Sequence record: NC_050154.1
Strand: one strand, 5' to 3'
Origin: Escherichia phage D6
Length of the DNA: 64,000 bases
Shown piece by piece: positions 1 through 64,000 of this stretch (position 1 is its first letter; the number at the start of each line of letters is the position of its first letter). The notes under the pieces are model-generated. The model saw only the letters and a list, made by a program, of their open reading frames with translations, had not been told where the DNA came from and made no database searches. Both the position numbers and the translations under genes were made by a program.

Positions 1-98
1 CAATTATTTAAAGTTATAAAATGCCGATTTTTTTTAATCCATCATAGATTGATGATGACCAGTAACACGTTGCCTTCATGGTCTTTAATTAGCGAAGT

Positions 99-127
99 GT
101 GGTTTCTACGGTTGGTTTTCTAAAATT
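99..127 (+). promoter_or_regulatory. Tandem operator-like motifs (tggtttctacgg, ggttttctaaaatt) about 100 bp upstream of the 227..1264 gene
   Basis: Shares the core TTTTCTAAC seen at 4630, 9075, 10323, 11366, 21267 and 54208; position matches the autoregulatory operators upstream of P1 c1. Confidence 0.4.
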
Positions 128-197
128 GATGACAAAAAATCACAGTTCGATCCTTTACTCACTCTGTTATTCGACATAAATTTGTCATAGTAATTTT

Positions 198-210
198 ATG
201 TTAGAAAACT
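198..210 (-). promoter_or_regulatory. Inverted copy of the operator-like motif (plus strand atgttagaaaact) 17 bp before the ATG at 227
   Basis: Reverse complement agttttctaacat matches the dispersed core; sits over the expected promoter/RBS region. Confidence 0.4.
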
Positions 211-226
211 AAATCGAGTAGGAATA

Positions 227-1264
227 ATGAGTAAGAAGTCGATCGAGAAAGAGTACAAACGGTTCCTGCAAACCGCTGAACGGTGGAAAGAGCTGGTGGT
301 CGCAAACTCTGTTTTCCATGATACCAGTTATGCTGGCGAGGAATTCCGCCATGTTGCATTAACGCATGACCAAAACATATTAGAAGAAGCTGAAAAATGT
401 CTTGCTGAATGGAAAGCCTTCGTTGACATGTGCCGCGATGCCGACGGCAAAGCGTCGAACATTGTTGAGTCTGTATATTCTCCGATCCCATTCATCATTG
501 AGGACACCAATCAAAGCACGCATGTCGTTGTGCAAAGCGCTACAACAACACGTACATTTACACGTGAACAATTGCTAAAAAAATACGACAAAATCATAAA
601 GAAAAGCCTGAAAAATAGGGTTTTTTCTCAAATCGTAGGTGCTCTTGAAGAAGAACAGCGCTTCTTTGAAGCTGAGCCTGAAGGCGAGATCTACCGGGCG
701 CGTAAAGAGGCATATACAGATGTTGTGCTGACAACAAACATCGAAGGCAGCAATGCCCTTTCTCGCTTTAGAGTTGGCGCACATGGCGCATTGGTTTTCG
801 CAAGACTACCGAAGACAACGATCCCCGTTGTCAATAATGTTGGTGAACGCCGGAGCATTACAATTTATTCTGGCGTCGAATCGGTACCTTGCAGCCTTCT
901 CGGCGATTTTAACTTATATCGTGTTCGTGACCTGGAAAAACACCAGCCAAGCTACGTTGCGAAGTCGTACATCTTAAGGAACATCGATATTCGCAATGAA
1001 AGCCTTAAGCAGAAATCCGCTAAGATGCTGGAGGATGCCGATCCGGCTATTCGCCATATCATTGAGCGTAAGATACGTACATCACGTGAAGCAATGGCAA
1101 GGCTGGATAAAATGGATCTGGAATTGTTAGACGTAATGATGGCCTCTGGAGACGACCTGACCGGCATTAAACTGAATGAAGCTCGTAAAAAATACGGCAA
1201 AGCAATCGAAGAACGTTACGGATACACATTCCCCCAAACGCAGTACGCCGCGAAGCTCTGGTAA
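227..1264 (+). CDS. Hypothetical 345-aa protein; candidate immunity repressor (c1-position analogue), function unproven
   Basis: ATG start; convergent with pacB as c1 is in P1; two operator-like motifs immediately upstream; no domain recognisable by eye. Confidence 0.4.
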   Translation: MSKKSIEKEYKRFLQTAERWKELVVANSVFHDTSYAGEEFRHVALTHDQNILEEAEKCLAEWKAFVDMCRDADGKASNIVESVYSPIPFIIEDTNQSTHVVVQSATTTRTFTREQLLKKYDKIIKKSLKNRVFSQIVGALEEEQRFFEAEPEGEIYRARKEAYTDVVLTTNIEGSNALSRFRVGAHGALVFARLPKTTIPVVNNVGERRSITIYSGVESVPCSLLGDFNLYRVRDLEKHQPSYVAKSYILRNIDIRNESLKQKSAKMLEDADPAIRHIIERKIRTSREAMARLDKMDLELLDVMMASGDDLTGIKLNEARKKYGKAIEERYGYTFPQTQYAAKLW

Positions 1265-1271
1265 TCACAAC

Positions 1272-1291
1272 CGGCCCCGCATCGCGGGGCT
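1272..1291. terminator. Bidirectional hairpin terminator between the convergent 227..1264 gene and pacB
   Basis: ccccgc-atc-gcgggg stem-loop followed by T-rich tract. Confidence 0.5.
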
Positions 1292-2800
1292 TTATATATC
1301 CAGATCCGGCATTTCGATATCCGCCAGAACCTGATCTCGGAAAGTTGCCATTTCGGCACCAATATCTTCATTAGCAGGCACATAGTCCACCAGCATAGTG
1401 AAGCAGTAGGTATCCCATCGGTCAGGCGATTTGATGTTTAGCTTTTGCCGCATGTGCTCTTTGCGCATCATCGCCATTTTCCCTTCTTCATTCAGTAAAA
1501 AGGGGATTTTTGACGCTTGCTCTGCCGTTTTAGGGTCACTGTCTATCCGCATACGCCCTGACTTTATGGCATCACGCGCCATAATATTTGCGTAGGCACG
1601 CTGATTAACAAATCGCTCCCTGTCTTTGTTCGCAAACATGGGTTTTCCCCACCGAATACGTACCGGGTTCGCACCACGACGCACCAACTGCGCACACGTA
1701 TCAGAACCAAAACCATCAGCATCAACCGCGATTGTTATATTCGGGTATTTTTCCGGCGTACATTCGTTATATATGAAGTCAGCAAAGGCCAATGGGTCCA
1801 TAGTGCCAGACATCTCCATTACCTTAAAGTTAACAACGCGCCGCTTATCCCTGTGACCTGATACCTTGCAGATGTTGAGGACCGACTTATCTCGCCCATT
1901 ACCAACGTCAGCCGTTGCCACCCATCCCCAGTTTTTCTCCAACAACACCTTGCGGCGAGCAGCGCGATCGCATTCATCACGACCAAGCAAATAGCCGTTA
2001 ATTTCTCGTGGGAACTGACCAAGCACCTTGACCATGTACTCAATAGAATCGCGCCCGCCATATTCCAGAAGCTTCTGCTTGATGAATTGTGGTGTGACGA
2101 ACGGTGATTCTTCCGAGTTAAGAACAATTGCTGTCCAGATCCCTTTCGGGTTGTCTGGGGTTTTTGCTTGAGAATGGTGCGAATCGTAGAAATAACCACT
2201 TGGCCTTGTTGGCTGGGATAGCATCAACATCCGGTTATCTTCTTCAGTAAGAGCACCGGTCATTACGCCGATCGCCTTATCAGATATACCAGATGCTTCA
2301 TCCAGAATTAGAAGCAAATGTGCCGCGTGTTCCCCCGCCAGCGCTTCTTCGTTGCCGAGTCGATAACCTTTGCAGAGAACTTCCCAAATCCCCTTACGGG
2401 AGCGCTCATAAAACATGGTGTCAGAGAGGACAAAATAGGTCTGCAACCACCCATGACGCTTAACTGCATTCGCCCAATACTGTTTAACGTATTTGAATAC
2501 GCCTGTTTTTACCTGGCCTATCTTGTTAGCAACAATGATGACACGGGCATCGGGGAACAGGATCATGAAAATCAACAGCAACATCGCGGTAAGGGACGAC
2601 TTCCCCGTTCCGTGTCCGGACGTGACGGTCGTCCTACTCCCCGTTTCCTGCACGGACTGAATGATCTGCTGCTGCTGGTGGGAGGGGAACATCCCAAAAA
2701 TATCGACAACAGCTTGGGTAAAGTTGTAGCGGTATTTGATTACCATATCGCGCCAGCGTGGATCGCTGGTGACGCATTTAATCTTGCGCCCTCCAGCCAT
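1292..2800 (-). CDS. pacB: Terminase large subunit (PacB-like)
   Basis: 502 aa; Walker A GHGTGKS; start ATG overlaps the upstream gene stop (TAATG); P1 PacB-like size. Confidence 0.85.
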   Translation of the reverse strand: MAGGRKIKCVTSDPRWRDMVIKYRYNFTQAVVDIFGMFPSHQQQQIIQSVQETGSRTTVTSGHGTGKSSLTAMLLLIFMILFPDARVIIVANKIGQVKTGVFKYVKQYWANAVKRHGWLQTYFVLSDTMFYERSRKGIWEVLCKGYRLGNEEALAGEHAAHLLLILDEASGISDKAIGVMTGALTEEDNRMLMLSQPTRPSGYFYDSHHSQAKTPDNPKGIWTAIVLNSEESPFVTPQFIKQKLLEYGGRDSIEYMVKVLGQFPREINGYLLGRDECDRAARRKVLLEKNWGWVATADVGNGRDKSVLNICKVSGHRDKRRVVNFKVMEMSGTMDPLAFADFIYNECTPEKYPNITIAVDADGFGSDTCAQLVRRGANPVRIRWGKPMFANKDRERFVNQRAYANIMARDAIKSGRMRIDSDPKTAEQASKIPFLLNEEGKMAMMRKEHMRQKLNIKSPDRWDTYCFTMLVDYVPANEDIGAEMATFRDQVLADIEMPDLDI

Positions 2801-4164
2801 TAATCATCCTCCGGCGGTTCTATCGCGATATCATCATCTCCGGCGTCATACCCTGCATCAGATGCATCATAATCACCGTAAATATCAGCCGTTGCCGAAG
2901 GGTCAATATCCAGCTCTTCGTCGTTGGCCTCGAATTCTCCAGCTTTACGCTCGCCATTGCGGTCGTAATCTCCGCACCCCAATTCTTCAACAATGGTTGC
3001 CACATCCGCCCGGCGCTCTGCCAGCCATTGCGGATGGTTAGCCTGAAGCGTCGCAAACTCCCTCGCCTCTTTGTCCAGCTGTTCATCATCAACATCATTG
3101 ACGTCAGAAACAGGTGGTTCGAGAAGAGTGATAGCTTTCGCCGCGCGCGCCGCGAGGATAGCCGGGACGCTGACCCCCTGGCGCTCGATGTATTCAGCAA
3201 CACCGATATCATCCAGTTCCTCGCGCTCACGCATACGTATAGCGGCGGCGATAACTCTGGCAGCGCGTGCGTCAGCGCCAATGCGATATTCAATCTCTTT
3301 GCCACGCTGTTCGGCCTGTAGGCGTGCTAATTCGAGTTTTTCTCTGGCCTCAGCCTCTTTGAATGCTTGCTGGCGAGCGCTCTGACGAAGCTTTTCATCC
3401 CCCTGTCGCAGCTTTTGTTCGGACTGATATATAGCTGCCAACCTACTGATAAAATCATTCATGTAGTAGGCCGCGTCACTGATTAGACCGAGAAGGCGCT
3501 GCCCAGGGTGCATTCCTTCTGGCTCTTTATCGCCCAAGGCGTCTATTTCCGCCTGTAGACGTTCGGCCTCCTGATCAACAATGCTTTGATACTGAAGTGC
3601 GCGCTCTTGCGCCATTTGAATTGCTAACCGCAGGTGTTCTTCTGCGCCGTTCTTCATCATATCGCGAGCCACATTCGTAGTGGGCAATGTGGCACGCTGC
3701 ACAGCACCGCCAGGGATCATTGCTGAAGATCCCTCAATTTTTGGGGCGCTTTTATCTTCTTCGGGGATCATTTTCGCCATTTTTTCGCGCAATGATCTCC
3801 TGACAGATTCTTTTATCTCATTGTTATTATTGGTATTACTTTCATGATCCGAAGTTTTCTTTCTTGGCATACTTCGGAAAGAACCTGCACCCTGCGAATT
3901 GTCAATTTCTGTAAATTTTGTTTTTTCTGCACCCTCTTCCAGCTTTTTTGTTGCTCTTCCCGCCCGTTTTTTTTCAGGTGATTTGGTGCTTTTTTTTGTT
4001 GTCTTTACCTGCGACCGCACCTCATTTTTTTTCATATTGAGATGCTTTCTGGCTGTATTGAAGCTAAGGCCATGCTCCTCACAGTATTCCTTTACAGTGA
4101 TCCCTTTTTCTTCACGCAACGCTATAAAGCGGGCGCGGTGCTCCTCCCAATTAACCAGACTCAT
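2800..4164 (-). CDS. pacA: Terminase small / pac-recognition subunit (PacA-like)
   Basis: 454 aa; N-terminal HTH-like segment (KEYCEEHGLSFNTARKHL); acidic C-terminus; translationally coupled to pacB. Confidence 0.55.
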   Translation of the reverse strand: MSLVNWEEHRARFIALREEKGITVKEYCEEHGLSFNTARKHLNMKKNEVRSQVKTTKKSTKSPEKKRAGRATKKLEEGAEKTKFTEIDNSQGAGSFRSMPRKKTSDHESNTNNNNEIKESVRRSLREKMAKMIPEEDKSAPKIEGSSAMIPGGAVQRATLPTTNVARDMMKNGAEEHLRLAIQMAQERALQYQSIVDQEAERLQAEIDALGDKEPEGMHPGQRLLGLISDAAYYMNDFISRLAAIYQSEQKLRQGDEKLRQSARQQAFKEAEAREKLELARLQAEQRGKEIEYRIGADARAARVIAAAIRMREREELDDIGVAEYIERQGVSVPAILAARAAKAITLLEPPVSDVNDVDDEQLDKEAREFATLQANHPQWLAERRADVATIVEELGCGDYDRNGERKAGEFEANDEELDIDPSATADIYGDYDASDAGYDAGDDDIAIEPPEDD

Positions 4165-4553
4165 AAAGCAACACCACGCTTTTTAACGGCGGCATTCCAC
4201 AGCTTATTCGCCATGTCCACCAGCTCTCGTTGCTCTTTTCGCGCCTGTTCGACTGATTTCCTGCTACAGTTTTTAACCAGTAAGCTACCGTATTCAGGCG
4301 TGCGCCCGCGCACCTTGAACTGATATCCGTTCAGACCATGTAGCCAGTATTTTCGTGGATACACACGATCATCCAGCTCACAGATTGCCCTGCTTGAACG
4401 AACAAAATGACGAATGATGTTAGTTACACTTACTCGTGAAACATGGAGATGAGGGTATTTTTCTTTGGCGAGAGTGGTAATTTCAGTGACTGTCAGATAG
4501 CAGTCAGCCCTGATCATGATATCCGCAATTTCTGCGCTGCTGATTTGTTCCAT
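4161..4553 (-). CDS. Hypothetical protein in the late-promoter-activator position (Lpa-like?)
   Basis: 130 aa; overlaps pacA start (ATGA); operator-like motif 77 bp upstream, as for C1-controlled lpa in P1. Confidence 0.3.
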   Translation of the reverse strand: MEQISSAEIADIMIRADCYLTVTEITTLAKEKYPHLHVSRVSVTNIIRHFVRSSRAICELDDRVYPRKYWLHGLNGYQFKVRGRTPEYGSLLVKNCSRKSVEQARKEQRELVDMANKLWNAAVKKRGVAL

Positions 4554-4629
4554 TAATCCCCCGGGCAGGAAATGACCGAGGGGATGATAATGAGAATGTT
4601 AAAACTGTATAGACTGGTAAAAAGATGAT

Positions 4630-4643
4630 TGTATTAGAAAATT
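4630..4643 (-). promoter_or_regulatory. Operator-like motif (plus strand tgtattagaaaatt) upstream of the 4161..4553 gene
   Basis: Read in the gene's direction it is aattttctaataca; ~30-bp block closely resembles the reverse complement of the site at 54208. Confidence 0.45.
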
Positions 4644-4661
4644 AATATTAAATACCTAATG

Positions 4662-5054
4662 CTACCAGCGAGACAAACGAACAACATGTTTCACTTTTGC
4701 GATCCACTTTCCGCGATAACTATTGATTACGGCCTGTGCCAGCTTCAAATTGGCTTCAAAATCAGCCTTACTACCATCAGACTCCACCAGCATTCCTCCA
4801 TCTATTTCTGGTAAACATAGATAATCCTGCTCAACCTGCAGCGGCATTGATGGCTCTCTGAATGGCGTTACTTGCTCTGCTTTCCAGCGAAATCTAACCC
4901 TCATCCCCCTGGTGGTCATTACTAGATAGCCTGTTATAGTGCTTTTATGGCCCACATCAGTACGCGTGGCATTGCATGACACGATCTTACAGTTAGCGAT
5001 AGACCACTCCATATTGGTGGCCTGTTGAGTGCTTAATTTGGTAGTCCCGTACAT
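4662..5054 (-). CDS. Hypothetical protein
   Basis: 130-aa ORF; overlaps the upstream gene by start/stop coupling. Confidence 0.35.
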   Translation of the reverse strand: MYGTTKLSTQQATNMEWSIANCKIVSCNATRTDVGHKSTITGYLVMTTRGMRVRFRWKAEQVTPFREPSMPLQVEQDYLCLPEIDGGMLVESDGSKADFEANLKLAQAVINSYRGKWIAKVKHVVRLSRW

Positions 5055-5629
5055 CAGAAAGCCTCCCAGTCAGTCGCGATAATATCCACACCAGTTGCAA
5101 ACCAGTCTGTCTGCGCCTGTAAATCACCATTCATCATTACCAGGCGAGGCATCACCATCACATCGCACCCTTCCACAATATCGAATGCCTCTTCCGGCAA
5201 GAATTCGAAGAGCTTTTCTTTGCTGCCAATGCTGCCACGGAACATCGATATATAGCTCCCTTTAGGCCATGATGTCCGCCGGGCATCAAGCCCTTTCATC
5301 ATCCAGTAAAAAGCCGAGGAAAAAGGGATATTCTTTTTGCCAATGATTACATTATTCGCTTCTGTGTACTTCAGGAACTTAACTAACCTTACCATTGACT
5401 CGGATAACGCAACGTATGGCTCATGATTGATTGCTGACACGCTTACACCGTGCAATCCAACGCTTACCACTGTCATATCGCCGCTCTGTGCGGTTTCGAT
5501 ATTGACGCCTTTGCGAACTAATGAGGCGTAAAGTTCCTCTCGCTTTTGGGTCCAGCGTTCACGCTTCCCTATGAAGTCACTCAAAATGAGATCTTCTTCT
5601 GCATATGCGTTATCGTTCGCCATTAACAT
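5054..5629 (-). CDS. Hypothetical protein
   Basis: 191-aa ORF with ATG start; no recognisable motif. Confidence 0.35.
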   Translation of the reverse strand: MLMANDNAYAEEDLILSDFIGKRERWTQKREELYASLVRKGVNIETAQSGDMTVVSVGLHGVSVSAINHEPYVALSESMVRLVKFLKYTEANNVIIGKKNIPFSSAFYWMMKGLDARRTSWPKGSYISMFRGSIGSKEKLFEFLPEEAFDIVEGCDVMVMPRLVMMNGDLQAQTDWFATGVDIIATDWEAF

Positions 5630-6083
5630 AACGTCTCCTTTTTTACACGCGCGACTATCCCCCGGAAGTGCCGGTAGTGATGTCGTAACTTCGTATTAAT
5701 TAAGGGGTACAGCCTGAGCGGCTATATGATGAATTGAAAGGAGTTGTGGCGGTGGTGCCTCCACCTGCCAGGTTAGCCACTCCTGGCGACGTCACTTATC
5801 AGAACGTAGTGAATGAAAATGGCTTCGTCACGAGCGCATAGCCGCAATTACCACAACGGAAACGGCGCTCACGCTAATTAAACGCCTTTTCCTGTTGTGC
5901 GCCGTGCTCTTCCGGCTGTCACACCGAATCGCCAGGATGGTGAATCCTCGGTCCGACGATATGAACGGGGCTTGCACATTCCGGCTACCTGGTTTGTTGC
6001 CTGAGCTAGGGGAAAAGGTAACCCCTTTAACGTCACCAGACCGCTAACGACGCATGTGCCAGACGCCGTGTTACAACCAAATA

Positions 6084-6159
6084 TGGTGGCCCCTACCTGA
6101 CTTGAACCGGTGACCGTGCGATTATGAGTCGCCAGCTCTAACCACTGAGCTAAGGGGCC
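6084..6159 (-). tRNA. tRNA with anticodon CAT (Met or lysidine-Ile2)
   Basis: Hand-folded cloverleaf: acceptor GGCCCCT/AGGGGCC, D-arm GCTC..GAGC, anticodon loop CTCATAA, T-loop TTCAAGT, encoded CCA; one mismatch each in anticodon and T stems. Confidence 0.55.
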
Positions 6160-6168
6160 AATTAGTTT

Positions 6169-6279
6169 TTATTTTCGACGCCTGAGATTCTTCGCTACTT
6201 GTTCTACTCCGTATACGATCACAAGCAGAAATAGCAAAGACCATCCAGGGTTCTTATCAATATACGTCCAAAAATCCAT
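6169..6279 (-). CDS. Small hydrophobic protein (36 aa; tciC-like position)
   Basis: Hand-translated micro-ORF below the ORF-track cutoff; ATG overlaps upstream stop (TGATG); one predicted TM helix. Confidence 0.3.
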   Translation of the reverse strand: MDFWTYIDKNPGWSLLFLLVIVYGVEQVAKNLRRRK

Positions 6280-6443
6280 CATGAGTTCCTGAACGCAGCT
6301 TTAATAATCGGCAATAGCAATACCACAGCTACTGAAACCAGTGCCCCATCAGCCAACACCGACATCACTTTGCTGGTGAAATCCACCAGCACGGACAAAA
6401 CGAGAAAACCAATGGCGCACGCAATACGCGCCTTGCCAATCAT
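6279..6443 (-). CDS. Small membrane protein (54 aa; tciB-like position)
   Basis: Hand-translated micro-ORF; ATG overlaps the TerB-like gene stop (TAATG); two hydrophobic segments. Confidence 0.3.
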   Translation of the reverse strand: MIGKARIACAIGFLVLSVLVDFTSKVMSVLADGALVSVAVVLLLPIIKAAFRNS

Positions 6444-6877
6444 TACAGATAATCTTCCACACGAAGGCCCAAACGACGGCCTACTTCTTCCAGTACTTTG
6501 TGTTCTGCTGGCTCGATTTCACCGTCCGCTTCTGCAATCGTCAGCATGTTAACGAATACTTCTTCCGCTTCTTTTGGATCATTTTTGATATCTTCAATTT
6601 CGCGAAGGATATTCATGCGACCAACACGGAAACCAGCTTCCAGTTGCTCAGTAAAACGGGTGATTGTTGCGGTAATTTCGTTGCCAAAATGACTTAAGCG
6701 AGGATTAGAGCGGACAAGCTGATCAAGTTTCGCTGTTTCTTCCTTTTCGATTTCACCATCTGCGGCAGACACCAACAAACAGCCACCGATAATGGCCTCC
6801 ATCAGATCGCGATTCTCAACCCTTTTCAGCTCTACTTTTGCTGAAGCGACTTTCTTACCGAAAAATTTACCGAACAT
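6443..6877 (-). CDS. TerB-family protein (TciA-like)
   Basis: 144 aa; duplicated acidic EADGEIE motifs typical of TerB; P1 carries TerB-like tciA next to its tRNA genes. Confidence 0.55.
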   Translation of the reverse strand: MFGKFFGKKVASAKVELKRVENRDLMEAIIGGCLLVSAADGEIEKEETAKLDQLVRSNPRLSHFGNEITATITRFTEQLEAGFRVGRMNILREIEDIKNDPKEAEEVFVNMLTIAEADGEIEPAEHKVLEEVGRRLGLRVEDYL

Positions 6878-7144
6878 TGGTTATCCCTCAATAAACATGA
6901 CGTATTTATTAGGTTGCGGTGCCTGGTGCCTCCAGGTGACGTTAACCAGTTAACAATTAACGCCGGGATTTTTGACTTAACCACTAAGGAGGATTGTTTT
7001 AACTGTTCCGCGTGCGCTTAGCCGCATTCACCGCAATGGTAAGAGCACTTGGCTGGCTGGGCGGCGATGACGCCTGTACGCATTTGGTGATCCGGTTCTG
7101 CTTCCGGCATTCGCTTAATTAGCCAAATACTCTTAACGTTGCGC

Positions 7145-7231
7145 TGGCGGAGAGTAATGGAATCGAACCATCATCGCTTGCGCAATGGGACGGTTTTCAA
7201 GACCGCTTGAGCACCATGCGCCCTACTCTCC
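7145..7231 (-). tRNA. Atypical type-II tRNA-like gene (anticodon TGA, Ser?) or pseudo-tRNA
   Basis: Perfect 7-bp acceptor GGAGAGT/ACTCTCC with encoded CCA; anticodon arm GCGGT-CTTGAAA-ACCGT; variable arm with GCAA tetraloop; T-arm GATGG-TTCGATT-CCATT; D-arm not canonical. Confidence 0.4.
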
Positions 7232-7378
7232 GGCCGTTGTGGTGGCCGGTACTGAATCTCCGGCATACGGTGCAGCCAATTAGGACTACGGACGATCACC
7301 GCTCGCGAAAGGGAAGATTTGCGGCCGCATTTCCCTAACATCCAAGAAAGCTATCGCATCAGCCTGCGAATCCACCAC

Positions 7379-7466
7379 AACGTTGAGAACACTGGTTGTC
7401 ACGCTGCAACGCAACATTTATTCGTAGATTGGGATATGACCCCGTTACGCCAGTGTTCTCAACGTT
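7379..7466. repeat. Long-stem hairpin H1 (17-bp perfect inverted repeat, 54-nt loop)
   Basis: aacgttgagaacactgg ... ccagtgttctcaacgtt. Confidence 0.7.
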
Positions 7467-7608
7467 GTAGTGCCGGTTACGGTTCCGGCCAGGCCTCTTC
7501 CTCAACGGGGTGTTCTCCGTACGGACTACCGTTTATTGGTCGTTCCTGCGGTTTATGTTGTGAAGCCAGATGCTTATCTTCTGGTTGCTTCAAAGAGCTG
7601 CACTTCAT

Positions 7609-7695
7609 CACAACGGTAAGGGTACTTCGTAGGGATTCGAACCCTCTGCCAAGCTCGGCGATCTCCGACGTCGCAAAATACCCTTACCTGTTGTG
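7609..7695. repeat. Long-stem hairpin H2 (16-bp stem with one bulge) enclosing a T-arm-like GGTTCGAATCC element
   Basis: cacaacggtaagggta ... tacccttacctgttgtg; internal agggattcgaaccct; directly adjacent to tRNA-Thr; does not fold as a complete tRNA. Confidence 0.6.
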
Positions 7696-7696
7696 C

Positions 7697-7772
7697 TGGT
7701 GCCGATTAACGGACTCGAACCGCTGACATCCTGCTTACAAGGCAGGCGCTCTACCAACTGAGCTAAACCGGC
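7697..7772 (-). tRNA. tRNA-Thr (anticodon TGT)
   Basis: Clean cloverleaf folded by hand: acceptor GCCGGTT/AATCGGC, anticodon stem CCTGC/GCAGG, loop CTTGTAA, T-loop TTCGAGT, encoded CCA. Confidence 0.9.
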
Positions 7773-7774
7773 AT

Positions 7775-7850
7775 TGGCGATGGTGGATGGATTTGAACCA
7801 TCGACCCGTTGATTAACAGTCAACCGCTCTAACCGCTGAGCTACACCATC
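7775..7850 (-). tRNA. tRNA-Asn (anticodon GTT)
   Basis: Clean cloverleaf: acceptor GATGGTG/CACCATC, anticodon stem GTTGA/TCAAC, loop CTGTTAA, T-loop TTCAAAT, encoded CCA. Confidence 0.9.
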
Positions 7851-8353
7851 ACTTGCCGGGTACGTCTCCGGCGAGGGCTTCCACCTCCGTATGCTTTTCG
7901 GCGCACCGCGCCCTGGCTGCAATTCGGTAACAGGGGATGCACAACCCTGGCTTCCAGCGTGATTAGCGCCTTCAGCATGACGGGATATACCCGTTACAAG
8001 AAATTCCCCCAGGATGCCATTAAGCAATGGCTGTTACGCGGGAGGGACGTAACAGGTAAGGGCGCTGACCAGAAAGACCTGACCCTTCTCATTCATCTGG
8101 TTAATCACACCAGCGCCCTTGCCTGTTATGCCTCCCCGTTCCCTAATACACAGACGGGGACACTCTGCGGTCGATTTTTTGACGGGGGACGACTCATACC
8201 CCGTGGCGTCTGGCTTCTTAGGCCGCTACCATCATCAGATCATCGTTTGCATTTACTTTAATGGTCGGTTTCTAAACCGCCGCAAAGTCGCTAACCATGA
8301 CGAAAACCCTAAAAAAGCCCACCCGAAGATGGGCAAATACGCTACATCTCACA

Positions 8354-8432
8354 CAAGAAAGAAGCCGACTGCCTGAGCTGGATTCACTTTCAAATGCCCG
8401 CTGAAAGGGATCACAAGTCGGCTTCTTTCTTG
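8354..8432. repeat. Long-stem hairpin H3 (17-bp perfect inverted repeat, 45-nt loop)
   Basis: caagaaagaagccgact ... agtcggcttctttcttg. Confidence 0.7.
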
Positions 8433-8648
8433 ATGCGGCACTCTCTCCGCCCGTCACCGCTCTGTCTCGGTTGTCGCGTTTGCCACGCCAGCCATAACGA
8501 GGTTTAAAGTCTTTGCACGTTCCCATCACTCGACTGCCGTCTGTGGCTGTTCGTTGCAGCGGGGGTGCCTCCCCCTGGGGATATCCCCGGCCTTACCCCA
8601 TTCTTTCAAGACACAATGCAAGGCCACATCCGCATAGGTGCATTACCG

Positions 8649-8713
8649 CAACATTAAGGAGACTCAGGGCAAAAGGTAACCGCCACAAAAATCCCTATGC
8701 CTCCTTAATGTTG
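8649..8713. repeat. Long-stem hairpin H4 (13-bp perfect inverted repeat, 39-nt loop)
   Basis: caacattaaggag ... ctccttaatgttg; loop contains aaaaggtaacc, also present at 6013. Confidence 0.65.
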
Positions 8714-8941
8714 AAGATGTGCATTGATGATTAGATGCAGCATGTACCGTTACTCTCTGCCGGACCATCATCAATGAACACCTTAAAAAGACCTTCCGTG
8801 GCTCAACATGTATTGTCGTTTACTCCGCAAAGTGCTCTCTCTGAAACCACTTTCCGCACTAAACCTGCTGAACTTTGGCCTGCACGGTGCCAAAGCGTGC
8901 TCTTGCATTACTATACTTTTCTAACACTTTAATTTGTTAAA

Positions 8942-9015
8942 TGCTGGTGGGCGAACAATAACCAATAAGTGACTATCAAGCCCAGCAAGCGAAACGTGGG
9001 TACCGCCCACCAGCA
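8942..9015. repeat. Long-stem hairpin H5 (12-bp perfect inverted repeat, ~50-nt loop)
   Basis: tgctggtgggcg ... cgcccaccagca. Confidence 0.65.
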
Positions 9016-9074
9016 AGGAAAATTCTATGTTAAGTTACCTTCACAATCAATACATTCGAATTGTGATTTTAGAT

Positions 9075-9087
9075 TTCTAACACATTA
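9075..9087 (+). promoter_or_regulatory. Operator-like motif (tttctaacacatt) at the 3' end of the 407-aa gene, facing the ORF-free hairpin region
   Basis: Core matches the dispersed motif; preceded by gtgatttta as at the 54208 site. Confidence 0.4.
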
Positions 9088-10308
9088 TTTCCCGTAAAGA
9101 TCTTCTACACCCCCATTATTCTTATCCCATTCGTTCGCCCATACCCGGCAAGCGTCAATGATTTCCTGACGACGATCTCCTTGCATGAACGGAATGCTTT
9201 CATGGAAACAGCTTGGAATGCAGGCCACACTGAATACAGTATCAAACTCCGTCTGCTTGATTGCCTCCAGCGTCTCCGGACGCATTTTTAATTCATCGAT
9301 TGGCGCATCCTTAGAGTCCATAATCCGGCGATATAAGCACGGAAAATCCGTCTCCAGGTACGCCATAATTTTATCTGCGAGACATTCGTCTATGTCGGTA
9401 TTCCAGTCCTTTTCGAAGCCCGGCAGGCGATAGTAAAGCGGCGTTCCCCATACCGATGGGATCACATCCATCGTTAACAGGCGATTGGTTCTGATTTGTT
9501 GATGGTAATTAGCCGTCAGCAGTGCTTCGCCACGCTGCCCAGTTTCCGCAACCAGGCCGTGCGGATACTCATGGATGTAGGCAATGGCATCCCGCCCATC
9601 ATACATAAGTGGAAATGTCTCTGGTCTTTGTCCCATGCCACAAGCACGGTTCAGATCGTGACCAAGCTGTGAGCACTCTCGCTTTAATGTTTCGATAATG
9701 CTCTGCGCTGTAGCCAACTTTTTACGCAGTGTGACGCCTTCGCCTTGATAATCAATGCATTGCTGATTGAGCTTGGTTAAACGCTCTTTTAGTTCCCGGC
9801 GCTCTCTTTTCAGCGTGCGGTTATCCTTCTCCGCAACATCCAGCCGCTTTGTCAGGCTTGGCGGATAGTCTTTTTTGTAACGGTTCAAATCGGCTTCGGC
9901 AGATTTACGCAGTGTATTTGCCTGTTCAAGACGCGCTTCCAGATTGCCGATCTCATTACGCATATTCGCGGCAAATTGATTAACTGCATCACCCAGGCTT
10001 TCAACTGTCGCTGATACGCCTGTGACTTGTGAAAAACGGATCAAGCCATCATTAACGGCTTGTTGGTATTCCTCAAACTGATCCACCAGCTTATTGTAAT
10101 CAACTGCCCCATCATCAAGCAGCTTGTTGATTTCCGCCACCAGGTTATCTGTAGTGGCAATGACACTCTCGTGCAGTCGCTTTGACAGGTCATCACCAGG
10201 ATTCCGTTTCTGTATAAGAGCGATTTGTGTGCGCAGCGTTTCAATTGCTGTCGAGATAATTTCCAGATTAGAAGTATCAGTGTGTTGACTCATTGCTGTT
10301 CCCGTCAC
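9085..10308 (-). CDS. Hypothetical coiled-coil protein with a C-terminal globular domain carrying an HExxH motif
   Basis: 407 aa; N-terminal ~200 aa heptad-rich; HEYPH in AIAYIHEYPHGLVAE; several conserved-looking Cys; operator-like motif ~15 bp upstream of the start. Confidence 0.4.
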   Translation of the reverse strand: MTGTAMSQHTDTSNLEIISTAIETLRTQIALIQKRNPGDDLSKRLHESVIATTDNLVAEINKLLDDGAVDYNKLVDQFEEYQQAVNDGLIRFSQVTGVSATVESLGDAVNQFAANMRNEIGNLEARLEQANTLRKSAEADLNRYKKDYPPSLTKRLDVAEKDNRTLKRERRELKERLTKLNQQCIDYQGEGVTLRKKLATAQSIIETLKRECSQLGHDLNRACGMGQRPETFPLMYDGRDAIAYIHEYPHGLVAETGQRGEALLTANYHQQIRTNRLLTMDVIPSVWGTPLYYRLPGFEKDWNTDIDECLADKIMAYLETDFPCLYRRIMDSKDAPIDELKMRPETLEAIKQTEFDTVFSVACIPSCFHESIPFMQGDRRQEIIDACRVWANEWDKNNGGVEDLYGK

Positions 10309-10322
10309 TTTGTTAAATTAGT

Positions 10323-10335
10323 TTTCTAACATATT
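10323..10335 (+). promoter_or_regulatory. Operator-like motif (ttttctaacatat) immediately upstream of the 407-aa gene start
   Basis: Core match; lies between the upstream terminator and the start codon. Confidence 0.45.
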
Positions 10336-10375
10336 TTATTAGTTTGATGACGGTATCGGAAGATGCAATAAACAA

Positions 10376-10400
10376 AAAACCCGCTAATTGGCGGGTTTTT
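10376..10400. terminator. Rho-independent terminator (bidirectional)
   Basis: aacccgc-taatt-ggcgggtt followed by TTTTT, flanked by A-run. Confidence 0.6.
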
Positions 10401-10406
10401 ATGCAA

Positions 10407-10721
10407 TTACTGTGTTGCAGCCTGATAAATAAGATACGCGATAAATACAGGTACGATGGCCCATTGCAGCAATGAAAGTAGCCTCATTACTGTTATTGGG
10501 GTAACTCCATCCACGTATTGTTTCTCTGACATTTTCCCTAACCAACTAACCGACAACAGTGCCGAGTTTTCACCCAATTCCAGCTCTCTGAGAGCTTCAC
10601 GGATTAACGGCGCTGTCACAGCCTGAACCGGTGTGCTCAACGTGATACTCCGCGTCCTCCCCGCATCGTCAGCGAACGCCAGACTCACATAATATTTTTT
10701 GCTCAATGTACAAACTCCCAA
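10407..10721 (-). CDS. Hypothetical protein with C-terminal hydrophobic segment
   Basis: 104-aa ORF; C-terminus LLSLLQWAIVPVFIAYLIY is TM-like. Confidence 0.3.
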   Translation of the reverse strand: MGVCTLSKKYYVSLAFADDAGRTRSITLSTPVQAVTAPLIREALRELELGENSALLSVSWLGKMSEKQYVDGVTPITVMRLLSLLQWAIVPVFIAYLIYQAATQ

Positions 10722-10903
10722 TCATCAGCGCTTGCACTTTCCGGGGTTATGTGAACCTTATCGCCAGTAACAATATTGCGAGCTTCAAAACTTCCATTGA
10801 TACGTTTCGAGATCTCAATACATAGAGCCTGCTGCCATGAGCGACGACGAGCGATAGCATTAGTTCCTGCAGGGATAAGTTCTGCCACGTTATGTAAACG
10901 CAA
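10703..10903 (-). CDS. Hypothetical small protein
   Basis: 66-aa ORF overlapping neighbours in operon-like fashion. Confidence 0.25.
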   Translation of the reverse strand: MRLHNVAELIPAGTNAIARRRSWQQALCIEISKRINGSFEARNIVTGDKVHITPESASADDWEFVH

Positions 10904-10917
10904 AACGATTTCTCCGT

Positions 10918-11412
10918 TTAATCAAGACAAACATACTCCGTGATAGCTTTTATGGCTTCAGCGGCACTGCGCGCCTCAAAGCAGTAGTAACCGGCTTCTG
11001 TGAGGCGAGTCATCCAGACGAGTTGTTCGGGAGTCAGGCGATTTCTCCCATGTTTCATCTCAATGCGCATTCCGTGGTATCCCCCACAAGCAAGGTCTAT
11101 AGAAAGATCGGGATATCCCTTCTTTTGGCCCTCTGCCACCATTTTTATTGCCGTCCTTATGCCTCGCAGGCCACCGTTTGGAGTGGCGTGAGTATGCTCA
11201 TACACATAACGCATATTGCGATACATCCAGTCCAGGACGCGAACCTGCTCGTAATGCTCATGGTTCCTTTTGATTAGATCTGGGTTTTTCTCCAGTTCTC
11301 TAAGAGCTGCGGCATGTGGGGATGTTTCAGAATATTCACTGCGACGCCTTCTCTTTCGCGCTATTTTTCTAACACACCCATTGATAGTAAATATGCGAAA
11401 TAATAACAACAA
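10918..11412 (-). CDS. VRR-NUC domain nuclease-like protein (start codon uncertain)
   Basis: GYPDL ... LACGGYHGMRIEMK signature; an operator-like motif sits inside the annotated 5' end, so the true start is probably downstream. Confidence 0.55.
   Translation of the reverse strand: MLLLFRIFTINGCVRKIARKRRRRSEYSETSPHAAALRELEKNPDLIKRNHEHYEQVRVLDWMYRNMRYVYEHTHATPNGGLRGIRTAIKMVAEGQKKGYPDLSIDLACGGYHGMRIEMKHGRNRLTPEQLVWMTRLTEAGYYCFEARSAAEAIKAITEYVCLD
11366..11377 (+). promoter_or_regulatory. Operator-like motif (ttttctaacaca)
   Basis: Exact core match; upstream of the VRR-NUC coding core. Confidence 0.4.
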
Positions 11413-11548
11413 CGTTAGATTTGTAAAACAAGAGAGATACTACTCAAGGATGGTCTATATGCAACAGGTCGGATTTGCTTTTAGAGTAAAGAGCGACCTT
11501 AATCAACAAGGAGGGTAAATCGCATGGCATTTACCCAACCTGTTATTT

Positions 11549-11809
11549 TTAAAGGGTTATTTTATCCTGTTCGGATAATTCTTTGATTGTCTTGTCGATT
11601 GCGATCAACCAACCTTCATAGGTTAAATCATCAACAAGTTCTACCAACTTATCATCGGTGTGAGGAAAGTATATCCAGCTCCAGTTCGCAGGGTTTTCTG
11701 CTTTTCGCAGCGTAAAAACCTTCTTGTATCGGTGGAACTCAAGGATATACCCCTTCGATATGGAATATTCCTTTAGGTCTTCGACCGTAAACCTACGATT
11801 CTTTCGCAT
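11549..11809 (-). CDS. Hypothetical protein
   Basis: 86-aa ORF downstream of darB in the same orientation. Confidence 0.35.
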   Translation of the reverse strand: MRKNRRFTVEDLKEYSISKGYILEFHRYKKVFTLRKAENPANWSWIYFPHTDDKLVELVDDLTYEGWLIAIDKTIKELSEQDKITL

Positions 11810-11811
11810 GG

Positions 11812-12246
11812 CTACCCCATAATTCGATATTTCTCTATAGACTCGTCGTAACTTGTGTACACGTATGGCTCTGTATCATCGGCATAAGGTGCGACTTCCA
11901 GAGCATGAACAGGATTGTATACCGCGTCATTTTCCAGGCGATCGCTCGAATACAGATGCCCAGCCAAAACCGTAAGCGCCGGGCGACTCATTTTGTAGAT
12001 CTCTGCCACATCACTATCTACCACTTGTCCAAATGATATGTCGCCGCGCTCCAGCAATAACGTTTTAAGCGCAGGCCACCACGGCCCATAAAGGTGATAA
12101 AGCTGTGGATCTCGTTTCAGCCTTTCCACCATGCCATTCAGATATGCATCCAGAAACGCCTCTTCACTCCTGCCATTGAGCGCCTGCGGCAAAATGTCCT
12201 CAAGGTAGGATTCCGTCGGTTTTACAGTGTCAATTAATGTCGTCAT
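11812..12246 (-). CDS. Hypothetical protein
   Basis: 144-aa ORF immediately downstream of darB. Confidence 0.4.
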   Translation of the reverse strand: MTTLIDTVKPTESYLEDILPQALNGRSEEAFLDAYLNGMVERLKRDPQLYHLYGPWWPALKTLLLERGDISFGQVVDSDVAEIYKMSRPALTVLAGHLYSSDRLENDAVYNPVHALEVAPYADDTEPYVYTSYDESIEKYRIMG

Positions 12247-12282
12247 TCAAATTCGGCCCCGGTTGGGGCCGCTCCTTATCTG

Positions 12283-15200
12283 TTAGGCCGCATCGGCGAT
12301 TATTTTACGCAGTTCATCTACCGAGTAACGCGTAGATACCATCCATGCAGGACGGTCAAAGTTCACATCAGCAACCGGGTTTGCTTCAAAATTCCAGAAA
12401 CGCCCGCCAATCTTCTTAATCGCGTCTTTGGCGTTCCGTATTGTCGAGGAACCTGGTTGGTCGGCAATGAGATAAACCGCGCCAACGTCCTCGCTGACGC
12501 TCCACCAGCGCCCGCGAACACGCGCCTTAGCGCGAATCGGCTTATCATTAACCACAATGATATAGTCATCATTCGCCGCTTCATCAGCTCTGGCTTCAGC
12601 CACTGCCGCCTGCTCTTCTCTTTTGCTTTCAGCCTGCTCAAGCCTTTCCGCGATCTCTGATTCAGTGGCCCCGCCGTTTTTCAGCGATACATAGTCCTGC
12701 CACGTTGACGATTTGAGCGTATCCGGCAACTCATTCACATAGTCGCCGTCTTTCAACTCACGGGCGCGGCGGGTAGCCATTTCGACCAGGCGATTAACAG
12801 AAACAGCATCAGCAAAATCGTCCTTACTAATGTGTTTTTCATCAAATGCATTGATGACAGCCCCCACCTTAATCCACTGTGCTGCCGGTGATTCCAGGGG
12901 GTTATCAGCCTGAACAATGGCGAGTTTCGCTCCATCTACCCCATTATTCGCCAGCTGTTCCAATGCCGTCCATCCATCTGCATCACTGAGTGATTTATAT
13001 TGCTCAAACAATGCATCGCGCCAGGCCACCAGCGCAGAACGTGTTTTTTCGATCTTCGCCTTAATTTTCGCGATCTTGACCTGATTAAACATCCGTTCAA
13101 TATCATCGATATTGCTAAAGGCTTTCATCCTGCCCTGGAATAAACGGTATGCCAGCACGGTCCTCCAGAATGATTCCAGACCTTCTCCGGACGGTTTGCG
13201 GAACAAGCTAAGAATATCTTCAGAAGTGACTTTATTAAGCGAACGACCTGACAGACCACGCCCAGCCATCCAGTTTTCGAACTCCTGGGTAACATCATCC
13301 ATCGTTGCCTGTGCGCCCCATGCCTGCATTCCCTGGGTGTAATCATACCCATACAATGCCTGGAGGAATCCCTCGCCGTCCACGATATTCAGCGGGTTAT
13401 CACTGGCTTGTATTTTTGCCACTTCACGCTTCAGCGCCTCGTCGTTGCCATCAGGATATATCCATCGCTCAGGTGCTATATCCGATGCTCGCCCGATTTT
13501 TTGGCCTATCACGCCATCATAGGCCGATGACAGCGCGATCTGACCATCATCTGTGCGATATGCCCAGTATTTAATAGCTGACCCACCGCCCCATGCATTA
13601 CCAGGTTTACCAGCAATAACATTCATTACCCCATTGCGAATAGCATCATAGAACTGATCGCGAGTAAGTATTGTTGATAGCTGGTGGCACTGAACACCAC
13701 GCGCAGCCGTTGCGCGCGATTCAGCTACCCCCTCTTCAAAAGTTACCGCTTCAATCACAGAGTCAAACGGCAATGTAACGATTGCCCCCGGTGCTCGAGC
13801 GTAACGACTTGCTCTATCCAGCCAGGCGATACGGCAGAGGTATTGTGCTTTTTCACCGTCAATTTTTTCCACCCGGACAATCGCTGTTGTTTCGCGATCA
13901 TCAATGACTGCACGGTAATAACTACCTTTATGCAACAGGATATTCTTGTCAGTGCGCATATATTCCTGTGGGTTCTGAATAACATCGATACTGATATCCA
14001 GCACACCAGACTTAATAGCGCGCTCCACATCACCACGAGAGCGTTTCATTATGGTATCCGCGTCTTTTGCCCTGGTGATCGCAAACCGCAGCACCCGCGC
14101 ACGTTTTCTGTAGCTACTCAACTGCTCAAGCGCGTATTTTTGCCCATTCCTGTTCGTACCCGCTTTTATCAGGTCGTCAAGATTTCGCTGGTAATACTCT
14201 ATCTGTTCCATCGCGCTTTTCAGTTCTGTCTCCATCATGCCGATATCTTTTCCGGCGGCGTTTGCCGCTTTCAGGTAGATATCGAGAGCATTGTTGGCCT
14301 CGCGCTGTGCTTTCAGTTTCAGACGTTCTTCACGCTCTTGCGCCTGGCGAGCCATGATTGCGCGGCGTTCTTCCGGGTTTGCCGCCAGCATAATGGCGCG
14401 TTCATCAGCATCATCCGCATCACCATTGGCGATCTCTGACATGTCGGAGGTCATCACCATCTTGATCCAGTCTTTCTTACGTTTAAGCGTATCCAGACGG
14501 AAGTCATCGAATGTGCCTTTGCCACAATAGTAGTGAACATTGACCTTTTCTTGCGGTGAACCTACGCGCGCACCGCGCCCATTTCGTTGGTCGATACTGG
14601 CTGGTGTCCAGGGTAGTGTCAGGTGGTGGATATCGGTTGTCCCGATGTGCAGGTTAATACCTACTTCAGCCTTCTTGTTACAGATTATGATGCGCGTGCG
14701 ACCTTCGTTATAGTCGGCGGCAATACCTTCCATGCCCTCAAGGCCAGCATCATTTTTAGCGGAGAGATAATCCTCATATTGGGCAAGTTTGCTGTAGTAG
14801 GTTTCCCATGCCCCTTCTTTGTATTCACCGTTTTTGTTTGGAGTAGGTTCGGTCGGCTTATTCACCTTCTTCAGTTTGATGCCACCAGCCTGGCTAACTG
14901 TCGTCGCATTGATAATGCCAATCTCCTGCTCCGGCATTTGCAGTGCACTGGCGATAATACGGCGCAGCTTCTGGTGCTGGGCTTTTTCATCAATAAAGAC
15001 GATCTGCTTACCGTTCTTCAGACCTTCACGAAGATTTTCGATCAGCGCGGCATACTTCGGCGGGATGGGGTGCGATACCTGCTGCATATCAATGCCGGCA
15101 GCCGCAATGGCCTTCAGTATTTCAGCTTCCAGTTCAATGCTGGCACGTATTTCAACATGCGTCGGATGTTCACTAAAAGCGGTCTTCACTACCTTGCTGG

Positions 15201-18200
15201 TACGCGTACTGACCAGCCCGCCAGCGCCGTCTTCCTCGGCCTCATCAACATCATCTGCCACTTTACCGCCAGCTACTTTTGGCAAGGCATCAGCAATAGC
15301 TTTTACCTGGTCTGCAAGCTCAACGGGGAACTGGAATGTAATCGCACTGGCATACAGATCCGGGTCTATAGCAACCTTATCCATGTCACGGATGATGGAG
15401 AAGATGAAATCATCCGGTTTGTCGTTAGTGATATGCCCGTTTTCATCGACTGTCAGCTCATCATTGCGACTTAACTCCTGAGCACGCTTACGAAGCTCTT
15501 CATAAGCAGTCTCCTGCTCCCCTGTCATCGGGATCTGCAAGGTGTTCTCGATGATGTCGGGAATTTTAACCGTCGCTCCGACATCTGCAGCAGTCTTCAG
15601 AGTGGCCCAACGATGGAAAATACCACGCAGGCCGTCAAGGTTCTGGAAGCCCACCAGCCCCTGCTTCTCTTCCACTTCCCCGGAAATTTTCTGGACCTGA
15701 ACTGTGGCTGTTTTGCCAAACACACGAACGAAATCATCAGGCGTAATGATGCCCATACGCATCCACTCTTCCTGCGGAATGACAGTAGACAGCATGTTGA
15801 AGGCATCAATCGGACTGTTCACCAGCGGTGTTGCCGTCAGCATGACTACACCACGCCCGTTGTTGCGTTTCATCATGTACGCAGCTTTTACAGCCATGTC
15901 GCGGGCCATCTTGGATACTGCCGGGTTAGGCAAATATGCCAGTTGTCCCGCTTCACGCCCGGCATTAAAGGAGTTGCGGTAGTTATGCCCCTCGTCGGCA
16001 ATCACGCTATCGAAGTTCATATCCTCAAAGTACGGGATATTTTGCTTCTTCGTTGTACCGGTATTCGCGGCCTGATCCTTAATCTTGTTCTTCTTCTGCG
16101 CATCACGGTGTTTACCGGACGCCAGGTCAAGACGCCCCATTTCCACAGCATTAAAGACAGCTTGCTGTGAGTTCTCCTCGATGGTTTTTTCTCGTAGCGG
16201 GATAGACGCGAATTGTTCTTTTGTCATGATGACCGTTCGCCAATTTGACGACGGGATCATGTTCATACGCTGAACGATAACGGCGCTGGAGGACTCTTTC
16301 ACAACATTTCTGGTAAGAGGCTGCCCGTTACTGTCGAGGCGTGGTTCGCCATTTTCATCAAGCACCGGCGCGGTCAGAATATTTCCGCTGTCATCACGAA
16401 CTTCATCCAAACCGATAAACATCATATTGGCGAAGGCATCAGCACTGTAGAAACTCTGTGCCTCGTGATACCAGTTCTGATAAACCGCCTTCGGAACAAC
16501 AATACACGTGCGTTTAGTGCGACCTGTTTCGAAGTTATACGCCTCAAGCGCAAGCGCGGTCGTGGTTTTACCCAGCCCGGTACCAAATCCCATGATGCCA
16601 CGCCCATCTTCTGACAAGCGCCGAACTTCTTCATTCTGATAAGTCAGAGGAATGCGCTTTCCACTAATCCCTTCCAGGCCAAGCGGTGCGTCAGAATGTG
16701 TGAACGGAATGAAACCATTGAATGCGTCGTTATAGTCACGGGCTATCTGATCCGCCTGCGGGTGGGTGCGTAACCAGTCGTTAAAGCTAACTTCCAGTTG
16801 AGCAATTTTATCCAGGTACTCGTTAGCGTTCTGCCCACGCGGTTTAACACCGTTCAGGTAGTTTTCTAACTGGTTCAGGAAGCCGTCTTTATTGTTGGCC
16901 TTCTTGAACTCATTCCCGTTTTTGCCGTTTACGGTTCGTAGCTGATAGCCGGTAAATACCCCGTCCTTACCTTCGTAATCGTCCGGAGATACCAGAATGC
17001 CATCGACGACCTTCAGATCAGGTTCAGTGTACTTAAACTCGTCATAGCCCTGCTCTGCCAAGAACTCTTTTATCAAGCGGCGATCCAGCCAGCGGGCATT
17101 CAGATTAACGGTGACTTTATTTAGTGGCGTGAAAATGCGTTTCTCTTCGATTTTCGCCAACTGACGCTCAAAGTTCGCTTTCTGCTCACCTGTTGACGCA
17201 TCACGCCAGCCCACCAGCAGTGCTGTTTTGGTTGCAACATCGCCGCTGGTGGCGCGGTCCATCGGCAGCAGACAGCCATACCCATCAATAGCGATATCAT
17301 CAAATTTCGCCAGGTATTCAAGGACCGCGTCGTCGTCCTCTGGCAGTTCACCAGCAAACGCCTCACGAAAGTCGCCCAGCGTTATAGGATTAAGGGCTAC
17401 ATCACTAAAAAGATGTGCTATCACTTGTTCAGGACGTGTAAAGTCAATACCGGCAGCACCATCCGTTACATCAAGTCGCCCTGCCAGAAGGTCAGAAGTG
17501 GAACCATCCTGTTTCACATTGCCAGTGAACGTCATCCAGTTTTTAGCGCCAGCTTCAGCAAGCCCATTCAGCTTAATGGCGTGCGGTGGTCCATACTTCG
17601 CAACTTCTGCTGCCGCCAGGCGGGATGCATCTGCCAGTTTGTCATCAACGTTCACACCCAGGTTACGCAAATCAAGTGCCTTGTTGATCAACTGACCTAT
17701 CAGCGCACCGCGCATAACGCGCTCCCTGTCTTTTTCTCGCTGCTTGCCAGCAAAGCGAATCATTGCTGCCACTTCATCACTGACAACCGATGGATAGTCG
17801 GACGCGATCGCCGATATCTGGTCCCATGACAAAGCCAGAATCCCGTTTGTTGACTGGAACGCGATCTGCAGATCGCCAAACGTCGAAACACCATATCGAC
17901 TTACATCAAGCGCGGAGGATTTGGTTGTCGTGTCCTTAACCCATTTCAGACCATCAAACTCATGCCAGATACCGCCTACAAGGCGTTTATCGCCCACTTT
18001 CGCGCCCTGCCATGCCTGAGTAGTTACGCCGAGCAAATCCCAATTGATGCGACTATCAAAGCGACGAGATAGCGCGGTTTTCATCGACTCATTGGATACA
18101 CGACCGTCTTTTTTCACCACCAGGGTATTGCGGAAGCTGGTACGTTCCATGTCGCCGTAAACAAATCGCTTCCCTTCGGTTGTAAACCATTTTCCTTTGA

Positions 18201-19119
18201 GGAAGGTATCCCAAAGGACGTTTGCCGATTTGAGTGTTGAATCATCCGTGTCGGGGATCATCTCCAGGAAGGTTTCCGGGTGTTTACGCAATACCCATAC
18301 GTCCACCACGGTATCTGTACCGGATTCGCTGAACGTACCAGAAGGCATACGATGTGCGCCCAAAAATTCCGCTTTACGGCTGACTTTATCGCGCAATTTT
18401 TTATATTTCGCACCATCGGTCATGCCATTCGGCACCACCAATACGATAAGCCCACCAGGCTTAACCTTGTCGATCGTGCGCAGCACAAAGTAATTGCCAA
18501 CGTTCTTCTCGTTTGCATATGCCGGATCAAGACCGGCGACACCGGAACGCCCTTCACCAAACGGTACGTTACCAACAGCGTGATCATACATTGCGTCTTT
18601 CGCCGCCAGCGCCTCAAACGCCCCGATATTCACATCGTCTTCCGGGTGCAAAAGCTGGTTTATTCGACCGGAAATCGGAGACAGTTCGGCGCTGGTCATT
18701 ATCATGCCCTGCCGTTTTGTCTCCTGGAAAATACCTGTGCCCGCTGATGGTTCCAGTACGTGCCCGCCATCAATACCGTAGTCAGCAAACAGATCCCATA
18801 TACCTTCAGCCATAAACTGTGGCGTGTAGTATTCGTATTGGCTGCCCTCACCATCTGTCAGGCCGCCTTCACCGGTATACCCGGCAAGAATCTGACGTTG
18901 TTCGTCAGTTAATTTCGCCCCATCGAAGCCGGGCGGAAGGGAATTAAGAAGATTTACTGCGGCATTATTTGCTGCCCGGCGTGTTTTCTGAATACTGACG
19001 CCATCGGCTTTCCTGACGCCAAAGGTCGCAACAGCACGTAATTTATGCAACCGACTAACAATTTCAATCAGTTCGCCTAAGCTGGAGGCTTCACTGATTG
19101 AATGAAGTAGTTTGTCCAA
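12283..19119 (-). CDS. darB: DarB-like antirestriction protein (N-terminal adenine-methyltransferase domain plus superfamily-2 helicase)
   Basis: 2278 aa; MTase-like NVPFG and SAM-binding region; helicase motifs GFGTGLGKTT and DEGH; TTG start with strong RBS (GAGGGGG); size matches P1 DarB (~2255 aa). Confidence 0.8.
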   Translation of the reverse strand: MDKLLHSISEASSLGELIEIVSRLHKLRAVATFGVRKADGVSIQKTRRAANNAAVNLLNSLPPGFDGAKLTDEQRQILAGYTGEGGLTDGEGSQYEYYTPQFMAEGIWDLFADYGIDGGHVLEPSAGTGIFQETKRQGMIMTSAELSPISGRINQLLHPEDDVNIGAFEALAAKDAMYDHAVGNVPFGEGRSGVAGLDPAYANEKNVGNYFVLRTIDKVKPGGLIVLVVPNGMTDGAKYKKLRDKVSRKAEFLGAHRMPSGTFSESGTDTVVDVWVLRKHPETFLEMIPDTDDSTLKSANVLWDTFLKGKWFTTEGKRFVYGDMERTSFRNTLVVKKDGRVSNESMKTALSRRFDSRINWDLLGVTTQAWQGAKVGDKRLVGGIWHEFDGLKWVKDTTTKSSALDVSRYGVSTFGDLQIAFQSTNGILALSWDQISAIASDYPSVVSDEVAAMIRFAGKQREKDRERVMRGALIGQLINKALDLRNLGVNVDDKLADASRLAAAEVAKYGPPHAIKLNGLAEAGAKNWMTFTGNVKQDGSTSDLLAGRLDVTDGAAGIDFTRPEQVIAHLFSDVALNPITLGDFREAFAGELPEDDDAVLEYLAKFDDIAIDGYGCLLPMDRATSGDVATKTALLVGWRDASTGEQKANFERQLAKIEEKRIFTPLNKVTVNLNARWLDRRLIKEFLAEQGYDEFKYTEPDLKVVDGILVSPDDYEGKDGVFTGYQLRTVNGKNGNEFKKANNKDGFLNQLENYLNGVKPRGQNANEYLDKIAQLEVSFNDWLRTHPQADQIARDYNDAFNGFIPFTHSDAPLGLEGISGKRIPLTYQNEEVRRLSEDGRGIMGFGTGLGKTTTALALEAYNFETGRTKRTCIVVPKAVYQNWYHEAQSFYSADAFANMMFIGLDEVRDDSGNILTAPVLDENGEPRLDSNGQPLTRNVVKESSSAVIVQRMNMIPSSNWRTVIMTKEQFASIPLREKTIEENSQQAVFNAVEMGRLDLASGKHRDAQKKNKIKDQAANTGTTKKQNIPYFEDMNFDSVIADEGHNYRNSFNAGREAGQLAYLPNPAVSKMARDMAVKAAYMMKRNNGRGVVMLTATPLVNSPIDAFNMLSTVIPQEEWMRMGIITPDDFVRVFGKTATVQVQKISGEVEEKQGLVGFQNLDGLRGIFHRWATLKTAADVGATVKIPDIIENTLQIPMTGEQETAYEELRKRAQELSRNDELTVDENGHITNDKPDDFIFSIIRDMDKVAIDPDLYASAITFQFPVELADQVKAIADALPKVAGGKVADDVDEAEEDGAGGLVSTRTSKVVKTAFSEHPTHVEIRASIELEAEILKAIAAAGIDMQQVSHPIPPKYAALIENLREGLKNGKQIVFIDEKAQHQKLRRIIASALQMPEQEIGIINATTVSQAGGIKLKKVNKPTEPTPNKNGEYKEGAWETYYSKLAQYEDYLSAKNDAGLEGMEGIAADYNEGRTRIIICNKKAEVGINLHIGTTDIHHLTLPWTPASIDQRNGRGARVGSPQEKVNVHYYCGKGTFDDFRLDTLKRKKDWIKMVMTSDMSEIANGDADDADERAIMLAANPEERRAIMARQAQEREERLKLKAQREANNALDIYLKAANAAGKDIGMMETELKSAMEQIEYYQRNLDDLIKAGTNRNGQKYALEQLSSYRKRARVLRFAITRAKDADTIMKRSRGDVERAIKSGVLDISIDVIQNPQEYMRTDKNILLHKGSYYRAVIDDRETTAIVRVEKIDGEKAQYLCRIAWLDRASRYARAPGAIVTLPFDSVIEAVTFEEGVAESRATAARGVQCHQLSTILTRDQFYDAIRNGVMNVIAGKPGNAWGGGSAIKYWAYRTDDGQIALSSAYDGVIGQKIGRASDIAPERWIYPDGNDEALKREVAKIQASDNPLNIVDGEGFLQALYGYDYTQGMQAWGAQATMDDVTQEFENWMAGRGLSGRSLNKVTSEDILSLFRKPSGEGLESFWRTVLAYRLFQGRMKAFSNIDDIERMFNQVKIAKIKAKIEKTRSALVAWRDALFEQYKSLSDADGWTALEQLANNGVDGAKLAIVQADNPLESPAAQWIKVGAVINAFDEKHISKDDFADAVSVNRLVEMATRRARELKDGDYVNELPDTLKSSTWQDYVSLKNGGATESEIAERLEQAESKREEQAAVAEARADEAANDDYIIVVNDKPIRAKARVRGRWWSVSEDVGAVYLIADQPGSSTIRNAKDAIKKIGGRFWNFEANPVADVNFDRPAWMVSTRYSVDELRKIIADAA

Positions 19120-19270
19120 AGGATTTCCCCCTCTAAACCGTAAAAAATTCCGCTATGCGGTACGGTTGAGAGGGTATGGAGAATGTTATTTTCAGGGGGA
19201 CGATACTACCGTCAAAATCACATACTCCCCATAGTTTGCCTACTTATTAACCCATGACCGGGAGAAAAAT

Positions 19271-19756
19271 ATGGCAAACATTGAACCTCGCTGGCTAATT
19301 GAAGCCCGTAAGCACATTGGCCTGACTGAAATAAAAGGCGCTAAACACAACCCTGAAATCGTTCAGTTCTGGCGCGACATCAAGCGCGGCGGAATTAAAG
19401 ACGATGAAACGCCGTGGTGCGCAGCATTTGTCGGTGCAATGCTGGAACGTGTAGGCATCCGCTCAACAAGATTTGAGTCGGCAAAATCCTATCTGGATTG
19501 GGGCGAGAAATTAGATACACCGGCATACGGATGTATCGTTGTATTTACCCGCGTAGGCGGTGGGCACGTAGGCTTCGTTGTCGGACGCCGCGCCAATGGC
19601 GATCTGCTTGTCCTGGGTGGGAACCAGGGGGATGCGGTTAATATTCGCGCATTCCCAACATCAAGAGTGTCTGGCTATCGCTGGCCTGCTGGCGAACCAC
19701 GCAATACCGCTCTGTTACCAGTCGGAGACGCAGCAACCTCAACTAATGAGGCATGA
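19271..19756 (+). CDS. NlpC/P60-CHAP-type peptidoglycan hydrolase-like protein (TIGR02594-like)
   Basis: 161 aa; catalytic-type Cys (ETPWCAAFV) and His (GGGHVGFVVG) spaced as in CHAP/NlpC-P60 enzymes. Confidence 0.5.
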   Translation: MANIEPRWLIEARKHIGLTEIKGAKHNPEIVQFWRDIKRGGIKDDETPWCAAFVGAMLERVGIRSTRFESAKSYLDWGEKLDTPAYGCIVVFTRVGGGHVGFVVGRRANGDLLVLGGNQGDAVNIRAFPTSRVSGYRWPAGEPRNTALLPVGDAATSTNEA

Positions 19757-19780
19757 AAAAAGCCCCGGCCAGGCCGGGGC
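19755..19780. terminator. Hairpin terminator (T-run on minus strand) ending the icd/ant-like operon
   Basis: gccccggc-cag-gccggggc preceded by AAAAAA on plus strand. Confidence 0.55.
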
Positions 19781-19788
19781 ATCACGCT

Positions 19789-19989
19789 TCAAGTCACGAT
19801 CCAATCATTACCGACTATATCAGCCGTCGATAAATCAACTTCCCGGATCTGGAGTCCATTAATACAAAACCATCCGGTAGTAGAGTAATTATCAGGCCAG
19901 GCCCATACACCAACACTCCATGCTTTACGGCGGCACACTTCAGCCTGTCCTTCCCTGATTTTTTTTACCGCCTGCATGATGTCCATCAC
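19789..19989 (-). CDS. Hypothetical small protein
   Basis: 66-aa ORF, start overlaps stop of the upstream gene. Confidence 0.3.
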   Translation of the reverse strand: MMDIMQAVKKIREGQAEVCRRKAWSVGVWAWPDNYSTTGWFCINGLQIREVDLSTADIVGNDWIVT

Positions 19990-20693
19990 TCACCTCCCCA
20001 ACCGATCACCTGGAATTGCCCCATTTTGGGGTGATACCAGCGTTTTCCTCGGTGTTCAGCCTCCGACATCATCCGGTTAAAAGCATTCATGAAGGGAGAT
20101 AAGGCCACGATGGAACGACGCGACAATACCCCCTCTGGAGTTAAAAACTCATGCGTATCGGTGGGAATCCGGTAAGCGTTGACCAAGTTGCGACATTTGG
20201 CTTCGGTCAGGCCACATTTCGCCGCCAGCTGGCGGTAGCCAATGTAGCCTTCCGGCATATTGCCCTTCTTGATTTGCTCGACGGTTTCAGCGACCTGGCT
20301 AACCTTTGACTCAACAGCATGAAGCCGCTTTTGCTGCTGAACTGCATTTGCAGCCATTGCGGCGATCATCTCTATTTCGGTCAACGGCTGGCGTACTTGT
20401 TCTTCCAGTTCGCGCCAGCGGTCCACCAGCCGGGCGGTAAATTCGGGAGAAAGCTGCGCAACGACAATGATACTGTCACGCTTGCCTTGCTCGCCTTCGA
20501 AGACGTAGTGTGAATTTTTAACTTTAAATCCTAAGTTATTGATATTTTCGGAAACCTCCATTGGAGGAAGTGGAATAACACCTGATTTACTCAAGCGTTC
20601 AATAGTGCGTTTAACGTTATCCGGGCGACTTCCCACCAGCTCCGCGATCTCAATGCTGGTCATTGATGGCTTTTCAAGAATGCAGATTTCCAT
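19986..20693 (-). CDS. Antirepressor-like protein (Rha/ORF6N-type N-terminal domain)
   Basis: 235 aa; SIEIAELVGSRPDNVKRTIERL resembles phage Rha/Ant N-termini; strong RBS GGAGG; sits where ant sits in the P1 c4-icd-ant operon. Confidence 0.45.
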   Translation of the reverse strand: MEICILEKPSMTSIEIAELVGSRPDNVKRTIERLSKSGVIPLPPMEVSENINNLGFKVKNSHYVFEGEQGKRDSIIVVAQLSPEFTARLVDRWRELEEQVRQPLTEIEMIAAMAANAVQQQKRLHAVESKVSQVAETVEQIKKGNMPEGYIGYRQLAAKCGLTEAKCRNLVNAYRIPTDTHEFLTPEGVLSRRSIVALSPFMNAFNRMMSEAEHRGKRWYHPKMGQFQVIGWGGE

Positions 20694-20917
20694 CAGTGTG
20701 CCTCCGCAATTCCGGGATTGGTAATATTGCGATACCAGGGATTAGTGTTTGGTTGTGGGGAAGTAGAGAAACGACCAGTAAGAACACCATACTGATCAGG
20801 GATCAGAGAACGGGCTTCTTTTTCGGTTGCGGCAATTGCGAAGTGATCGCAGTGTTTTTGCAGGGAGTGGAAACGCCAGATGAATTCTGGGCGTGAGCAA
20901 GGATTGGCATTAACCAT
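20693..20917 (-). CDS. Icd-like small protein (position and size analogue)
   Basis: 74 aa (P1 Icd is ~73 aa, from memory); start codon lies 11 nt downstream of an antisense-target element; coupled to the ant-like gene (ATGA overlap). Confidence 0.35.
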   Translation of the reverse strand: MVNANPCSRPEFIWRFHSLQKHCDHFAIAATEKEARSLIPDQYGVLTGRFSTSPQPNTNPWYRNITNPGIAEAH

Positions 20918-20974
20918 AGTTACGGCCTCGTAAGTTGATAAACAACCTGCGACCCGCTGTCAAACAGGTGGCAG

Positions 20975-21015
20975 GACGTGACAGGGTTGACAGACTGGCA
21001 CTTACGAAACCAGCA
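20975..21015 (-). ncRNA. c4-like antisense RNA core (boundaries approximate)
   Basis: Transcript would carry CGUAAGU and CUGUCAA, complementary in the correct antiparallel order to two repeated target pairs (GUUUGACAG ... ACUUACG) at 21112..21134 and 20928..20965, the latter overlapping the icd-like RBS. Confidence 0.4.
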
Positions 21016-21266
21016 GGCCGAAGCCTCCCCATCACGCCCCACCATAATTCGGGCGTAACGTGGTTTTACGGACACAAAAATACCGCAATATCGGAAATGT
21101 GCGGTTGTCCGCGTAAGTATTCAGGCTGTCAAACCCGGTCGCAGAATTTGCTACGACGGCATGAATATAAGCCTGAAAACATGGAAGATCAACTAAAAAT
21201 TTCAGCAATGGATGACTTCAGTCGATGATGCAGATCATACATTCCGATTTAGAAACAGCAAATTAA

Positions 21267-21284
21267 TTTTCTAACACAAATCAT
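21267..21284 (+). promoter_or_regulatory. Operator-like motif (ttttctaacacaaatcat) upstream of the c4/icd/ant-like operon
   Basis: 18-bp identity with the site at 54208..54225. Confidence 0.5.
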
Positions 21285-21330
21285 CGAGCGAGCATTTTCC
21301 GATCATTGGGATGTTTTGTAGACACACAGG

Positions 21331-22293
21331 TCATCCCCTAAATCCCGCAGGGATTGACCAATCCTCACGGTCAAATTCAGACCGATAGCCACGCTGTTTC
21401 ATCAGGTCAAAGGCTTCACCAATGGTTGCACACCCCTGGGAGCCAGAATAATCCATTGAGAAATCCAGGGCACTGGATTGTTTAGGCTTATTCACTGCGG
21501 TAGCGGCACTACGTATCCATGCAAATTTTTTTGCCAGCTTTTCAGCGGTACGATACAGAGCCTGCCGTTTTGCGTGCCCCTCGTCTGAACGACGCTTTGC
21601 AGCTCTCGCTTTTGCCGCCGCCAGGCAGTGGTTGGTATGTTCTTCCCTGATTACTGGTTTTTTATCCAGTACCACGTTATCCGTTTGAGAACTATCTGCT
21701 GGTGAAGCCTTTGGCTGAACCGCGCATGATCTTTCTCTTCTTTTGGCTATAGAGTGACTCTTATTTTCTATTGGCTGTTCATTTTGAACATGGGGGGACT
21801 TGTTCAATTTGAACAGGGGGTTCCCAGTTTCAAAAAAATAACGAACCTTTGAAATCAACTGCTTAACCAGTTTTGTGGCGTTGGCAAATTTGATGCCCTG
21901 CTTACCCCCTATCTCCATTGCTACATGAATGAAGTGGAGAAATTGTGTCGTAAACCGATATACGTTACACACCTGGGCATTGTTATTCGCTACCTGATGT
22001 TGCTTAACAAGCATTCCGCACTTCGTCGCTTCAGTAAATGCCCGGCGCACAGTAGAAATACTGCGCCCTGTAATCTCAGACATATCAGCATATGAGCGAC
22101 GGATCATGTATTCATCGGTAGCCCCTGCAAGGTTGGCGAACTCGGCAATAATGGCGCTATGTGAAGGGGAAAGAAGACCGCTATGACGAGCAAAAAAACT
22201 CAACTGATGACCTTTGATTTTTTTGTGGTATTCAGTGTTGTTTTTATACTCAGAAGTGTTGAAAGTTACTGAAACTGAATTTAAAATATTCAC
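21331..22293 (-). CDS. HTH-containing hypothetical protein (possible replication or regulatory protein)
   Basis: 320 aa; HTH-like MSEITGRSISTVRRAFTEATKCGML; basic C-terminal half. Confidence 0.3.
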   Translation of the reverse strand: MNILNSVSVTFNTSEYKNNTEYHKKIKGHQLSFFARHSGLLSPSHSAIIAEFANLAGATDEYMIRRSYADMSEITGRSISTVRRAFTEATKCGMLVKQHQVANNNAQVCNVYRFTTQFLHFIHVAMEIGGKQGIKFANATKLVKQLISKVRYFFETGNPLFKLNKSPHVQNEQPIENKSHSIAKRRERSCAVQPKASPADSSQTDNVVLDKKPVIREEHTNHCLAAAKARAAKRRSDEGHAKRQALYRTAEKLAKKFAWIRSAATAVNKPKQSSALDFSMDYSGSQGCATIGEAFDLMKQRGYRSEFDREDWSIPAGFRG

Positions 22294-22354
22294 CAGATAG
22301 TTCCGTGAAAAAATCTATCTACCGTATAAATCTATGCCAGTGGATTTATACACC

Positions 22355-22388
22355 AAAAAGCCGCTTCTCAGCGGCTTTTGCTTTTTTT
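22355..22388. terminator. Bidirectional rho-independent terminator downstream of the protease gene
   Basis: gccgc-ttctca-gcggc followed by T-run; A-run upstream. Confidence 0.6.
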
Positions 22389-22493
22389 GGCAATCGCTAC
22401 CGGAGCAGTGACCGCGATCCTACTCGATCACATCGGACAGGATCAACAGTGTATATAAATACACTATGTTAGCAATTTAATTTCATACAGCGG

Positions 22494-23492
22494 TTATGCC
22501 CGTCGCGAAACGAAGAGTAATGGGGTAGTATTTTTGCTCTCCTTCGGCGATAACTCCGGCTCTTTCTTGCCTGATATCGGCAAGCCATAAGTCGCATTTG
22601 CCCCCATAGATTCAAGCATCGCAGCCACTATGCGAGCATCATCTTCAGACTGCATACGGCAGAGCGCCCGACGCTGTTCTGCGCTGATAAAAACAGGCAT
22701 TTCCTGGATAGCGTCACGCAAAATCCGGCGGCATTGCTTTGCATTTTCCCCCTGGCTTTCCATCATCGCTGTTTGAGCGCGCAGCTTATCTCGAAGCTGT
22801 ATGTTTTCCACTTCAAGGAGCATCAATTCTGATTCCAGGGCTTCACGATGTGCAGATTCGAGCATGGCTTGCTGATTTTTCATTGCTGAAAAGTGGTGAA
22901 CCAGATCCGTAGCAGCGTTATCGGTAAAACCTTGTTCGATAAGTGCTGCATGAATAGCCGCATCGCGCTCTTCTGCTGATTCAAGCATCAGGCTTTTCTT
23001 GTCGAGGCTGATATAGTTAGGCACAGTTACGTAATCAAAGCCGTGGAAAGACTTTACCAGGGATACCGATGAATCTGGACCAGATGTAGCCCACGACCAA
23101 CCACCAGCACCAGAATTAATCATGCCCTGAACAATACGCCCGGTGTCTGTATCCAGTATTTCCTGCGTATGAGTAACAATGCCGTTGTCGTCAATCGAAA
23201 TGTCGATAGTCCTGTTTGACGGCACGTTCTCCAATACAACAGGCTTCCCATCTACCATCACAACAGAGACTTCCGGCAAGTTCAGGCTTTTCGTTTTGTT
23301 ATAGTGCATCGCCCGGCGACCATGACCGTAATAACCATACATCTCACCCAGCGCGATACGCTCTTTTGTTTCTGGCGAGTTGAATGTGTCTCGTACCGAC
23401 TGAATGACGTAATTTCGGTTGTTCTGCGGTGTGTGTTTGCGGATTTTCTCTACCAGGGAGAAGCGATCCGTAACAGTATTCAGTGATTGCAT
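22494..23492 (-). CDS. Prohead protease/scaffold-like protein (Pro-like)
   Basis: 332 aa directly downstream of the portal-sized gene; GYYGHG motif; C-terminal coiled-coil-like region. Confidence 0.45.
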   Translation of the reverse strand: MQSLNTVTDRFSLVEKIRKHTPQNNRNYVIQSVRDTFNSPETKERIALGEMYGYYGHGRRAMHYNKTKSLNLPEVSVVMVDGKPVVLENVPSNRTIDISIDDNGIVTHTQEILDTDTGRIVQGMINSGAGGWSWATSGPDSSVSLVKSFHGFDYVTVPNYISLDKKSLMLESAEERDAAIHAALIEQGFTDNAATDLVHHFSAMKNQQAMLESAHREALESELMLLEVENIQLRDKLRAQTAMMESQGENAKQCRRILRDAIQEMPVFISAEQRRALCRMQSEDDARIVAAMLESMGANATYGLPISGKKEPELSPKESKNTTPLLFVSRRA

Positions 23493-23505
23493 TATTTCCC
23501 TCCGG

Positions 23506-25188
23506 TTAATTGCTCATCACAAATTTTGCAAAGTTTATTAACTGTTCTGGCGTCCAGTTTTCCGGATCGTCACCGGACGACAACGGCGCGGATTCGTACA
23601 TACCATGCTCGTTGTTTTGCTCTGATTCATTCGCCTTAAACTCTTTGATCATGGTGTTGAGAGTGTCATCGTCGATGTGCAACTGCTCAGTGAACAGATA
23701 ACGCATAAACGCGTCGCTACCAGCCAGTTTCGGGTTGTTCTGGATCTGGTCCATAATTTGGGAGATGACAGCAACAAAGTTGGCGCGTGCATCCAGTTCT
23801 CGGTTTTCCTCTTCCTGGATAGCAGTGTTCATTGAGTTGAATTGCACGTCATAAGGGCGGTTTGTTTCGGTGTAAACCTTGCCGTATTTATAAGCGAGGT
23901 GAATGTCCAGAAGCCGATAAATAGTTCGCTGGGCGGCCTGTCTGATCCAGTTCGCACGCAATGCAGCCTGGATAGCAGTTTGCTGCCAGCCGCCTTCTCC
24001 AAGCCCTCCGCTCATCTGATCAGCCCAGCCAAGCATTGTTGCGTCAATGCCGAGGCTTGCAGCAAGCTGCCGGAGGTGAAACATAACGTCTTCGATACCA
24101 CTGATATCTGCGGGTATGGATTGCGTATCAATGGTGATGCCGTTCTTCCCGTCTCCCATAACAGGTATCAGATGGTTAAGCACAGTCGGAATAGCGTTGG
24201 CATTAATCGACCTTTGCGCCACCAGGTCACTATGACGCTTCAATGCCTGGCTGACGCCACGCGTATAGTTCGCCGCATTAACCGGGTCCAGTGTGTTCGT
24301 CGTAAGAGCAATCAGGCGGTCAATTTTGGCTGCATTATTTCGCGTTGATTTCAGCGCGGCGAGCGAAGCACATAAATTAAGGTAAGGTTCATAGCTGTAT
24401 TCCAGGAATGAAGTTCCGTAATTCTGCGTCTCCATTAACGGCTTATCAGCCTGATCACTTAACAGTGAGTACCCTTTTGTGCCGTAGCTAACCGGAATAA
24501 CTTTATGCTGTGGCGTCCAATAGGGATTTTTCATGGAAACCAGATTCCACGGTTCGGTTATTACTCTGCGCAAACTATGCGTATCCAGAATGTAATCACC
24601 ACTGAAACCTACCAGCTGGCTACCACGATAAAACTCCTGGACGAAGTGTGGCAGAGTGTAATAACTGGACTCAATGCCTGTTATCCCCCTGCCCTGTTCA
24701 GCATAAGGTCGGACATAAGACACCCCAAAGATAGCCATAATCATGGCCCATGAAGGAAGTCCGTCATTAATCATCGCCCCCAAATCAGCGGTTAACTCTT
24801 CACATCTACTTACTGCCTCAGCATCGGAACCATCCTTTGGCGAAAGGATGAATGCTTGTCCGGTTTTTTTTGAAGGCGCAAGCGCATGTGCAATGTGAAT
24901 GTTTAAAGCCGTCGAGATAGTCGGGCTTTTAGCCATCGTTTCCAGGATGTTGTACTTTTGCAGGCGCTCGCCGGGCAGTTCAGCGGATAAAGAAATTGAA
25001 TCTGCTGCACTCGTCATGCCATCGCTGTTGCTCCCCAGTATACCTGGACGTAAAGCAGACAGGCCGGAACGAGCAACGACACTATGCCCGCTCGTAAAAA
25101 CGACCGGATCGGCGGGCGTAACATCACCACCGTTGAAGGCTTTCTTCAATGCTGACAGAAAGCCTTTGTTTTTGTCTTTCGTTGCCAT
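23506..25188 (-). CDS. Portal protein (Prt-like)
   Basis: 560 aa; immediately upstream of the protease-like gene; size and position as P1 prt. Confidence 0.5.
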   Translation of the reverse strand: MATKDKNKGFLSALKKAFNGGDVTPADPVVFTSGHSVVARSGLSALRPGILGSNSDGMTSAADSISLSAELPGERLQKYNILETMAKSPTISTALNIHIAHALAPSKKTGQAFILSPKDGSDAEAVSRCEELTADLGAMINDGLPSWAMIMAIFGVSYVRPYAEQGRGITGIESSYYTLPHFVQEFYRGSQLVGFSGDYILDTHSLRRVITEPWNLVSMKNPYWTPQHKVIPVSYGTKGYSLLSDQADKPLMETQNYGTSFLEYSYEPYLNLCASLAALKSTRNNAAKIDRLIALTTNTLDPVNAANYTRGVSQALKRHSDLVAQRSINANAIPTVLNHLIPVMGDGKNGITIDTQSIPADISGIEDVMFHLRQLAASLGIDATMLGWADQMSGGLGEGGWQQTAIQAALRANWIRQAAQRTIYRLLDIHLAYKYGKVYTETNRPYDVQFNSMNTAIQEEENRELDARANFVAVISQIMDQIQNNPKLAGSDAFMRYLFTEQLHIDDDTLNTMIKEFKANESEQNNEHGMYESAPLSSGDDPENWTPEQLINFAKFVMSN

Positions 25189-25272
25189 GAATCACCGCAA
25201 ATTGTTTCCAGTTTTGCGGCAGCATAATCAGTATGTGATTTGATAGGAGAGTTTTATTGGTGCTGTTAATGA

Positions 25273-25605
25273 TTACTTACACGCTTCCCTGCCCACATAG
25301 TCAGCGATGGAACCACTTACAATCCCCCCCATTTTGGGATCAGGTTTTGAATTTTTCATCTGTTCAAGCGTCTCCCCAGAACCAAGATACTTCACTTCAT
25401 TTGTCATGCAATTATATATTCTCTTCGAATATGCTTTCCCAGATGGGCCTTCCCTTTTTGTAATGATAGTTTTATATTCACCTTCACGACCAATATCCAG
25501 CACTGTATAAGTAGCTTTTGGATCAGAAGGGATTTTTATCTTATAGGGCGCAGCACAAACTGATGCAGAAGCTAATAAAGCACAAACCAGGATTATATTT
25601 CTCAT
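25273..25605 (-). CDS. Secreted small protein with signal peptide (possible MliC/PliC-like lysozyme inhibitor)
   Basis: 110 aa; signal peptide MRNIILVCALLASASVCA; SGSIADY resembles the MliC SxSGAxY motif; lies in an AT-rich island. Confidence 0.35.
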   Translation of the reverse strand: MRNIILVCALLASASVCAAPYKIKIPSDPKATYTVLDIGREGEYKTIITKREGPSGKAYSKRIYNCMTNEVKYLGSGETLEQMKNSKPDPKMGGIVSGSIADYVGREACK

Positions 25606-25649
25606 AACTATACTCCATGTTATAAATTATCAAAGCTAAGTAAGTAAAA

Positions 25650-26207
25650 CTAATCTGGATCAACAATAAGTTGTGAAACCTTCGCTGCAAGTCTTATATA
25701 GCGTTCAGCTTCATTTCTGGTGATTTCAAAATCCAGAAAGTGCGCGGCTTCATTTCTTAGCGAGCGAAGCCGTTTTAACAGCAAAGCAGCGGAATCTTCA
25801 AGTTTTCCTTCTTGAATCAACCAGTCAATGAATAGTTCTGGATTCCGTTTCGGCTTTAACCCTCCCTGTATAAAACCAGAGCGCCCGGCAGCCTCCTCTA
25901 CCATCAACCATGACTCCATAATAGCAGCTCTAGGTGAAAAATCAGCAATTCTCTCTAATTGTGCGATTTTATTTATATATTCAGAGTTATTATTACCATT
26001 GTTAATATTTCTATTCCCAACTGATGCTTCTGTTGCTAATACTTCTGCTGCGGTTAGTCCCGCATTAAACTCAGCTTCAGCTACTCCAATCTTGAATCTA
26101 CTCAGACGTACTATTAACTCCTTAATATCAACCCCATACTTATTAACAAACCACACAAACACCAATGGCCATGCAAGAGCTGAAACCAAATCTGTAAATG
26201 ATGACAT
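25650..26207 (-). CDS. Membrane-anchored HEPN-like protein (candidate toxin / abortive-infection effector)
   Basis: 185 aa; ATG start; N-terminal TM helix (LVSALAWPLVFVWFV); C-terminal LRSLRNEAAHF fits the HEPN R-x4-H motif; about 30% GC against ~45% in flanking genes. Confidence 0.4.
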   Translation of the reverse strand: MSSFTDLVSALAWPLVFVWFVNKYGVDIKELIVRLSRFKIGVAEAEFNAGLTAAEVLATEASVGNRNINNGNNNSEYINKIAQLERIADFSPRAAIMESWLMVEEAAGRSGFIQGGLKPKRNPELFIDWLIQEGKLEDSAALLLKRLRSLRNEAAHFLDFEITRNEAERYIRLAAKVSQLIVDPD

Positions 26208-26332
26208 CGGTTATCCTCATTCATTATATTTTCAGCTAGTTTACATATTATTAAACAGGAACAAAAATGAATTATGCGCCCATCTTCAGATATGTGATGA
26301 ACGCACAGAAAGAGCATTAAGTTACATTGATG

Positions 26333-27709
26333 TTACCCAACAGAGGTTGGCTCAAACATAGAAAAAATTAACCCTTTACCTTCGCCAAACTCAGTCTCAA
26401 TTTCATCAGAAACGGCAGATAAAATGCTACGCAGATCGACATCTCCGCCGCCGAACATATCGCCTAACGCTTGTTGTTGGTGAATAAGTTCATCGTTAAT
26501 TTTTTGCGCCAGTTTCTTGAAAGCGGCCCCCATTCGCTTAGCGCTTCGGTTGTTGGCAACAATAAACAGAGCAAGCGCTTCTGCTTCCGGAGTGCTATCT
26601 CCAAACAATCCACGCTGTGCGATCACCTCTTCTACTGCCTGACCGTTATCTTTTGCTTCACGAACAAGGTTAATTGCTTCCTGTAGCGCTGCAATAGCCT
26701 GTTTATCCAGACCATTCAATTGCTCTATACCGTCTACCAGTCCGGTTACCGTGTCATGGTGAACATCGCCAGACAGCGACTGCATTTGCGCAAAATCGCT
26801 GGCTGCCGTATTTAATGCGGTCAGGATATTACGCATTTCCGGATCTGGCTCTTCCGACACCAGCCGAACAAGCCTTTCATCCTTGTACGCTTTGGCAAAA
26901 ATTGCATTCTGGATGCGATCGATAAGCTGTTTCGTGGGACGCCCATCGGCAGTAAGCAAGCCTGCCGTCGCTGTATCGCCAATTTCGCGCAAAAACGCAC
27001 GAATAAACGCATCATTGGACCGCGCCAGCAGATTTCCATCATCTGAAGGATTAAATAGCGCCATGACGCTCTCAGTGAGAAATTGCGCATCCGCATACGC
27101 TTTTTCACTTGCTGCCATCTCTTGCAGATCGCTAATGTTTGAATCGCGGGCAAATTGAGCGCGGTCTACATCTGTGAGTCTTTCTCGCACCAGTACGGGC
27201 ATAGACATTTGCGAAATTTCGTCAGGATTCAGACCAAACTCTTTCGCATGGTCGATCAGGTACTGGCGATACTCATCCGCCTGTCCTTGCTCATAGGCAC
27301 GCCAGATACCCATACTCCTTCCGTTGCCGGATTCAACAACGTTGTCCGGACCAACTATCGGCGCTCCGTGGCTGCTCATACCGGAATCCATTAATTGTGC
27401 CGGGCGTAAATCGGAGGCAATACGGTTAACCTGGAGTTTGCTGGATAGCCGGGTACGATCTCGTGGTTGGAGTTCTTCCGGGAAGGCCGGGTTAATCGTA
27501 CCGTCAAGGTTGTTCGAAATGATCAGACTGCTGGCATCAACGACCTTAAAAGCCGTCTTTACCTCTGCACCTTTGCTGGTGACTACGTAGCTACTTCGCC
27601 CCAGGCGTGTTTCTTTCCTCTCTAATGAAGAAACCAGAGCAATGACGCTGTTAATATCTGCGGCCTCGGAAAGCGCAGAAGTAACTGATTTGTTCAAAAT
27701 ACACTCCAA
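26333..27709 (-). CDS. Hypothetical virion-associated protein (Ddr-like position)
   Basis: 458-aa ORF downstream of the darA-like gene. Confidence 0.3.
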   Translation of the reverse strand: MECILNKSVTSALSEAADINSVIALVSSLERKETRLGRSSYVVTSKGAEVKTAFKVVDASSLIISNNLDGTINPAFPEELQPRDRTRLSSKLQVNRIASDLRPAQLMDSGMSSHGAPIVGPDNVVESGNGRSMGIWRAYEQGQADEYRQYLIDHAKEFGLNPDEISQMSMPVLVRERLTDVDRAQFARDSNISDLQEMAASEKAYADAQFLTESVMALFNPSDDGNLLARSNDAFIRAFLREIGDTATAGLLTADGRPTKQLIDRIQNAIFAKAYKDERLVRLVSEEPDPEMRNILTALNTAASDFAQMQSLSGDVHHDTVTGLVDGIEQLNGLDKQAIAALQEAINLVREAKDNGQAVEEVIAQRGLFGDSTPEAEALALFIVANNRSAKRMGAAFKKLAQKINDELIHQQQALGDMFGGGDVDLRSILSAVSDEIETEFGEGKGLIFSMFEPTSVG

Positions 27710-27791
27710 CTATAGAGAAAGCTGTGAGTGTAAAAAGAGTGTGATTTATGTGAGAACAGAGAAGTGAAAGGGGCATTTCACCCCCTTTTGA

Positions 27792-28166
27792 TTACCCGGC
27801 ATAACCGTTGGCTTTCACCCAGCTTATGGTCTGCTCTTTAGCCTGCTCCAACGTAAGGAATTCACCAACATAGTTTGAGATCCCACGCAGCGCATCAATA
27901 AATTCCATTTGTGTGGACTTTGTGAACACGCCGCCCAGGAAGTCAGTCACTATCTTAGGAACTTCATCTGCAACAGGATCAGACTGTGGTTGTGGTTGCG
28001 GTTCCGACATCGGTTGAGCGGCAGTACCCAACCCCAGTTTAAGCATCAGATCAACAATCTGCTTACCAATGGCGACGCGTTGTAATACTGGCGCGGTTTT
28101 CTGCGCCTGCATTAAATCTGATAGCTCTTTACCCAATTTCAGACGGTCTAAAACAGAGATAGTCAT
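27792..28166 (-). CDS. Hypothetical protein (DdrA-like position)
   Basis: 124 aa, start/stop coupled to the darA-like gene. Confidence 0.3.
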   Translation of the reverse strand: MTISVLDRLKLGKELSDLMQAQKTAPVLQRVAIGKQIVDLMLKLGLGTAAQPMSEPQPQPQSDPVADEVPKIVTDFLGGVFTKSTQMEFIDALRGISNYVGEFLTLEQAKEQTISWVKANGYAG

Positions 28167-30142
28167 TAAGCACCTCCCTGCTGAATTTCAGCCAGAATGT
28201 TGATCAGGTAGTCAACTGCTGCGCCAACCGTTGATTCGTTCTCGTCGTATCGACCAGCACTGATAAGAGCGTTTGCAGCTTCCTGCACATGGTCAAGTTC
28301 GGCACTGATTACCGTCAGATCGCGAGATGTAAACTGCACCGGGACGGATTTAAGGTACTCCAACGCTTTATCTGCTTCCTGATCAGCTTCAGTTGCCGCT
28401 TCTTCAGCGTCTTCCGGCGTTGGCTGTTGCTCTGGTGCTGTTTGTGGGTGTGATTCTGGCTCAACTACAGGTGCTAATTCAGGATCTGGCGTTACTTCGT
28501 TTGAATGATTTTGAAGGGCGTTATATACGTCCATAATGAAAAGGTTCTCCCCATCACCAAGTGGATACGCCACGTTTGGAAACGCTTTGCGGAAAAGAAT
28601 TTTCACTTGCGCCTTGAATGTTTTCAGGTCACTGCCAAACAGGTCTACATAGCCATCAATATGTTTCGACATGCTGGACACAACCAATTGGCCTGCAAAA
28701 TCTTTCAGCTCATCTTCATCAGGAAGATAGAGCAACTCGTACTGGCTGACTTCTTCATCTGTCAGTTTACGGTCATACGTAATGATACCGTGACGAGCAT
28801 ATTCGTAATACTGATCAGCCTGGTCAGGACGATCAAGCACGGCTTTATTTCCATCCGGCACAGCACCAACACCAGCCGGGCGAGATAGAAGTGCATAGTG
28901 GTATTTACCTACATCCTGGCTCTCTGGTTGTGATACTGGGTTCGTCTCGGGGTCTGTCTGTGGTGGTTCGGGGTCTTCCTGCTGGCCTGGTAACACATCA
29001 ACTTTATATTTATCTGCGTTATGCTCTCGGTAGGCTTTAAGTAATTTGGTTGCAGCATCTGCCAAACTGCCTCCTTTGACAGCACTGGCATTAATACTGA
29101 ATTTACCTTCAGGTGCTACTATCGTAACGAAATTGTCACTGCCGGACGTGACATAATTAACTTCAGCGCCATTATCCAGCACTGTTTTTCCGTCAATGGC
29201 AAGATTATGTTTTACATGTCGCAGCTGGTCGCTAAACGCTCGTTCTTTCGTTTTTTCACCTTTAGCAGACAACAATTTATCGCGTGTTGCTTGTAATTCC
29301 TCGTTGATGGCTTTCTGGGCATCAAGTTTTTTTTGCATCTCCGTAAGAGCAGCACGCTTTTCAGTCAGCCCACGTTGCGCAACTTCCACCTGATCAATCA
29401 TTATTGACCGTTCTTCTGCCAGTTTATCTGCTTCATTGAGATAACTCTCAATATCTGCCTTCATTTTGTCCTGGCGCTCTTTTGCTTTCTTAAATTTTTC
29501 GCTGTTACGCTCAATCAAATTAGATAGCGCCTGGCATACCTGGCTTAAAGAAACATCTCTCCCACCAATCGGGGCGACAACGTGAGTTACGTTACGCTTA
29601 TTAAGTAAAAACTGAAATGCAACAAGCTCGTCGTTACTCTTTATTTTTGCCCCGTCAGCTGTTGGAGAGTGGAAAATTATGCTTGTACTCTGCCCGTCAG
29701 TAAGCGGTATCTGCGCGGTCAAAACAGGGATATTAGCTACCCGACGTACACGACCGATAATCGCACCACCAATACAATTACGTCCATTTTCATCGGTCCC
29801 AGCTTCATCAGTCCCTGCCATAATATTCGTACCATTCAGGCCACGATTCAGCGCACGGACGAAAGCTCGCATTGTTTGAGCTAACCGAATTCTGGTTGTA
29901 GTTATGGACTCAAACATAGCTTCGTCAGACACAACCAGAATTTCATTGCCCATATAGGCAAGCTCAATATCTTCTAAGGTCGCCGCCTCAAAAATCAGGT
30001 CATCTTCGCTTAATTCTTCTGAAGACCAGCGACTTGGCATATAGCCGGGGATCGTATCAGCAAAAGTAGACTGAATATTAATTCGTAAAGGATTGTTAAT
30101 CATGCTCATCCTCCAGGCGCGCGATTTCTTCTTTAAGAGCAC
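28166..30142 (-). CDS. DarA-like antirestriction/head-internal protein
   Basis: 658 aa (P1 DarA ~639 aa); downstream of holin/antiholin-like genes as in the P1 lydA-lydB-darA operon; acidic Pro/Glu-rich segments. Confidence 0.4.
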   Translation of the reverse strand: MLLKKKSRAWRMSMINNPLRINIQSTFADTIPGYMPSRWSSEELSEDDLIFEAATLEDIELAYMGNEILVVSDEAMFESITTTRIRLAQTMRAFVRALNRGLNGTNIMAGTDEAGTDENGRNCIGGAIIGRVRRVANIPVLTAQIPLTDGQSTSIIFHSPTADGAKIKSNDELVAFQFLLNKRNVTHVVAPIGGRDVSLSQVCQALSNLIERNSEKFKKAKERQDKMKADIESYLNEADKLAEERSIMIDQVEVAQRGLTEKRAALTEMQKKLDAQKAINEELQATRDKLLSAKGEKTKERAFSDQLRHVKHNLAIDGKTVLDNGAEVNYVTSGSDNFVTIVAPEGKFSINASAVKGGSLADAATKLLKAYREHNADKYKVDVLPGQQEDPEPPQTDPETNPVSQPESQDVGKYHYALLSRPAGVGAVPDGNKAVLDRPDQADQYYEYARHGIITYDRKLTDEEVSQYELLYLPDEDELKDFAGQLVVSSMSKHIDGYVDLFGSDLKTFKAQVKILFRKAFPNVAYPLGDGENLFIMDVYNALQNHSNEVTPDPELAPVVEPESHPQTAPEQQPTPEDAEEAATEADQEADKALEYLKSVPVQFTSRDLTVISAELDHVQEAANALISAGRYDENESTVGAAVDYLINILAEIQQGGA

Positions 30143-30731
30143 GTGTCTTAGCTACTTCCTGAGACAAGGCAGCTTTAACATTACCCGTATCTTGCATTAC
30201 TTTGTCTGACTTGCTCTGGAGTTTAGACAGTTTGTCGTTAGCATTAGCGATATCTTCACGGAGTGCATCACGTGATTCTTTCGCTTCAGCTAATTTCTGA
30301 GCGTTAGATTTAACTCCCTGCCGCTTCTTATTTCCGTCATCAATATTTTTTGCTGCACGAGCAAGTTTTCGAGCTAATGACTTCTGGAAAGAAGTTGCTC
30401 CACGATTAAATAAAGCCGCAAGAGATTGCCCCAAAGCCGACATTGTTTTTACTGGCTTGAACGGTACTGTTTTACCATTCAGTTTGATCCCAGATATATC
30501 ACCGGTATCGTTAACCTGAACTTCCATTGTCTGTTCATCAATACCAATAAGGGTAAACGTGCGCGTCATGATCCCATCTTTCTTCCTGCCATTACTTGCA
30601 GGGATCACCCTCGCTATCTTGTAACCACCTTTGCTGATTTCTTTGACGAGTTTTGACAGCCCCTTTTCGTTTAACTCATCATAATTAAGAAGAACATAAT
30701 TATTTTTATTTGACATCCCAGTCTCCTTCAC
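30096..30731 (-). CDS. Hypothetical protein (Hdf-like position), coiled-coil C-terminus
   Basis: 211-aa ORF between antiholin-like and darA-like genes. Confidence 0.3.
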   Translation of the reverse strand: MKETGMSNKNNYVLLNYDELNEKGLSKLVKEISKGGYKIARVIPASNGRKKDGIMTRTFTLIGIDEQTMEVQVNDTGDISGIKLNGKTVPFKPVKTMSALGQSLAALFNRGATSFQKSLARKLARAAKNIDDGNKKRQGVKSNAQKLAEAKESRDALREDIANANDKLSKLQSKSDKVMQDTGNVKAALSQEVAKTRALKEEIARLEDEHD

Positions 30732-31152
30732 GCTTTTCGATCGTAAACTGGCGCTCTATGCAGTCATTGATAGGGAAAATGCGATAAAGCGGATTCAGTC
30801 GGCAGTTACCGTTAGTCAATGTGACTTTCAGATCCCACTTCGTTGGCTCAAGATATTTCGTATCGATGAGCAAATACTCTTCTCTCTCACCGCGTTTTGA
30901 GGCGTCAACTGGTCGCGTTTTCCCTGAAATAACCACAGATGGATTTTTCAGGTCTTGCAACCAATATTCGATTTGAGCATTGCTCACCCAGCTTCGCTTA
31001 ACACGTAGCGAAACAGGAAATGCTATAGCGGATTCTTTCACTACAGCGTCACCAATACTCAAAATCTCAACACTCTTGCGACGAAAAATGAAACGGTCAA
31101 TGATGGCAACAAATGCCATGATAAAAATGAAATAATTTCCAAAGTTACCCAT
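30706..31152 (-). CDS. Antiholin-like protein (LydB-like), one N-terminal TM segment
   Basis: 148 aa; N-terminal hydrophobic helix; directly follows the holin-like gene. Confidence 0.35.
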   Translation of the reverse strand: MGNFGNYFIFIMAFVAIIDRFIFRRKSVEILSIGDAVVKESAIAFPVSLRVKRSWVSNAQIEYWLQDLKNPSVVISGKTRPVDASKRGEREEYLLIDTKYLEPTKWDLKVTLTNGNCRLNPLYRIFPINDCIERQFTIEKREGDWDVK

Positions 31153-31478
31153 TATTTCTCTCCACCTTTTCCCCCATTCGCTATTACGCTTAAGAGATTC
31201 AAGACGTTACTAGCTCTGGACTTCAAGCCCTGTAAAATTTCACTACCGTTGTTACTGGCAATCAGAACAACGCAGAAAATGATACCTTCAGGCCATTCTT
31301 GGCTAACCGCCACCCCATACCCCGCAAGCCCGGCTGTTACCGCAGTAAACAATTCACTCGCAAGATTGAGCAGGGACGCAGAAATGCGCCCGTCTCTAAC
31401 TCCGAGAAGGAATACGCCGGTTCCACTTAGTAGGGATGTTATGACTACTACAGCCAGATTTTCATAATCTGCAAACAT
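31152..31478 (-). CDS. Holin-like protein (LydA-like), three predicted TM segments
   Basis: 108 aa with three hydrophobic helices and a charged C-terminus. Confidence 0.45.
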   Translation of the reverse strand: MFADYENLAVVVITSLLSGTGVFLLGVRDGRISASLLNLASELFTAVTAGLAGYGVAVSQEWPEGIIFCVVLIASNNGSEILQGLKSRASNVLNLLSVIANGGKGGEK

Positions 31479-31556
31479 ACCCCTCCAGAAATAACATCTA
31501 ATGCGCCACTAACTTAGTCAGTTTGTTATTTCCTTACAGGACATCTTCTAGAATCT

Positions 31557-31579
31557 CCCCCCTTAACATACAAGGGGGG
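31557..31579. promoter_or_regulatory. GC-rich palindrome that would sequester the cin RBS
   Basis: cccccctt-aacatac-aagggggg; the GGGGGG run is the only SD-like sequence, 5 nt before the cin ATG. Confidence 0.35.
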
Positions 31580-31583
31580 ACAT

Positions 31584-32144
31584 ATGCTTATTGGATACAT
31601 TCGCGTATCAACTAATGACCAAAACACCGCTTTACAACGAAACGCCCTTGAAAGCGCAGGATGTGAGCTAATTTTTGAGGATAAGGCGAGCGGCAAAAAG
31701 GCTGAACGCCCAGGGTTAAAAAAGGTTCTGCGTATTCTTTCCAGAGGTGACACCCTGGTCGTATGGAAGTTAGATCGCCTTGGGCGCAGCATGCGTCACT
31801 TGGTTGTGCTGGTGGAAGAGCTGCGTGACAGAGGCATTAACTTCCGGAGTCTCACTGACTCCATCGACACCAGTACACCAATGGGGCGCTTTTTCTTTCA
31901 CGTAATGGGTGCGCTGGCAGAAATGGAACGTGAGCTTATCATTGAACGTACACGCGCTGGACTTGATGCAGCTCGCGCAGAAGGTCGTATAGGTGGGCGT
32001 CGGCCTAAATACCAAGAAGAAACATGGCAGCAAATGCGGCGATTGCTGGAGAAGGGCATCCCTCGTAAGCAGGTTGCAATCATCTATGATGTGGCTGTTT
32101 CCACGCTTTATAAGAAGTTTCCGGCATCATCATTTCAATCCTAA
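31584..32144 (+). CDS. cin: Cin-type serine DNA invertase
   Basis: 186 aa; near-identical N-terminus to P1 Cin/Mu Gin/Hin (MLIGYIRVSTNDQNT ... GDTLVVWKLDRLGRS); catalytic Ser in RVSTNDQ. Confidence 0.9.
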   Translation: MLIGYIRVSTNDQNTALQRNALESAGCELIFEDKASGKKAERPGLKKVLRILSRGDTLVVWKLDRLGRSMRHLVVLVEELRDRGINFRSLTDSIDTSTPMGRFFFHVMGALAEMERELIIERTRAGLDAARAEGRIGGRRPKYQEETWQQMRRLLEKGIPRKQVAIIYDVAVSTLYKKFPASSFQS

Positions 32145-32160
32145 ACCTTGGTTTAAGAGA
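32135..32160. promoter_or_regulatory. cix-type crossover site (left)
   Basis: aaaccttggtttaagagaa with AACCTTGGTT centre typical of cix/gix/hix sites; overlaps the cin stop codon. Confidence 0.6.
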
Positions 32161-32762
32161 ACTCGGTACCAGTGGTGAAAAGATCCCCCTGTTGAGTACG
32201 GCTAACACATGGAGTGCGCGCCAGACTTTCAATGGCGGGATCACCGGGGCGCTGATAGGGAACGCCGACACCGCGACGAAATTGAAAACAGCCATAAACA
32301 TTAATGGCGTCAGGTTCGATGGTTCGGCTGACATTAATATCAATACTCTGGTATCGCGTGGTCGCGTAACGGCTCTGGGGGCGAATGCACAGGGGACATC
32401 CGGGATTCAGCTGTATGAGGCATACAACAATGGCTATCCTTCCCCCTATGGCAATGTGCTTCACCTTAAAGGTGCCACCGCTGCTGGCGAAGGTGAATTA
32501 TTCATTGGCTGGAGTGTCTCGAGCGGTGACCATGCGCCCGTACATATCCGTTCGCGGCGTGATATTGATTCTGCCAACTGGTCTGAATGGGCACAGGTCT
32601 ATACGTCAAAAGATTCAGTTCCCGGCGTTAATGCCAAAGGGAATCAGGATACCTCTGGTAATGCGGCTACAGCGACCAAATTGCAGACGGCGTGTACTAT
32701 CAACGGTGTCTCGTTTGATGGTTCTAAAAACATTGAGCTAACGGCGGAAGATTTAAATCTTG
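32146..32762. repeat. Left inverted repeat of the C segment
   Basis: Encodes LLSTANTWSARQTFNGGITGAL ... ELTAEDLNL, mirrored at 35800..36413. Confidence 0.8.
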
Positions 32763-33712
32763 AGCAAACCGTAGAATTAGCCGCAGGAGCATTGCAGAAA
32801 AACCAGAACGGTGCAGATATTCCGAATAAAGATAAATTCATACAAAACACAGGGGCCTGTCGTGCATTTAGCGGTCAGACTGATATCGATGGTTCACAAG
32901 GTGAATGGTCGACAGTTGCATTTATCTCGTGGCTGGAGAATAACGGAGCTTTCCGACATCCATACTGGATGTGTAAAGGGTCATGGTCCTATGCCAGAAA
33001 CAGGGTTATTACGGATACCGGTTGTGGAAATATCTGCCTTGCCGGAGCCGTGATTGAGGTTATGGGAACCCGCGGCGCAATGACCATACGCGTTACCACG
33101 CCGAGCACGTCCAGCGGTGGCGGAATCACTAACGCTCAATTCACTTATATTAATCATGGTGATGCTTACGCTCCTGGCTGGCGACGAGACTACAACACGA
33201 AAAACCAGCAGCCTGCATTTGCTTTAGGGCAAACAGGACGCAGGGTCGCAAATGATAAAGCTGTTGGCTGGAACTGGAATAGCGGCGTTTATGATGCAGA
33301 TATCAGTGGCGCATCGACATTAATCCTCCACTTTAATATGAATGCGGGGAGTTGCCCTGCTGTACAGTTCCGCGTGAATTACAGAAATGGCGGTATCTTT
33401 TATCGTTCAGCGCGTGATGGTTATGGCTTTGAAGCTAACTGGTCAGAGTTTTACACCACAACACGCAAACCCTCTGCGGGAGATGTTGGTGCATATACGC
33501 AGGCAGAATGTAACTCAAGGTTTATTACAGGTATTCGCCTTGGCGGTCTGTCATCTGTTCAGACATGGAATGGTCCTGGCTGGTCTGACAGGTCAGGTTA
33601 TGTCGTTACTGGTTCAGTTAACGGAAACCGTGATGAATTAATTGATACAACTCAGGCAAGGCCAATTCAGTATTGCATTAATGGAACGTGGTATAACGCG
33701 GGGAGTATTTAA
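32192..33712 (+). CDS. Alternative tail-fibre variable segment Sv' (promoterless, silent in this orientation)
   Basis: Shares the N-terminal ~200 aa with the S variable part and then diverges; no independent start codon. Confidence 0.7.
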   Translation: MSTANTWSARQTFNGGITGALIGNADTATKLKTAININGVRFDGSADININTLVSRGRVTALGANAQGTSGIQLYEAYNNGYPSPYGNVLHLKGATAAGEGELFIGWSVSSGDHAPVHIRSRRDIDSANWSEWAQVYTSKDSVPGVNAKGNQDTSGNAATATKLQTACTINGVSFDGSKNIELTAEDLNLEQTVELAAGALQKNQNGADIPNKDKFIQNTGACRAFSGQTDIDGSQGEWSTVAFISWLENNGAFRHPYWMCKGSWSYARNRVITDTGCGNICLAGAVIEVMGTRGAMTIRVTTPSTSSGGGITNAQFTYINHGDAYAPGWRRDYNTKNQQPAFALGQTGRRVANDKAVGWNWNSGVYDADISGASTLILHFNMNAGSCPAVQFRVNYRNGGIFYRSARDGYGFEANWSEFYTTTRKPSAGDVGAYTQAECNSRFITGIRLGGLSSVQTWNGPGWSDRSGYVVTGSVNGNRDELIDTTQARPIQYCINGTWYNAGSI

Positions 33713-33714
33713 TT

Positions 33715-34248
33715 ATGATGCACTTAAAAAATATTACTGCTGGCAACCCTAAAACAAAAGAGCAATACCAGCTAACAAAGCAATTTAACATCAAATGGCT
33801 TTATTCAGATGATGGAAAAAACTGGTATGAGGAACAAAAGAATTTCCGGCCAGACACTTTGAAAATGGTCTATGACCATAACGGCGTTATTATTTGTATT
33901 GAAAAGGATGTTTCAGCAATTAATCCGGAAGGCGCAAGCGTCGTTGAATTACCTGATATTACAGCAAATCGCCGGGCTGATATTTCGGGTAAATGGATGT
34001 TCAAAGATGGCGTAGTGATAAAGCGAACTTATACCGAGGAGGAACAGAGGCAGCAGGCAGAGAATGAAAAGCAAAGCCTGTTGCAACTTGTCAGGGATAA
34101 AACCCAGCTATGGGACTCACAGCTACGGCTGGGTATCATTTCCGACGAGAATAAACAAAAATTAACCGAGTGGATGCTCTATGCGCAGAAGGTCGAATCC
34201 ACAGACACCTCCAGCCTGCCAGTAACGTTTCCAGAACAACCAGAATGA
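33715..34248 (+). CDS. Tail-fibre assembly protein U' (silent alternative)
   Basis: 177 aa; highly similar to the minus-strand U ([22 protein letters not shown] ...). Confidence 0.75.
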   Translation: MMHLKNITAGNPKTKEQYQLTKQFNIKWLYSDDGKNWYEEQKNFRPDTLKMVYDHNGVIICIEKDVSAINPEGASVVELPDITANRRADISGKWMFKDGVVIKRTYTEEEQRQQAENEKQSLLQLVRDKTQLWDSQLRLGIISDENKQKLTEWMLYAQKVESTDTSSLPVTFPEQPE

Positions 34249-34251
34249 AAC

Positions 34252-34278
34252 AAGGCCCGCTATCGGGCCTTAATTTTT
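34252..34278. terminator. Bidirectional hairpin between convergent U' and U
   Basis: ggcccg-ctat-cgggcc followed by T-rich tract. Confidence 0.5.
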
Positions 34279-34807
34279 ATTCAGGCTTTTGTGGCCATTC
34301 AGGATTTGCCGTATCCACACGGCTGACCAGAACACTGTAGCGTTCCCATGACTCCAGTCGTGCGCGTTCCTCATCCGTCGCCATATTCAGTCTGACAGCG
34401 CGTTCCAGTGGCTGAATAACGTTTTCTGCTTCGGAAAGTAACGCGGCCTTTTGTGATTCGGCCTGTTGTTGTTGCTCGTCTGCCGTATAAATCCGTTTAA
34501 CCACAGCTCCGTCCTTAAACATCCACTTCCCTGAATCATCGGCACGACGATTGGCTGTTATATCTGGAATCTCAACGACGCTAAAGCCTTCGGGATTAAG
34601 CGTTGAGGCATCTTTGGTTATGGCAACAATAATATTATTTTCGTCGTATACAATCTTTATGGTGTCGTCCTGAAAGTTATTTACTTCTTCATACCAGTTT
34701 TTACCGTCTTCGGACCATAACCAGATAACATCAAAATTCTTTGTTAGCTGATATTGTTCTTTCGTTTTAGGATTTCCAGACTTAATATTTTTTAAATGCT
34801 GCATCAT
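34277..34807 (-). CDS. U: Tail-fibre assembly protein U (expressed orientation)
   Basis: 176 aa Tfa-like protein directly downstream of S. Confidence 0.75.
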
Positions 34808-37633
34808 TTACACCTGTGCGACGTTATACCATGTGCCATTGATGTATTTTTGTATTGGCCTGAAGATGGCTTCATCATCGCCATCTACTTCACCAATGAT
34901 TCTTAATCCGGTAATTGCGTGTCCGGCTTTTTCATAACGACCACCACGCGCCATCAATTGAACAACACGTGTGCCAAGTCGGACATCTCTCACATAGCGT
35001 GAGTCAAAATTGCCATAATTGCCGGGAATAACTTGCGCACCACAAAGCCAGTTACCGTTATTATCCATGTACGCCTGACCATCGGTGCCATTGGCTGTCC
35101 TTGAGTTATTAATCATGTAGATGCCAAATTGCTTGTTCCCCAGTCCACCTATCATGAACTTTCGGTCGGCGTGATTCTGGCGAAGTAACGCCTGAGCGCT
35201 ATCAGTGTTAACTATATTTTTCCCAAAGATAGCGTTGTTATCGCGCATCTGAATCCACATACCATTACTGCTGTTAATAGCAAAACGGTCTGAAAGTGTC
35301 TCCCCTGAAACATTAAGACCACGTCCCATCGAAACAGCGCCAGTAGCGTTATTAATCCATAATGGCCTTAATCCGTTATAAGTCCCCATGTTGTCACCGG
35401 AGTTTGTCAACATGAAGTATGTATTTGAACCATCATTACGAATAAAGAATCCGTAATTACCATAAGCAATACGTAGGCCGTTTGCTGATTTTGATATGAC
35501 TTCGCCATTTACAATGGCATTGACAAGAACATACAAAGCATCCCATTTAAGATTCATCAGGTCTTTTGTTGTGGTACTTTGTTTGCTTCTCCATTTGAAA
35601 TATTCATTGCCGTTGTCGCCTGTCTCAAACCACATGTATGAATCAGTATCGCTGTCGGCATCATTTTTAAAACCAATCTTCGCCCAGTCAGTATTCCGAA
35701 TCCAGGCAAGGATTGAGTCGTTTTCAAAAGTAAGTCCACCGGACAAGGTATCGCCTGTCTTTTGAACCGCGTTATCAGCCTTGTTTACCGTTTCCTGTAG
35801 ATTTAAATCTTCCGCCGTTAGCTCAATATTTTTAGAACCGTCAAACGAGACGCCGTTGATAGTACATGCTATCTGCAATTTGGTCGCTGTAGCCGCATTA
35901 CCAGAGGTGTCCTGATTCCCTTTGGCATTGACGCCGGGAACTGAATCTTTTGACGTATAGATCTGTGCCCACTCGGACCATGCCGCAGCAGTGCTATCTC
36001 TTTTGGATCGAATGAAAGCAGGTGCATGAGCGCCATTTGTGCCACTCCAGCCAATGAATAACTCACCTTCGCCAGCAGCGGTGGCACCTTTAAGGTGAAG
36101 CACATTGCCATAGGGGGAAGGGTAGCCATTGTTGTATGCCTCATACATCTGCAATCCAGTAGCAGCACCTTGCGTTGTACCGGTAAGCGCAGTAACGCGT
36201 CCTCTAGACGTAATTGTTGGTATCGAAATGTTCGTAGAACCATCGAACCTGACGCCATTAATGTTTATGGCTGTTTTTAATTTCGTCGCGGTATCGGCGT
36301 TCCCTGTCAGCGCCCCGGTGATCCCGCCGTTGAAAGTCTGGCGTGCACTCCACGTGTTAGCCGTGCTCAACAGGGGGATCTTTTCACCGCTGGTACCGAG
36401 TTCTCTTAAACCAAGGTATTGGATAACGGCCAGTGTGCTTGTTTTAGCCAGAATATCGCGACCGACTGACGTTAAATCAGTCTGCGCTACCGTATCCTTA
36501 CCGGTGAAATAAGGCAGTTTGTTTGCACCAGTCGCAAGGCCAGCGAGCGCGGTTAAAGTTGCATCCAGAGGCTGTTTGCCTGCCAGCGCATTTGTCATTG
36601 TTGTCGCAAAGTTCGGGTCATTACCAAGTGCTGCGGCAAGCTCATTCAGGGTATCAAGAGCTTCTGGTGATGAACCAACCAATGCGGATATGGCAGCTCT
36701 TACATAAGCGGTCGTAGCAATCTGCGTGTTATTCGTACCCTGTGCAGCGGTAGGCGCAGTAGGTATTCCCGTTAATGCAGGACTTGCTAAAGGAGCTTTA
36801 AGAGCCAGAGCATTGTTGATAGTTGTGCTGAAATTCGGGTCGTTATTGATCGCAGCCGCTATTTCTTTCAGCGTGTCCATCGTTCCCGGAGCACCATTGA
36901 TAAGCGCATTTATAGCAGCATAGACAAAGGCCGCATTTGCGATCTGTGTGTTGTTTGTACCGGGTTCAGGTGTCGGCGAAGTCGGCGTACCTGACAGATG
37001 CGGACTATCGAGCGGAGCTTTTGTATCAACCAAATCATGGAGAGTTTTGACAGCCAGAGGTGTAGCCGCTTTTCTTTCTTCTGTACTGCTTATTTCATTA
37101 GAGAATTCGACACCAACAGCACGGTTAACCCGGTATTTAAGCACAATCATTTCTTTAGTCACAGCCGTTGCGCCGTTAGGCACGATAACTCGACATAATT
37201 CAATTTGATTCTGCCCAATAGTATTGTCCGTACGCGCGTAAATTCTTGCAGCACTGACAGAAGATGCGCTATCTACCTGTGTCGTTTTTACACCATGTTC
37301 AAAATTGGCTTCCAGCACAATAATGTTGGTAGCCCCAGCCTTTACCGAGACAGTCACATCTTCTATTTGCTGAACGGATATCTGAACATTATTTACATCT
37401 ACTGAAGCAGCCCCTTTACCTTCTGAGTTTTCAGAAGTTATACGAACACTCAACCCTGTGCCGGGAACTGGTTCAAATCCACAGTAAAAGCCAGGCAAAA
37501 CAATATTTTTAAGTTTTCTGTTAAGAGCCGAACTACTATAGAGTTCGAAATATTGAACATCAGCAAGCAAAGGCTGTGAGACACCAGAGGATAGTGTCAT
37601 TATGTTGTTCGTTTTATCAGCCCCCATAATCAA
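34808..37633 (-). CDS. S: Tail fibre protein S (constant part fused to the currently selected variable part)
   Basis: 941 aa; spans cixR; C-terminal half includes the inverted-repeat region. Confidence 0.8.
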   Translation of the reverse strand: MIMGADKTNNIMTLSSGVSQPLLADVQYFELYSSSALNRKLKNIVLPGFYCGFEPVPGTGLSVRITSENSEGKGAASVDVNNVQISVQQIEDVTVSVKAGATNIIVLEANFEHGVKTTQVDSASSVSAARIYARTDNTIGQNQIELCRVIVPNGATAVTKEMIVLKYRVNRAVGVEFSNEISSTEERKAATPLAVKTLHDLVDTKAPLDSPHLSGTPTSPTPEPGTNNTQIANAAFVYAAINALINGAPGTMDTLKEIAAAINNDPNFSTTINNALALKAPLASPALTGIPTAPTAAQGTNNTQIATTAYVRAAISALVGSSPEALDTLNELAAALGNDPNFATTMTNALAGKQPLDATLTALAGLATGANKLPYFTGKDTVAQTDLTSVGRDILAKTSTLAVIQYLGLRELGTSGEKIPLLSTANTWSARQTFNGGITGALTGNADTATKLKTAININGVRFDGSTNISIPTITSRGRVTALTGTTQGAATGLQMYEAYNNGYPSPYGNVLHLKGATAAGEGELFIGWSGTNGAHAPAFIRSKRDSTAAAWSEWAQIYTSKDSVPGVNAKGNQDTSGNAATATKLQIACTINGVSFDGSKNIELTAEDLNLQETVNKADNAVQKTGDTLSGGLTFENDSILAWIRNTDWAKIGFKNDADSDTDSYMWFETGDNGNEYFKWRSKQSTTTKDLMNLKWDALYVLVNAIVNGEVISKSANGLRIAYGNYGFFIRNDGSNTYFMLTNSGDNMGTYNGLRPLWINNATGAVSMGRGLNVSGETLSDRFAINSSNGMWIQMRDNNAIFGKNIVNTDSAQALLRQNHADRKFMIGGLGNKQFGIYMINNSRTANGTDGQAYMDNNGNWLCGAQVIPGNYGNFDSRYVRDVRLGTRVVQLMARGGRYEKAGHAITGLRIIGEVDGDDEAIFRPIQKYINGTWYNVAQV
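35800..36413. repeat. Right inverted repeat of the C segment
   Basis: Reverse complement of 32146..32762 at high but imperfect identity. Confidence 0.8.
36399..36426. promoter_or_regulatory. cix-type crossover site (right)
   Basis: ttctcttaaaccaaggtattggataa, mirror of the left site with the same AACCAAGG centre. Confidence 0.6.
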
Positions 37634-38076
37634 CCCTCAACTTGCTCGATTGTCATGAGAATACTGTAACGTTTACCTTTATAGAGGGTATCTTGCTGGG
37701 TGCAAAGCACACCAAAAGCCCGTTCCTCAGCATCAACAAGCACAAGCGTGTTAAAATCGTAAGGCGTGTTATCCGGCATTCTTTCTTGTGGGAAGGCTGC
37801 ATTGATAGTGATAATCCCATCCACGCTGGACAATATCAGATCGGACACAGCAAACTGTTGAGCGTCACTCAATTTAAAATCGAGTGGAATGTCCGCTATA
37901 TTCCAGCCTCCTGCACCATTAGCAGTTACCAGACTAGATTTGCACCAATACGCCTTAGAGATAACAAAACGCGCACCTTTGCCGATCGCCGACTCAGCGC
38001 GGCGTGAATAATAGTAGGAAAGCAATTGTGCCTTATACAGGCGGTTACCATCTCTTGCCTTTAAATTTTCAGCCAT
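37630..38076 (-). CDS. Tail fibre / baseplate-associated protein (R-like)
   Basis: 148 aa; immediately upstream of S. Confidence 0.4.
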   Translation of the reverse strand: MAENLKARDGNRLYKAQLLSYYYSRRAESAIGKGARFVISKAYWCKSSLVTANGAGGWNIADIPLDFKLSDAQQFAVSDLILSSVDGIITINAAFPQERMPDNTPYDFNTLVLVDAEERAFGVLCTQQDTLYKGKRYSILMTIEQVEG

Positions 38077-38170
38077 ACGAACATAGCTCCTTCATAAGCA
38101 ATGAACCAAAGGAGAGTATGCTCAGTTTGTGATTTCCGTTGTTCTTCCCCCAAATGCGGGGGAGGAATTA

Positions 38171-39016
38171 TTAAACAGGTTGAAGGTGGTAATCCAAAGG
38201 CCACGCATCGAGTGGGGTTACATCAAGATGTAATTGCTTTTCTGCCGTTCGGTTCGGTATGGCGTTAAGAGAAATATTGTCTACCTGGCAGGAGGTATCA
38301 CTACGGGATAGCATATCAGCCATACTCTCAGTAACATAAACACCTTCAATTACCGAAACATCCGTAGACAAGCAATTTAGTATTTCTGCCACTTCAGGGA
38401 ATACAGCACTAAGCCGAAACGAGACGCCATCAAAAACAATATGCAATGGCAATAAAGGGGCTATTACTGTTTCGAAGTCAGATAACAATTTCTGTACAGC
38501 GGCTTCTTTATCCTGCTCTCCATATGAGCGATATAGCTTGTTCTGATCAACAACGACCAGCCCCCTTGATGTCAGGAAGAACTCACCGAATTGAGCCTGT
38601 GCCGTAGGTATTTCTATTTCGGTCGCAAAATATGAACCATAGGGGTGTTTTTCTATATTTACAGGTGCATACAGCGGTTCCCAACTAACAGGAATACAAC
38701 CGAATTCACGCCAGAATGTCTGCTCAATTGGCAAGATAGTGCCTTTAAAGTGCACTTCATCTAAACGTTGTGCCAGCAGCATTGGCCTACGAGCCTTATC
38801 TTTTTCAGTGATAACGAAAAAACGCCCGTATTCAGCAATGCGGGCATCCATGTCCTCACTGTCCATAGTGAAGAAGGATTTTCTGTTACTTATTCTTGTT
38901 AATATTGGTTCTACTGCCTCATTCCAGACATCCTGTAAAGCGTCTATAAATGCACTCCAGAGATGTGAATCCTGTTTTACTTTAGTTAATCGTTCCTTAA
39001 GCCAATTATCTTTCAT
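38171..39016 (-). CDS. Baseplate protein (gene 16-like position)
   Basis: 281-aa ORF between baseplate J-like and R-like genes. Confidence 0.35.
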   Translation of the reverse strand: MKDNWLKERLTKVKQDSHLWSAFIDALQDVWNEAVEPILTRISNRKSFFTMDSEDMDARIAEYGRFFVITEKDKARRPMLLAQRLDEVHFKGTILPIEQTFWREFGCIPVSWEPLYAPVNIEKHPYGSYFATEIEIPTAQAQFGEFFLTSRGLVVVDQNKLYRSYGEQDKEAAVQKLLSDFETVIAPLLPLHIVFDGVSFRLSAVFPEVAEILNCLSTDVSVIEGVYVTESMADMLSRSDTSCQVDNISLNAIPNRTAEKQLHLDVTPLDAWPLDYHLQPV

Positions 39017-39026
39017 GCTAACCTCA

Positions 39027-40457
39027 TTACGGGTAAGAAATGCTGAACGTTGAAGATTTCACGTCAAGATAAATGAAGTCATTAAAGTAAACTGCATCTT
39101 TCATATTTTGTATTGTTATGTCATAAGAGAGAAACATATCCAGCGACTCTATTACTCGCCAAATATCTTTAACTTTTACCTGTGCATAACATTGCTGAGA
39201 ATCATCATCACTCTGTAGTAATAAACTGAATGATGACGAATCACGACCAAAATTTTCTTCCAACGCTGCTTTAATAGCATTTTGAGCGTCGTCTATCAGA
39301 ACATTTTTACGTGCAATACCTGTAAATTTTATAGTAAATGGTTGTTCATTTGTATCTACATACTCAAACCGCTTGTTCAACTCATTTGGAACATTCTCTA
39401 GAGCTTTCAGTATTTCTGATTTTAGCTGAGCCTGGCTTACACCTGGCTTATGTCCGCAAAAGAAAATCTTGTTGATGTTTCGAACGTCAAACCCAGTTAT
39501 TTTCTCTTGCAACGCTTCGCCCCAAACGTTCAACCATGAAGTTCCATGAACAACATTCTGAATGAATTGGCGATAATCACCGCCCCATACCACTTGTTCA
39601 TCGTATGCAACATAATACTGAGCACGATTTCGAGTTTCTTCTGTAGTTTCCATACCACTACCACCGGTAATGATCGAATCAGTTTTAAACTCTAGTGACT
39701 CCACATATTGAGCGATATTTCCAGCCGGTTCTAACTTTTGTCCTTCAGCCAAAGTATAGTCGCCAAGGCTAGCCATAACATCGATTCGAACCTGACAGCC
39801 TGCTGGAGGCATCATACCCATAGAACCATCACCAAACTTGACTCCAAGTTGTTCTGTAGGTTTATATGCCAATGAATAGTGCTTACTCTTGTCTCTGGAC
39901 ATTCTAAATAATGGGTTATATGTCCATTTTTCTTCTACGCCATCTGTAATAACATAAACATCCAGGCTAGAGACTTCTTTTGTTAATTCTCTGGAAAGCA
40001 ACAATGTCAGAAATAAAGTTTCCTTCTCAATATCAAATGTAACGCTAACAGCTTCATGCTGTTTAGTTTCTACGCCAGAAACAGTTCCTCCAGCAGGAAT
40101 TACAACACTGTTAATAATTGCCAAAGGTGTTTGGTCATTGGCAAGCAATTCAGCCCCGGCTGGTAACGTAATATCCCGATCAGTTTTATTGGTTATAGAC
40201 GTTGTTCCGTATGAAGCACTAACAAATCGCCCTACGTAGCTACGGTCTTCAGCAACCGCTAAAATACTTGAGCGGCGCGTAGCCGTTGAAATAAGTCCCT
40301 CAGTGAGGCCGCGGCTTGCAAATGTACGGGCAATATAAATAAGCTGTGATCCGAATATAGCGTGCATCTGCACAAACTGACTATTTACAAATCGTGACCA
40401 CCATGTGTTTTCATTTAACTTGGCGTTAAATTTGTCCAGTAATTCTGTAATCGTCAC
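39027..40457 (-). CDS. Baseplate J-like protein (BplA-like)
   Basis: 476 aa downstream of the W/gp25-like gene; classic myovirus baseplate order. Confidence 0.45.
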   Translation of the reverse strand: MTITELLDKFNAKLNENTWWSRFVNSQFVQMHAIFGSQLIYIARTFASRGLTEGLISTATRRSSILAVAEDRSYVGRFVSASYGTTSITNKTDRDITLPAGAELLANDQTPLAIINSVVIPAGGTVSGVETKQHEAVSVTFDIEKETLFLTLLLSRELTKEVSSLDVYVITDGVEEKWTYNPLFRMSRDKSKHYSLAYKPTEQLGVKFGDGSMGMMPPAGCQVRIDVMASLGDYTLAEGQKLEPAGNIAQYVESLEFKTDSIITGGSGMETTEETRNRAQYYVAYDEQVVWGGDYRQFIQNVVHGTSWLNVWGEALQEKITGFDVRNINKIFFCGHKPGVSQAQLKSEILKALENVPNELNKRFEYVDTNEQPFTIKFTGIARKNVLIDDAQNAIKAALEENFGRDSSSFSLLLQSDDDSQQCYAQVKVKDIWRVIESLDMFLSYDITIQNMKDAVYFNDFIYLDVKSSTFSISYP

Positions 40458-40828
40458 GCGCCCACCCCACTTGATTTCTGCATAACAATATCCATGCTCC
40501 CACCTTTCGCATAAAAACTAATTAATAAAGAATCTTCAGAAATTGATGTGCAACGAATCCCCTGCACATCCAAACCTGGCAAGTCTTGTCGTAGTTTTTT
40601 CATCATTCTCCCTTCAATAGCCACTTCAACTATGTGCGAAGTTTCAGAGCCGAATGGTTCATGCTTAAATTCTTCCATTGGATTCCCCCAAGAGGGTAAA
40701 CCATAAACACTCCCTTCAGGGGTTCGTAGCCACTCGTCAAGTCGGGCCATCCATGCTGCGGAACTTCCTTCTGCAATAATGACACCGCTCTCATTCGTTT
40801 GAAGTCTTGCGTCTATTTCATAAAGCAT
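40454..40828 (-). CDS. Baseplate wedge gpW/gp25-like protein
   Basis: 124 aa; directly downstream of the tape-measure gene and coupled to the J-like gene. Confidence 0.45.
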   Translation of the reverse strand: MLYEIDARLQTNESGVIIAEGSSAAWMARLDEWLRTPEGSVYGLPSWGNPMEEFKHEPFGSETSHIVEVAIEGRMMKKLRQDLPGLDVQGIRCTSISEDSLLISFYAKGGSMDIVMQKSSGVGA

Positions 40829-40833
40829 CTTTA

Positions 40834-43800
40834 TTAATCCTCAAGCAGAGCATCCAGCGACGGGTCATTAATAGTTGTGCTAGCACGTGGTCGCGGTTGC
40901 GGCTGCGATGTTTTGACAACCTTATCCGGATCGCCTTTTGTATTGTTCTTGTTCACATTCAGAAGATCGTTCAGGATAGAGCAGATGTTATCCAGCGCCT
41001 TCAACATAGCAGGATCGTTATTTATAGTGTCAGTAGTTAATGGTTGTCTTATTCCGCTTCGTGCGAGATCTGTTACAGTAGGAAGCTGTGGTGGCATAGC
41101 AAGAAAAGGTTCTTGCACGGCTGACGCAGAGCCAAATATGGCATTATTGGCTTCGTTTGATATACCTCTAATGCTATCTGCGGTTTGTTGAATACCATTA
41201 TTCAGCCAACTACCGGCGCTCCTGGTAAGCGGGCTAATAGCCCTAGCAATTGTTGAGTTCTGCCCAGTAGCCTGATAAACCAAATCATTAACAATGCCAG
41301 TGCCATCTACCCCACCAATAAGTCGTGAAACGTTATCGCCAATTGCAGGTAACACAGCAGAGCTAATACGTTTCAGACCTGTTAATGACGAGTCAAACAA
41401 AGAGCCAAGCACCCCCTTATCTTCACCATCAATTACCTTGTATCCATTGTCATAAACTGGAATCCCCCTTGAGTTTACAGGGATTTTTTCACTCTCACTT
41501 GCCGAAGAAACACCGGAAAGAAGATCCACTGAAGGCATATCGCGTTCAGCTTTTGGTCTTTTTTGTAAAGCGTCTCTTATATCAGTTACCTGGCTTGCTT
41601 TTTGAAATCCAAAAGATTTACCGGTTAAGCTGGATATCTTTTCAGTAAGAGCCTGATCCATTCCTTTCGCTTTTTCGGAAAGCGAAGATATAGAACCAAA
41701 CGAAGTCGCCGACGCAAAATCCTTAATCAGGCCAAGGCTTGTACCAGCAAGGCTGGTAGCCGCACCTCCAAATAAATTACCTACCCCGCTGTCATTTATA
41801 GCGATTAATCTCTCAAGCAGACTTGATGGAGAGCCAGTATTAACATCAACGTTCTCTGGATTAATCGGTTGCGATTGATTGCCTGTTTTTTGTGGCTTTT
41901 TGACTGCCTGGGCATATTGTGCAACCTCAATTGGCTGTTGTGTTGCTGTCGGAACGGCATTCAAAACTGGTTGAGCTGGAGATTTTCCATTAACATATTT
42001 TATCTTGCGACCAACACTATATTGCGAATCGCGGGCAATTAGCTGACCACCATTTTCTTTCTGAATTTTATTAATCCGCGCCAATGTTTCGTCAGAGAAT
42101 TGTCCCTCCCATCGACCAGTATTTGTGTTAAATGCCCCAAGAGCATTCTTTATGAACTCATTGTTAACCGCCGGGTTTCCACCTTCTTTCGTCGCTATTG
42201 CACGAACTAATTGCGTCATAACCTCTGGGTTGCTGACGTCTATTTTTTCATTAGGCGAGACGCCAAGATATTTGCTGACGTTATCAATATATTGATTAGT
42301 ATTGTTCTCCTTTGGGGGTGCCCATTTGGAAATAATACTGGATACCGTCTGTAGCTTCTGATACCCAGCAGCGGCGCTGGTGCCGTTGTAATAGCTTGAC
42401 ACCTGGTTTGCCAGCGCCCTGATCCCTTCTTCAGGCGTGTTAAATCGCGCAAAACGTTGTTCACCTTTTGCATTTGGTGCTTCCAGCGTCGCCCCTTCCT
42501 GATTAGCGAAAACAAGGTTGCCGAGATTATTATTCCGGTAATTGCGGTTTTTGGCGTTGCTGCCACCAATATTCAGATCCGCTGCAATGGTGTTGCTGGT
42601 AGGGGCATTAAATTCAGCCGGGGAAGTATACCCGTGCTCACCAACACCATCTTCACCATCACGCCCGCCTTGTAGCTGCTCACCTAAAGAATGAATCGCA
42701 TCGACAGTTTTTTTGGTGCCGTCTTCAACAGCTTTTTTTACTTGTTTTGTGTTTTCGTCAGTGGATAAAAATGTATCCTTAAGGCTACCAAAAACAGATT
42801 TTGTGATATCTACCGCGCCGTTAACACCACGAGCAATATCTCCGGTATCAAAATTCTGAAGTTTTTCACCTGCTCTTTCAAATCCTAGCGCAGAAATTCC
42901 TTTCCCTATCAAGTTTGTTGCGCCCGACACCAAGCCCCCCATATCGAGCACATTAGCTGTTGCGTAAGCCGTTTTTTGCTGTTCGGATACAGCATCATCG
43001 TCACTTAAACCAAAGGCTGCCTTTTGCGCCTCTGTATCTGTGTAACCATCTATGGCGTCATATCCAGCCATTGCCAGCGAACCGATGATAGGGACCGCTC
43101 TTGCCGCAGTGGATGCTGCTGATTTAACTCCTATTTTTGCAGCACTTTTGAGGGCTACAGATTCAGTTTTTTTCTTTGCAATGGCTTCGCCGGTTTTAAT
43201 GGTGGCATCTTCAGCCACAACACCAGCTGACTTCACGGCCTTAGCAGTATTTTTTGTTTCCTTTGCAATCCCCTTTGATGTATCGCTGATAGTGCTTACA
43301 TCTTTGGGTTTGCTGATCTCATTTTTAACTACTTTTGCTGCTCCGACACCAGTGCCAGCTGCAGCGCTACCGGCAGCAACTTTTTCGCCAACGGAGAGTG
43401 CTTTTTTCCCAAGATTGCGGCCTTTCCTTTTCGATTTATTCCGTTTATTTTTTCCCGTTTGATCACCAATATTGATTTTATTTCTTCTGCTTGCTCGATT
43501 TTTCCAGAGATCACTTAAGCCGAACTTATTTCCAGAAGACACTGATTTCCGAAGCTTAACTATCTCGTCAGAAACATTTTCCAGACCATCAATTATTTTG
43601 TTGTCATTGGTCTGAAGGATTTTGGTTTGCTCTTCTACTGCTTGTGCGGATTTTGTCTCAACAGCGTTATTGAACGCTTTTGCAGATGTTGCTTTTTGAG
43701 AATTCACCGCCGCCGGATAAGTAATTACTGGTGATATCGCTTTCGAGGTTGATGTTTCTTTTTTCCCCTTTTCTACCCATTCTTTAAGAGATTCTGCTTT

Positions 43801-44616
43801 ACCTGTGATCTCTTTAGTTATGTCGTACATGCCTCGAGCCGCCATCCATAACGGCCCACCAGCACCGACACCAGCTGCATTTGTTAAAGACTCTTCACTG
43901 GAAGACTGATTGCCATCTACCCCCATAATGGAACCTAGCTTTCTGAGAAAGCCAGCTTGTAATTTTGCGTCGGCTTTACGTGCGTTCTGCAATTCTTTTT
44001 TTCTGGCTATATCCTCATTGCTTTTTTGGGATACAAAACGTCCATTACTATCCCGCAGCGGGCCTTTTAGACTTTGGGGGGATTGTGGTTCAAGAGGGGC
44101 TGAATTAGCCGCTACCGGTATAAAACCGTCCGATTTTCGGATGGTCTGACGTGATTGCACGGAGCGAACACTTTCTGGTGTGTTCGTTGCAACGATAGCG
44201 CGGTCCACGGTTTGGTTTATCGGTGCCCTTTCCTTTTTAGCAGGGAGACGTTTTTTATATGGGTTAGTTTGGGCATCTCTAACGCTATCAGATGTACTTT
44301 GCTCGTAGTCTTTACGCCTGCGTGATAGTCTGTTGCTAACTCTGCCTTGCTTTTCGTCCTGTTGAGTTATGGTGCCTACCCCAGAAAGAATGGCGTCTTT
44401 TACCTCAGCAAGAGCTTTAAGTTCGTTTGTGCTCGCCTCCTGAATAGCGTCAATTATTGCGATACGGTCTTTATTCTCTTTCAAAATAACCTCTCTTTTA
44501 CCAGCGCGATCAACGTTTCCCGGCTTGAGCTTTGTATTTTTCTTCCAGGGCTTTTGACATATGGAGTGCTCGCCATTGCGGTAATTGTTCAACGTCGCTA
44601 ACGGGCTGATATCCAT
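40834..44616 (-). CDS. sit: Tape-measure / structural injection transglycosylase (Sit-like)
   Basis: 1260 aa; Ala/Gly/Ser-rich repetitive body; central region resembles lytic transglycosylase domains; position before baseplate genes. Confidence 0.55.
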   Translation of the reverse strand: MDISPLATLNNYRNGEHSICQKPWKKNTKLKPGNVDRAGKREVILKENKDRIAIIDAIQEASTNELKALAEVKDAILSGVGTITQQDEKQGRVSNRLSRRRKDYEQSTSDSVRDAQTNPYKKRLPAKKERAPINQTVDRAIVATNTPESVRSVQSRQTIRKSDGFIPVAANSAPLEPQSPQSLKGPLRDSNGRFVSQKSNEDIARKKELQNARKADAKLQAGFLRKLGSIMGVDGNQSSSEESLTNAAGVGAGGPLWMAARGMYDITKEITGKAESLKEWVEKGKKETSTSKAISPVITYPAAVNSQKATSAKAFNNAVETKSAQAVEEQTKILQTNDNKIIDGLENVSDEIVKLRKSVSSGNKFGLSDLWKNRASRRNKINIGDQTGKNKRNKSKRKGRNLGKKALSVGEKVAAGSAAAGTGVGAAKVVKNEISKPKDVSTISDTSKGIAKETKNTAKAVKSAGVVAEDATIKTGEAIAKKKTESVALKSAAKIGVKSAASTAARAVPIIGSLAMAGYDAIDGYTDTEAQKAAFGLSDDDAVSEQQKTAYATANVLDMGGLVSGATNLIGKGISALGFERAGEKLQNFDTGDIARGVNGAVDITKSVFGSLKDTFLSTDENTKQVKKAVEDGTKKTVDAIHSLGEQLQGGRDGEDGVGEHGYTSPAEFNAPTSNTIAADLNIGGSNAKNRNYRNNNLGNLVFANQEGATLEAPNAKGEQRFARFNTPEEGIRALANQVSSYYNGTSAAAGYQKLQTVSSIISKWAPPKENNTNQYIDNVSKYLGVSPNEKIDVSNPEVMTQLVRAIATKEGGNPAVNNEFIKNALGAFNTNTGRWEGQFSDETLARINKIQKENGGQLIARDSQYSVGRKIKYVNGKSPAQPVLNAVPTATQQPIEVAQYAQAVKKPQKTGNQSQPINPENVDVNTGSPSSLLERLIAINDSGVGNLFGGAATSLAGTSLGLIKDFASATSFGSISSLSEKAKGMDQALTEKISSLTGKSFGFQKASQVTDIRDALQKRPKAERDMPSVDLLSGVSSASESEKIPVNSRGIPVYDNGYKVIDGEDKGVLGSLFDSSLTGLKRISSAVLPAIGDNVSRLIGGVDGTGIVNDLVYQATGQNSTIARAISPLTRSAGSWLNNGIQQTADSIRGISNEANNAIFGSASAVQEPFLAMPPQLPTVTDLARSGIRQPLTTDTINNDPAMLKALDNICSILNDLLNVNKNNTKGDPDKVVKTSQPQPRPRASTTINDPSLDALLED

Positions 44617-44630
44617 ATAGAGTCAGGTTG

Positions 44631-45452
44631 TTAATAATGGTTAGCCATCCATTCAGATCTAATTGATGGGATAAACTCTCTATTGAGAAAGGGGACGTAC
44701 AGTGTGGTTGTCACATCTGCACCCTCCTTAGCGTTTTTGCAATGTTGCGGAGGCAGGATCAGTCGGCTTGTGCCTCTCTCAATAGACATTTTCAGGCCGT
44801 GGCGTAGGTCTTTTTGCATAAGCTGTATGCGAGCCACAAGCGGAGTAAATTCGGTTTCAAGCGCCATGCTTTCAATGATGTCAAAGCGTCGGTTAGCGGC
44901 CTGCGTGAAGTCCTCCGGATCGTCTTCAAGCGCCGTGCATAAAGCGAGTTCAGCAATTCGCATCCGTGCCACGCCAGCACTGTATTCGGGGCTTTTCATA
45001 TCAGGAAGTGACGCTCGCATTCGTTCAAGGAGTTCCGCGCCTTTCCCGGTTAATGGTTTAAGTATCCAGTCAGTTGGTATTCCATTTACTGGTACGTTGG
45101 TTTTCACGTAAGGAGGTACAGTGAGTATTTCTACTGTTTGGGCCAGGTCGCTCAGGTTAATATCTGCATGATGCGTATTACCGCAGTGACTGCACTCATA
45201 GGAGTAGGTCATTACTGCATCGGGGCGCGAATTAACAAATATCCACCAAAGAGCAGTTCTGCGATCCTGAACTGTCCAGTTAGCACTGTCGTTAATTTCA
45301 CCATCCTGCATAGAGTTAAGGTACTCTGTAGTAGTTGCCTCATCTTCTGCCGGGTTCAGGTCAGAATATTTCAGCGCATCCTTCACGGTAGGGGCGTGGA
45401 ACTGAATTTCTGTCTCAGGACGGGAAGGCAATGGGAATTTTGGAATGTTCAA
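44631..45452 (-). CDS. Tail-assembly-associated protein with Zn-ribbon (PmgB-like position)
   Basis: 273 aa; CSHCG motif; first gene of the tail operon. Confidence 0.3.
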   Translation of the reverse strand: MNIPKFPLPSRPETEIQFHAPTVKDALKYSDLNPAEDEATTTEYLNSMQDGEINDSANWTVQDRRTALWWIFVNSRPDAVMTYSYECSHCGNTHHADINLSDLAQTVEILTVPPYVKTNVPVNGIPTDWILKPLTGKGAELLERMRASLPDMKSPEYSAGVARMRIAELALCTALEDDPEDFTQAANRRFDIIESMALETEFTPLVARIQLMQKDLRHGLKMSIERGTSRLILPPQHCKNAKEGADVTTTLYVPFLNREFIPSIRSEWMANHY

Positions 45453-45698
45453 TTATTCCTCCGAAAAGCAGGTATCTGTTCATTTTCCAGAGGATAGGGA
45501 GTGTGTGATTTGCGATGGGGATTGAATGAAGATCTTTGCCGGTCGAGAAGCGATTATTGAGGGTGATTTTTACACCTTAAGTGACGCTACTCACATATCC
45601 ACAGAGTATTTTTATAAACCTTTTTCCATTTTTAATCCTTTTTAGATCCTTTTTAGGCGTCGCTGGAGCCAGTAGTGGCGCGGGCTGTAGAGGAGGCT

Positions 45699-45816
45699 GG
45701 TGTAAGATTTGCCCTCAATTAAATACGATCGGTGTAAGATTTGCCCTCAAAAGGTGTAAGATTTGCCCTCAAAAGGTGTAGTAATTGCCCTCAAAGTGAT
45801 GTAAAAATTGCCCTCA
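45699..45816 (+). repeat. Five direct ~20-bp iterons upstream of repA (origin / incC-like)
   Basis: ggtgtaagatttgccctcaa x3 then ggtgtagtaattgccctcaa and gatgtaaaaattgccctca, at ~22-bp spacing. Confidence 0.8.
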
Positions 45817-45840
45817 CCATTTGAAGGATCACACAGGGTT

Positions 45841-46596
45841 ATGAACAGAGCGGAATTAACAGCAAAAGCCGTCAGCCTGATTGAGTCAGCGACACCTATT
45901 AGTCGTAGTTTGGCACAAGCCAATGAGATCACGGAGGCTGCTTATCACCTGACTCGCGACCAAAAGCGACTGTTGTTTATTGTGGTGGGAAGACTTCGCT
46001 ATGCTTCTAAGGATGGCGTTCTTGGTTCAGGTGCCTGTGAGTTGACGGTCAACGAATATGCAGAGATGTATAATTTGCCCTCTGCTGAAGCCAGCAAGGA
46101 TATTCGTAAGGCCATTTCAGGTCTTAGCGAGAAGAAAGTTACGATATATAACCCTGATGAATCGACCGAATCAGAAGACAGTTATGAGTCTTATCCTTGG
46201 ATGATTAAGGATGCCTATTCACCACGGCGCGGGACTTACATTATTCATCTTAATCCATATCTCATGCCGTTTTTTACTCTGCTTGATAAGAGATTCACAA
46301 GGCTGAATTTTACCGAAGTATCTCGCCTTACAAATCCTTATTCTATGCGGCTTTATGAGTCCTTATGCCAGTACAGGAAGGATGATGGAAGCGGCTTTGC
46401 CATACTTGGCGTCGAATGGATGCGGGAGCGTTATGGGTTACCAAAAAGCTATCAGCGGTATGCCGAATTTAAGAGAAGTTTTTTAACGAAGGCTGTAGCA
46501 GAGATTGAAAAAAATACAAAAATGAAAATAGTCTTCTCAGAGGTGACGGAAGGCGGCAAAGTTACCAGGATAAAATTTACCTATCAGCAGTCTTAA
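45841..46596 (+). CDS. repA: Iteron-binding plasmid replication initiator (RepA-type)
   Basis: 251 aa from the first ATG (track ORF begins at an upstream TTG inside the last iteron); flanked by iterons on both sides as in the P1 R replicon, but different iteron sequence. Confidence 0.6.
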   Translation: MNRAELTAKAVSLIESATPISRSLAQANEITEAAYHLTRDQKRLLFIVVGRLRYASKDGVLGSGACELTVNEYAEMYNLPSAEASKDIRKAISGLSEKKVTIYNPDESTESEDSYESYPWMIKDAYSPRRGTYIIHLNPYLMPFFTLLDKRFTRLNFTEVSRLTNPYSMRLYESLCQYRKDDGSGFAILGVEWMRERYGLPKSYQRYAEFKRSFLTKAVAEIEKNTKMKIVFSEVTEGGKVTRIKFTYQQS

Positions 46597-46889
46597 GGGC
46601 AATTTTTACACCCTTCTCAAGGTGTAGAATTTGCCCTTAACGATCGGCAATTGAGGGCAATTTTTACATCTTAATTGCATGTATCTTGTTATTAGCAAGT
46701 TGTGTTTTTATATAACGTATTGATATATAAGGGTTATGTAAAAATCACCCTCAACCAATATCGTGCGTATCGTGCATTCTTATTGCGCTTTTTTATTATC
46801 ATTCACTGTGTTAACTGATTGATATTATTGAAATGTGTAAAGAATGCCTTCATTACAGATGAATTGATGATGTAAAAAATGCCCTCAAA
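46593..46889. repeat. Downstream iteron array in mixed orientation (incA-like copy-control locus)
   Basis: ttaagggcaatttttacaccc, ggtgtagaatttgcccttaa, ttgagggcaatttttacatc, tatgtaaaaatcaccctcaa, gatgtaaaaaatgccctcaa. Confidence 0.7.
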
Positions 46890-46977
46890 ATTGCGCTACC
46901 TTCCCTACCCGCTATCGTTGAGGGCGTGGGTGCTGACGGGAAATGAGCAACCCTCCAGCACACATAATTAAAGCGCT

Positions 46978-47685
46978 TCAGAATTTAATCACTCCACTCA
47001 CAGCTCCCTTTAACGCACTTGTAGCCATGCCTGCGGCACCGTTGACCAAAGCAGAAACACCTGAGCCTGCGGATGTGTATTTCTGGAAAGTGATTGGGTA
47101 TGACAAGAACTCTGACACCTGATCACGTGAGCGAGTGATTTCCCCAAGTTGTGTAGGAAATACGCGCATTTCTTCTTCCAGTTCTTTTCCGCCGTCCTGA
47201 GTTACCCGGTAGACACGGATTTTCATCAGATATTCCGGAGGAAGGTTTATTGTTCCATCAGGATTTGTTACACGAGAACGACGCTCTTTGAACCAGTCCA
47301 TGATCTTGCCATCTTCGGTATCCCTCACGGTCATAGTGACCGGTCCGGCGCTAACATAGGTTGGCTTGCTGAATTCTACGCTGCCGATCACCTTGCTTTC
47401 TGTCTCGATGTTCCCACTGCTGTAGGTGATATCCTTCACGAACATATCGAAGCCGTTCAGACCATCCACTTCAACGGTCCACTGCCACCCCTGGGCGTAA
47501 CGGATACGCATAGCGGCAGCAACAATATTTTTCCCGTAGGCAATATCGCTACTGTAATTCCCGCTTACCCCGCCGCCTGATATGGCTTTATCAAGAATGT
47601 CGCTAATGAGGTTGCTGGTGAATGATTTCGTGTTAAATGACAATGCGGTGGTCAACGTTCTACCAACGCTGCTGAAAATACTCAC
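46978..47685 (-). CDS. Hypothetical structural protein
   Basis: 235-aa ORF at the end of the head/sheath operon. Confidence 0.3.
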   Translation of the reverse strand: MSIFSSVGRTLTTALSFNTKSFTSNLISDILDKAISGGGVSGNYSSDIAYGKNIVAAAMRIRYAQGWQWTVEVDGLNGFDMFVKDITYSSGNIETESKVIGSVEFSKPTYVSAGPVTMTVRDTEDGKIMDWFKERRSRVTNPDGTINLPPEYLMKIRVYRVTQDGGKELEEEMRVFPTQLGEITRSRDQVSEFLSYPITFQKYTSAGSGVSALVNGAAGMATSALKGAVSGVIKF

Positions 47686-47700
47686 TCTGCGCCTCCAGCG

Positions 47701-48252
47701 TTAAAAAATGGTAGCCCCCGGAATAATGGCCCGGTTTGAGGACATTTTTTCCTCAATCTCCTGCACGCGGGCATATAGCGTGGCTTCATCGGGCAGATCG
47801 GAGTAGTCAAATTTCCCGTCGATGGATGCTCTACGCTGCCGGGCGACATTTCTTACGTTGATAAGCGCCTCCAGATATTCCTCCAGCATTCCAATGATTG
47901 CAGGAGGCACTTGCCATTCATCCAGCTTTCTGTCGCGTAGATTAACCAGATACAGCATTCGAAAAGGCCAGCGTTCTGAACCTGTTAGCTCTAATTCAAT
48001 AAAGCCGGATAATTCATCCGAATAGACCAACAGGCCGTTGTTGTCGGTAACATGAACCAGAGAGAGATAATCTTCTGGCAACGGGATTGCAGTACCACCA
48101 GCTCTTTCAAGTTTTAACGTTTTCACTACCCCTGCCCTGTCCTGATACGTGGTCAGAGCTTTGATCAGGAATGCTTTCAACGTTTCTTCTTCACGCACAA
48201 GCAGCGGATTAAATCGCTCTTTAACGCTTTCTAATAATTCAATTGGTGTCAT
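47701..48252 (-). CDS. Hypothetical structural protein
   Basis: 183-aa ORF. Confidence 0.3.
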   Translation of the reverse strand: MTPIELLESVKERFNPLLVREEETLKAFLIKALTTYQDRAGVVKTLKLERAGGTAIPLPEDYLSLVHVTDNNGLLVYSDELSGFIELELTGSERWPFRMLYLVNLRDRKLDEWQVPPAIIGMLEEYLEALINVRNVARQRRASIDGKFDYSDLPDEATLYARVQEIEEKMSSNRAIIPGATIF

Positions 48253-48306
48253 TGTTGCCTACAACTCAATAACAAGGATGTTCCCGCCACAAGGGCGGGA
48301 TAGGGA

Positions 48307-48798
48307 TTATTCCGCCCAGTTGTAAACAATGCGCAGGGAAGGTTTAACGACCGCCGTTACGTCTTCGGATGAGAAGTCCACGGCGTCGGAATACACTTTG
48401 CAATGAGAATATGTGCGGATCAGACCTTTATGGTTACCGCTATTCGATTCAGCCGCCGCCTGTAAGGTAATTTCCAGATATTCTTTTCCGTATACCATCT
48501 GTTTTACAGCGGCGAGAACTGCGCCTTCGATAGTTTCCGCGCATGTGACCTGAAATTCACCAGAGTTGCGTAATGGTCCGTGCTGGTTGAATTTCATGCC
48601 ACCAGGGGCGTAATCCTCCACATCTTCACGTGTCATTTCTGGTAACTGAGCTGTACGAACTAGTACAGACAGATGTTCGTAACCCTTAATGGTCATCCAA
48701 TATTCAGAACCAATAAGTTTTTCGCCTGCAGCCAGGTTTTTATTAAACCGGGATTTTAGAAAGGCCATATCGGCTTTTGTATTTGCAAAACCGGACAT
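48307..48798 (-). CDS. Hypothetical structural protein (possible tail tube)
   Basis: 163 aa; size and position downstream of the sheath-like gene. Confidence 0.3.
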   Translation of the reverse strand: MSGFANTKADMAFLKSRFNKNLAAGEKLIGSEYWMTIKGYEHLSVLVRTAQLPEMTREDVEDYAPGGMKFNQHGPLRNSGEFQVTCAETIEGAVLAAVKQMVYGKEYLEITLQAAAESNSGNHKGLIRTYSHCKVYSDAVDFSSEDVTAVVKPSLRIVYNWAE

Positions 48799-48806
48799 AA
48801 ATACTC

Positions 48807-49397
48807 CTACACAAAAACAGATGAGATATTGCTACGGTTGATCGATGTGTTACCGCTGCATTGCAGGGTTACCGTGTTATGAGTGAAATAGCCTTCCGGT
48901 GTGCGCGGGGCGTCCAGTTGGTAACTCACGCTTTTGATAACAACGTCGGTAAGGGCTATGTTCCTACCTATGTTTAACGTTACTGTCTCCGGGCGACGAC
49001 CGAATGGCGCTACATTGTTCAGTTCCGGCGATTCCATCTTCAGCAATGCTGTAATGGCTGCGTTCACTTCAAGTTGCGCATTCACTGTCGCCATGAAATC
49101 AATTACCAGATTAAATTCAGGCGGTTGCTGACCTTCCCAAACAAGCATTGAGTTGAAGAGGGTTTTTGTTGTTACGCCGGTTGCGGTCTGAAGCGTATCT
49201 GCAAGAGAGCCAGCCGCAGCGCTAATACCGCCAAGCAAACCTCCTACTGACTGGTTTTCAAATGGTGATTGCCACATTGATGACAGTTCTGCGGTAGATC
49301 CTTCACCGATATAACCGACGACCATATCCTCTGAAGAGAGGATATAAACCTTCATTAACGGACTTATTCCGTCAGGCATTATCGCGCCGCAAATCAA
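48807..49397 (-). CDS. Hypothetical structural protein
   Basis: 196-aa ORF. Confidence 0.3.
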   Translation of the reverse strand: MICGAIMPDGISPLMKVYILSSEDMVVGYIGEGSTAELSSMWQSPFENQSVGGLLGGISAAAGSLADTLQTATGVTTKTLFNSMLVWEGQQPPEFNLVIDFMATVNAQLEVNAAITALLKMESPELNNVAPFGRRPETVTLNIGRNIALTDVVIKSVSYQLDAPRTPEGYFTHNTVTLQCSGNTSINRSNISSVFV

Positions 49398-49446
49398 ACG
49401 CTATTTCTCCCAGGTAGAGGCCACCTTTGCAGGCGGCCTGTGTCAC

Positions 49447-50187
49447 TTACAAACCGCGTTTTTTGCGAATGCGCATTGATTTTTTGCGGTTGATATTCGC
49501 TACGGATGTATGTGCTTTGCGGCGTGCTTTTTTCAGCGCCTGTTTTTGCAATGACGTCATGCGGCGAGGACGCGGGCGTTTACGGATGATGGTAACCTTG
49601 CCATCACGAACCACTTTTTTACGTACCGCTTCCAGCATTGCGCTATCACCACCAGCAACGGTGTAAATGGCAATAGCTGTTTCCATCATGTCGGTGTCGC
49701 TTTCGGAAAGAGCGTCATAAACACGTTCGGCAGCTGAGTCATCTTCATCGTCGATCATTTCGGTTACATCGTCCTGATCAGCGCCAAGCGCAACAGCTGC
49801 ATCAGCAAGAGCTGCGAGAGCATCGTTATAAGCATCGATTTGCTCATCGGTGAAATCGGTGTCTTCATCGATATCAGCCAGGCCAGCCATAGTGATTGCT
49901 AATGCATCAAATGAGTCAGCCTCCGGATCACCATCTTCAACCCAACCAGCAAGCATGGAAGCTGCCAGGCTGCGCATATCACCTTGTGCACGGGATTCAA
50001 CCGCTTCCATCATCGCGGTTTCAATGTCGTCTTTGGGCTTTGGTTGAGTGTCCTTTCCTTTCTGTCCTGCGCTTTCCAGCATGGCGTTATCATTATTGTC
50101 CTGCGTGGATTTATCACCGCTTTCAAAGCAGCCAGAACCGAAAATCGCACGCATAAAAGGATCAGCAGTATAATTTTTCATATTCAA
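49447..50187 (-). CDS. Acidic protein with basic C-terminal tail (scaffold or internal-protein-like)
   Basis: 246 aa; Asp/Glu-rich body, RKRPRPRR and KKARRK C-terminus. Confidence 0.3.
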   Translation of the reverse strand: MNMKNYTADPFMRAIFGSGCFESGDKSTQDNNDNAMLESAGQKGKDTQPKPKDDIETAMMEAVESRAQGDMRSLAASMLAGWVEDGDPEADSFDALAITMAGLADIDEDTDFTDEQIDAYNDALAALADAAVALGADQDDVTEMIDDEDDSAAERVYDALSESDTDMMETAIAIYTVAGGDSAMLEAVRKKVVRDGKVTIIRKRPRPRRMTSLQKQALKKARRKAHTSVANINRKKSMRIRKKRGL

Positions 50188-50224
50188 ACCTCTCTCCCCC
50201 GCATCATTTAGCGGGGGTTATAAA

Positions 50225-51883
50225 TCAGCGCATCAGAATTGGCTTACCGACGATTCGGCGAGCTGTACCGGTCGGACAAACAGACCAGGACACTTCCCAC
50301 AGATCGATGTCCTTTTGGACAACCTGAACAACATATGGATCTTCACCCTGGGACTTGTCACGTGGAGTAACCAGCGCACCGGCTGCAACGTAACGGTCAA
50401 GCAATTCAGTCATTGCTTTCATTAGCGTTTCTTTGGTAATGCCATCCGGTTCGTGCTTAATCGCCTGAGCTACTTCATAGAAATCTCTGGCGATGGCGTT
50501 CATCAAGGAAGACACATGCTGGAATCGCAGATAGTTGTTTTTGCTGTAAGTTGTTAAAGAGTCGTCAATGTAAACGGACCCGTCAGCAGCAACTGAAACT
50601 GGATTAATGCGCGCAAGAACGAACGCTTCACGATCAACTGCACCGATATTTGGAATTCGGGCAATGTTCTGTCGATCAATAATCGCGCGTGATATACCTG
50701 CCGGTGCGTAATGCCAACCACCAACATCCGGTACCAGCGCCACTCCTTTTGCTTTCGCTACGAATGCGTCGCAGCTAATGCCATAGACGACATTCATTCC
50801 AGTGAAAGTATCTCGGCAGGAGAGCGGGAAGTAGTAACGGCTTGGTTGATGTGAGCCGCCAAAACTATGGCTTTTCGCTTCTGAAATAGCGTTTTCAGGT
50901 GTCTGGTTGCCCTTCAGGTCATAGAACATGTCTACGCGAACATCTTCAGCCAGCTTTTTGATTGCGGCTAAGGCGGATGCGTCATAACAACCCAGTGACA
51001 GCAATGCGGTGTAATTAACCTCTGAAGCTTCGAGAACCTTTAATGCTTCCAGATAGTCTTCAGTGTCAATTTCGGACAGATCTCCATCAGTACCACCTTC
51101 AAAAGCTACATCCTCAAAAATGAGTTGAGCAGCGGATGCTTCTGCATTATCTGCCAGTACGGCACCAATGCGAGTGGACTGGCTTTCAAGCAGTGTCGGA
51201 ATCCATGCTGGTTGGCCCATGTCGTTAGTGCCTTCTGGATTGAAAGACACTTGGTGGCTTTCCAGCACCTCAATGGACCCATCGGTTTGTTTTTCTTTCA
51301 GCGTCAGCGTAAAGAGTTCGCTTTCTTCATCATCGCGAGTTAGTGATAACGTGCGATTTTGAGATGCATCACCATCTTTGATGAAGAATAATGCCTTCTC
51401 TTCACCTTTAATCTGGGGCGTCTCTTTGGGTGTGAAGGACACTGATTGAGTCGTTGCAGTTGAAGCAACACCAACGCTTAATGTGTCACCTGGATTTACT
51501 GTGGTTTCAGTAGGTTCAACGGAAAGTTCTTTGCTCGCCTTTGCCGCTTTTGCTTTGCCCACAACGGAAACAGAAATACCCGGCACCTTCATGTCTTTAG
51601 CGCAAACTCGAACGACATATCCAGATCCGCCTTTTACTGCACGCTCCACGTGGCGATATGGTTCAAATGCCGCGCCCTGGCGAGGGTGAATCGGTGAACC
51701 TAATACGCTTTGATAAGTCGTATCGTCAACTTTCAGTACCTTACCCGGTGCGCCACGACGCGATATTACAAGCCCAGCAAAGACGGATGCGCCACCGCTG
51801 GTATTGGTGAGGGTAGCGTCAGCATTTACTGACATTACAGCAACGCCAGCTGCCTGCCCTACCGAAAAACTAATCTTATTCAT
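50225..51883 (-). CDS. Tail sheath-like protein
   Basis: 552 aa (~59 kDa); size and position as P1 gp22. Confidence 0.4.
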   Translation of the reverse strand: MNKISFSVGQAAGVAVMSVNADATLTNTSGGASVFAGLVISRRGAPGKVLKVDDTTYQSVLGSPIHPRQGAAFEPYRHVERAVKGGSGYVVRVCAKDMKVPGISVSVVGKAKAAKASKELSVEPTETTVNPGDTLSVGVASTATTQSVSFTPKETPQIKGEEKALFFIKDGDASQNRTLSLTRDDEESELFTLTLKEKQTDGSIEVLESHQVSFNPEGTNDMGQPAWIPTLLESQSTRIGAVLADNAEASAAQLIFEDVAFEGGTDGDLSEIDTEDYLEALKVLEASEVNYTALLSLGCYDASALAAIKKLAEDVRVDMFYDLKGNQTPENAISEAKSHSFGGSHQPSRYYFPLSCRDTFTGMNVVYGISCDAFVAKAKGVALVPDVGGWHYAPAGISRAIIDRQNIARIPNIGAVDREAFVLARINPVSVAADGSVYIDDSLTTYSKNNYLRFQHVSSLMNAIARDFYEVAQAIKHEPDGITKETLMKAMTELLDRYVAAGALVTPRDKSQGEDPYVVQVVQKDIDLWEVSWSVCPTGTARRIVGKPILMR

Positions 51884-51950
51884 GCTGGTTCTTATCCTCT
51901 AAAGCGAGAGAACGAGGCAAGGCTACCCACGGTTAATGGGCAGCCTCTGA

Positions 51951-52229
51951 TCAGGATTCGCTTACCGTGAAGTTGTCGCCTACGGTTACTTCTTTCGTAG
52001 TTGGTTCAACACTGACGGCGCTTACGCTTTTAGGTGCCTCCCTAACAGTGACTGTGCACTGTGCGGTTTTATTGCCGTCATTTGTTTTGATTGTCAGCAC
52101 TGCCTGCCCGGCCTTAAGAGCGGTACATGTAGTGCCATCAACCTGGACAATTTCAGGGTGATCTGACTCAACAGTGAAAGATTTGTCTGTTGCGTCAGAT
52201 GGCGTGATAGTTACTTGAATGTTTGCCAT
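51951..52229 (-). CDS. Ig-like (Big_2-type) domain protein
   Basis: 92 aa; TITPSDATDKSFTVESDHPEIVQVDGTT ... TVTV pattern typical of bacterial Ig-like folds. Confidence 0.35.
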   Translation of the reverse strand: MANIQVTITPSDATDKSFTVESDHPEIVQVDGTTCTALKAGQAVLTIKTNDGNKTAQCTVTVREAPKSVSAVSVEPTTKEVTVGDNFTVSES

Positions 52230-52376
52230 TCTTTTCTCCTGAACGCCCCTTATTCAGGGGCGTGTTTTTGCCTTACTTCTGCTTTGTTTTTTTCTGTGCC
52301 TTTGAAGTGTTCGCGGCGATAGTTTCACCTTCATCTACGTCAAGTGACGTTGGTGATACCGACACGTTCGCCACCA

Positions 52377-54074
52377 TCACTTTTTTTCGTTAACCTTGCC
52401 TGTCAGCATGTCGATAGCACCTTCTTTGGCACGAGTCAGACGCAGGCGGGTGAAGTAGTTTTCACCGTTGCGAGGATGTACTTCGTTGATGGCACTGCCC
52501 CAGAGAGTGGTACGGTTAACGAGAGACGGATTGGTTTCGTGCACGTAAGGGATTGCTGGGACTGCATCACCAGCAATCAGACCGGCTTTACCGATGCCTT
52601 CGCCACGCCCATAGAAGAAGATGTCATCCAGCCCGAAGTCATATCCCTGTGCCTGGAATTGCTCACAGACAGGTTGCGGCACTTCGTAAATACGAATCGT
52701 GCCAAACAGGGTGCCGATGTACTGTACATACGGCGACTGAACGTAACCTGGTGCGATCTGGAAGTGCTGTGGAGGCAGAGAGCGCAGGAAGTTCGCGGCG
52801 TCACCACCAGCAAAGCCGCCACGAATACCCGTTGTCAGGGTACGATTTGCCATTTCTTGAGACAGAGCGTTTACTACGTGACGCAGGAGGCCGACCCAGG
52901 ACTCATAGTTTTGAGCTTCCGGCAGAGCCACATCAAATTCACGACCATAAACGGTATGGAATACCAGGGTGCGCAGACGCATGATGTCGGTTTCATGGGA
53001 GATCCAGTTACGCATCGCGGAGAACTGAAGTGCCGCTAATTCAAGGCCGTGCTCACGGCTTAAATCGGATGCGGACATTACCGTGTGTTCGGAAGCAATT
53101 ACGTACTGGGACGGACGAACTTCGTACTTACGCATAGCCTGGTTGATCACCGGAATCAGGCTTGGATTGCGCTCGATGTTAATTTCGACCTGAACAGCAA
53201 TTTCAGTACCTTCTGGCGGAGCCTGGGTAAATGTAATGTCAATGACACCAGTGTCATAGGCAACTTTGGCAGTCGCTGAGAAAGCATTACCTTTGCTGTC
53301 TTTAGCATTGAAATAAAGGTTGCCATCGCCGTCGTCAACTTTGGACGGTTTGCGGTTGATCAGCAGTTTGTTATAACCAGCGCGAAGCGGGCAGGATTGT
53401 CCCTCAAAATTTTGGATGTCGAACTGGAAGGTTTTGGTGCTGCCATCCCCTTTAGTGGAAAGGGTATACAGGCGCTTCATTTGAGAATAAACACCAGCTG
53501 ACTGCATATTCAGTTCGTCACCTTGTTTGAAGGTGCCGAATTTTGTGCCTGCTACGTTGACCAGTTCATAAATATTTGACTCGTCACGATCACAAGGAAC
53601 AAAAGTACAGGCATCACTGGTAGCAGCGCCCAGAGAGGCAGGCAGAATTAGAGCAGCATATTGAGCAACTTTCATTACGCCGTCAGAGCTACGCATTGAT
53701 TGCGCGACAGACTCAAACATTGCCTTACCCGTGCCTTCATGGGTATCACTGGCACATTCAGTCATCAAGCGTTCAAGAGCCATGTGTGCGTTCGCCAGGA
53801 TGTCACTTGCCGGGTAATGACCATGTTGACGTTTATACTCATGCAGAGACATAGCCCACCCACCAGTGATCTGACGAGCGACCTCTGGATTTACGCCTTC
53901 AAACATAGGCACTTTCTGGATTGCTTTATCCAGGTTTTCCATCATTACTGCCTGGTCAGCAATCATGTTTCCTGCTGCATCGGTGGTCGGATCGACGGTC
54001 ATAGCCATGACGCTTGCCGCCCGATTCATAATCTCGCGCTCGCGATCACGAGCTGGCTGAATGTTTTTATTCAC
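52377..54074 (-). CDS. Major capsid-like protein
   Basis: 565 aa (~62 kDa), as for P1 gp23 precursor; first gene of the head/sheath operon. Confidence 0.4.
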   Translation of the reverse strand: MNKNIQPARDREREIMNRAASVMAMTVDPTTDAAGNMIADQAVMMENLDKAIQKVPMFEGVNPEVARQITGGWAMSLHEYKRQHGHYPASDILANAHMALERLMTECASDTHEGTGKAMFESVAQSMRSSDGVMKVAQYAALILPASLGAATSDACTFVPCDRDESNIYELVNVAGTKFGTFKQGDELNMQSAGVYSQMKRLYTLSTKGDGSTKTFQFDIQNFEGQSCPLRAGYNKLLINRKPSKVDDGDGNLYFNAKDSKGNAFSATAKVAYDTGVIDITFTQAPPEGTEIAVQVEINIERNPSLIPVINQAMRKYEVRPSQYVIASEHTVMSASDLSREHGLELAALQFSAMRNWISHETDIMRLRTLVFHTVYGREFDVALPEAQNYESWVGLLRHVVNALSQEMANRTLTTGIRGGFAGGDAANFLRSLPPQHFQIAPGYVQSPYVQYIGTLFGTIRIYEVPQPVCEQFQAQGYDFGLDDIFFYGRGEGIGKAGLIAGDAVPAIPYVHETNPSLVNRTTLWGSAINEVHPRNGENYFTRLRLTRAKEGAIDMLTGKVNEKK

Positions 54075-54207
54075 GGTTAAGCCCTAAATTCGGGCGCGGC
54101 GTGAAGGTTCTTTTGACGGGCTAACAATACCTACTTTGTGATTTAGTCAATAGGTTTAGTAAAATAAAATCTATTAACACTCATGTTGTTATGTGATTTA
54201 ATTTTGG

Positions 54208-54225
54208 TTTTCTAACACAAATCAT
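54208..54225 (+). promoter_or_regulatory. Operator-like motif (ttttctaacacaaatcat) 8 bp upstream of the 54233 start
   Basis: 18-bp identity with the site at 21267; preceded by gtgattta. Confidence 0.5.
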
Positions 54226-54232
54226 TAGAGTT

Positions 54233-54625
54233 ATGGCGTATCGAATCTTTGTTTCGTATAAAAATGGCGCTAAGAGCCACTCTCTGAACACAACAAGTCG
54301 CTTTCTTGTTGAGGCGCAGTTGGCATCAATTCTTGCCGAAAGTGAGATACTCTCGCTCGCTGAACGGATCGTTATCCAGTTTTCTGGTAGAGATATACTC
54401 AATGCCCCCGCCCTCACTCCGGCCTCCGAAGTTATGGAATCAATTAAATGGCCTGTATGCGGATGTCCTGCCAGGGTTGAAGAGCCGGTAACAGCAACGC
54501 TCTACATGCCGAAAGCAGTAAGAGATTGGCTTGCTATGGTTGGTAATGGGAAAGTCAGTGCTGGACTTCGCAAGTTAATTGAAATGGCAGATATTCCTGA
54601 GTTAAAAAATGCATGGCGACAATGA
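54233..54625 (+). CDS. Hypothetical protein, possible DNA-binding C-terminus
   Basis: 130 aa; ATG start; CGCP motif; C-terminal KAVRDWLAMVGNGKVSAGLRKLIEMA. Confidence 0.35.
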   Translation: MAYRIFVSYKNGAKSHSLNTTSRFLVEAQLASILAESEILSLAERIVIQFSGRDILNAPALTPASEVMESIKWPVCGCPARVEEPVTATLYMPKAVRDWLAMVGNGKVSAGLRKLIEMADIPELKNAWRQ

Positions 54626-54641
54626 GTAAACAAGGGACAAA

Positions 54642-55100
54642 ATGAGTCACGTTAACCCATCAAAAACACAATATCGCTTAATGCTGGCGATCGCGTCAGC
54701 TATACCAACCAGCCTGAATCCCCCGGCAGGCTATCCCGCTGTTGTTGATGATTGTTTTCAGTATTACGGAGAAGACATCCTGAGCCAGTCAAAAGCGCTC
54801 AAGCAGTTATGTAAGGCAGGTATTCTTCACTGTATCGGAGATCCGGACGATTTTGTTGTTATGCTGGCGGATCGTGACTCTTTTCTACTGTCCTGGAAAG
54901 CTGGTGCGCGCGAAGCACGTTTGGGGAATGGTATTGGTTACATAGACTATAGCGATTGTCCGCTGGCATTTGCTGGTGGATATATGCATTGGCATGAGCG
55001 AAATAGGGGCCGTCAGCGTCAGTATCGTTTGAGTGACTTTAACGTCTGTCACGGTTTCGAAGAAGCTGACAGCCAGGACATCTGGCTTCAGGAGCCTTGA
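54642..55100 (+). CDS. Hypothetical protein
   Basis: 152-aa ORF 17 bp downstream of the previous gene. Confidence 0.35.
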   Translation: MSHVNPSKTQYRLMLAIASAIPTSLNPPAGYPAVVDDCFQYYGEDILSQSKALKQLCKAGILHCIGDPDDFVVMLADRDSFLLSWKAGAREARLGNGIGYIDYSDCPLAFAGGYMHWHERNRGRQRQYRLSDFNVCHGFEEADSQDIWLQEP

Positions 55101-55420
55101 TCCCCCTTCCCTTCCCAAATCTCCCTGTTTCTTTGGTTATTCAGTGCGTTTCGTTGGTTGCATTCGTCGATCGTGCTGAATAACTGTTCAGCGTATGTCG
55201 GATACTTGTTTAACAGCACTGGCGTGTCTTCTGGCACTAAACAAGGGGAGTAATCAATCAGATTTGCCTGCGGCTTGCTGGTGGCTTCTACGGTAATTTT
55301 CACTGGCACGCTGGTTGATGGCTTTTGCCCGTTCCCGCTGCATCCTGATAACGTCATCAGGCACACGCACATCGTTAATCCCAGCACGGCGTAACGCATT
55401 TTCAAGGCGAGTGATTTCAT
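55088..55420 (-). CDS. Outer-membrane spanin lipoprotein (Rz1-like), overlapping the i-spanin gene out of frame
   Basis: Lipobox LSGC after a hydrophobic signal; Pro-rich mature region with Cys; RBS GAGAGGAAAG before ATG at 55420. Confidence 0.55.
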   Translation of the reverse strand: MKSLALKMRYAVLGLTMCVCLMTLSGCSGNGQKPSTSVPVKITVEATSKPQANLIDYSPCLVPEDTPVLLNKYPTYAEQLFSTIDECNQRNALNNQRNREIWEGKGDQGS

Positions 55421-55727
55421 TCTGGCTTTCCTCTCGTTGTTTGATTAGGTTGGCATTCAGTTCTGCTGTTTTGCGCTGGTACTCCTTTTCCAGTGCTTTA
55501 ATTCTTTCGTTTTCGGTCAGCATGGCTGAGCGAGCGTTCTCACTTAACTGTAATGCGGTAGAAAGCGTGTTGTTCGTGCTTTCCAGTTGTGATTTTGAGT
55601 CTTCAAGCGATCGGACATACCTGATGTGTTCGATAACTGCCGTCGTTGTTCGGTAAATTCCAGAAATGGCTAAAAGCGCAATTACAATCAAAATTATCTT
55701 TTTCAAAACCATCCTCTTCAGGTTCAT
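55254..55727 (-). CDS. Inner-membrane spanin (Rz-like)
   Basis: 157 aa; N-terminal TM helix followed by coiled-coil periplasmic domain; contains the Rz1-like frame. Confidence 0.55.
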   Translation of the reverse strand: MNLKRMVLKKIILIVIALLAISGIYRTTTAVIEHIRYVRSLEDSKSQLESTNNTLSTALQLSENARSAMLTENERIKALEKEYQRKTAELNANLIKQREESQNEITRLENALRRAGINDVRVPDDVIRMQRERAKAINQRASENYRRSHQQAAGKSD

Positions 55728-55782
55728 TTTCGGTGTTAAACATGTACCAAATTACATCCTTTTGTGTGCCTAAGTGGTGTTG

Positions 55783-56589
55783 CTATGGTTCCTTTTTGGT
55801 GTTCTTTTGGAGCGCATCGATAACGCCTTGTGGCATGATTAAACTGATTGCCGGACTCATTACTGCATCATCCAGTAGAGAACCAGTTAACGTGATGGCG
55901 ACAGCGTTCTCTAAACCTTTGGTTGCCTGAGTGGTTGACGTTTTAATGCGACCTGTAAGGGCTACGACACTCTCACTTGCTGAGTTAATTTCGGAGAGTA
56001 AAGCTTCGGCGGCTGTCACTGCTTCCCGTAAAGCATCAATTTCATCCTGAGTAATGACTGGAGCCTGAGCGCCCCCAGCACCACCCTGTCCACCATTGCT
56101 ATCACCACCACCAGCACTTCCGGCAGCTTCAATTTTTGCGTTAATGGCGTTCATGGCGGTTTTCAGAGCATCAAGTTTTAGCGCCGTCAATGCGTCCGTT
56201 AGAGATTGCGGAATGGAAACATTCCCCATTCCCTCAACAAGGGCGAAAGCAGGTATGGGGGTCAGCTCGTTACCTTTTGCGTAGCATTCCCAGCCAATCT
56301 TCATCTGTAACAGCTCTGATGGCTTGGTGTATGGGGAAAGAGAATCAGCCAGTAATGAAGACGCTTTGCTGGCCTCATTGAGCTGTTCAGAAAAGCCAAG
56401 CAATTGAGTAGTCCAGGCCGAAACAGAATCAGGATAGGTTTTATCGGCGTGAACTATTCCCTGTATGGCGCTGGCGAGCGATGAGGCTTTTACAGAAGCT
56501 GCTCGGCTTATGGTTATAGATTCTGGTGTAGAGATACCGGCATCTGACAGAATTTTGAAGGCTTTAACTTCACCTATTGAATCAAGCAT
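55783..56589 (-). CDS. Hypothetical Ala/Gly-rich protein
   Basis: 268 aa from ATG at 56589 (overlaps PAAR stop, TAATG); the track's longer ORF uses an upstream alternative start. Confidence 0.35.
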   Translation of the reverse strand: MLDSIGEVKAFKILSDAGISTPESITISRAASVKASSLASAIQGIVHADKTYPDSVSAWTTQLLGFSEQLNEASKASSLLADSLSPYTKPSELLQMKIGWECYAKGNELTPIPAFALVEGMGNVSIPQSLTDALTALKLDALKTAMNAINAKIEAAGSAGGGDSNGGQGGAGGAQAPVITQDEIDALREAVTAAEALLSEINSASESVVALTGRIKTSTTQATKGLENAVAITLTGSLLDDAVMSPAISLIMPQGVIDALQKNTKKEP

Positions 56590-56873
56590 TATGCAACCTG
56601 AAAAATATCCTCGCCGTTGGCGATAACAGAACCACAAGAAAGCAGATCGCCTACACAGACAACTCCCTTTCCACCTATCGAAAACCATGCTCGCGTCGAT
56701 ACAGCTGCCCCTGGATGTGCACTGTTACCGTCAGTGTGACTGGGAAACATGGCACCATCTACAACAACTGGCTTACCGTTAACGGTGAACCAGGGAACGG
56801 TTTCAGCTACCAGTCGCGGCGGAAATCCTCCGTGACCAGAACAAAGGGTGTCGCTGGTGGCTATTGCGCTCAT
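56589..56873 (-). CDS. PAAR-domain spike-tip protein
   Basis: 94 aa; CSGHGGFPP and VCVGDLLSCGS pattern typical of PAAR; strong RBS AGGAGG. Confidence 0.7.
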   Translation of the reverse strand: MSAIATSDTLCSGHGGFPPRLVAETVPWFTVNGKPVVVDGAMFPSHTDGNSAHPGAAVSTRAWFSIGGKGVVCVGDLLSCGSVIANGEDIFQVA

Positions 56874-56957
56874 TCTTCACCTCCTGGTTATCCTTCTATT
56901 GTCATCACTTTGTTATTTCGTCATTCAAACGGAGAGTTAAATTTCGGAATATTTTTG

Positions 56958-57116
56958 TATTCTCAATTCGCTCTCAAATTTATCTCACTATCAGACCATC
57001 ATTCGGTGGGTGATTAAGATATTCTCAAAATAAACTCAACAAGCGCCCTTTTTTATCTCGTTTGGTGTGGATTTTTGGGGGCTTCTCTTTTAAAATTACA
57101 TTTTGATTCTCAAATG
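56958..57116 (+). repeat. parC-like centromere region with repeated TTCTCAA(A) motifs
   Basis: tattctcaattcg, gctctcaaattt, atattctcaaaat, tgattctcaaatg upstream of parM. Confidence 0.4.
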
Positions 57117-57139
57117 TGTCTCAGAAGTGGAGCAAGAAG

Positions 57140-58096
57140 ATGCGCATTTTTATCGATGATGGTTCAACCAATATCAAAATGCTGTGGGAGCACGACGGGG
57201 AAACTCGCACTCACATCAGCCCTAACAGCTTTAAGCGCGGATGGTCAGCAACATTTGGTGCGGGCAAGCCGTTTAACTATGTCATTGACGACGAAAAGTA
57301 TTCATACGACTTGATATCGCCAGATGTTCTGCCGACGAATAATGTGGAATGGCAATACAGCCCGCTTAACGTCCTGGCTGTTCACCATGCCCTGCTGACA
57401 AGCGGTATTGAGCCGCAGGAAGTAGAAATTGTGGTCACGCTGCCTCTGGCAGAGTTTTACGACGACGACGCGCAATACAATCTCGATAACATCGAGCGCA
57501 AGAAAGCCAGTCTTATGCGCCCCGTCACGCTGAATAAAGGCAATGTATTCACTATTAAGAAAGTTACGGTACGCCCGGAGTCTATCCCGGCGGGAATTAG
57601 CCTGTGCGACAATCTGAACCCTGCCCACTCTGTTCTTATCGTCGATTTGGGTGGAACTACCCTTGATGTTTCAATGGTCGCTGGACAAATGACGGCAGTT
57701 TCCCGTGTTTTTGGCGATTCGAATCTTGGTGTATCACTGGTCACCAGGGAAGTAAGGCAAGCACTTGCAAGGGCCAATACCGAAACGTCAAATTACAATG
57801 TTGATCAGCTCATTATTAACCGCCACGATGAAGATTATCTGAACGACAATATCAATGACCCATCAGCGATTGGTGATGTGAAAAAGGCCATTGCCGCAAG
57901 CATTGACCGTCTGCGTACCCGCGTTCTTGATGTGATTGGCGACTTTAAAGGATATACGCATGTCATGGTGATCGGTGGTGGCGCACCGCTGGTGGCAGAT
58001 GCAATTCGCGAGCAAGTTAATATTCGTGATGACCGTTTCTTCGTGGCGGATGACCCGCAACTTGCTCTTGTTCATGGCCTGAAAGCAATCGGTTAA
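57140..58096 (+). CDS. parM: Actin-like plasmid segregation ATPase ParM (StbA)
   Basis: MRIFIDDGSTNIK ... ISPNSFKRGW ... VAVHHALLTSG closely parallels plasmid R1 ParM; ATG at 57140 with GGAG RBS. Confidence 0.85.
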   Translation: MRIFIDDGSTNIKMLWEHDGETRTHISPNSFKRGWSATFGAGKPFNYVIDDEKYSYDLISPDVLPTNNVEWQYSPLNVLAVHHALLTSGIEPQEVEIVVTLPLAEFYDDDAQYNLDNIERKKASLMRPVTLNKGNVFTIKKVTVRPESIPAGISLCDNLNPAHSVLIVDLGGTTLDVSMVAGQMTAVSRVFGDSNLGVSLVTREVRQALARANTETSNYNVDQLIINRHDEDYLNDNINDPSAIGDVKKAIAASIDRLRTRVLDVIGDFKGYTHVMVIGGGAPLVADAIREQVNIRDDRFFVADDPQLALVHGLKAIG

Positions 58097-58102
58097 CGAG
58101 GT

Positions 58103-58447
58103 ATGTCCATGTCTCAGGAACGTAAGAAAGTGATGATTTATCTTCGCCCAGAGGCTTATGCCAATGAAAAGGCGGCGAGCGAGAAGATAAAAAAACATAG
58201 CGATATGGCAAGAACTGCATTGTTGGCAGGGCTTGCGCTGGGAGAAGTCGATAGCAGGCTTCCAGGATTACTGGCTTCCCTGCTGACCGAAGACAATAAC
58301 CCGGAGCTGATCCGAAAAATGCTGGCATCCTTCTTGGAACTACCAGCTGCGGTTGAGGAGCGCCCTGCCTCCATTGAGCCAGTGAAGGAGCAATTTGTTG
58401 CCAAAAGCGCGTCGGCGCGCAATCTGGCTGACTCTCTACCTGATTGA
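58103..58447 (+). CDS. parR: ParR (StbB) centromere-binding adaptor
   Basis: 114 aa; RTALLAGLAL matches R1 ParR RAALTAGLAL; directly downstream of parM. Confidence 0.7.
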   Translation: MSMSQERKKVMIYLRPEAYANEKAASEKIKKHSDMARTALLAGLALGEVDSRLPGLLASLLTEDNNPELIRKMLASFLELPAAVEERPASIEPVKEQFVAKSASARNLADSLPD

Positions 58448-58465
58448 CAGAAGATGTGCTGGTTT

Positions 58466-58490
58466 AAGGCTGCAAATTGCAGCCTTTTTT
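58466..58490 (+). terminator. Rho-independent terminator after parR
   Basis: aaggctgca-aat-tgcagcctt followed by TTTT. Confidence 0.65.
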
Positions 58491-58500
58491 ATGCCTTAAT

Positions 58501-58570
58501 GGTGTCTAATTAGTGTTAATCTGGCACCAGTTAGGTGCTGTTATGGTGCAATTTTGTATCTGGTTCCAAT
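58501..58570. repeat. GGTGC/GGTTC-type repeats at ~11-bp phasing upstream of parA (putative centromere/operator)
   Basis: ggtgtc, ggcacc, ggtgct, ggtgca, ggttcc spaced about one helical turn apart. Confidence 0.4.
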
Positions 58571-58734
58571 TTGGGGCTGCTTTCGTGTTAAATAGGATGC
58601 AATATAAGGTGTATTTGGTCTGATTGATGTTATACTTTGCCAAACATTCATGACTCCATTATAGAGCCTGTCCCGCATCAAAAAGGCTCTTATCTGGAAC
58701 CGTTTTGATACCAAAATCACACCGAGGAACGGAT

Positions 58735-59376
58735 ATGATTATATTGGTAGTCAGCCAAAAAGGTGGCTGTGGAAAATCAACCACAAGCGTAAACATCTGT
58801 GCGGAGCTTGCCCGCGAAAATAAGGATGTAGTGTTACTAGATGCAGACAAGCAAGGAACAGCTGCCCGCTGGGCAGCTGACCGTAACACGGCAGAGGTTT
58901 CTCCTGTAATTCATTGTGTCCAGAAGTTTGGTAATATTCGAGAAACACTTCTCGATCTGGATAAGCGTTATGAATTTGTAGTTGTTGATACAGCCGGGCG
59001 CGATAGCAAAGAGATGCGTACAGGCATAACCGCTGCAGATATTGTGTTGGTCCCATTCAGACCATCTCAACCAGATTTAGACACGCTGGCACACTTTGTT
59101 GAAGTGTTTGAAGAGGCTTTGGACCTGATGCCTAATCCTAGCATCAAGGCGTTCGCAGTCTTAACAATGGCCCCATCCAATCCGGTTGTGAATGAAACCA
59201 ATGAGGCCAAAGAGTACCTGGCTGAATATCCGCAACTGAAGTTGCTGAAAACCATCATTCGTGATCGTAAGGTTTACCGCGATTGCATGGCTGAAGGGAA
59301 GGGCGTTGTTGAGATGGACAACGGGAAAGCTAAAGGTGAAATCCAGATGTTGGTTAAGGAGTTATTAAGTGATTAA
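58735..59376 (+). CDS. Small ParA-family partition ATPase (type Ib)
   Basis: Walker A KGGCGKST; 213 aa from ATG at 58735 with GAGGAA RBS. Confidence 0.75.
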   Translation: MIILVVSQKGGCGKSTTSVNICAELARENKDVVLLDADKQGTAARWAADRNTAEVSPVIHCVQKFGNIRETLLDLDKRYEFVVVDTAGRDSKEMRTGITAADIVLVPFRPSQPDLDTLAHFVEVFEEALDLMPNPSIKAFAVLTMAPSNPVVNETNEAKEYLAEYPQLKLLKTIIRDRKVYRDCMAEGKGVVEMDNGKAKGEIQMLVKELLSD

Positions 59377-59656
59377 GCCTCGTAAATCGGTAAAAGCCCC
59401 CGAAGTAAAAGACCCTGATCTTGAACGCCGAATTGAGGATTTTGCCAGTAAGGCTGATTTGGTGCCGGGTGAGCAACCAGAAGACAACAAAGTGCTCGAT
59501 AAGGACGCTCCACGTGATTTTAAATCTATTCGTGTTGGTTTCAATGAATACGAGTACCAAGTACTTGATGCGTTAAGTAAAAAGCATAATCGCAGCAAAT
59601 TGAATATGATCCGCCATGCTATCCTCATGTTAGCGGAGTCTGAGGAAGCAAAATAA
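59369..59656 (+). CDS. ParG-like centromere-binding protein (ribbon-helix-helix C-terminus)
   Basis: 95 aa; GTG start with AAGGAG RBS overlapping the parA stop; C-terminal IRVGFNEYEYQVLDALSKKHNRSKLNMIRHAI is RHH-like. Confidence 0.5.
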   Translation: MIKPRKSVKAPEVKDPDLERRIEDFASKADLVPGEQPEDNKVLDKDAPRDFKSIRVGFNEYEYQVLDALSKKHNRSKLNMIRHAILMLAESEEAK

Positions 59657-59690
59657 AGTCTTTCAGGTTGGTTTTAGAACTTAAAAAGTC

Positions 59691-59760
59691 TTGAACCAAA
59701 GGTGCACCAATACACCACTAATTTGGTGCACCTTTACATCCTTTTTGGTTCCAATTGTGT
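59691..59760. repeat. Second block of GGTGCACC / TTGGTTCC repeats downstream of parG
   Basis: Palindromic GGTGCACC twice (25-bp spacing) plus ttggttccaa; includes a terminator-like hairpin. Confidence 0.4.
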
Positions 59761-59924
59761 ACCATTTGTCATTAATTTACTTATGCGCAAAAGTGGGCTT
59801 CATGAAAAAGCTCATTATTGAAATAACGATAGAAAGCAATTTCTAATCAACTAGTGGTTGTCAGCCTATTCGGCTTATAAGATCATACGCTGTTATACGT
59901 TGTTTACGCTTTGAGGAATCCACA

Positions 59925-61586
59925 ATGAGTGAGGCAGAAGCCCGCCCGACTAACTTTATTCGTCAGATCATCGATGAAGATCTGGCCAGTGGTAAGCACA
60001 CCACAGTACATACCCGTTTCCCGCCGGAACCGAATGGCTATCTGCATATTGGTCATGCGAAATCTATCTGCCTGAACTTCGGGATCGCCCAGGACTATAA
60101 AGGCCAGTGCAACCTGCGTTTCGACGACACTAACCCGGTAAAAGAAGATATCGAGTACGTCGAGTCGATTAAAAACGACGTTGAATGGTTAGGTTTTCAC
60201 TGGTCTGGCAACATCCGTTACTCCTCCGATTATTTTGACAAACTCCATGCCTATGCTGTTGAACTGATCAACAAAGGCCTGGCGTATGTTGACGAACTGA
60301 CGCCGGAACAGATCCGCGAATACCGCGGCACCCTGACGCAGCCGGGTAAAAATAGCCCGTACCGCGATCGCAGCGTTGAAGAGAACCTGGCGCTGTTCGA
60401 AAAAATGCGTGCCGGTGGTTTTGAAGAAGGTAAAGCCTGCCTGCGTGCGAAAATCGATATGGCTTCGCCGTTTATCGTGATGCGCGACCCGGTGCTGTAC
60501 CGCATTAAGTTTGCTGAACACCACCAGACTGGCAACAAGTGGTGCATCTACCCGATGTACGACTTCACCCACTGCATCAGCGATGCGCTGGAAGGTATTA
60601 CGCACTCTCTGTGTACGCTTGAGTTCCAGGACAACCGTCGTCTGTATGACTGGGTACTGGACAACATCACCATTCCTGTTCACCCGCGCCAGTACGAATT
60701 CTCGCGCCTGAATCTGGAATACACTGTGATGTCCAAGCGTAAGCTGAACCTGCTGGTGACCGACAAGCACGTTGAAGGCTGGGATGACCCGCGTATGCCG
60801 ACCATTTCCGGTCTGCGTCGTCGTGGTTACACTGCTGCTTCTATTCGTGAGTTCTGCAAACGCATCGGCGTGACCAAGCAGGACAACACCATTGAGATGG
60901 CGTCGTTGGAATCCTGCATCCGTGAAGATCTCAACGAAAATGCGCCGCGCGCAATGGCGGTTATCGATCCGGTGAAACTGGTTATCGAAAACTATCAGGG
61001 CGAAGGCGAAATGGTCACCATGCCGAACCATCCGAACAAACCGGAAATGGGGAGCCGTCAGGTGCCGTTTAGCGGTGAGATTTGGATTGATCGCGCCGAT
61101 TTCCGCGAAGAAGCTAACAAGCAGTACAAACGTCTGGTGCTGGGTAAAGAAGTGCGTCTGCGTAATGCTTATGTGATTAAGGCAGAACGCGTCGAGAAAG
61201 ATGCCGAAGGTAATATCACCACCATCTTCTGTACTTATGACGCCGATACCTTAAGCAAAGATCCGGCAGATGGTCGTAAAGTCAAAGGTGTTATTCACTG
61301 GGTGAGCGCGGCACATGCGCAGCCGGTTGAAATCCGTTTGTATGACCGTCTGTTCAGCGTGCCGAACCCAGGTGCTGCGGATGATTTCCTGTCGGTGATT
61401 AACCCGGAATCGCTGGTGATCAAACAGGGCTTTGCTGAACCGTCGCTGAAAGATGCGGTTGCGGGTAAAGCATTCCAGTTTGAGCGTGAAGGTTACTTCT
61501 GCCTCGACAGCCGCCATTCTACGGCGGAAAAACCGGTATTTAACCGCACCGTTGGGCTGCGTGATACCTGGGCGAAGTTAGGTTAA
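59925..61586 (+). CDS. glnS: Glutaminyl-tRNA synthetase
   Basis: 553 aa; HIGH motif (HIGH at residues ~40-43), VMSKR motif; near-identical along its length to E. coli GlnS as I recall it. Confidence 0.95.
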
Positions 61587-61611
61587 TAGGTATTTCGCCA
61601 CATAAAAAAGT

Positions 61612-61636
61612 AAACGCCGCTACTGCGGCGTTTTTT
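61612..61636. terminator. Bidirectional rho-independent terminator between glnS and dam
   Basis: aacgccgc-tact-gcggcg followed by TTTTTT; A-run upstream. Confidence 0.7.
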
Positions 61637-62540
61637 ACTTCATTATTGCAATTATATCGTTAGCAACTACACGTGTTGACGCCTTGCAGGACACCGACCG
61701 TCTGGCTGCCATATGATGTACTTTAAACCCGTTTCCTTCATATAGTTCACGGATGTTTGGCGCACCACTATTTGTTATCACTACCTTAGCGCCGCGCTGG
61801 TGGGCTTCCACCAATAGAGATACCAGCCGTTTCTGTTCGTCGAAACGGAAGCTATTTCCTGAATAACTGGTAAACCCTTCTGTATCCGGCAGCGGTTCAT
61901 ACGGCGGATCGCAAAAAATCACATCGCCTTCACCAGCCGCCTCGATGACGCCAGCAAAGTCACCTGATACAAAGGACGTGTTTTTGAGTACGTCATCAGC
62001 CAAAAATGCCTCCATCTCTGCATGTGGGAAGTAGGGCGCTTTGTATTTGCCATACCCCACGTTGAACTCGCCATTTTGGTTGTACCGCGTTACGCCATTA
62101 AAACAGTGCCGATTAAGGTACAAAAAGGCGGCAGCATGATGTAGCTGGTCATACTTTCCTCTGTTAAATGCCTCACGCACTTCGAGGTAAGCGTCAGCGT
62201 TGTTGTAATTTTGGAAAAAACTATATGACAGCGTGACGAGCGAATGTCCTTCTCGCTGCAATGTCTGATAGAAGTTAATCAGGTCACCGTTAATATCATT
62301 AAGCAGGTTGTGGCGAAATCCTGCATTCGTAAATACGGAACCGCCACCAACGAATGGTTCTATTAACCGCTTACCGTGTGGTAGATGCTCAAGCACTGTA
62401 GGCAATTCTGAGAATTTACCACCTACCCATTTGAATATCGGACGCTCATATTCATCCGGAGTCCGAATGGTGCGCATATAGCTAATTTCAGCCATCGTAT
62501 CCTGTTTTTCTATGGCTATGCTTGCTATAGATTTACTCAT
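61635..62540 (-). CDS. dam: Dam-family N6-adenine DNA methyltransferase
   Basis: KWVGGK, FLYLNR, EFNV and DPPY motifs aligned to E. coli Dam; ATG at 62540 overlaps the upstream gene stop (ATGAGTAA). Confidence 0.8.
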   Translation of the reverse strand: MSKSIASIAIEKQDTMAEISYMRTIRTPDEYERPIFKWVGGKFSELPTVLEHLPHGKRLIEPFVGGGSVFTNAGFRHNLLNDINGDLINFYQTLQREGHSLVTLSYSFFQNYNNADAYLEVREAFNRGKYDQLHHAAAFLYLNRHCFNGVTRYNQNGEFNVGYGKYKAPYFPHAEMEAFLADDVLKNTSFVSGDFAGVIEAAGEGDVIFCDPPYEPLPDTEGFTSYSGNSFRFDEQKRLVSLLVEAHQRGAKVVITNSGAPNIRELYEGNGFKVHHMAARRSVSCKASTRVVANDIIAIMK

Positions 62541-63213
62541 AGAGCACCCCCTTATTCGCTTCGAAAACTGCCTTTGCGAATCCATGTGGAGTAGCACTTC
62601 GAAAATTAGCCCTGTCAGGCCCTGGTGGCGCGGCATGGATTCTGTTATCTGGCTTGCCTAATGATTCGTCCATTAGGGCATCAGGCATGACAAAGCCCTG
62701 GCCGCTCCAGAGGCATGTTTTTTTGGTGTAGTTATCTTCCTGACAATATGCAGTGAAGAAGTAAGGGTGAAAGATGTGATCTGGCTTACGCCAGAATGTC
62801 GATATTTTGCTGACCGGATTTTCAATCATGTACGGACAACCGATCATCTTTGCAATGTCATAACACTGCCAGACAACCTGCATTGCTTTGAACTGGAAAA
62901 CCGGATCTTTATTAGCCTTGTCCGAAAACCAGCGCGCGCCGGAAACAGCCAGGTCAGTACACGGTGGGAACCCGGCCAGAAACACGATGCGCTGCAAATT
63001 CTTACGGAGAAAAGCGTATACTTCATCGCTATCGATGATCGCACTAATACGCGTCAGAACGGCACCTGATTGCATCCGCTCGTCACTGGTCGATAAGTGC
63101 TGTGGATCGACGATAGCGGCATCGACACCGTATTCCAGCCAGGGGGCAACCATTGCCCCCGTAAAATCACAAAGACTCACAACAAGCGGTCGGTTATTAT
63201 CGTTCTGCTTCAC
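62533..63213 (-). CDS. Compact C5-cytosine-methyltransferase-like protein (start uncertain)
   Basis: [12 protein letters not shown] (PC motif IV-like) and YMIENP (ENV motif VI-like); candidate GTG start at 63213 with GGAGG RBS; too short for a full C5-MTase with target-recognition domain. Confidence 0.4.
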
Positions 63214-64000
63214 CGCCAATGGCCTCCACCAGCGCGTTAAACAGTGCAGATAATTCGCCCGTAAAGAGCACGAAATCAGCATCAAATCGTTGTGCTACAT
63301 CCTCCCGGTCGATATCGTCGTTCTGGTCATAGAGATCATCACAGAATGTCAGGGCTTTGATACTCATATCATCGTTGACTCTGAACGACGCGCGGTCCAT
63401 CCAGTTAATTGCAACGGTCGTAGCTACTTTCCCCGCCTCAATGTGAGACATAATCTCGTCGGACTGTAGATCAACTTTGTTGCAGCGAACGGCACCACCA
63501 TTATCGAGCAGACCCTTTAATGTGGCGTCTTCACCTGCTGTAAATCCGGCAGGGAAGCCGTTTTTAAACCACTCGGTCATTGTAATTTCCAGCGGTTCGC
63601 GTGGTGTGAATGGAATGACAGGCAGGCTGCCGAGCGATTTTCGCAATAAAGCCAGCTGGTCCTCTGCCTTTTTGGCGCTGCTTGCCTCAACGAATACCAG
63701 ATGGTTTCTGCGGTCGATCAGGATTTTGGCGAGTGATTTTCTCGTGAAAGCACGAGGAAGAAGAGAGTGAAGCACTTCATCCTTCAGCGAATCTTTTTCG
63801 GTCTTCTTCAGCTTTCTGTCTTGCTCTTCTTCAAGTGTCAGGATTTTTTTCTGTAACTCTTCTTTGAGCACTTGAGAAGGTAGGATTTTTTCCTCTCGTT
63901 TATGCTGTATCAGAAGAAAACCCTGGTATTCATGGGTGAGGTTGTCACCAAGAACGGAGGTCCAACCAGCTTTAGCCATATCCTGAGAACCGCATGGGGT
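63197..64000 (-). CDS. rdgC: RdgC-like recombination-associated protein (5' end beyond window)
   Basis: EEKILPS ... [21 protein letters not shown] ... [20 protein letters not shown] matches E. coli RdgC over its C-terminal ~260 aa; P1 carries a homologue (hrdC) next to dmt. Confidence 0.85.

Follow-up and report, generated by a model that had tools for sequence, protein, structure and literature searches.

Described relatives and the identity of the window

On the map of phage P1 (NC_005856), dmt (66412-68676) is followed by tRNA-Asn (69348), tRNA-Thr, plp, upl, tciABC, tRNA-Ile and ban, and repA (61771-62631) adjoins parA and parB (58999-61213). The related phage D6 is recorded as MF356679 / NC_050154 (Gilcrease & Casjens 2018), and its immC region as AY753669. 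The D6-like subgroup P1-g2, one of the subgroups of Pfeifer et al. 2021, has D6 as its type (PMC7969092; PMC6799933). The lineage and its non-adjacent rep and par genes are published: replication and partition systems lie apart by about 14 persistent genes in P1-g2, and D6-like elements carry a RepB/Rep3 initiator with iterons and a ParM-type partition system; inverted collinear blocks have also been reported for the P1 group (PMC7969092; PMC6799933). Further hallmarks of D6 are glnS and four tRNA genes (Asn, Thr, Ser, Met) with tciA/tciB, and glnS and ParM occur in D6-like plasmids (PMC6799933), in agreement with the annotation of pYU07-18_89. Plasmid pYU39_89 is ~99% identical to D6, with an already published divergence in the tail fibres (PMC6799933), and pYU07-18_89 is of the same type.

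The window (the whole stretch analysed, 64,000 nucleotides) is coordinates 1-64000 of the temperate phage-plasmid D6, numbered from the Dre/rox centre. Its bases 1-4924 match bases 4924-1 of AY753669 at 100% identity, and the assignment past base 4924 rests on near-identical plasmids and published descriptions. The rox centre is window base 1, with c1, pacB, pacA and lpa next to it as in AY753669, and dre lies just outside (a Cre homolog at 172-1128 of pYU07-18_89); starting the count at rox is, by analogy, the counterpart of numbering P1 from lox. The window is collinear with pYU07-18_89 at 99.1-99.4% identity except in the tail-fibre C segment. The Rep3 gene with its iterons (45.56-46.89 kb) and the ParM/ParR-like genes (57.1-58.4 kb) are separated by tub-upfC; glnS, tRNA genes for Asn, Thr, Ser and Met, and tciAB are all present. 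Membership of the P1 supergroup is borne out by 43 P1 homologs, which include virion, lysis, regulatory (C1, Lpa) and packaging (PacAB) genes, and by a C4 RNA and a1b1 targets above Rfam gathering scores. The lineage and the layout, in which the gene order of the D6 window differs from the P1 map, are already known from publications.

Layout of the window

A sequence-only reading had described the P1 map correctly, as NC_005856 bears out for the neighbours of dmt, the tRNA genes, tci and ban and for repA beside the partition genes. It had placed the terminase/tRNA/tci genes and dmt/hrdC at opposite ends of the window, where they are indeed found (at 1.3-8.3 kb and 61.6-64 kb, respectively). 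The comparison drew on four relatives: Cronobacter phage JK004 (MZ188976), Leclercia adecarboxylata pE1_003 (NZ_CP042508), Aeromonas pASP-135 and a Vibrio plasmid. The left end, with identities to P1 proteins, reads as follows.

1-16, no strand: right half of rox, the Dre crossover site (annotated at AY753669 4909-4940)
227-1264, plus: c1 repressor homolog (immC), c1 in AY753669 (21%, E=3e-6)
1292-2800, minus: pacB, terminase (56%, E=2e-180)
2800-4164, minus: pacA, terminase (22%, E=1e-11)
4161-4553, minus: lpa, late-gene activator (31%, E=3e-13)
5898-8337, minus: tRNA/tci cassette, equivalent to P1 68855-71200, the entire dmt-ban interval
6084-6159, minus: tRNA-Met(CAT)
6279-6443, minus: tciB
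6443-6877, minus: tciA
7145-7231, minus: tRNA-Ser
7319-7726, plus: plp
7697-7772, minus: tRNA-Thr
7775-7850, minus: tRNA-Asn
9085-10308, minus: pmgS-like gene (21%, E=8e-11)
10918-11412, minus: pmgM, VRR-NUC protein (57%, E=1e-44)

The c1 gene is inverted relative to P1. The pacB-pacA-lpa orientation is also opposite to P1 and is common to the JK004, Leclercia, Aeromonas and Vibrio relatives, and the early genes (pmgS-like and pmgM), inverted versus P1, adjoin ulx as in JK004 and Leclercia. The tRNA/tci cassette (5898-8337) is 92.6% identical to P7 at the nucleotide level, against 21-57% protein identity for the genes on either side of it. In Leclercia, too, the lpa-pmgS gap contains a tRNA locus. 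JK004 has neither tRNA nor tci genes. Only ~1.5 kb of small ORFs separate lpa from the cassette, and the reported absence of ban, humD and phd/doc from the gap between tci and terminase holds; ban, humD, phd and doc have no homolog in the whole 64-kb window (tblastn, E<1e-3). In a complete D6-like plasmid humD and phd/doc have been kept and lie a short way outside the window, past dre; a ban homolog was not found in that plasmid.

The central region extends from ulx to upfC.

11812-12246, minus: ulx, in P1 order and strand
12283-19119, minus: darB, in P1 order and strand (44% identity over 2000 aa, E=0)
19215-25241, minus: darB-ddrB interval, inverted in D6 specifically, with the next eight features inside it
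19271-19756, plus: CHAP lysin
19986-20693: Rha-type antirepressor (immI module)
20693-20917: icd (immI module)
20964-21049: C4 RNA (immI module; Rfam, 69.6 bits)
21118-21170: c4 a1b1 targets (Rfam)
21331-22293: repL
22494-23492: pro (head)
23506-25188: prt (head)
26333-45452, minus: ddrB, ddrA, darA, hdf, lydB, lydA, cin (plus), C segment, R, 16, bplA, pmgA, sit, pmgB
46978-56873, minus: tub, pmgC, bplB, pmgG, 21, 22, 23, mlp, upfB, upfC

The head (prt, pro, 23), tail (S, R, 16, bplA, sit, tub, 21, 22), immI and replicon modules are situated between the two end blocks, as had been read. Positions 26333-45452 are collinear with P1 26.2-45.4 kb, and 46978-56873 with P1 45.4-65.1 kb without the P1 sim/immI/kilA/repL/rlf/pmgF and parB-parA-repA blocks. 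The invertible C segment carries S', U', U and S, with inverted repeats at 32138-32773 and 35786-36424 (repeat lengths 198 and 366 nt). This tail-fibre inversion region is the most P1-like part of the window: positions 31582-37078 are 90.5% identical in nucleotides to P1 31658-37145, by far the longest DNA match. It is also the sole part that does not match pYU07-18_89.

The replicon and the right end comprise the following.

45557-46892, plus: plasmid replicon (Rep3 and iterons), inserted between pmgB and tub
45808-46596: Rep3-family initiator (Pfam Rep3_N 3.4e-29, Rep3_C 9.8e-16)
57116-61586, plus: maintenance and cargo island, replacing the P1 Pdmt region
57116-58096, plus: ParM (Pfam)
58103-58447, plus: ParR-like stability protein
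58705-59376, plus: ParA-like ATPase
59369-59656, plus: small ORF
59925-61586, plus: glutaminyl-tRNA synthetase glnS (Pfam 6e-130)
61635-64000, minus: dmt/hrdC cassette, inverted versus P1
61635-62636, minus: dmt homolog, a Dam D12 methyltransferase matching ~aa 478-753 of P1 Dmt
62533-63285: ORF of no assigned function (dmt/hrdC cassette)
63197 to beyond 64000, minus: hrdC (RdgC family), cut by the window end

At least 9 iterons of ~19 nt flank the Rep3 initiator. P1 RepA has no match in the window (tblastn); in P1, repA is found beside parAB, after gene 23. The hrdC-dmt orientation of D6 is the same in Leclercia and opposite in P1 and JK004.

Gene order compared with P1 and its relatives

Collinearity with P1 across the window, the outcome that would speak against rearrangement, is not seen in dot plots at the DNA and protein level. 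The P1 direction is followed at 11.8-19.1 kb and 26.3-56.9 kb, and the opposite direction at 0.2-11.4 kb, 20.7-25.2 kb and 61.6-64 kb. By tblastn, 28 of the 43 P1 proteins with window homologs are co-oriented and 15 inverted, with matches well above chance (for example pacB E=2e-180, dmt 3e-129, hrdC 2e-91). The co-oriented homologs make up two blocks, ulx-darB and ddrB to upfC, in which P1 order and strand are kept.

Breakpoints were counted on circular signed gene orders with best-hit orthology. P1 and the D6-like plasmid differ by 16 breakpoints over 53 markers, which supports the modular reshuffle suggested by the sequence-only reading; its other suggestion, a distinct P1-like lineage, agrees with the identification of the window as the P1-g2 type and with backbone proteins ~21-61% identical to P1. 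With this count the order does not fit P1 sensu stricto (P1-g1), and none of three P1-g1 features holds (dmt-tRNA-tci-ban adjacency, repA beside parAB, and a pmgL-pacB strand opposite to 23 and 26). JK004 and the D6-like plasmid differ by 7 breakpoints (42 markers). Only two separate P1 from JK004 (26|mat and pmgL|lxc; 65 markers), and two separate the D6-like plasmid from Leclercia (ddrB|pro and prt|darB; 41 markers), which implies a single inversion in the latter case. Aeromonas and Vibrio show none (32 markers), and on core markers D6-like and P1 each lie 3 breakpoints from their order.

JK004, D6-like, Leclercia, Aeromonas and Vibrio share the order 26-, mat-, ref- ... (cre-, c1+) pacB- (pacA-) ... 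pmgM-, in which the bracketed genes were detected in some of the five genomes only. Among the six genomes compared, only those of P1 type depart from it; of 573 matching plasmid records, 488 have the P1-type 26|pmgL junction intact. The prt gene is divergent from darB in P1, JK004, Leclercia, Aeromonas and Vibrio, and the prt-pro inversion is specific to D6. The C4 RNA site differs among P1, D6, Leclercia and JK004. Neither of the two outgroups has hrdC/dmt or the tRNA/tci genes, so that the ancestral position of these genes cannot be polarised.

Origin of the differences

D6 is a known sister lineage of P1 (P1-g2), and its layout very probably differs through four separable causes. The direction of each event is inferred by parsimony over the six genomes. 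One ~20-kb inversion, from pmgL through mat and including lpa, pacAB, c1 and cre, would have occurred in the P1-type lineage, with D6 keeping the commoner arrangement, probably the ancestral one: 26, mat, ref, dre, c1, pacB, pacA, lpa, pmgS, pmgM, ulx. Judged by gene order, the terminase/c1/lpa inversion is thus apparently a peculiarity of P1, not of D6. The darB-ddrB interval with prt-pro would have been inverted in the D6 lineage, and hrdC-dmt, a cassette flanked by upfC and gene 5, is flipped in D6 and Leclercia versus P1 and JK004. Finally, self-contained accessory modules occupy lineage-specific sites or are non-orthologous replacements: the 2.4-kb tRNA/tci cassette, immI (C4-icd-antirepressor) with repL, toxin-antitoxin pairs, the replicon (Rep3 in D6) and partition (ParMR in D6, ParAB in P1), with glnS as a further accessory. 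Recent lateral exchange may account for the modules of high identity. P1 order and strand are retained in the structural backbone.

In the D6-like plasmid, a block comprising ppp, pmgTU, hot, humD, phd, doc and pdcA has the same strand as in P1, for which one inversion is insufficient. An extra event is needed, probably a recent acquisition, given that the proteins are 80-100% identical.

An improbable alternative takes a P1-like order as ancestral and places the reshuffle within the D6 lineage; this frame, with P1 as the reference and D6 as the rearranged state, is implicit in the sequence-only reading. The 16 breakpoints between P1 and the D6-like plasmid would fit it, and the prt-pro inversion is indeed D6-specific. 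However, the biggest inverted block (pmgL-mat, with the terminase) is D6-oriented in JK004, Leclercia, Aeromonas and Vibrio; P1 and JK004, at ~80% protein identity, differ by exactly this inversion; and D6-like and P1 are equally far from the Aeromonas/Vibrio core order. For the terminase block, a P1-like ancestral order is largely refuted, as four relatives carry the D6 orientation.

It is also very unlikely that the inverted blocks are programmed segments switched in the manner of Cin, with orientation a mere phase state. The element does encode Cin and, just beyond the window, Dre, and its C segment is truly invertible; yet the arms of that segment are the sole inverted repeats of at least 30 nt in the 64 kb, and block orientations are constant in at least 79-89 complete plasmids, each in one collinear alignment. 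The same plasmids, from Escherichia, Salmonella and Shigella hosts, were independently assembled and share the layout in single alignments (one piece spans 80% or more of window 1-25000 in 89 plasmids, and window 40000-64000 is covered in 79). They make it scarcely credible that a mis-join, a chimera or a circular cut point created the order of a truly P1-collinear element, as do the separate 2004 GenBank record that equals bases 1-4924 and the circular signed orders, which still yield 16 breakpoints versus P1. Linearisation does play a part: because the window begins exactly at rox, the "opposite ends" are in part a product of where the circle is opened, and on circular pYU07-18_89 the end blocks are ~53 kb apart one way and ~33 kb the other.

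Candidate late promoters

Shuffling may be tolerated because each operon has a regulatory signal of its own. The P1 late-promoter matrix gave no signal in the 64-kb window. The motif AAATMACA-N7-BANNNT, whose hits were counted in the very upstream regions that had served to derive it, occurs nine times versus 0.34 expected, and 0 of 100 shuffles reach nine. All nine sites lie immediately upstream of an operon.

19171-19191, minus: candidate late promoter upstream of darB
19215-19235, plus: candidate late promoter upstream of the CHAP lysin
25221-25241, minus: candidate late promoter upstream of prt
27727-27747, minus: candidate late promoter upstream of ddrB
31511-31531, minus: candidate late promoter upstream of lydA
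38115-38135, minus: candidate late promoter upstream of R
45491-45511, minus: candidate late promoter upstream of pmgB
54124-54144, minus: candidate late promoter upstream of 23
56898-56918, minus: candidate late promoter upstream of upfC

The complete D6-like plasmid has two more sites, one upstream of mat and the other of gene 7, immediately past the higBA insertion. Leclercia has three, upstream of bplB, lydA and ddrB, and the lydA and ddrB sites are also present in D6. On motif and position, these sites may act as promoters, and every late operon, even directly downstream of inserted modules, is headed by a candidate of its own. The D6-type box (AAATMACA-N7-TANNNT) seems to recur just downstream of late-operon insertions (pmgB after the Rep3 replicon, gene 7 after higBA). 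If true, a box after each insertion would explain the tolerance of module insertion and inversion. The combined proposal, that the textbook P1 map is itself rearranged by one ~20-kb inversion (26|mat and pmgL|lxc) relative to a core order otherwise deeply conserved among JK004, D6, Leclercia, Aeromonas and Vibrio, and that the D6 lineage has its own late-promoter box, is put forward tentatively and is more doubtful than the account of four causes.

Implications

These results matter little except for getting the annotation right: phage D6 (P1-g2) is the proper label for the window, and homology rather than place on the P1 map should decide the names of its genes. They illustrate phage-plasmid evolution, in which a stable virion-gene backbone is combined with a few whole-operon inversions, and immunity, replication, partition, toxin-antitoxin and tRNA modules move freely among sites. 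Some caution is due towards the P1 reference, which probably bears a derived inversion itself. This inversion and the D6 promoter box would be small new observations, if absent from the D6 genome paper.

Comparison with known systems

The window shows no difference of substance from the D6 reference. It has in common with D6 and the pYU plasmids repB with iterons, repL, ParM, glnS and the C4/icd/antirepressor region, and only the C-segment tail-fibre genes (~32.2-36.4 kb) differ from the Salmonella pYU plasmids. With P1 (NC_005856, P1-g1) it shares C1, Lpa, PacAB, the C4 RNA, the Cin-invertible tail-fibre segment and life as a plasmid prophage, whereas the pac-c1 block, prt-pro and hrdC-dmt are oppositely oriented. 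P1 ban, dbn, res/mod, lxc, lyz, ssb, kilA and rlfAB have no D6 homologs (tblastn). In D6 the tRNA/tci cassette is flanked by lpa and pmgS, in P1 by dmt and ban; immI with repL is found between darB and pro in D6 but between pmgC and bplB in P1. D6 has a separate Rep3 replicon and ParMR, in contrast to the adjacent RepA and ParAB of P1.

JK004 and Leclercia pE1_003 both have the D6 orientation of 26, mat, ref, cre, c1, pacB, pacA, lpa, pmgS, pmgM and ulx. JK004 is a P1-side relative (protein identity ~80% to P1, ~45% to D6) with RepA/ParAB after gene 23, uhr-hrdC-dmt in P1 orientation and no tRNAs. Leclercia pE1_003 resembles P1 in having prt-pro divergent from darB, and has RepB after gene 23 and C4 between dmt and upfC; its hrdC-dmt orientation and lpa-pmgS tRNA locus are those of D6, and its major capsid protein shares 63% identity with the D6 counterpart.

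Gene order of the window relative to P1

In P1 (NC_005856), the order runs uhr-hrdC-dmt, tRNA-Asn, tRNA-Thr, plp, upl, tciABC, tRNA-Ile, ban and dbn, and repA adjoins parA and parB. The sequence-only reading described this P1 map correctly. That reading placed the terminase/tRNA/tci block and the dmt/hrdC block at opposite ends of the window, with other modules between them, and saw no ban, humD or phd/doc between the tci-like genes and the terminase. Both points were confirmed, and none of ban, humD, phd and doc has a homolog within the 64 kb.

Blocks at the two ends of the window
1.3-4.6 kb: pacB, pacA and lpa
6.1-7.9 kb: four tRNAs with tciA and tciB
61.6-62.6 kb: Dam-type dmt homolog
63.2 kb to past 64 kb: hrdC

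Between these ends lie ulx and darB, the immI module (C4 RNA and a1b1 targets, both above Rfam thresholds, with icd and a Rha-type antirepressor gene), repL, pro and prt, and dar and lysis genes. Also present are cin with the invertible tail-fibre segment, tail and baseplate genes, a Rep3 iteron replicon, sheath and capsid genes, a ParM/ParR-like pair, a ParA-like ATPase and glnS.

DNA alignment to P1 covers just 12.4 kb of the window, with matches in both orientations. In the protein comparison, homologs of 43 P1 proteins were found there. P1 order and strand are kept by 28 of these, in the ulx-darB (11.8-19.1 kb) and ddrB to upfC (26.3-56.9 kb) intervals, and the other 15 (c1, pacB, pacA, lpa, tciA, tciB, plp, pmgS, pmgM, icd, repL, pro, prt, dmt and hrdC) lie on the opposite strand. 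The dot plot thus shows that the window is not collinear with P1, which supports the proposal of a distinct P1-like lineage or a modular reshuffle.

The D6 dmt homolog (61635-63285(-) region) comprises only a Dam (D12) domain, corresponding to about residues 478-753 of the 754-residue P1 Dmt. An ORF upstream of and overlapping it (62533-63285, 250 aa) matches neither a Pfam family nor any P1 protein. At the dmt position, Leclercia adecarboxylata plasmid pE1_003 (NZ_CP042508) carries two separate methyltransferase genes.

Identity of the window and the rest of the circle

The 2004 record AY753669 ("Enterobacteria phage D6 immC region"), annotated with dut, dre, the rox site, c1, pacB, pacA and lpa, is 100% identical to bases 1-4924. 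Its rox site spans record positions 4909-4940, and the centre of rox, record position 4924, is base 1 of the window, so that the window numbering parallels P1 numbering from lox. The complete Salmonella D6-like plasmid pYU07-18_89 (NZ_CP035549) is collinear with the whole window at 99.1-99.4% identity, except in the tail-fibre C segment (~32.2-36.4 kb), which is 90.5% identical to P1 instead. The same contrast has been published for D6 versus pYU39_89-type plasmids (PMC6799933). On these sequence matches to AY753669 and near-identical plasmids, together with papers citing D6 work, we assign the window to phage D6, coordinates 1-64000.

P1-like phage-plasmids have been divided into P1-g1 and the D6-like P1-g2 (Pfeifer et al. 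2021; PMC7969092), and that survey credits P1-g2 members with homologs of pacB alone. A PacA homolog nevertheless lies at 2800-4164(-) (21-22% identity, E=1e-11), and pacA is annotated in AY753669; the discrepancy is probably one of search sensitivity.

The remaining 25 kb of pYU07-18_89 begins with genes 5, 6, 24 and 7, higBA, and genes 25 and 26, and continues with mat, simB, pmgF, a second icd and ref. A block on the P1 strand follows (ppp, pdcB, pmgT/U, hot, humD, phd, doc and pdcA), and isaA, dut and dre come last. Hence humD, phd and doc are present in this plasmid, outside the window. No homolog of ban, dbn, res, mod, lxc, lyz, ssb, kilA, ant, rlfAB, parAB or repA was found anywhere in pYU07-18_89. 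A 276-bp stretch of the Rha-type antirepressor gene (20019-20294) is 86% identical to pYU07-18_89 74092-74367 (29092-29367, approximately, in the analyzed piece L004). This second copy, also outside the window, lies beside a second icd-like gene and a gene of the "ash family"; PMC6799933 mentions its locus as a second immI-like region.

Which lineage rearranged

Signed gene orders were compared on the circle among six genomes: P1, Cronobacter phage JK004 (MZ188976), the D6-like plasmid, Leclercia pE1_003, Aeromonas pASP-135 and a Vibrio alginolyticus plasmid. Core proteins of JK004 are ~80% identical to those of P1; the Leclercia major capsid protein shares 63% identity with the D6 one, and the Aeromonas and Vibrio capsid proteins are ~32% identical. 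The relatives in the "phages" collection were P1-type phages, JK004 and the remote Xanthomonas phage Rb1, which was left out of the comparison with a capsid identity of only 22%; no complete D6-like genome was among them. The Aeromonas hydrophila plasmid pASP-135 (NZ_CP016381) combines a P1-like phage-plasmid backbone with large resistance insertions (blaKPC-2, blaSHV-12, qnrB19, class 1 integrons and a mer operon).

Breakpoints between circular signed gene orders
P1 and JK004: 65 shared markers, 2 breakpoints (26/mat and pmgL/lxc), one inversion
D6-like and Leclercia: 41 shared markers, 2 breakpoints (ddrB/pro and prt/darB), one inversion
Aeromonas and Vibrio: 32 shared markers, 0 breakpoints
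P1 and D6-like: 53 shared markers, 16 breakpoints
JK004 and D6-like: 42 shared markers, 7 breakpoints
D6-like and Aeromonas: 35 shared markers, 3 breakpoints
P1 and Aeromonas: 36 shared markers, 3 breakpoints

As far as each gene was detected per genome, JK004, D6, Leclercia, Aeromonas and Vibrio share the order 26, mat, ref ... cre, c1, pacB, pacA, lpa ... pmgM, (pmgL), ulx. Among the six genomes the pmgL-to-mat block is reversed only in the P1 type; 488 of 573 matching plasmid records carry the P1-type junction unbroken. By parsimony, the apparent terminase/c1 inversion relative to P1 is derived in P1, not in D6. Four of the six genomes have the hrdC-dmt cassette, always between upfC and gene 5. 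P1 and JK004 carry it in one orientation, D6 and Leclercia in the opposite one, and it is missing from the outgroups.

That D6 is the reshuffled genome holds only for the prt-pro interval and some module positions. The co-directional prt-pro pair is a D6-specific inversion of the darB-ddrB interval, because prt adjoins darB, divergently, in all five other genomes. An assembly artefact as the source of the window order is excluded: the same order recurs in single-piece alignments to 79-89 complete plasmids and in the independent 2004 record. Programmed inversion of the blocks is unlikely, since a search for long inverted repeats at block boundaries returned only the C-segment arms and block orientations are fixed across plasmids.

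Mobile modules

The tRNA/tci cassette (5898-8337) corresponds, with sharp homology boundaries, to the entire P1 dmt-ban interval (P1 68855-71200). Its nucleotide identity to P7 is 92.6%, against 21-57% protein identity for neighbouring backbone genes, a contrast suggesting that the cassette was recently exchanged between lineages. It includes a tRNA-Ser (7145-7231) that P1 lacks. The adjacency of tRNA genes and dmt appears to stem from an insertion of the cassette that only P1 and P7 have, because JK004 has uhr-hrdC-dmt-ban without tRNA or tci genes and in Leclercia, as in D6, the tRNA genes are located between lpa and pmgS. Unusually high identity to P1 also marks cin (98%), U and U' (95-96%) and plp (99%), as well as humD, phd, doc and pdcA outside the window (95-100%); these blocks likewise point to recent exchange.

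No two of four P1-like lineages have the C4 antisense RNA of immI at the same genomic site.

Sites of the C4 RNA
P1: between pmgC and bplB
D6, 20964-21049: between darB and pro
Leclercia (L005), 15757-15844: between dmt and upfC
JK004 (L013), 34695-34775: gap between tail genes 6 and 24

The site of the plasmid replicon differs in most lineages examined, and the partition system varies too. Partition and replication genes are reported as co-localised in g1 and 14 persistent genes apart in g2, and collinear blocks in inverted orientation were described in the same survey (PMC7969092). In D6, iterons of ~19-20 nt resembling GGTGTAAGATTTGCCCTCAA lie at 45557-46892, with five tandem copies at ~22-bp spacing upstream of the Rep3 gene and more downstream in both orientations, a layout that mirrors the incC/incA arrangement around P1 repA. 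Similarity between the Rep3 initiator and P1 RepA is undetectable by tblastn. A full-length glnS (59925-61586(+); glutaminyl-tRNA synthetase, Pfam tRNA-synt_1c, 6e-130) lies beside ParM/ParR-like and ParA-like genes; all D6-like genomes carry glnS (PMC6799933).

A candidate late-promoter box

The nine annotated P1 late promoters were used to build a weight matrix, which recovered all nine in P1 and gave one weak match in the window, versus ~2 expected. Since this count is not above chance, D6 does not use the P1 box, AAGTGACTT-N4-TANNNT, which is absent from the window. The failure of the P1 matrix prompted a de novo motif search, which yielded AAATMACA-N7-BANNNT, with nine exact matches against 0.34 expected, counted in the same regions from which the motif was derived. 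All nine lie on the correct strand, closely upstream of a late operon.

Exact matches to the D6-type box
19171-19191(-): before darB
19215-19235(+): before the CHAP lysin gene
25221-25241(-): before prt
27727-27747(-): before ddrB
31511-31531(-): before lydA
38115-38135(-): before R
45491-45511(-): before pmgB, directly downstream of the Rep3 replicon insertion
54124-54144(-): before gene 23
56898-56918(-): before upfC

Two additional boxes in pYU07-18_89 precede mat and gene 7, the latter right after the higBA insertion. Leclercia pE1_003 has three exact boxes, upstream of bplB, lydA and ddrB; the lydA and ddrB boxes have counterparts in D6. P1 (L001) has a single exact D6-type box at 31571-31591(-), closely upstream of lydC and beside the cin/C-segment region, which D6 and P1 share at ~90% identity; the box could be left over from exchange between the lineages or be due to chance. 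Because each box lies just upstream of its operon, including pmgB after the Rep3 insertion, every operon would have its own candidate late signal, and an inversion or module insertion need not silence the genes downstream. We hypothesize that such self-signalled operons could explain why shuffling is tolerated.

The rearrangement is real but already known, from the comparison of D6 with P1 and from the P1-g2 layout in the literature. D6 was reportedly sequenced and compared in detail with P1 by Gilcrease and Casjens in 2018. Only two points are possibly new: in which lineage the P1 inversion arose, and the late-promoter box of D6 type.

What the first reader, a model, noticed from the sequence alone, without database searches (positions are those of the whole stretch)
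99..210. Dispersed operator-like motif RTTTTCTAACAYA at eight or more sites, two of them in front of the repressor-position gene
The same core occurs at 99..127 (tandem), 198..210 (inverted), 4630..4643 (inverted, before the lpa-position gene), 9075..9087, 10323..10335, 11366..11377, 21267..21284 and 54208..54225. The last two share 18 identical bp. The sites are intergenic and occur in both orientations relative to the adjacent gene, which fits a repressor operator better than a promoter element. P1 scatters C1 operators in the same way, but its consensus (ATTGCTCTAATAAATTT, from memory) is different, so this element would have its own immunity specificity. The motif also marks the unknown genes at 9085..10308, 10918..11412 and 54233..55100 as members of the same regulon.
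Basis: seen in the sequence. Interest (0 to 1): 0.6.

Follow-up and report, generated by a model that had tools for sequence, protein, structure and literature searches.

The report
Phage D6 repressor operator sites
The repeated TTTTCTAACA motif is real and is most likely the set of binding sites through which phage D6's own C1-type repressor silences its early genes, the D6 counterpart of the well-known scattered C1 operators of phage P1 but with a different sequence; it is a sound but unsurprising annotation.

Summary
The window is phage D6, starting in its rox site (1..4924 is 100% identical to the D6 immC record). The motif is real. An 18-bp asymmetric element, WTTWRTTTTCTAACAYAW, occurs at 8 strong and 3 weak sites in the window, all intergenic. 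TTTCTAACAC is the most enriched 10-mer. A near-identical D6-like plasmid has 19 sites, none of them in 83.5 kb of coding DNA.

The sites precede c1, lpa, c4-icd-ant, repL, pmgS and pmgM. Outside the window they precede ref, mat and hrdC-dmt. These are the units that experimentally defined C1 operators control in P1.

P1-type operators are absent from D6, and D6-type sites are absent from P1. The D6 C1 protein is a distant homologue of P1 C1 (21% identity; its relatives hit Pfam PF27008).

The 10-bp core is invariant at orthologous positions in relatives whose C1 is only 44-78% identical. At the pmgS site the orientation is flipped. A separate motif, AAATCACAnACT, marks the late operons, which excludes the late-promoter rival.

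Binding by C1 is inferred, not shown. The D6 genome paper could not be read, so prior description is possible. This is a new member of a known kind, of modest interest.

The parts
227..1264 (+). c1, the candidate repressor (345 aa)
   Evidence: Annotated c1 in the D6 immC record AY753669. 21% identical to P1 C1 over 240 aa, E 2e-8. Relatives hit PF27008 Phage_P7_repressor_C1.
196..213 (-). Proximal c1 operator, 27.0 bits, 14 nt before the c1 ATG
   Evidence: TGTTAGAAAA here is the only 10-column invariant run in the c1 upstream alignment of six lineages.
111..128 (+). Distal c1 operator, weak in D6 (11.5 bits)
   Evidence: A better-matching site occupies the same position in relatives L006, L007 and L013.
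4629..4646 (-). Operator upstream of lpa (4161..4553, -), 24.5 bits
   Evidence: lpa matches PF25716. A predicted promoter TATACA-16-TATCAT at 4611..4584 lies just downstream. Sites sit at the same place in L006, L008 and L009. The P1 equivalent is Olpa.
8912..8929 (+). Operator in the leader of the leftward tRNA/tciA transcription unit, 21.6 bits
   Evidence: tRNAs lie at 7700-7850(-). The identical 18-mer is at the orthologous place in L006.
9068..9085 (+). Operator 17 nt upstream of the predicted promoter TTGATT-17-TAGAAT (9050..9022, -), 25.7 bits
   Evidence: By position it corresponds to P1 Oban, which heads the tRNA-tci-ban operon.
10317..10334 (+). Operator covering the predicted start site of the pmgS homologue (9085..10293, -), 26.2 bits
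   Evidence: PmgS homology. The orthologous site in L006 is in the opposite orientation. The P1 equivalents are OpmgRa/b.
11360..11377 (+). Operator downstream of the strongest predicted promoter of the first 12 kb, before the pmgM/VRR-NUC gene (10918..11295, -), 21.2 bits
   Evidence: 57% identical to P1 pmgM.
11414..11431 (+). Weak operator (14.4 bits) overlapping the -35 TTTACA of that promoter (11427..11400, -)
21262..21279 (+). Operator abutting the -35 of a promoter (TTGCTG-16-TATGAT) upstream of c4 RNA, icd and ant, 27.1 bits
   Evidence: c4 RNA is at 20964-21049(-) and its a1b1 targets at 21118-21170(-). The P1 equivalent is Oc4. The c4 module is about 89% identical to P1, but the operator region is replaced.
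22464..22481 (-). Weak site (14.0 bits in D6, 19-19.5 bits in related plasmids) 171 nt upstream of repL (21331..22293, -)
   Evidence: It lies beside three GATC sites, as P1 OrepL/PkilA does. A terminator-like hairpin lies between it and repL, so its target is uncertain.
54203..54220 (+). Operator 13 nt before the ATG of the unknown gene 54233..54625, in the divergent region shared with the capsid gene 52377..54074(-), 26.2 bits
   Evidence: Conserved in LR890273. The flanking proteins fall only in PHROGs families of unknown function.

Best explanation
The motif is the operator of the phage D6 C1 repressor. D6 C1 (227..1264) is a distant homologue of the P1/P7 C1 repressor. It most likely recognises an asymmetric site of about 18 bp, WTTWRTTTTCTAACAYAW.

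About 20 copies are scattered over the roughly 91-kb genome. Eleven lie in this window: 8 strong and 3 weak. Each lies in an intergenic region next to, over or just downstream of a predicted sigma-70 promoter.

In a lysogen, bound C1 would block transcription of the following units:
- its own gene (autoregulation at 196-213 and 111-128);
- the late-gene activator lpa;
- the c4-icd-ant antirepressor operon;
- the lytic replication gene repL;
- pmgS and pmgM;
- the tRNA/tci unit;
- outside the window, ref, mat and hrdC-dmt.

Because the sequence differs from the P1 operator (ATTGCTCTAATAAATTT; only the TCTAA core and two downstream A's are shared), D6 and P1 repressors should not cross-repress.

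Shown here: the motif, its statistics, its intergenic placement, its conservation, the homology of C1 and the orthology of the flanking genes. Inferred: that C1 is the binding protein, the exact promoter positions, and repression as the outcome.
For: 1. The motif is far above chance and exclusively intergenic.

2. A matrix trained on the 8 window sites finds 9 further strong sites in the part of plasmid CP055626 that lies outside the window. All are intergenic.

3. Regulon-level positional orthology with P1. D6-type sites precede c1, lpa, c4-icd-ant, repL, pmgS, pmgM, the tRNA/tci unit, ref, mat and hrdC-dmt. In the P1 record, annotated C1 operators precede the same units.

4. Reciprocal exclusivity. 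P1-type operators number 21 in P1 and 0 in D6. D6-type sites number 19 in the D6-like plasmid and 0 in P1. The total is similar to P1's 22.

5. D6 C1 is homologous to P1 C1, and its clade hits PF27008.

6. Phylogenetic footprint. In five further lineages with C1 only 44-78% identical, the core is kept before c1, lpa, pmgS, VRR-NUC and DUF968. In the c1 upstream alignment, TGTTAGAAAA is the only invariant run. In plasmid LR890273, sites carry 12.1% substitutions against 21.0% in the flanks (P 1.3e-4).

7. Orientation independence. Sites occur in both orientations. The pmgS site is flipped between D6 and L006. Eight independent inverted pairs share one fixed geometry, with site starts 18 bp apart.

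8. The c4-icd module is about 89% identical to P1 from its promoter onward, yet exactly the operator region is exchanged.
Against: No binding or expression data exist here; the link between motif and C1 is by analogy and co-occurrence.

No homologue of the P1 co-repressor Lxc was detected at the lxc position. There is also no room for a coi gene upstream of c1, so the accessory circuitry differs from P1.

The motif core stays the same across C1 proteins as divergent as 44% identity. No fine co-variation of repressor and operator was therefore seen within the clade.

Some sites lie 17 nt or more from the nearest predicted promoter hexamer (lpa, 9068). One (22464) is separated from repL by a terminator-like hairpin.

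The reverse complement TGTTAGAAA looks like an extended -10, so part of the conservation could reflect promoter function.
Confidence: 0.8

Rival explanations
1. The motif is a core promoter element. Read on the other strand it is TGTTAGAAAA, an extended -10 (TGnTAgAAa) shared by D6 early promoters, and no repressor is involved.
For: TGTTAGAAA fits TGn plus a 4-of-6 match to the -10 hexamer. At c1, pmgS, pmgM, c4 and the tRNA unit this strand points towards the gene. At c1 it would leave a 5' untranslated region of about 12 nt with a Shine-Dalgarno sequence.
Against: Promoter elements are directional. At lpa, repL and 54233 the motif points the other way. The pmgS site is flipped in L006. Eight inverted pairs share a fixed 18-bp register. 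At pmgM, the tRNA unit and c4, better-scoring promoters lie beside the site rather than in it. Conservation covers 10 or more contiguous bases plus a TTA arm, well beyond what a -10 needs. P1 operators likewise overlap promoter hexamers, so the resemblance is expected of an operator.
Confidence: 0.07
2. The motif binds a different D6-clade regulator rather than C1. Candidates are another phage DNA-binding protein encoded outside the window, or an early activator.
For: The C1-motif link is indirect. The C1 model shows no known DNA-binding fold. D6-like plasmids encode other annotated DNA-binding proteins.
Against: The sites replace P1 C1 operators one-for-one at about ten orthologous units, including c1 itself. 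The motif follows the D6-type C1 clade in every lineage examined. In each short contig carrying a D6-type c1 (L008, L009 and L010), a site sits directly before c1.
Confidence: 0.1
3. The motif is an Lpa-dependent late-promoter element.
For: On the minus strand at 54209-54227 the site overlaps a weak match (13.5 bits) to the P1 late-promoter matrix, and it faces the capsid gene.
Against: The sites precede c1, lpa itself, c4-icd-ant and repL, which are early or immunity genes. A distinct motif, AAATCACAnACT, is present 7 times against 1.5 expected. It lies in the correct orientation 35-60 nt before the lysozyme-like, portal, holin, tail-fibre, pmgB and capsid genes, plus one unannotated gene ending at 27709. 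These include the genes where P1 has late promoters. D6 Lpa is 31% identical to P1 Lpa, which fits a related but altered box.
Confidence: 0.02

Closest known systems
C1 repressor and its dispersed operators (Op/O sites) of phages P1 and P7 (ImmC immunity)
   Same: The repressors are homologous (21% identity; PF27008 in the D6 clade). The operator is asymmetric and about 17-18 bp long. About 20 copies are scattered in intergenic regions of a phage-plasmid of about 90 kb. The same transcription units are targeted (c1, lpa, c4-icd-ant, repL, ref, mat, hrdC-dmt, pmgS, pmgM, the tRNA/tci unit). Operators overlap or abut promoter hexamers. Both single and paired sites occur. The TCTAA core is shared.
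   Different: The consensus is WTTWRTTTTCTAACAYAW against ATTGCTCTAATAAATTT, and neither matrix finds a site in the other genome. Paired D6-clade sites are back-to-back with starts exactly 18 bp apart, so the cores are about 20 bp apart; P1 Obanab is two overlapping inverted 17-mers. No Lxc homologue and no coi gene were detected. D6 C1 is 62 aa longer. At c4 the site has the opposite orientation and lies about 30 nt further upstream than P1 Oc4.
Lambda-type CI/Cro operators
   Same: A prophage repressor silences lytic promoters and autoregulates its own gene.
   Different: From general knowledge: lambda operators are dyad-symmetric, bound by dimers, and clustered at two loci beside the repressor gene. 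The D6 sites are asymmetric and spread over the whole genome.
P1 Lpa-dependent late promoters (-22 box AAGTGACTT plus -10)
   Same: A short conserved element repeated in intergenic regions of the same genome.
   Different: It has a different sequence and a fixed orientation, and it lies in front of late operons. D6 has its own candidate version (AAATCACAnACT) at those places, separate from the operator motif.

Membership tests
P1/P7-type C1 repressor-operator immunity system | Repressor homologous to P1/P7 C1 | tested here: met
   BLASTP against P1 C1: 21% identity over 240 aa, E 2e-8. Relatives 44-99% identical carry precomputed PF27008 Phage_P7_repressor_C1. The local Pfam copy lacks that model and gave no hit.
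P1/P7-type C1 repressor-operator immunity system | About 20 asymmetric operators of about 17 bp, dispersed in intergenic regions | tested here: met
   11 sites in the window and 19 sites of at least 14 bits in CP055626, all intergenic. The logo from 54 distinct sites is asymmetric. P1 has 22 operators.
P1/P7-type C1 repressor-operator immunity system | Operators match the P1 consensus ATTGCTCTAATAAATTT (same immunity specificity) | tested here: not met
   The P1 operator matrix finds 21 hits in P1 and 0 in the D6 window or CP055626. D6 therefore works like P1 ImmC but is not of P1/P7 specificity.
P1/P7-type C1 repressor-operator immunity system | Operators precede c1 itself and the early lytic units (lpa, repL, c4-icd-ant, ref, mat, dmt, pmg genes) | tested here: met
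   Orthology by tblastn/BLASTP, Rfam and PHROGs, compared with the P1 operator annotation.
P1/P7-type C1 repressor-operator immunity system | Operators overlap or abut promoters | tested here: inconclusive
   Consensus scans place sites over or next to predicted hexamers at c4, pmgS and pmgM. The sites are 17 nt from the -35 at lpa and at 9068. No start-site data are available.
P1/P7-type C1 repressor-operator immunity system | Accessory factors Lxc (co-repressor) and Coi (inactivator) | tested here: not met
   The ORF at the lxc position (11549..11809) has no similarity to P1 Lxc. Only 226 bp lie between rox and c1, and no coi is annotated there. Sequence-level search only.
P1/P7-type C1 repressor-operator immunity system | Antirepressor module c4 RNA-icd-ant under C1 control | tested here: met
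   Rfam C4 and c4-a1b1 hits. icd is 61% identical to P1 icd. ant matches PHROG 63. A site lies 92 nt upstream of a1b1.
P1/P7-type C1 repressor-operator immunity system | Specific binding of C1 to the sites and repression in vivo | not testable with these tools
   Needs EMSA or footprinting, ChIP-seq, and reporter assays.
Lpa-dependent late promoters | Conserved -22 box plus -10, in fixed orientation upstream of late operons | tested here: not met
   The motif lies before early or immunity genes in both orientations. A separate motif occupies the late-promoter positions.
Sigma-70 extended -10 promoter element | Fixed orientation and distance relative to the transcribed gene | tested here: not met
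   Both orientations occur, the orthologous pmgS site is flipped, and inverted pairs exist.

The most novel reading that the evidence does not exclude
The D6 clade of C1 proteins has no structural neighbour among solved structures. It may recognise a long asymmetric site of about 18 bp through a DNA-binding fold not yet described. The operator may also double as the extended -10 (TGTTAGAAA) of many early promoters. Promoter and operator would then be one module, which could be re-oriented or paired in a fixed 20-bp (two-turn) register to tune repression. In that case the D6 and P1 operators (shared TCTAA core, different flanks) would be a tractable natural pair for mapping how specificity evolves in an uncharacterised repressor fold.
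Probability: 0.2. Interest if true: 0.5.

Novelty: new member of a known kind. Interest (0 to 1): 0.33.

Why it matters
- **Immunity specificity.** The result gives the immunity specificity and the probable C1 regulon of phage D6 and of the widespread D6-like phage-plasmids. At least 120 such plasmids of E. coli, Salmonella and Shigella are in PLSDB.
- **Co-existence with P1.** It offers a sequence-level reason why D6 and P1 repressors would not cross-repress.
- **Repressor evolution.** It shows that the whole operator set was exchanged while the regulon architecture, and even an immI module about 89% identical to P1's, was kept. This is a clean example of repressor-operator co-evolution.
- **Synthetic biology.** It supplies a second C1-type repressor-operator pair predicted to be orthogonal to P1's.
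- **Annotation.** It assigns regulatory context to unknown genes such as 54233..55100.

None of this overturns current understanding.

Tried and rejected
- **Literature.** The D6 genome paper (Gilcrease & Casjens 2018), the D6 immC paper (Sauer & McDermott 2004) and the P1 genome paper are not held. Full-text searches for the motif, and for 'phage D6' together with operator, repressor or immunity terms, found no description of D6 operators. The complete D6 record MF356679 is not in the phage collection. Prior description therefore cannot be excluded.
- **Local Pfam on C1.** No hit, because the local copy lacks PF27008.
- **Solved structures.** No sequence homologue of C1.
- **Lxc.** No similarity at the syntenic ORF.
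- **Profile search for more distant C1 relatives.** It added only one protein.
- **P1 late-promoter matrix on D6.** Only weak hits, which led to the de novo late-promoter motif instead.
- **Palindromic binding site.** The GTT....AAC symmetry inside the core is not supported, because the first position is not conserved.
- **Host-factor sites (from memory, not tested).** The IHF, LexA and DnaA consensus sequences do not fit the motif.

Full report
**Identity of the window**

Bases 1..4924 are 100% identical to the GenBank record 'Enterobacteria phage D6 immC region'. That record annotates c1 at 227..1264(+), pacB at 1292..2800(-), pacA at 2800..4164(-) and lpa at 4161..4553(-). The window begins inside the rox site of the Dre recombinase.

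The rest of the window is 94.6-100% identical to a complete D6-like plasmid, CP055626, apart from a few insertions and deletions. I used that plasmid as an annotated proxy for the whole genome.

**The observation**

- RTTTTCTAACAYA occurs exactly 4 times, against 0.04 expected.
- An unbiased enumeration ranks TTTCTAACAC as the most enriched 10-mer of the window.
- Aligning eight sites shows information over about 18 bp: WTTWRTTTTCTAACAYAW.
- A weight matrix built from these eight gives 10 hits of at least 14 bits, against 0.68 expected in simulated sequence.

The sites in the window are:

| Class | Coordinates |
|---|---|
| Strong | 196-213(-), 4629-4646(-), 8912-8929(+), 9068-9085(+), 10317-10334(+), 11360-11377(+), 21262-21279(+), 54203-54220(+) |
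| Weak | 111-128(+), 11414-11431(+), 22464-22481(-) |

The same matrix finds nine further strong sites in the part of CP055626 that lies outside the window. These played no part in training.

All 19 sites of at least 14 bits in that plasmid are intergenic, although only 12.5% of it is non-coding (binomial P 7e-18). A control that simulates only intergenic DNA with an order-2 Markov model expects 0.23 hits, and 17 are seen. The 83.5 kb of coding DNA has none. The 'tandem' at 99..127 reduces to one weak site.

**What the sites lie next to**

Flanking genes were identified with Pfam, PHROGs, Rfam and BLAST against P1.

In the window the sites precede:
- c1 itself;
- lpa (PF25716);
- a leftward unit carrying tRNAs and tciA;
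- a full-length PmgS homologue (9085..10293);
- a PmgM homologue with a VRR-NUC domain (10918..11295);
- the c4 antisense RNA, icd and ant operon (c4 at 20964-21049, its a1b1 targets at 21118-21170);
- repL;
- an unknown gene pair at 54233..55100.

Outside the window the sites precede homologues of ref, mat and hrdC-dmt, a DUF968 gene, and the operon downstream of dre.

The richly annotated P1 record lists C1 operators before the same units: Oc1, Olpa, Oc4, OrepL, Oref, Omat, Odmt, OpmgR and Oban. O26 and Oppp flank pmgL-pmgM. About ten transcription units therefore carry a P1-type operator in P1 and a D6-type site in D6.

**Relation to the P1 operator**

The fifteen annotated P1 operators confirm the consensus ATTGCTCTAATAAATTT. 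A matrix built from them finds 21 sites in P1 and none in D6 or CP055626. The D6 matrix finds none in P1. The two consensus sequences share only TCTAA and two downstream A's.

D6 C1 aligns with P1 C1 over 240 residues at 21% identity (E 2e-8). All its database relatives carry the Pfam family Phage_P7_repressor_C1.

The c4-icd module shows the exchange most clearly. From the proximal c4 promoter onward, D6 and P1 are about 89% identical. Immediately upstream the similarity ends: P1 has Oc4 there, and D6 has its own site in the opposite orientation.

**Conservation**

Five further lineages encode C1 proteins 78, 69, 51, 48 and 44% identical to D6 C1, and a sixth, at 48%, came from a metagenome. 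Their contigs are syntenic with D6. All keep the TTTTCTAACA core at these positions:
- about 15-25 nt before c1, always in the same orientation;
- at a second site about 85-100 nt further upstream;
- where the contig extends far enough, before lpa, pmgS, the VRR-NUC gene and DUF968, and after the integrase gene.

In an alignment of six c1 upstream regions with 55% mean column identity, TGTTAGAAAA is the only run of invariant columns.

The diverged plasmid LR890273 has 21 hits of at least 12 bits. The CP055626 sites tested are retained there at orthologous places. Substitutions are 12.1% within the 18-mers against 21.0% in the 100-nt flanks (Fisher P 1.3e-4). By my reading of the alignments, the 10-bp core is almost unchanged.

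**Operator or promoter element**

The reverse complement, TGTTAGAAA, resembles an extended -10, and at several genes it points towards the gene. Four observations argue for a protein-binding site rather than a directional promoter element:
- The motif points the other way at lpa, repL and 54233.
- The pmgS site is flipped between D6 and lineage L006.
- Eight independent inverted pairs in relatives share one fixed geometry, with the two 18-mers abutting, so the cores are about 20 bp apart.
- Better-scoring promoters lie beside the sites: TTTACA-16-TGnTATTAT is flanked by the two pmgM sites, TTGCTG-16-TATGAT abuts the c4 site, and TTCCGA-17-TAAAAT lies just upstream of the pmgS site.

P1 operators overlap promoter hexamers in the same way.

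**Late-promoter rival**

The P1 late-promoter matrix (AAGTGACTT-N4-TAnnAT) gives only weak hits in D6. A second intergenic motif, AAATCACAnACT, occurs 7 times against 1.5 expected. Every copy is correctly oriented, 35-60 nt before a late gene: the lysozyme-like, portal, holin, tail-fibre, pmgB and capsid genes, plus one unannotated gene. D6 Lpa is 31% identical to P1 Lpa. The late promoters are therefore a separate element, and this rival is rejected.

**Mechanism, and what remains inferred**

The best-supported reading is that C1 binds these sites and represses the adjacent promoters, autoregulating c1 and holding lpa, ant and repL off in the lysogen, as C1 does in P1 (mechanism summarised in PMC8546580). 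Binding by C1, the true start sites and repression itself are all inferred.

Several differences from P1 were found:
- No Lxc homologue at the lxc position.
- No coi gene upstream of c1.
- A different geometry of paired sites.
- A longer C1 protein.

**Novelty**

Dispersed C1 operators are textbook P1 biology, and a different specificity is what one would expect of so diverged a repressor. I could not read the D6 genome paper, and the searchable literature holds no description of D6 operators. I therefore rate this as a new member of a known kind, with a real chance that it is already described. Interest is modest.

Noticed in passing
window 19215-19226(+), 25230-25241(-), 27736-27747(-), 31520-31531(-), 38124-38135(-), 45500-45511(-), 54133-54144(-): A second conserved intergenic motif, AAATCACAnACT, occurs 7 times against 1.5 expected. 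Each copy is oriented towards, and lies 35-60 nt before, a late gene (lysozyme-like, portal, holin, R/S tail fibre, pmgB, capsid, and one unannotated gene ending at 27709). These are candidate Lpa-dependent late promoters of D6, related to but different from the P1 -22 box AAGTGACTT.
   Followed up: partly
window 21177-21300 versus P1 48110-48290 (L005:110-290): There is a mosaic boundary here. The c4-icd module is about 89% identical to P1 from the proximal c4 promoter onward, but similarity stops just upstream, exactly where the operators differ. A weak extra TTTCTAA half-site (about 21244-21256, -) lies in the spacer of the distal promoter.
   Followed up: partly
CP055626 44404-44439, 63075-63110, 81969-82004; LR890273 30034-30069, 33814-33849, 59084-59119; L008 5051-5086; L009 4711-4746: Inverted operator pairs always have the same geometry: a (-) 18-mer immediately followed by a (+) 18-mer, with cores about 20 bp apart. 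This differs from the overlapping bivalent P1 operator Obanab. The pair upstream of rdgC/hrdC would lie just past the window end, near position 64113.
   Followed up: partly
window 21267-21284 and 54208-54225: These two sites share 18 identical bases (TTTTCTAACACAAATCAT), which extends the motif by AAATCAT. The extension is not kept in plasmid LR890273, so it is probably lineage-specific. On the minus strand at 54209-54227 it gives a weak match to the P1 late-promoter matrix.
   Followed up: partly
window 22416-22444: Three GATC sites lie within 30 bp next to the site upstream of repL, as at P1 PkilA/OrepL, which is annotated with three Dam sites. A terminator-like hairpin (about 22350-22385, -) lies between this region and repL.
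   Followed up: no
whole window: The Chi sequence GCTGGTGG occurs 31 times against 1.7 expected.
   Followed up: no
window 45709-45817 and 46593-46660: TTGAGGGCAA is repeated five times, successive copies 22-32 bp apart (four of the five 22-23 bp apart), just upstream of and overlapping the start of repB (45808..46596). Three more copies follow the gene. These are probably RepB iterons of the plasmid origin.
   Followed up: no
window 5054-5629(-): The gene two positions upstream of lpa, next after 4662-5054(-), carries a Tad2-like (Thoeris anti-defence 2) domain, E 1e-9. The same domain is present in the syntenic genes of relatives.
   Followed up: no
window 11549-11809(-): The 86-aa ORF at the position of P1 lxc (downstream of darB and ulx) has no detectable similarity to Lxc. 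It falls in a PHROG of unknown function. A non-homologous co-repressor cannot be excluded.
   Followed up: partly
[not shown]
   Followed up: partly
window 137-144(-), 9062-9069(+), 54192-54199(+): TGTGATTT, the reverse complement of AAATCACA from the late-promoter box, lies directly beside three operator sites (111-128, 9068-9085, 54203-54220). Whether this reflects combined C1 and Lpa control, as at P1 Omat/LPmat and O26/LP26, is unknown. The copy at c1 is not conserved in relatives.
   Followed up: no

What the first reader, a model, noticed from the sequence alone, without database searches (positions are those of the whole stretch)
227..1264. Repressor-position gene does not look like a simple P1 C1 copy
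The gene sits convergent to pacB with operator-like repeats upstream, as c1 does in P1, but it is 345 aa (P1 C1 is ~283 aa as I recall) and no small coi-like ORF is visible between the operators and its start within the window. It may be a divergent immunity repressor.
Basis: inference. Interest (0 to 1): 0.45.

Follow-up and report, generated by a model that had tools for sequence, protein, structure and literature searches.

The report
Phage D6 C1 repressor, long form
This gene is the already-annotated master lysogeny repressor (C1) of the P1-like phage-plasmid D6, a distant and longer relative of P1's C1 that seems to use its own operator sequence and no Coi partner, and whose predicted fold unexpectedly resembles the replication-terminator protein Tus.

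The parts
227..1264 (+). c1 gene of phage D6 (345 aa plus stop), a long-form C1-family lysogeny repressor
   Evidence: ORF. It is 100% identical to AY753669 CDS c1 / AAV84948.1. It matches phrog_1678 over its full length with E 2.8e-170. Its homologues carry PF27008.
227..949 (+). C1 core (residues 1-241), homologous to P1 C1 residues 8-246; a mixed alpha/beta predicted fold that matches Tus
923..1036 (+). Long helix (residues 233-270), variable in sequence; P1-type C1 has a counterpart helix at 238-266
   Evidence: AF2 secondary structure and per-region identity.
1037..1261 (+). C-terminal extension specific to long-form C1 (residues 271-345): a second long helix plus three short helices. It is absent from P1/P7 C1, which end in a disordered basic tail
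   Evidence: Alignments A1 and A3. It is as conserved as the core among long forms. It shows no similarity to P1 Lxc. Models.
112..127 (+). Candidate distal C1 operator upstream of c1 (TTGGTTTTCTAAAATT)
   Evidence: The same distal (+) / proximal (-) pair is found in relatives L004 and L005.
197..212 (-). Candidate proximal C1 operator (TTAGTTTTCTAACATA), 15 nt upstream of the c1 ATG; probable autoregulation site
   Evidence: the position is conserved in L004 and L005.
1..16 (.). Right half of the rox site for Dre recombinase; the window begins inside it
   Evidence: AY753669 annotates rox at locus 2705-2736, and window base 1 corresponds to locus base 2721.
1273..1291 (.). G+C-rich hairpin between the convergent c1 and pacB genes; likely a shared terminator
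   Evidence: Terminator-like scan.
4630..4645 (-). Candidate operator 77 nt upstream of lpa (4161..4553 -), positionally like P1 Olpa
   Evidence: lpa is identified by PF25716. P1 Olpa annotation. The same position is occupied in L004.
21263..21278 (+). Candidate operator about 95 nt upstream of the c4 a1b1 targets, C4 RNA and ant operon; positionally like the C1 operator upstream of c4 in P1 (Op51 by my recollection)
   Evidence: Rfam places C4 at 20964-21049 (-) and a1b1 at 21118-21170 (-). The Ant-like gene 19986..20693 (-) matches phrog_63 with E 3.7e-48.
10318..10333 (+). Candidate operator 10 nt upstream of the pmgS-like gene (9085..10308 -)
9069..9084 (+). Candidate operator just downstream of the pmgS-like gene
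   Evidence: L004 has sites flanking its orthologue.
8913..8928 (+). Candidate operator (3 mismatches, perfect core)
11361..11376 (+). Candidate operator at the 5' end of ORF 10918..11412 (-), a VRR-NUC/resolvase-like gene
54204..54219 (+). Candidate operator 14 nt upstream of gene 54233..54625 (+)

Best explanation
The ORF is the c1 gene of the P1-like phage-plasmid D6, its primary lysogeny (immunity) repressor and a long-form member of the P1/P7 C1 family. The homology, the gene position and the statistical reality of the motif are shown here. It is inferred that the protein binds a dispersed set of asymmetric sites of about 16 bp (consensus TTAGTTTTCTAACACA, core TCTAAC) in either orientation. 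By this reading it represses its own promoter through an inverted pair 85 bp apart, the proximal site lying 15 nt before the ATG. It would also repress lpa (the late-gene activator), the c4-ant immunity operon and several other early promoters, which would hold the plasmid prophage silent. The operator sequence differs completely from P1's ATTGCTCTAATAAATTT, so D6 should be heteroimmune to P1 and P7. The circuit lacks the Coi anti-repressor and a recognisable Lxc co-repressor, so release from repression probably runs through the C4-controlled Ant protein. DNA recognition is probably carried out by a Tus-like alpha/beta core, with invariant arginines (R41, R157, R159) on beta strands. The conserved C-terminal helical domain (residues 271-345), which P1 C1 lacks, is proposed to add a protein-protein function such as self-association or looping between the paired operators, or docking of a partner.
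For: Identity: window 1-1400 is 100% identical to D6 immC, where the ORF is annotated c1.
Homology to P1 C1 over the core. Both proteins share PF27008 and phrog_1678.
Synteny: the order recombinase <- -> c1 <- pacB <- pacA <- lpa is the same as in P1 and in relatives with 44-52% identical C1.
Motif discovery: an unbiased k-mer scan seeded in intergenic DNA returns this motif as the top dispersed motif; the only other comparably frequent motif is the clustered plasmid iterons.
Enrichment statistics.
Site positions: 8 of the 11 sites I count lie in the roughly 10% of DNA that is intergenic in my crude ORF calls, including upstream of c1 and lpa, which carry annotated C1 operators in P1, and upstream of c4, where I recall Op51 in P1.
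Conservation: the exact core is enriched and positionally conserved in relatives L004 (6 hits against 0.08 expected) and L005 (4 against 0.03), including the inverted pair before c1.
Co-variation: a 27%-identical relative (L007) has a different dispersed motif, CATCCTAACAA (9 hits against 0.34 expected), also just upstream of its c1. It keeps the CTAAC core but changes the flank, as expected if repressor and operator evolve together.
Site acts on DNA: motif orientation is inconsistent relative to the downstream genes, which argues for a DNA site rather than an RNA element.
P1 operators: the P1 consensus has no match in the 64 kb, while the same search recovers four annotated operators in 8.8 kb of P1. 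The D6 motif is absent from that P1 segment.
Missing partners: no Coi, ImcA/B or Lxc homologue was found. An Ant-like gene lies downstream of C4 RNA.
Fold.
C-terminal domain conservation.
Against: No binding, repression or immunity experiment can be run here. The link between motif and protein rests on position, enrichment and co-variation only.
The 16-mer consensus was derived from the same sites that were then counted, so one search is partly circular. Searches are not.
The distal c1 site (112-127) has 4 mismatches to the consensus.
No strong sigma-70 promoter was found overlapping the c1-proximal site by simple scans.
Coi, Imc and Lxc are tiny proteins, so tblastn could miss homologues as divergent as C1 itself. 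An 86-aa ORF sits where lxc would be.
The function of the C-terminal domain is pure inference.
Confidence: 0.8

Rival explanations
1. The protein is the C1-family repressor, but the TTAGTTTTCTAACACA motif is bound by some other factor (for example a host nucleoid protein or another phage regulator), and the real C1 operators are different sequences.
For: No binding data exist. The motif is A+T-rich and often lies 10-20 nt upstream of start codons, which could also suit another regulator. No clear -35/-10 overlap was found at several sites.
Against: It is the only dispersed motif recovered de novo apart from the clustered plasmid iterons. It occupies the three positions that define the P1 C1 regulon: c1, lpa and c4. 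It changes in step with C1 divergence in L007 while keeping a CTAAC core, which a host-factor site would not do.
Confidence: 0.12
2. The gene is not primarily an immunity repressor but a Tus-like site-specific DNA clamp with another role, for example blocking replication forks or helicases at specific plasmid or phage sites.
For: Among solved structures, only Tus gives significant fold matches to the D6 model. The candidate sites are asymmetric and occur in both orientations.
Against: The protein is homologous to P1 C1, an experimentally established transcriptional repressor (PMC8546580). The sites lie in promoter regions of regulatory genes, not around the replication origin or iterons at 45.5-46.9 kb. 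It has no sequence similarity to Tus or membership of its family. The operator shows no similarity to Ter above chance.
Confidence: 0.04
3. The gene is an ordinary P1-type c1 whose apparent extra length comes from a mis-chosen start codon or a read-through or frameshift at the 3' end.
For: None beyond the bare length difference of 345 against 283 aa.
Against: The N-termini of ten homologues align from residue 1, and the P1 alignment starts at residue 7/8 in both proteins. The extra residues are C-terminal, predicted with high confidence, and as conserved as the core in relatives down to about 30% identity. Identity to P1 C1 is only about 20%.
Confidence: 0.01

Closest known systems
C1 repressor of phages P1 and P7 (immC; NCBIfam NF041318, Pfam PF27008, phrog_1678)
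   Same: They share a homologous core of about 235 residues and the same Pfam and PHROG families. The gene sits in the same place, between the Cre/Dre recombinase site and pacB and convergent with pacB. Both have dispersed asymmetric operators of about 16-17 bp, including sites at c1 and lpa (annotated in P1) and upstream of c4 (Op51 in P1, by my recollection). Both operators contain a TCTAA core, although the overall similarity is not above chance.
   Different: Identity is only about 20%, far below the NCBIfam equivalog cutoff (25 bits against 500). The D6 protein is 62 aa longer because of a conserved C-terminal helical domain, where P1 C1 has a disordered basic tail. The operator sequence differs completely, with no cross-matches in either direction. 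There are no coi or imcA/B genes between the operators and c1, and no detectable lxc. c1 is preceded by two monovalent sites in inverted orientation rather than P1's bivalent Oc1ab plus Oc1c-e.
Tus, the replication terminus site-binding protein of E. coli (PDB 1ECR, 4XR0-2)
Lambda-type CI/Cro switches (HTH repressors, LexA-like autocleavage)
   Same: They fill the same biological role, maintaining lysogeny by repressing lytic promoters with autoregulation.
   Different: The D6 protein has no HTH or peptidase S24 domain. Its operators are asymmetric and dispersed over the genome rather than palindromic and clustered in one switch region. Induction presumably runs through an anti-repressor.

Membership tests
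P1/P7 C1 repressor family (PF27008 / phrog_1678) | Sequence homology to P1/P7 C1 | tested here: met
   BLASTP E 2e-8 over 240 aa. hhalign probability 97.2%, E 4.5e-11, D6 7-241 against P1 8-246. Both proteins match phrog_1678. PF27008 'Phage_P7_repressor_C1' is precomputed on both families.
P1/P7 C1 repressor family (NCBIfam equivalog NF041318 phage_rep_C1) | Score at or above the equivalog cutoff (500 bits), indicating the same protein with the same specificity | tested here: not met
   25.4 bits, E 8.9e-6, covering residues 7-240 only. P1 C1 itself scores 607.5 bits.
P1/P7 C1 repressor family | immC position: next to the recombinase/lox-type site and convergent with pacB | tested here: met
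   The order is dre - rox - c1 -> <- pacB <- pacA <- lpa, the same as in P1 and in relatives.
P1/P7 C1 repressor family | Many dispersed asymmetric operators, including sites at c1, lpa and the c4 operon | tested here: met
   A motif family with this distribution exists, is conserved in relatives and co-varies in L007. That C1 binds it is inferred, not shown.
P1/P7 C1 repressor family (P1/P7 immunity specificity) | Operators matching ATTGCTCTAATAAATTT | tested here: not met
   There are 0 matches with up to 3 mismatches in 64 kb. The same search finds 5 sites in 8.8 kb of P1, four of them annotated operators.
P1/P7 immC module | coi (and imcA/imcB) upstream of c1 in the same operon | tested here: not met
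   Downstream of rox there is no + strand ORF over 26 aa before c1; the only longer one (55 aa, 2458-2625) starts inside dre and ends before rox. tblastn finds no hit. No such gene is called in L004 or L005.
P1 tripartite immunity | Lxc co-repressor | tested here: inconclusive
   tblastn and BLASTP find no homologue. An 86-aa ORF (11549..11809 -) follows the ulx-like gene exactly where lxc lies in P1. The window covers only 64 kb of the genome.
P1 tripartite immunity | immI: C4 antisense RNA controlling an anti-repressor | tested here: met
   Rfam C4 scores 69.6 bits and its a1b1 targets 55.9 bits. An Ant-like gene lies downstream.
P1/P7 C1 repressor family | Repressor activity and superinfection immunity | not testable with these tools
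   This needs genetics or biochemistry.
Tus (Ter-binding protein, Pfam PF05472) | Sequence membership | tested here: not met
   No Pfam hit. hhalign of the C1 profile against E. coli Tus gives probability 0.7%. The PDB sequence search finds nothing.
Tus (Ter-binding protein) | Tus fold | tested here: inconclusive
Tus (Ter-binding protein) | Ter-like binding site and polar fork arrest | tested here: not met
   Operator-to-Ter similarity is at chance level, reached by 45% of shuffles. Fork arrest is not testable here.

The most novel reading that the evidence does not exclude
The whole P1/P7/D6 C1 repressor family, whose structure has never been solved, may be built on the Tus fold. On this reading C1 proteins are monomeric clamps that read asymmetric sites with inter-domain beta strands, and they share ancestry with the enterobacterial replication terminator Tus. 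Tus might then have been recruited from a phage-plasmid repressor, or the reverse. The 345-aa D6 form would keep a C-terminal helical domain that P1 lost, its role possibly replaced in trans by Lxc. Operator specificity, and so immunity, would be set by the bases flanking a conserved CTAA core (P1 GCTCTAAT, D6 TTTCTAAC, L007 ATCCTAAC).
Probability: 0.4. Interest if true: 0.65.

Novelty: already known. Interest (0 to 1): 0.3.

Why it matters
The flagged gene is not a discovery. It is the D6 c1 gene, deposited and named as such in GenBank record AY753669, and the D6-type protein occurs on about 150 sequenced phage-plasmids of roughly 90 kb in Escherichia, Salmonella and relatives.

Two results from this check could still be useful. 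The first is a concrete, testable operator consensus for the D6 immunity group, together with a map of its likely regulon: c1, lpa, c4-ant, the pmgS-like gene and others. This would explain heteroimmunity with P1 and P7 and could help in engineering orthogonal P1-like vectors alongside Dre/rox.

The second is a structural lead. It would give the long-studied P1 C1 repressor a fold and a DNA-binding mode, both Tus-like, and would link a phage-plasmid repressor family to the origin of the enterobacterial replication fork trap. I found no paper making that link. It rests on predicted models and is only partly reproduced with the P1-type sequence.

Tried and rejected
1. P1-type operators: none in the window.
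2. Coi, ImcA, ImcB and Lxc homologues: tblastn found only noise. The best hit was Lxc at E 0.023, inside the 2278-aa ORF 12283..19119 (-).
3. The idea that the D6 C-terminal extension is a fused Lxc: no alignment at all. The 86-aa ORF at the lxc position also has no similarity to Lxc.
4. Pfam on the 345-aa protein and on P1 C1: no hit, because PF27008 is newer than the local Pfam copy.
5. tblastn against the phage collection: returned only the D6 immC record, so it gave no view of diversity. The plasmid collection did give one.
6. Sequence search of the PDB with the single protein and with a profile: nothing.
7. hhalign of the C1 profile against the E. coli Tus sequence: not significant.
8. 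Apparent resemblance of the D6 operator to Ter (TATGTT..AACTAA) and to the P1 operator (shared TCTAA): not above shuffled controls, with 45% and 80% of shuffles scoring as well. Rejected as evidence.
10. Simple sigma-70 scans: no convincing c1 promoter.
11. The two primary D6 papers (Sauer & McDermott 2004, PMC534624; Gilcrease & Casjens 2018, PMC5800970) are not held. I could not check whether D6 operators have already been proposed there.
12. Small ORFs upstream of c1 in the distant relative L007: no similarity to Coi or Lxc.

Full report
**What is there**

The window carries an ATG-initiated ORF at 227..1264 (+) of 345 codons. An AGGA sequence lies at 220-223, just upstream. The ORF is convergent with a 502-aa ORF at 1292..2800 (-), which is a large-terminase/PacB homologue, followed by pacA and lpa homologues. 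A G+C-rich hairpin at 1273-1291 separates the two stop codons.

Window 1-1400 is 100% identical to GenBank AY753669, 'Enterobacteria phage D6 immC region'. In that record the ORF is annotated as c1, 'phage repressor protein; similar to the C1 repressor of phage P1'. The window begins in the middle of the rox site of the Dre recombinase. The object is therefore the published c1 gene of the P1-like phage-plasmid D6.

The D6-type protein is common. tblastn finds it on 149 PLSDB plasmids, mostly non-mobilizable replicons of about 90 kb from Escherichia, Salmonella, Citrobacter and Shigella.

**Checking the observation**

- P1 C1 is 283 aa, and this protein is 345 aa.
- The D6 record extends 2.7 kb upstream of the window, so the whole 394-bp dre-c1 spacer can be examined. 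Its + strand holds a 55-aa ORF (2458-2625) that starts inside dre and ends before rox, and two ORFs of 24 and 26 aa downstream of rox.
- tblastn with P1 Coi, ImcA, ImcB and Lxc gives only noise in the window and in the D6 record.
- Relatives whose C1 is 52% and 44% identical (L004, L005) have the same layout: recombinase <-, -> c1, <- pacB, <- pacA, <- lpa. No gene is called between the recombinase and c1 in either.

**Is it a C1?**

Yes, but a distant one.
- BLASTP aligns residues 7-237 with P1 C1 8-242 at 21% identity, E 2e-8.
- The NCBIfam equivalog model phage_rep_C1 gives 25 bits against a cutoff of 500, over residues 7-240.
- A profile-profile comparison of ten D6-type and eleven P1-type sequences gives 97.2% probability and E 4.5e-11 for D6 7-241 against P1 8-246.
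- Both proteins match phrog_1678. D6 covers profile positions 2-347 and P1 covers 1-280.
- Both families carry the precomputed Pfam family PF27008, 'Phage_P7_repressor_C1'. The local Pfam copy predates that family, which explains the empty Pfam scans.

The length difference is C-terminal and not a start-codon artefact. All homologues align from residue 1.

An exhaustive phmmer search of 1.84 billion representatives finds 59 relatives of two kinds. Long forms of 344-380 aa match out to about residue 340. Short forms of 250-290 aa match only residues 5-240.

Among long forms, the last 75 residues (271-345) are as conserved as the core. For example, three relatives show 51-59% identity there against 44-53% in the core. 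The helix at 233-270 is more variable.

**Operators**

The P1 consensus ATTGCTCTAATAAATTT (PMC8546580) has no match with up to 3 mismatches in the whole 64 kb. The same search recovers four annotated operators (Olpa, Oc1a, Oc1d, Oc1e) in 8.8 kb of P1.

I then ran an unbiased scan for k-mers seeded in intergenic DNA. It returned two motif families of comparable frequency. One is a cluster of iterons around a repA-like gene. The other is a dispersed motif with consensus TTAGTTTTCTAACACA.

Enrichment of the dispersed motif:

| Pattern | Hits in window | Expected | Shuffles reaching it |
|---|---|---|---|
| 15-mer, up to 2 mismatches | 8 | 2.6 | 0 of 100 |
| Exact 10-mer TTTTCTAACA | 6 | 0.21 | 0 of 100 |
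| 16-mer, up to 3 mismatches | 9 | 0.66 | 0 of 100 |

The last count is partly circular, because the consensus came from the same sites.

Site positions:
- An inverted pair upstream of c1, at 112-127 (+) and 197-212 (-). The proximal site lies 15 nt before the ATG.
- 4630-4645, 77 nt upstream of lpa.
- 21263-21278, about 95 nt upstream of the a1b1 targets, C4 RNA and Ant-like operon.
- 8913, 9069 and 10318, around the pmgS-like gene.
- 11361 and 11415, at the start of a nuclease-like gene.
- 54204, 14 nt before gene 54233.
- A weak site (4 mismatches) at 22465-22480, upstream of gene 21331..22293 (-).

One more site lies outside the window, upstream of orf2.

In P1, c1 and lpa carry annotated C1 operators (Oc1a-e and Olpa). 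The operator upstream of c4 (Op51) I cite from my own knowledge.

Motif orientation relative to the downstream gene is not constant, which argues for a DNA-level site.

The exact core is also strongly enriched in relatives. L004 has 6 hits against 0.08 expected and L005 has 4 against 0.03. Both keep the inverted pair before c1, and L004 keeps the lpa site.

In L007, whose C1 is only 27% identical, the dispersed motif seeded from the c1 upstream region is different: CATCCTAACAA, with 9 hits against 0.34 expected. One copy lies 31 nt before c1. The CTAAC core is kept and the flank changes, which is the pattern expected for a co-evolving repressor-operator pair.

The D6 motif is absent from the P1 immC segment.

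I conclude that these are very probably the D6 C1 operators and that D6 is heteroimmune to P1 and P7. Binding itself is inferred.

**Circuit differences from P1**

Coi and ImcA/B are absent. Lxc was not detected, in agreement with a statement in PMC6799933 citing the D6 genome paper. However, an 86-aa ORF (11549..11809 -) follows the ulx-like gene exactly where lxc follows ulx in P1. It has no sequence similarity to Lxc.

The immI module is present: C4 RNA, its targets and an Ant-like anti-repressor. Relief of repression therefore most likely runs through Ant. This step is inference.

**Structure**

An AlphaFold2 model of the D6 protein, built from a 21-sequence alignment, has mean pLDDT 89.6 and pTM 0.67. 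It shows a mixed alpha/beta core (1-232), two long helices (233-270 and 276-307) and three short helices (316-342).

Foldseek against the PDB gives exactly four significant hits, all Tus, with E 5e-8 to 2e-6, probability 1.00 and TM 0.34-0.45. The next hit has E 0.14.

There is no sequence-level link to Tus, and operator and Ter sequences are not significantly similar.

The family-invariant residues R41, R157, R159 and G187 lie on or immediately next to predicted beta strands. This fits a Tus-like beta-strand reading of DNA, and it fits the asymmetric operators of P1 C1. That P1 C1 binds as a monomer is from my own knowledge.

I found no paper containing both 'C1 repressor' and 'Tus' (also 80). 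This is a lead, not a finding.

**Verdict**

The gene and its divergence from P1 C1 are already on record for phage D6, so novelty is 'already known' and overall interest is modest.

Two additions from this check are worth recording. One is a specific candidate operator and regulon for the D6 immunity group. The other is the possible Tus-like architecture of the C1 family, together with a conserved C-terminal domain of unknown role in the long forms.

I could not read the two primary D6 papers, so the operator set may already have been proposed there.

Noticed in passing
window 11549-11809 (-): An 86-aa ORF (phrog_6844, unknown function) follows the 2278-aa ORF 12283..19119 (-) and a Ulx-like gene. 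This is exactly the position lxc holds after darB-ulx in P1, where Lxc is 82 aa. It has no sequence similarity to P1 Lxc. It may be a positional analogue of the co-repressor reported as missing from D6-like phages.
   Followed up: partly
window 19215-19226 (-), 25230, 31520, 38124, 45500, 54133 (+): A recurring 12-mer, AGTTTGTGATTT (AAATCACAAACT in the direction of the gene), lies 42-59 nt upstream of the start codons of several tail, lysis-type or unannotated genes. It does not resemble the P1 late-promoter -22 boxes (AAGTTACTT, ATGTGACTT). It may be the Lpa-dependent late-promoter element of D6.
   Followed up: partly
window 45560-46880: About a dozen copies of an iteron, GGGCAATTTTTACA, lie in two clusters flanking ORF 45808..46596 (262 aa). 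This looks like the plasmid-prophage replicon, a repA with incC/incA-like iterons.
   Followed up: no
window 20964-21049 (-) and 21118-21170 (-): Rfam finds C4 antisense RNA (69.6 bits) and its a1b1 target element (55.9 bits), followed by an Ant-like anti-repressor gene at 19986..20693 (-). This is an immI-type module.
   Followed up: partly
window 6084-7850 (-): A cluster of four tRNA genes: Met-CAT, Ser-TGA, Thr-TGT and Asn-GTT.
   Followed up: no
L001 1507-1522 (D6 immC record, outside the window): A further copy of the candidate operator (TTAAATTTCTAACACA) lies just downstream of dre and upstream of orf2-orf3-dut. L004 has a copy at the equivalent place (8420-8429).
   Followed up: partly
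L005 about 9725-9756; L004 about 9745-9776: The rox site is identical in L004. L005 has a variant palindrome-like site, taactttagataactcccattatctaaagtta, next to its Dre/Cre-like recombinase. It may be a heterospecific rox-like site.
   Followed up: no
L007 9270-9844 (+): In a distant relative (C1 27% identical), two small genes of 80 aa (acidic) and 111 aa (hydrophobic) precede c1 in the same orientation, where P1 has coi/imc. Neither shows similarity to Coi or Lxc.
   Followed up: partly
window 174-201: A 10-nt inverted repeat, ACATAAATTT / AATTTTATGT, lies immediately upstream of and overlaps the proximal c1 operator. Its significance is unknown.
   Followed up: no
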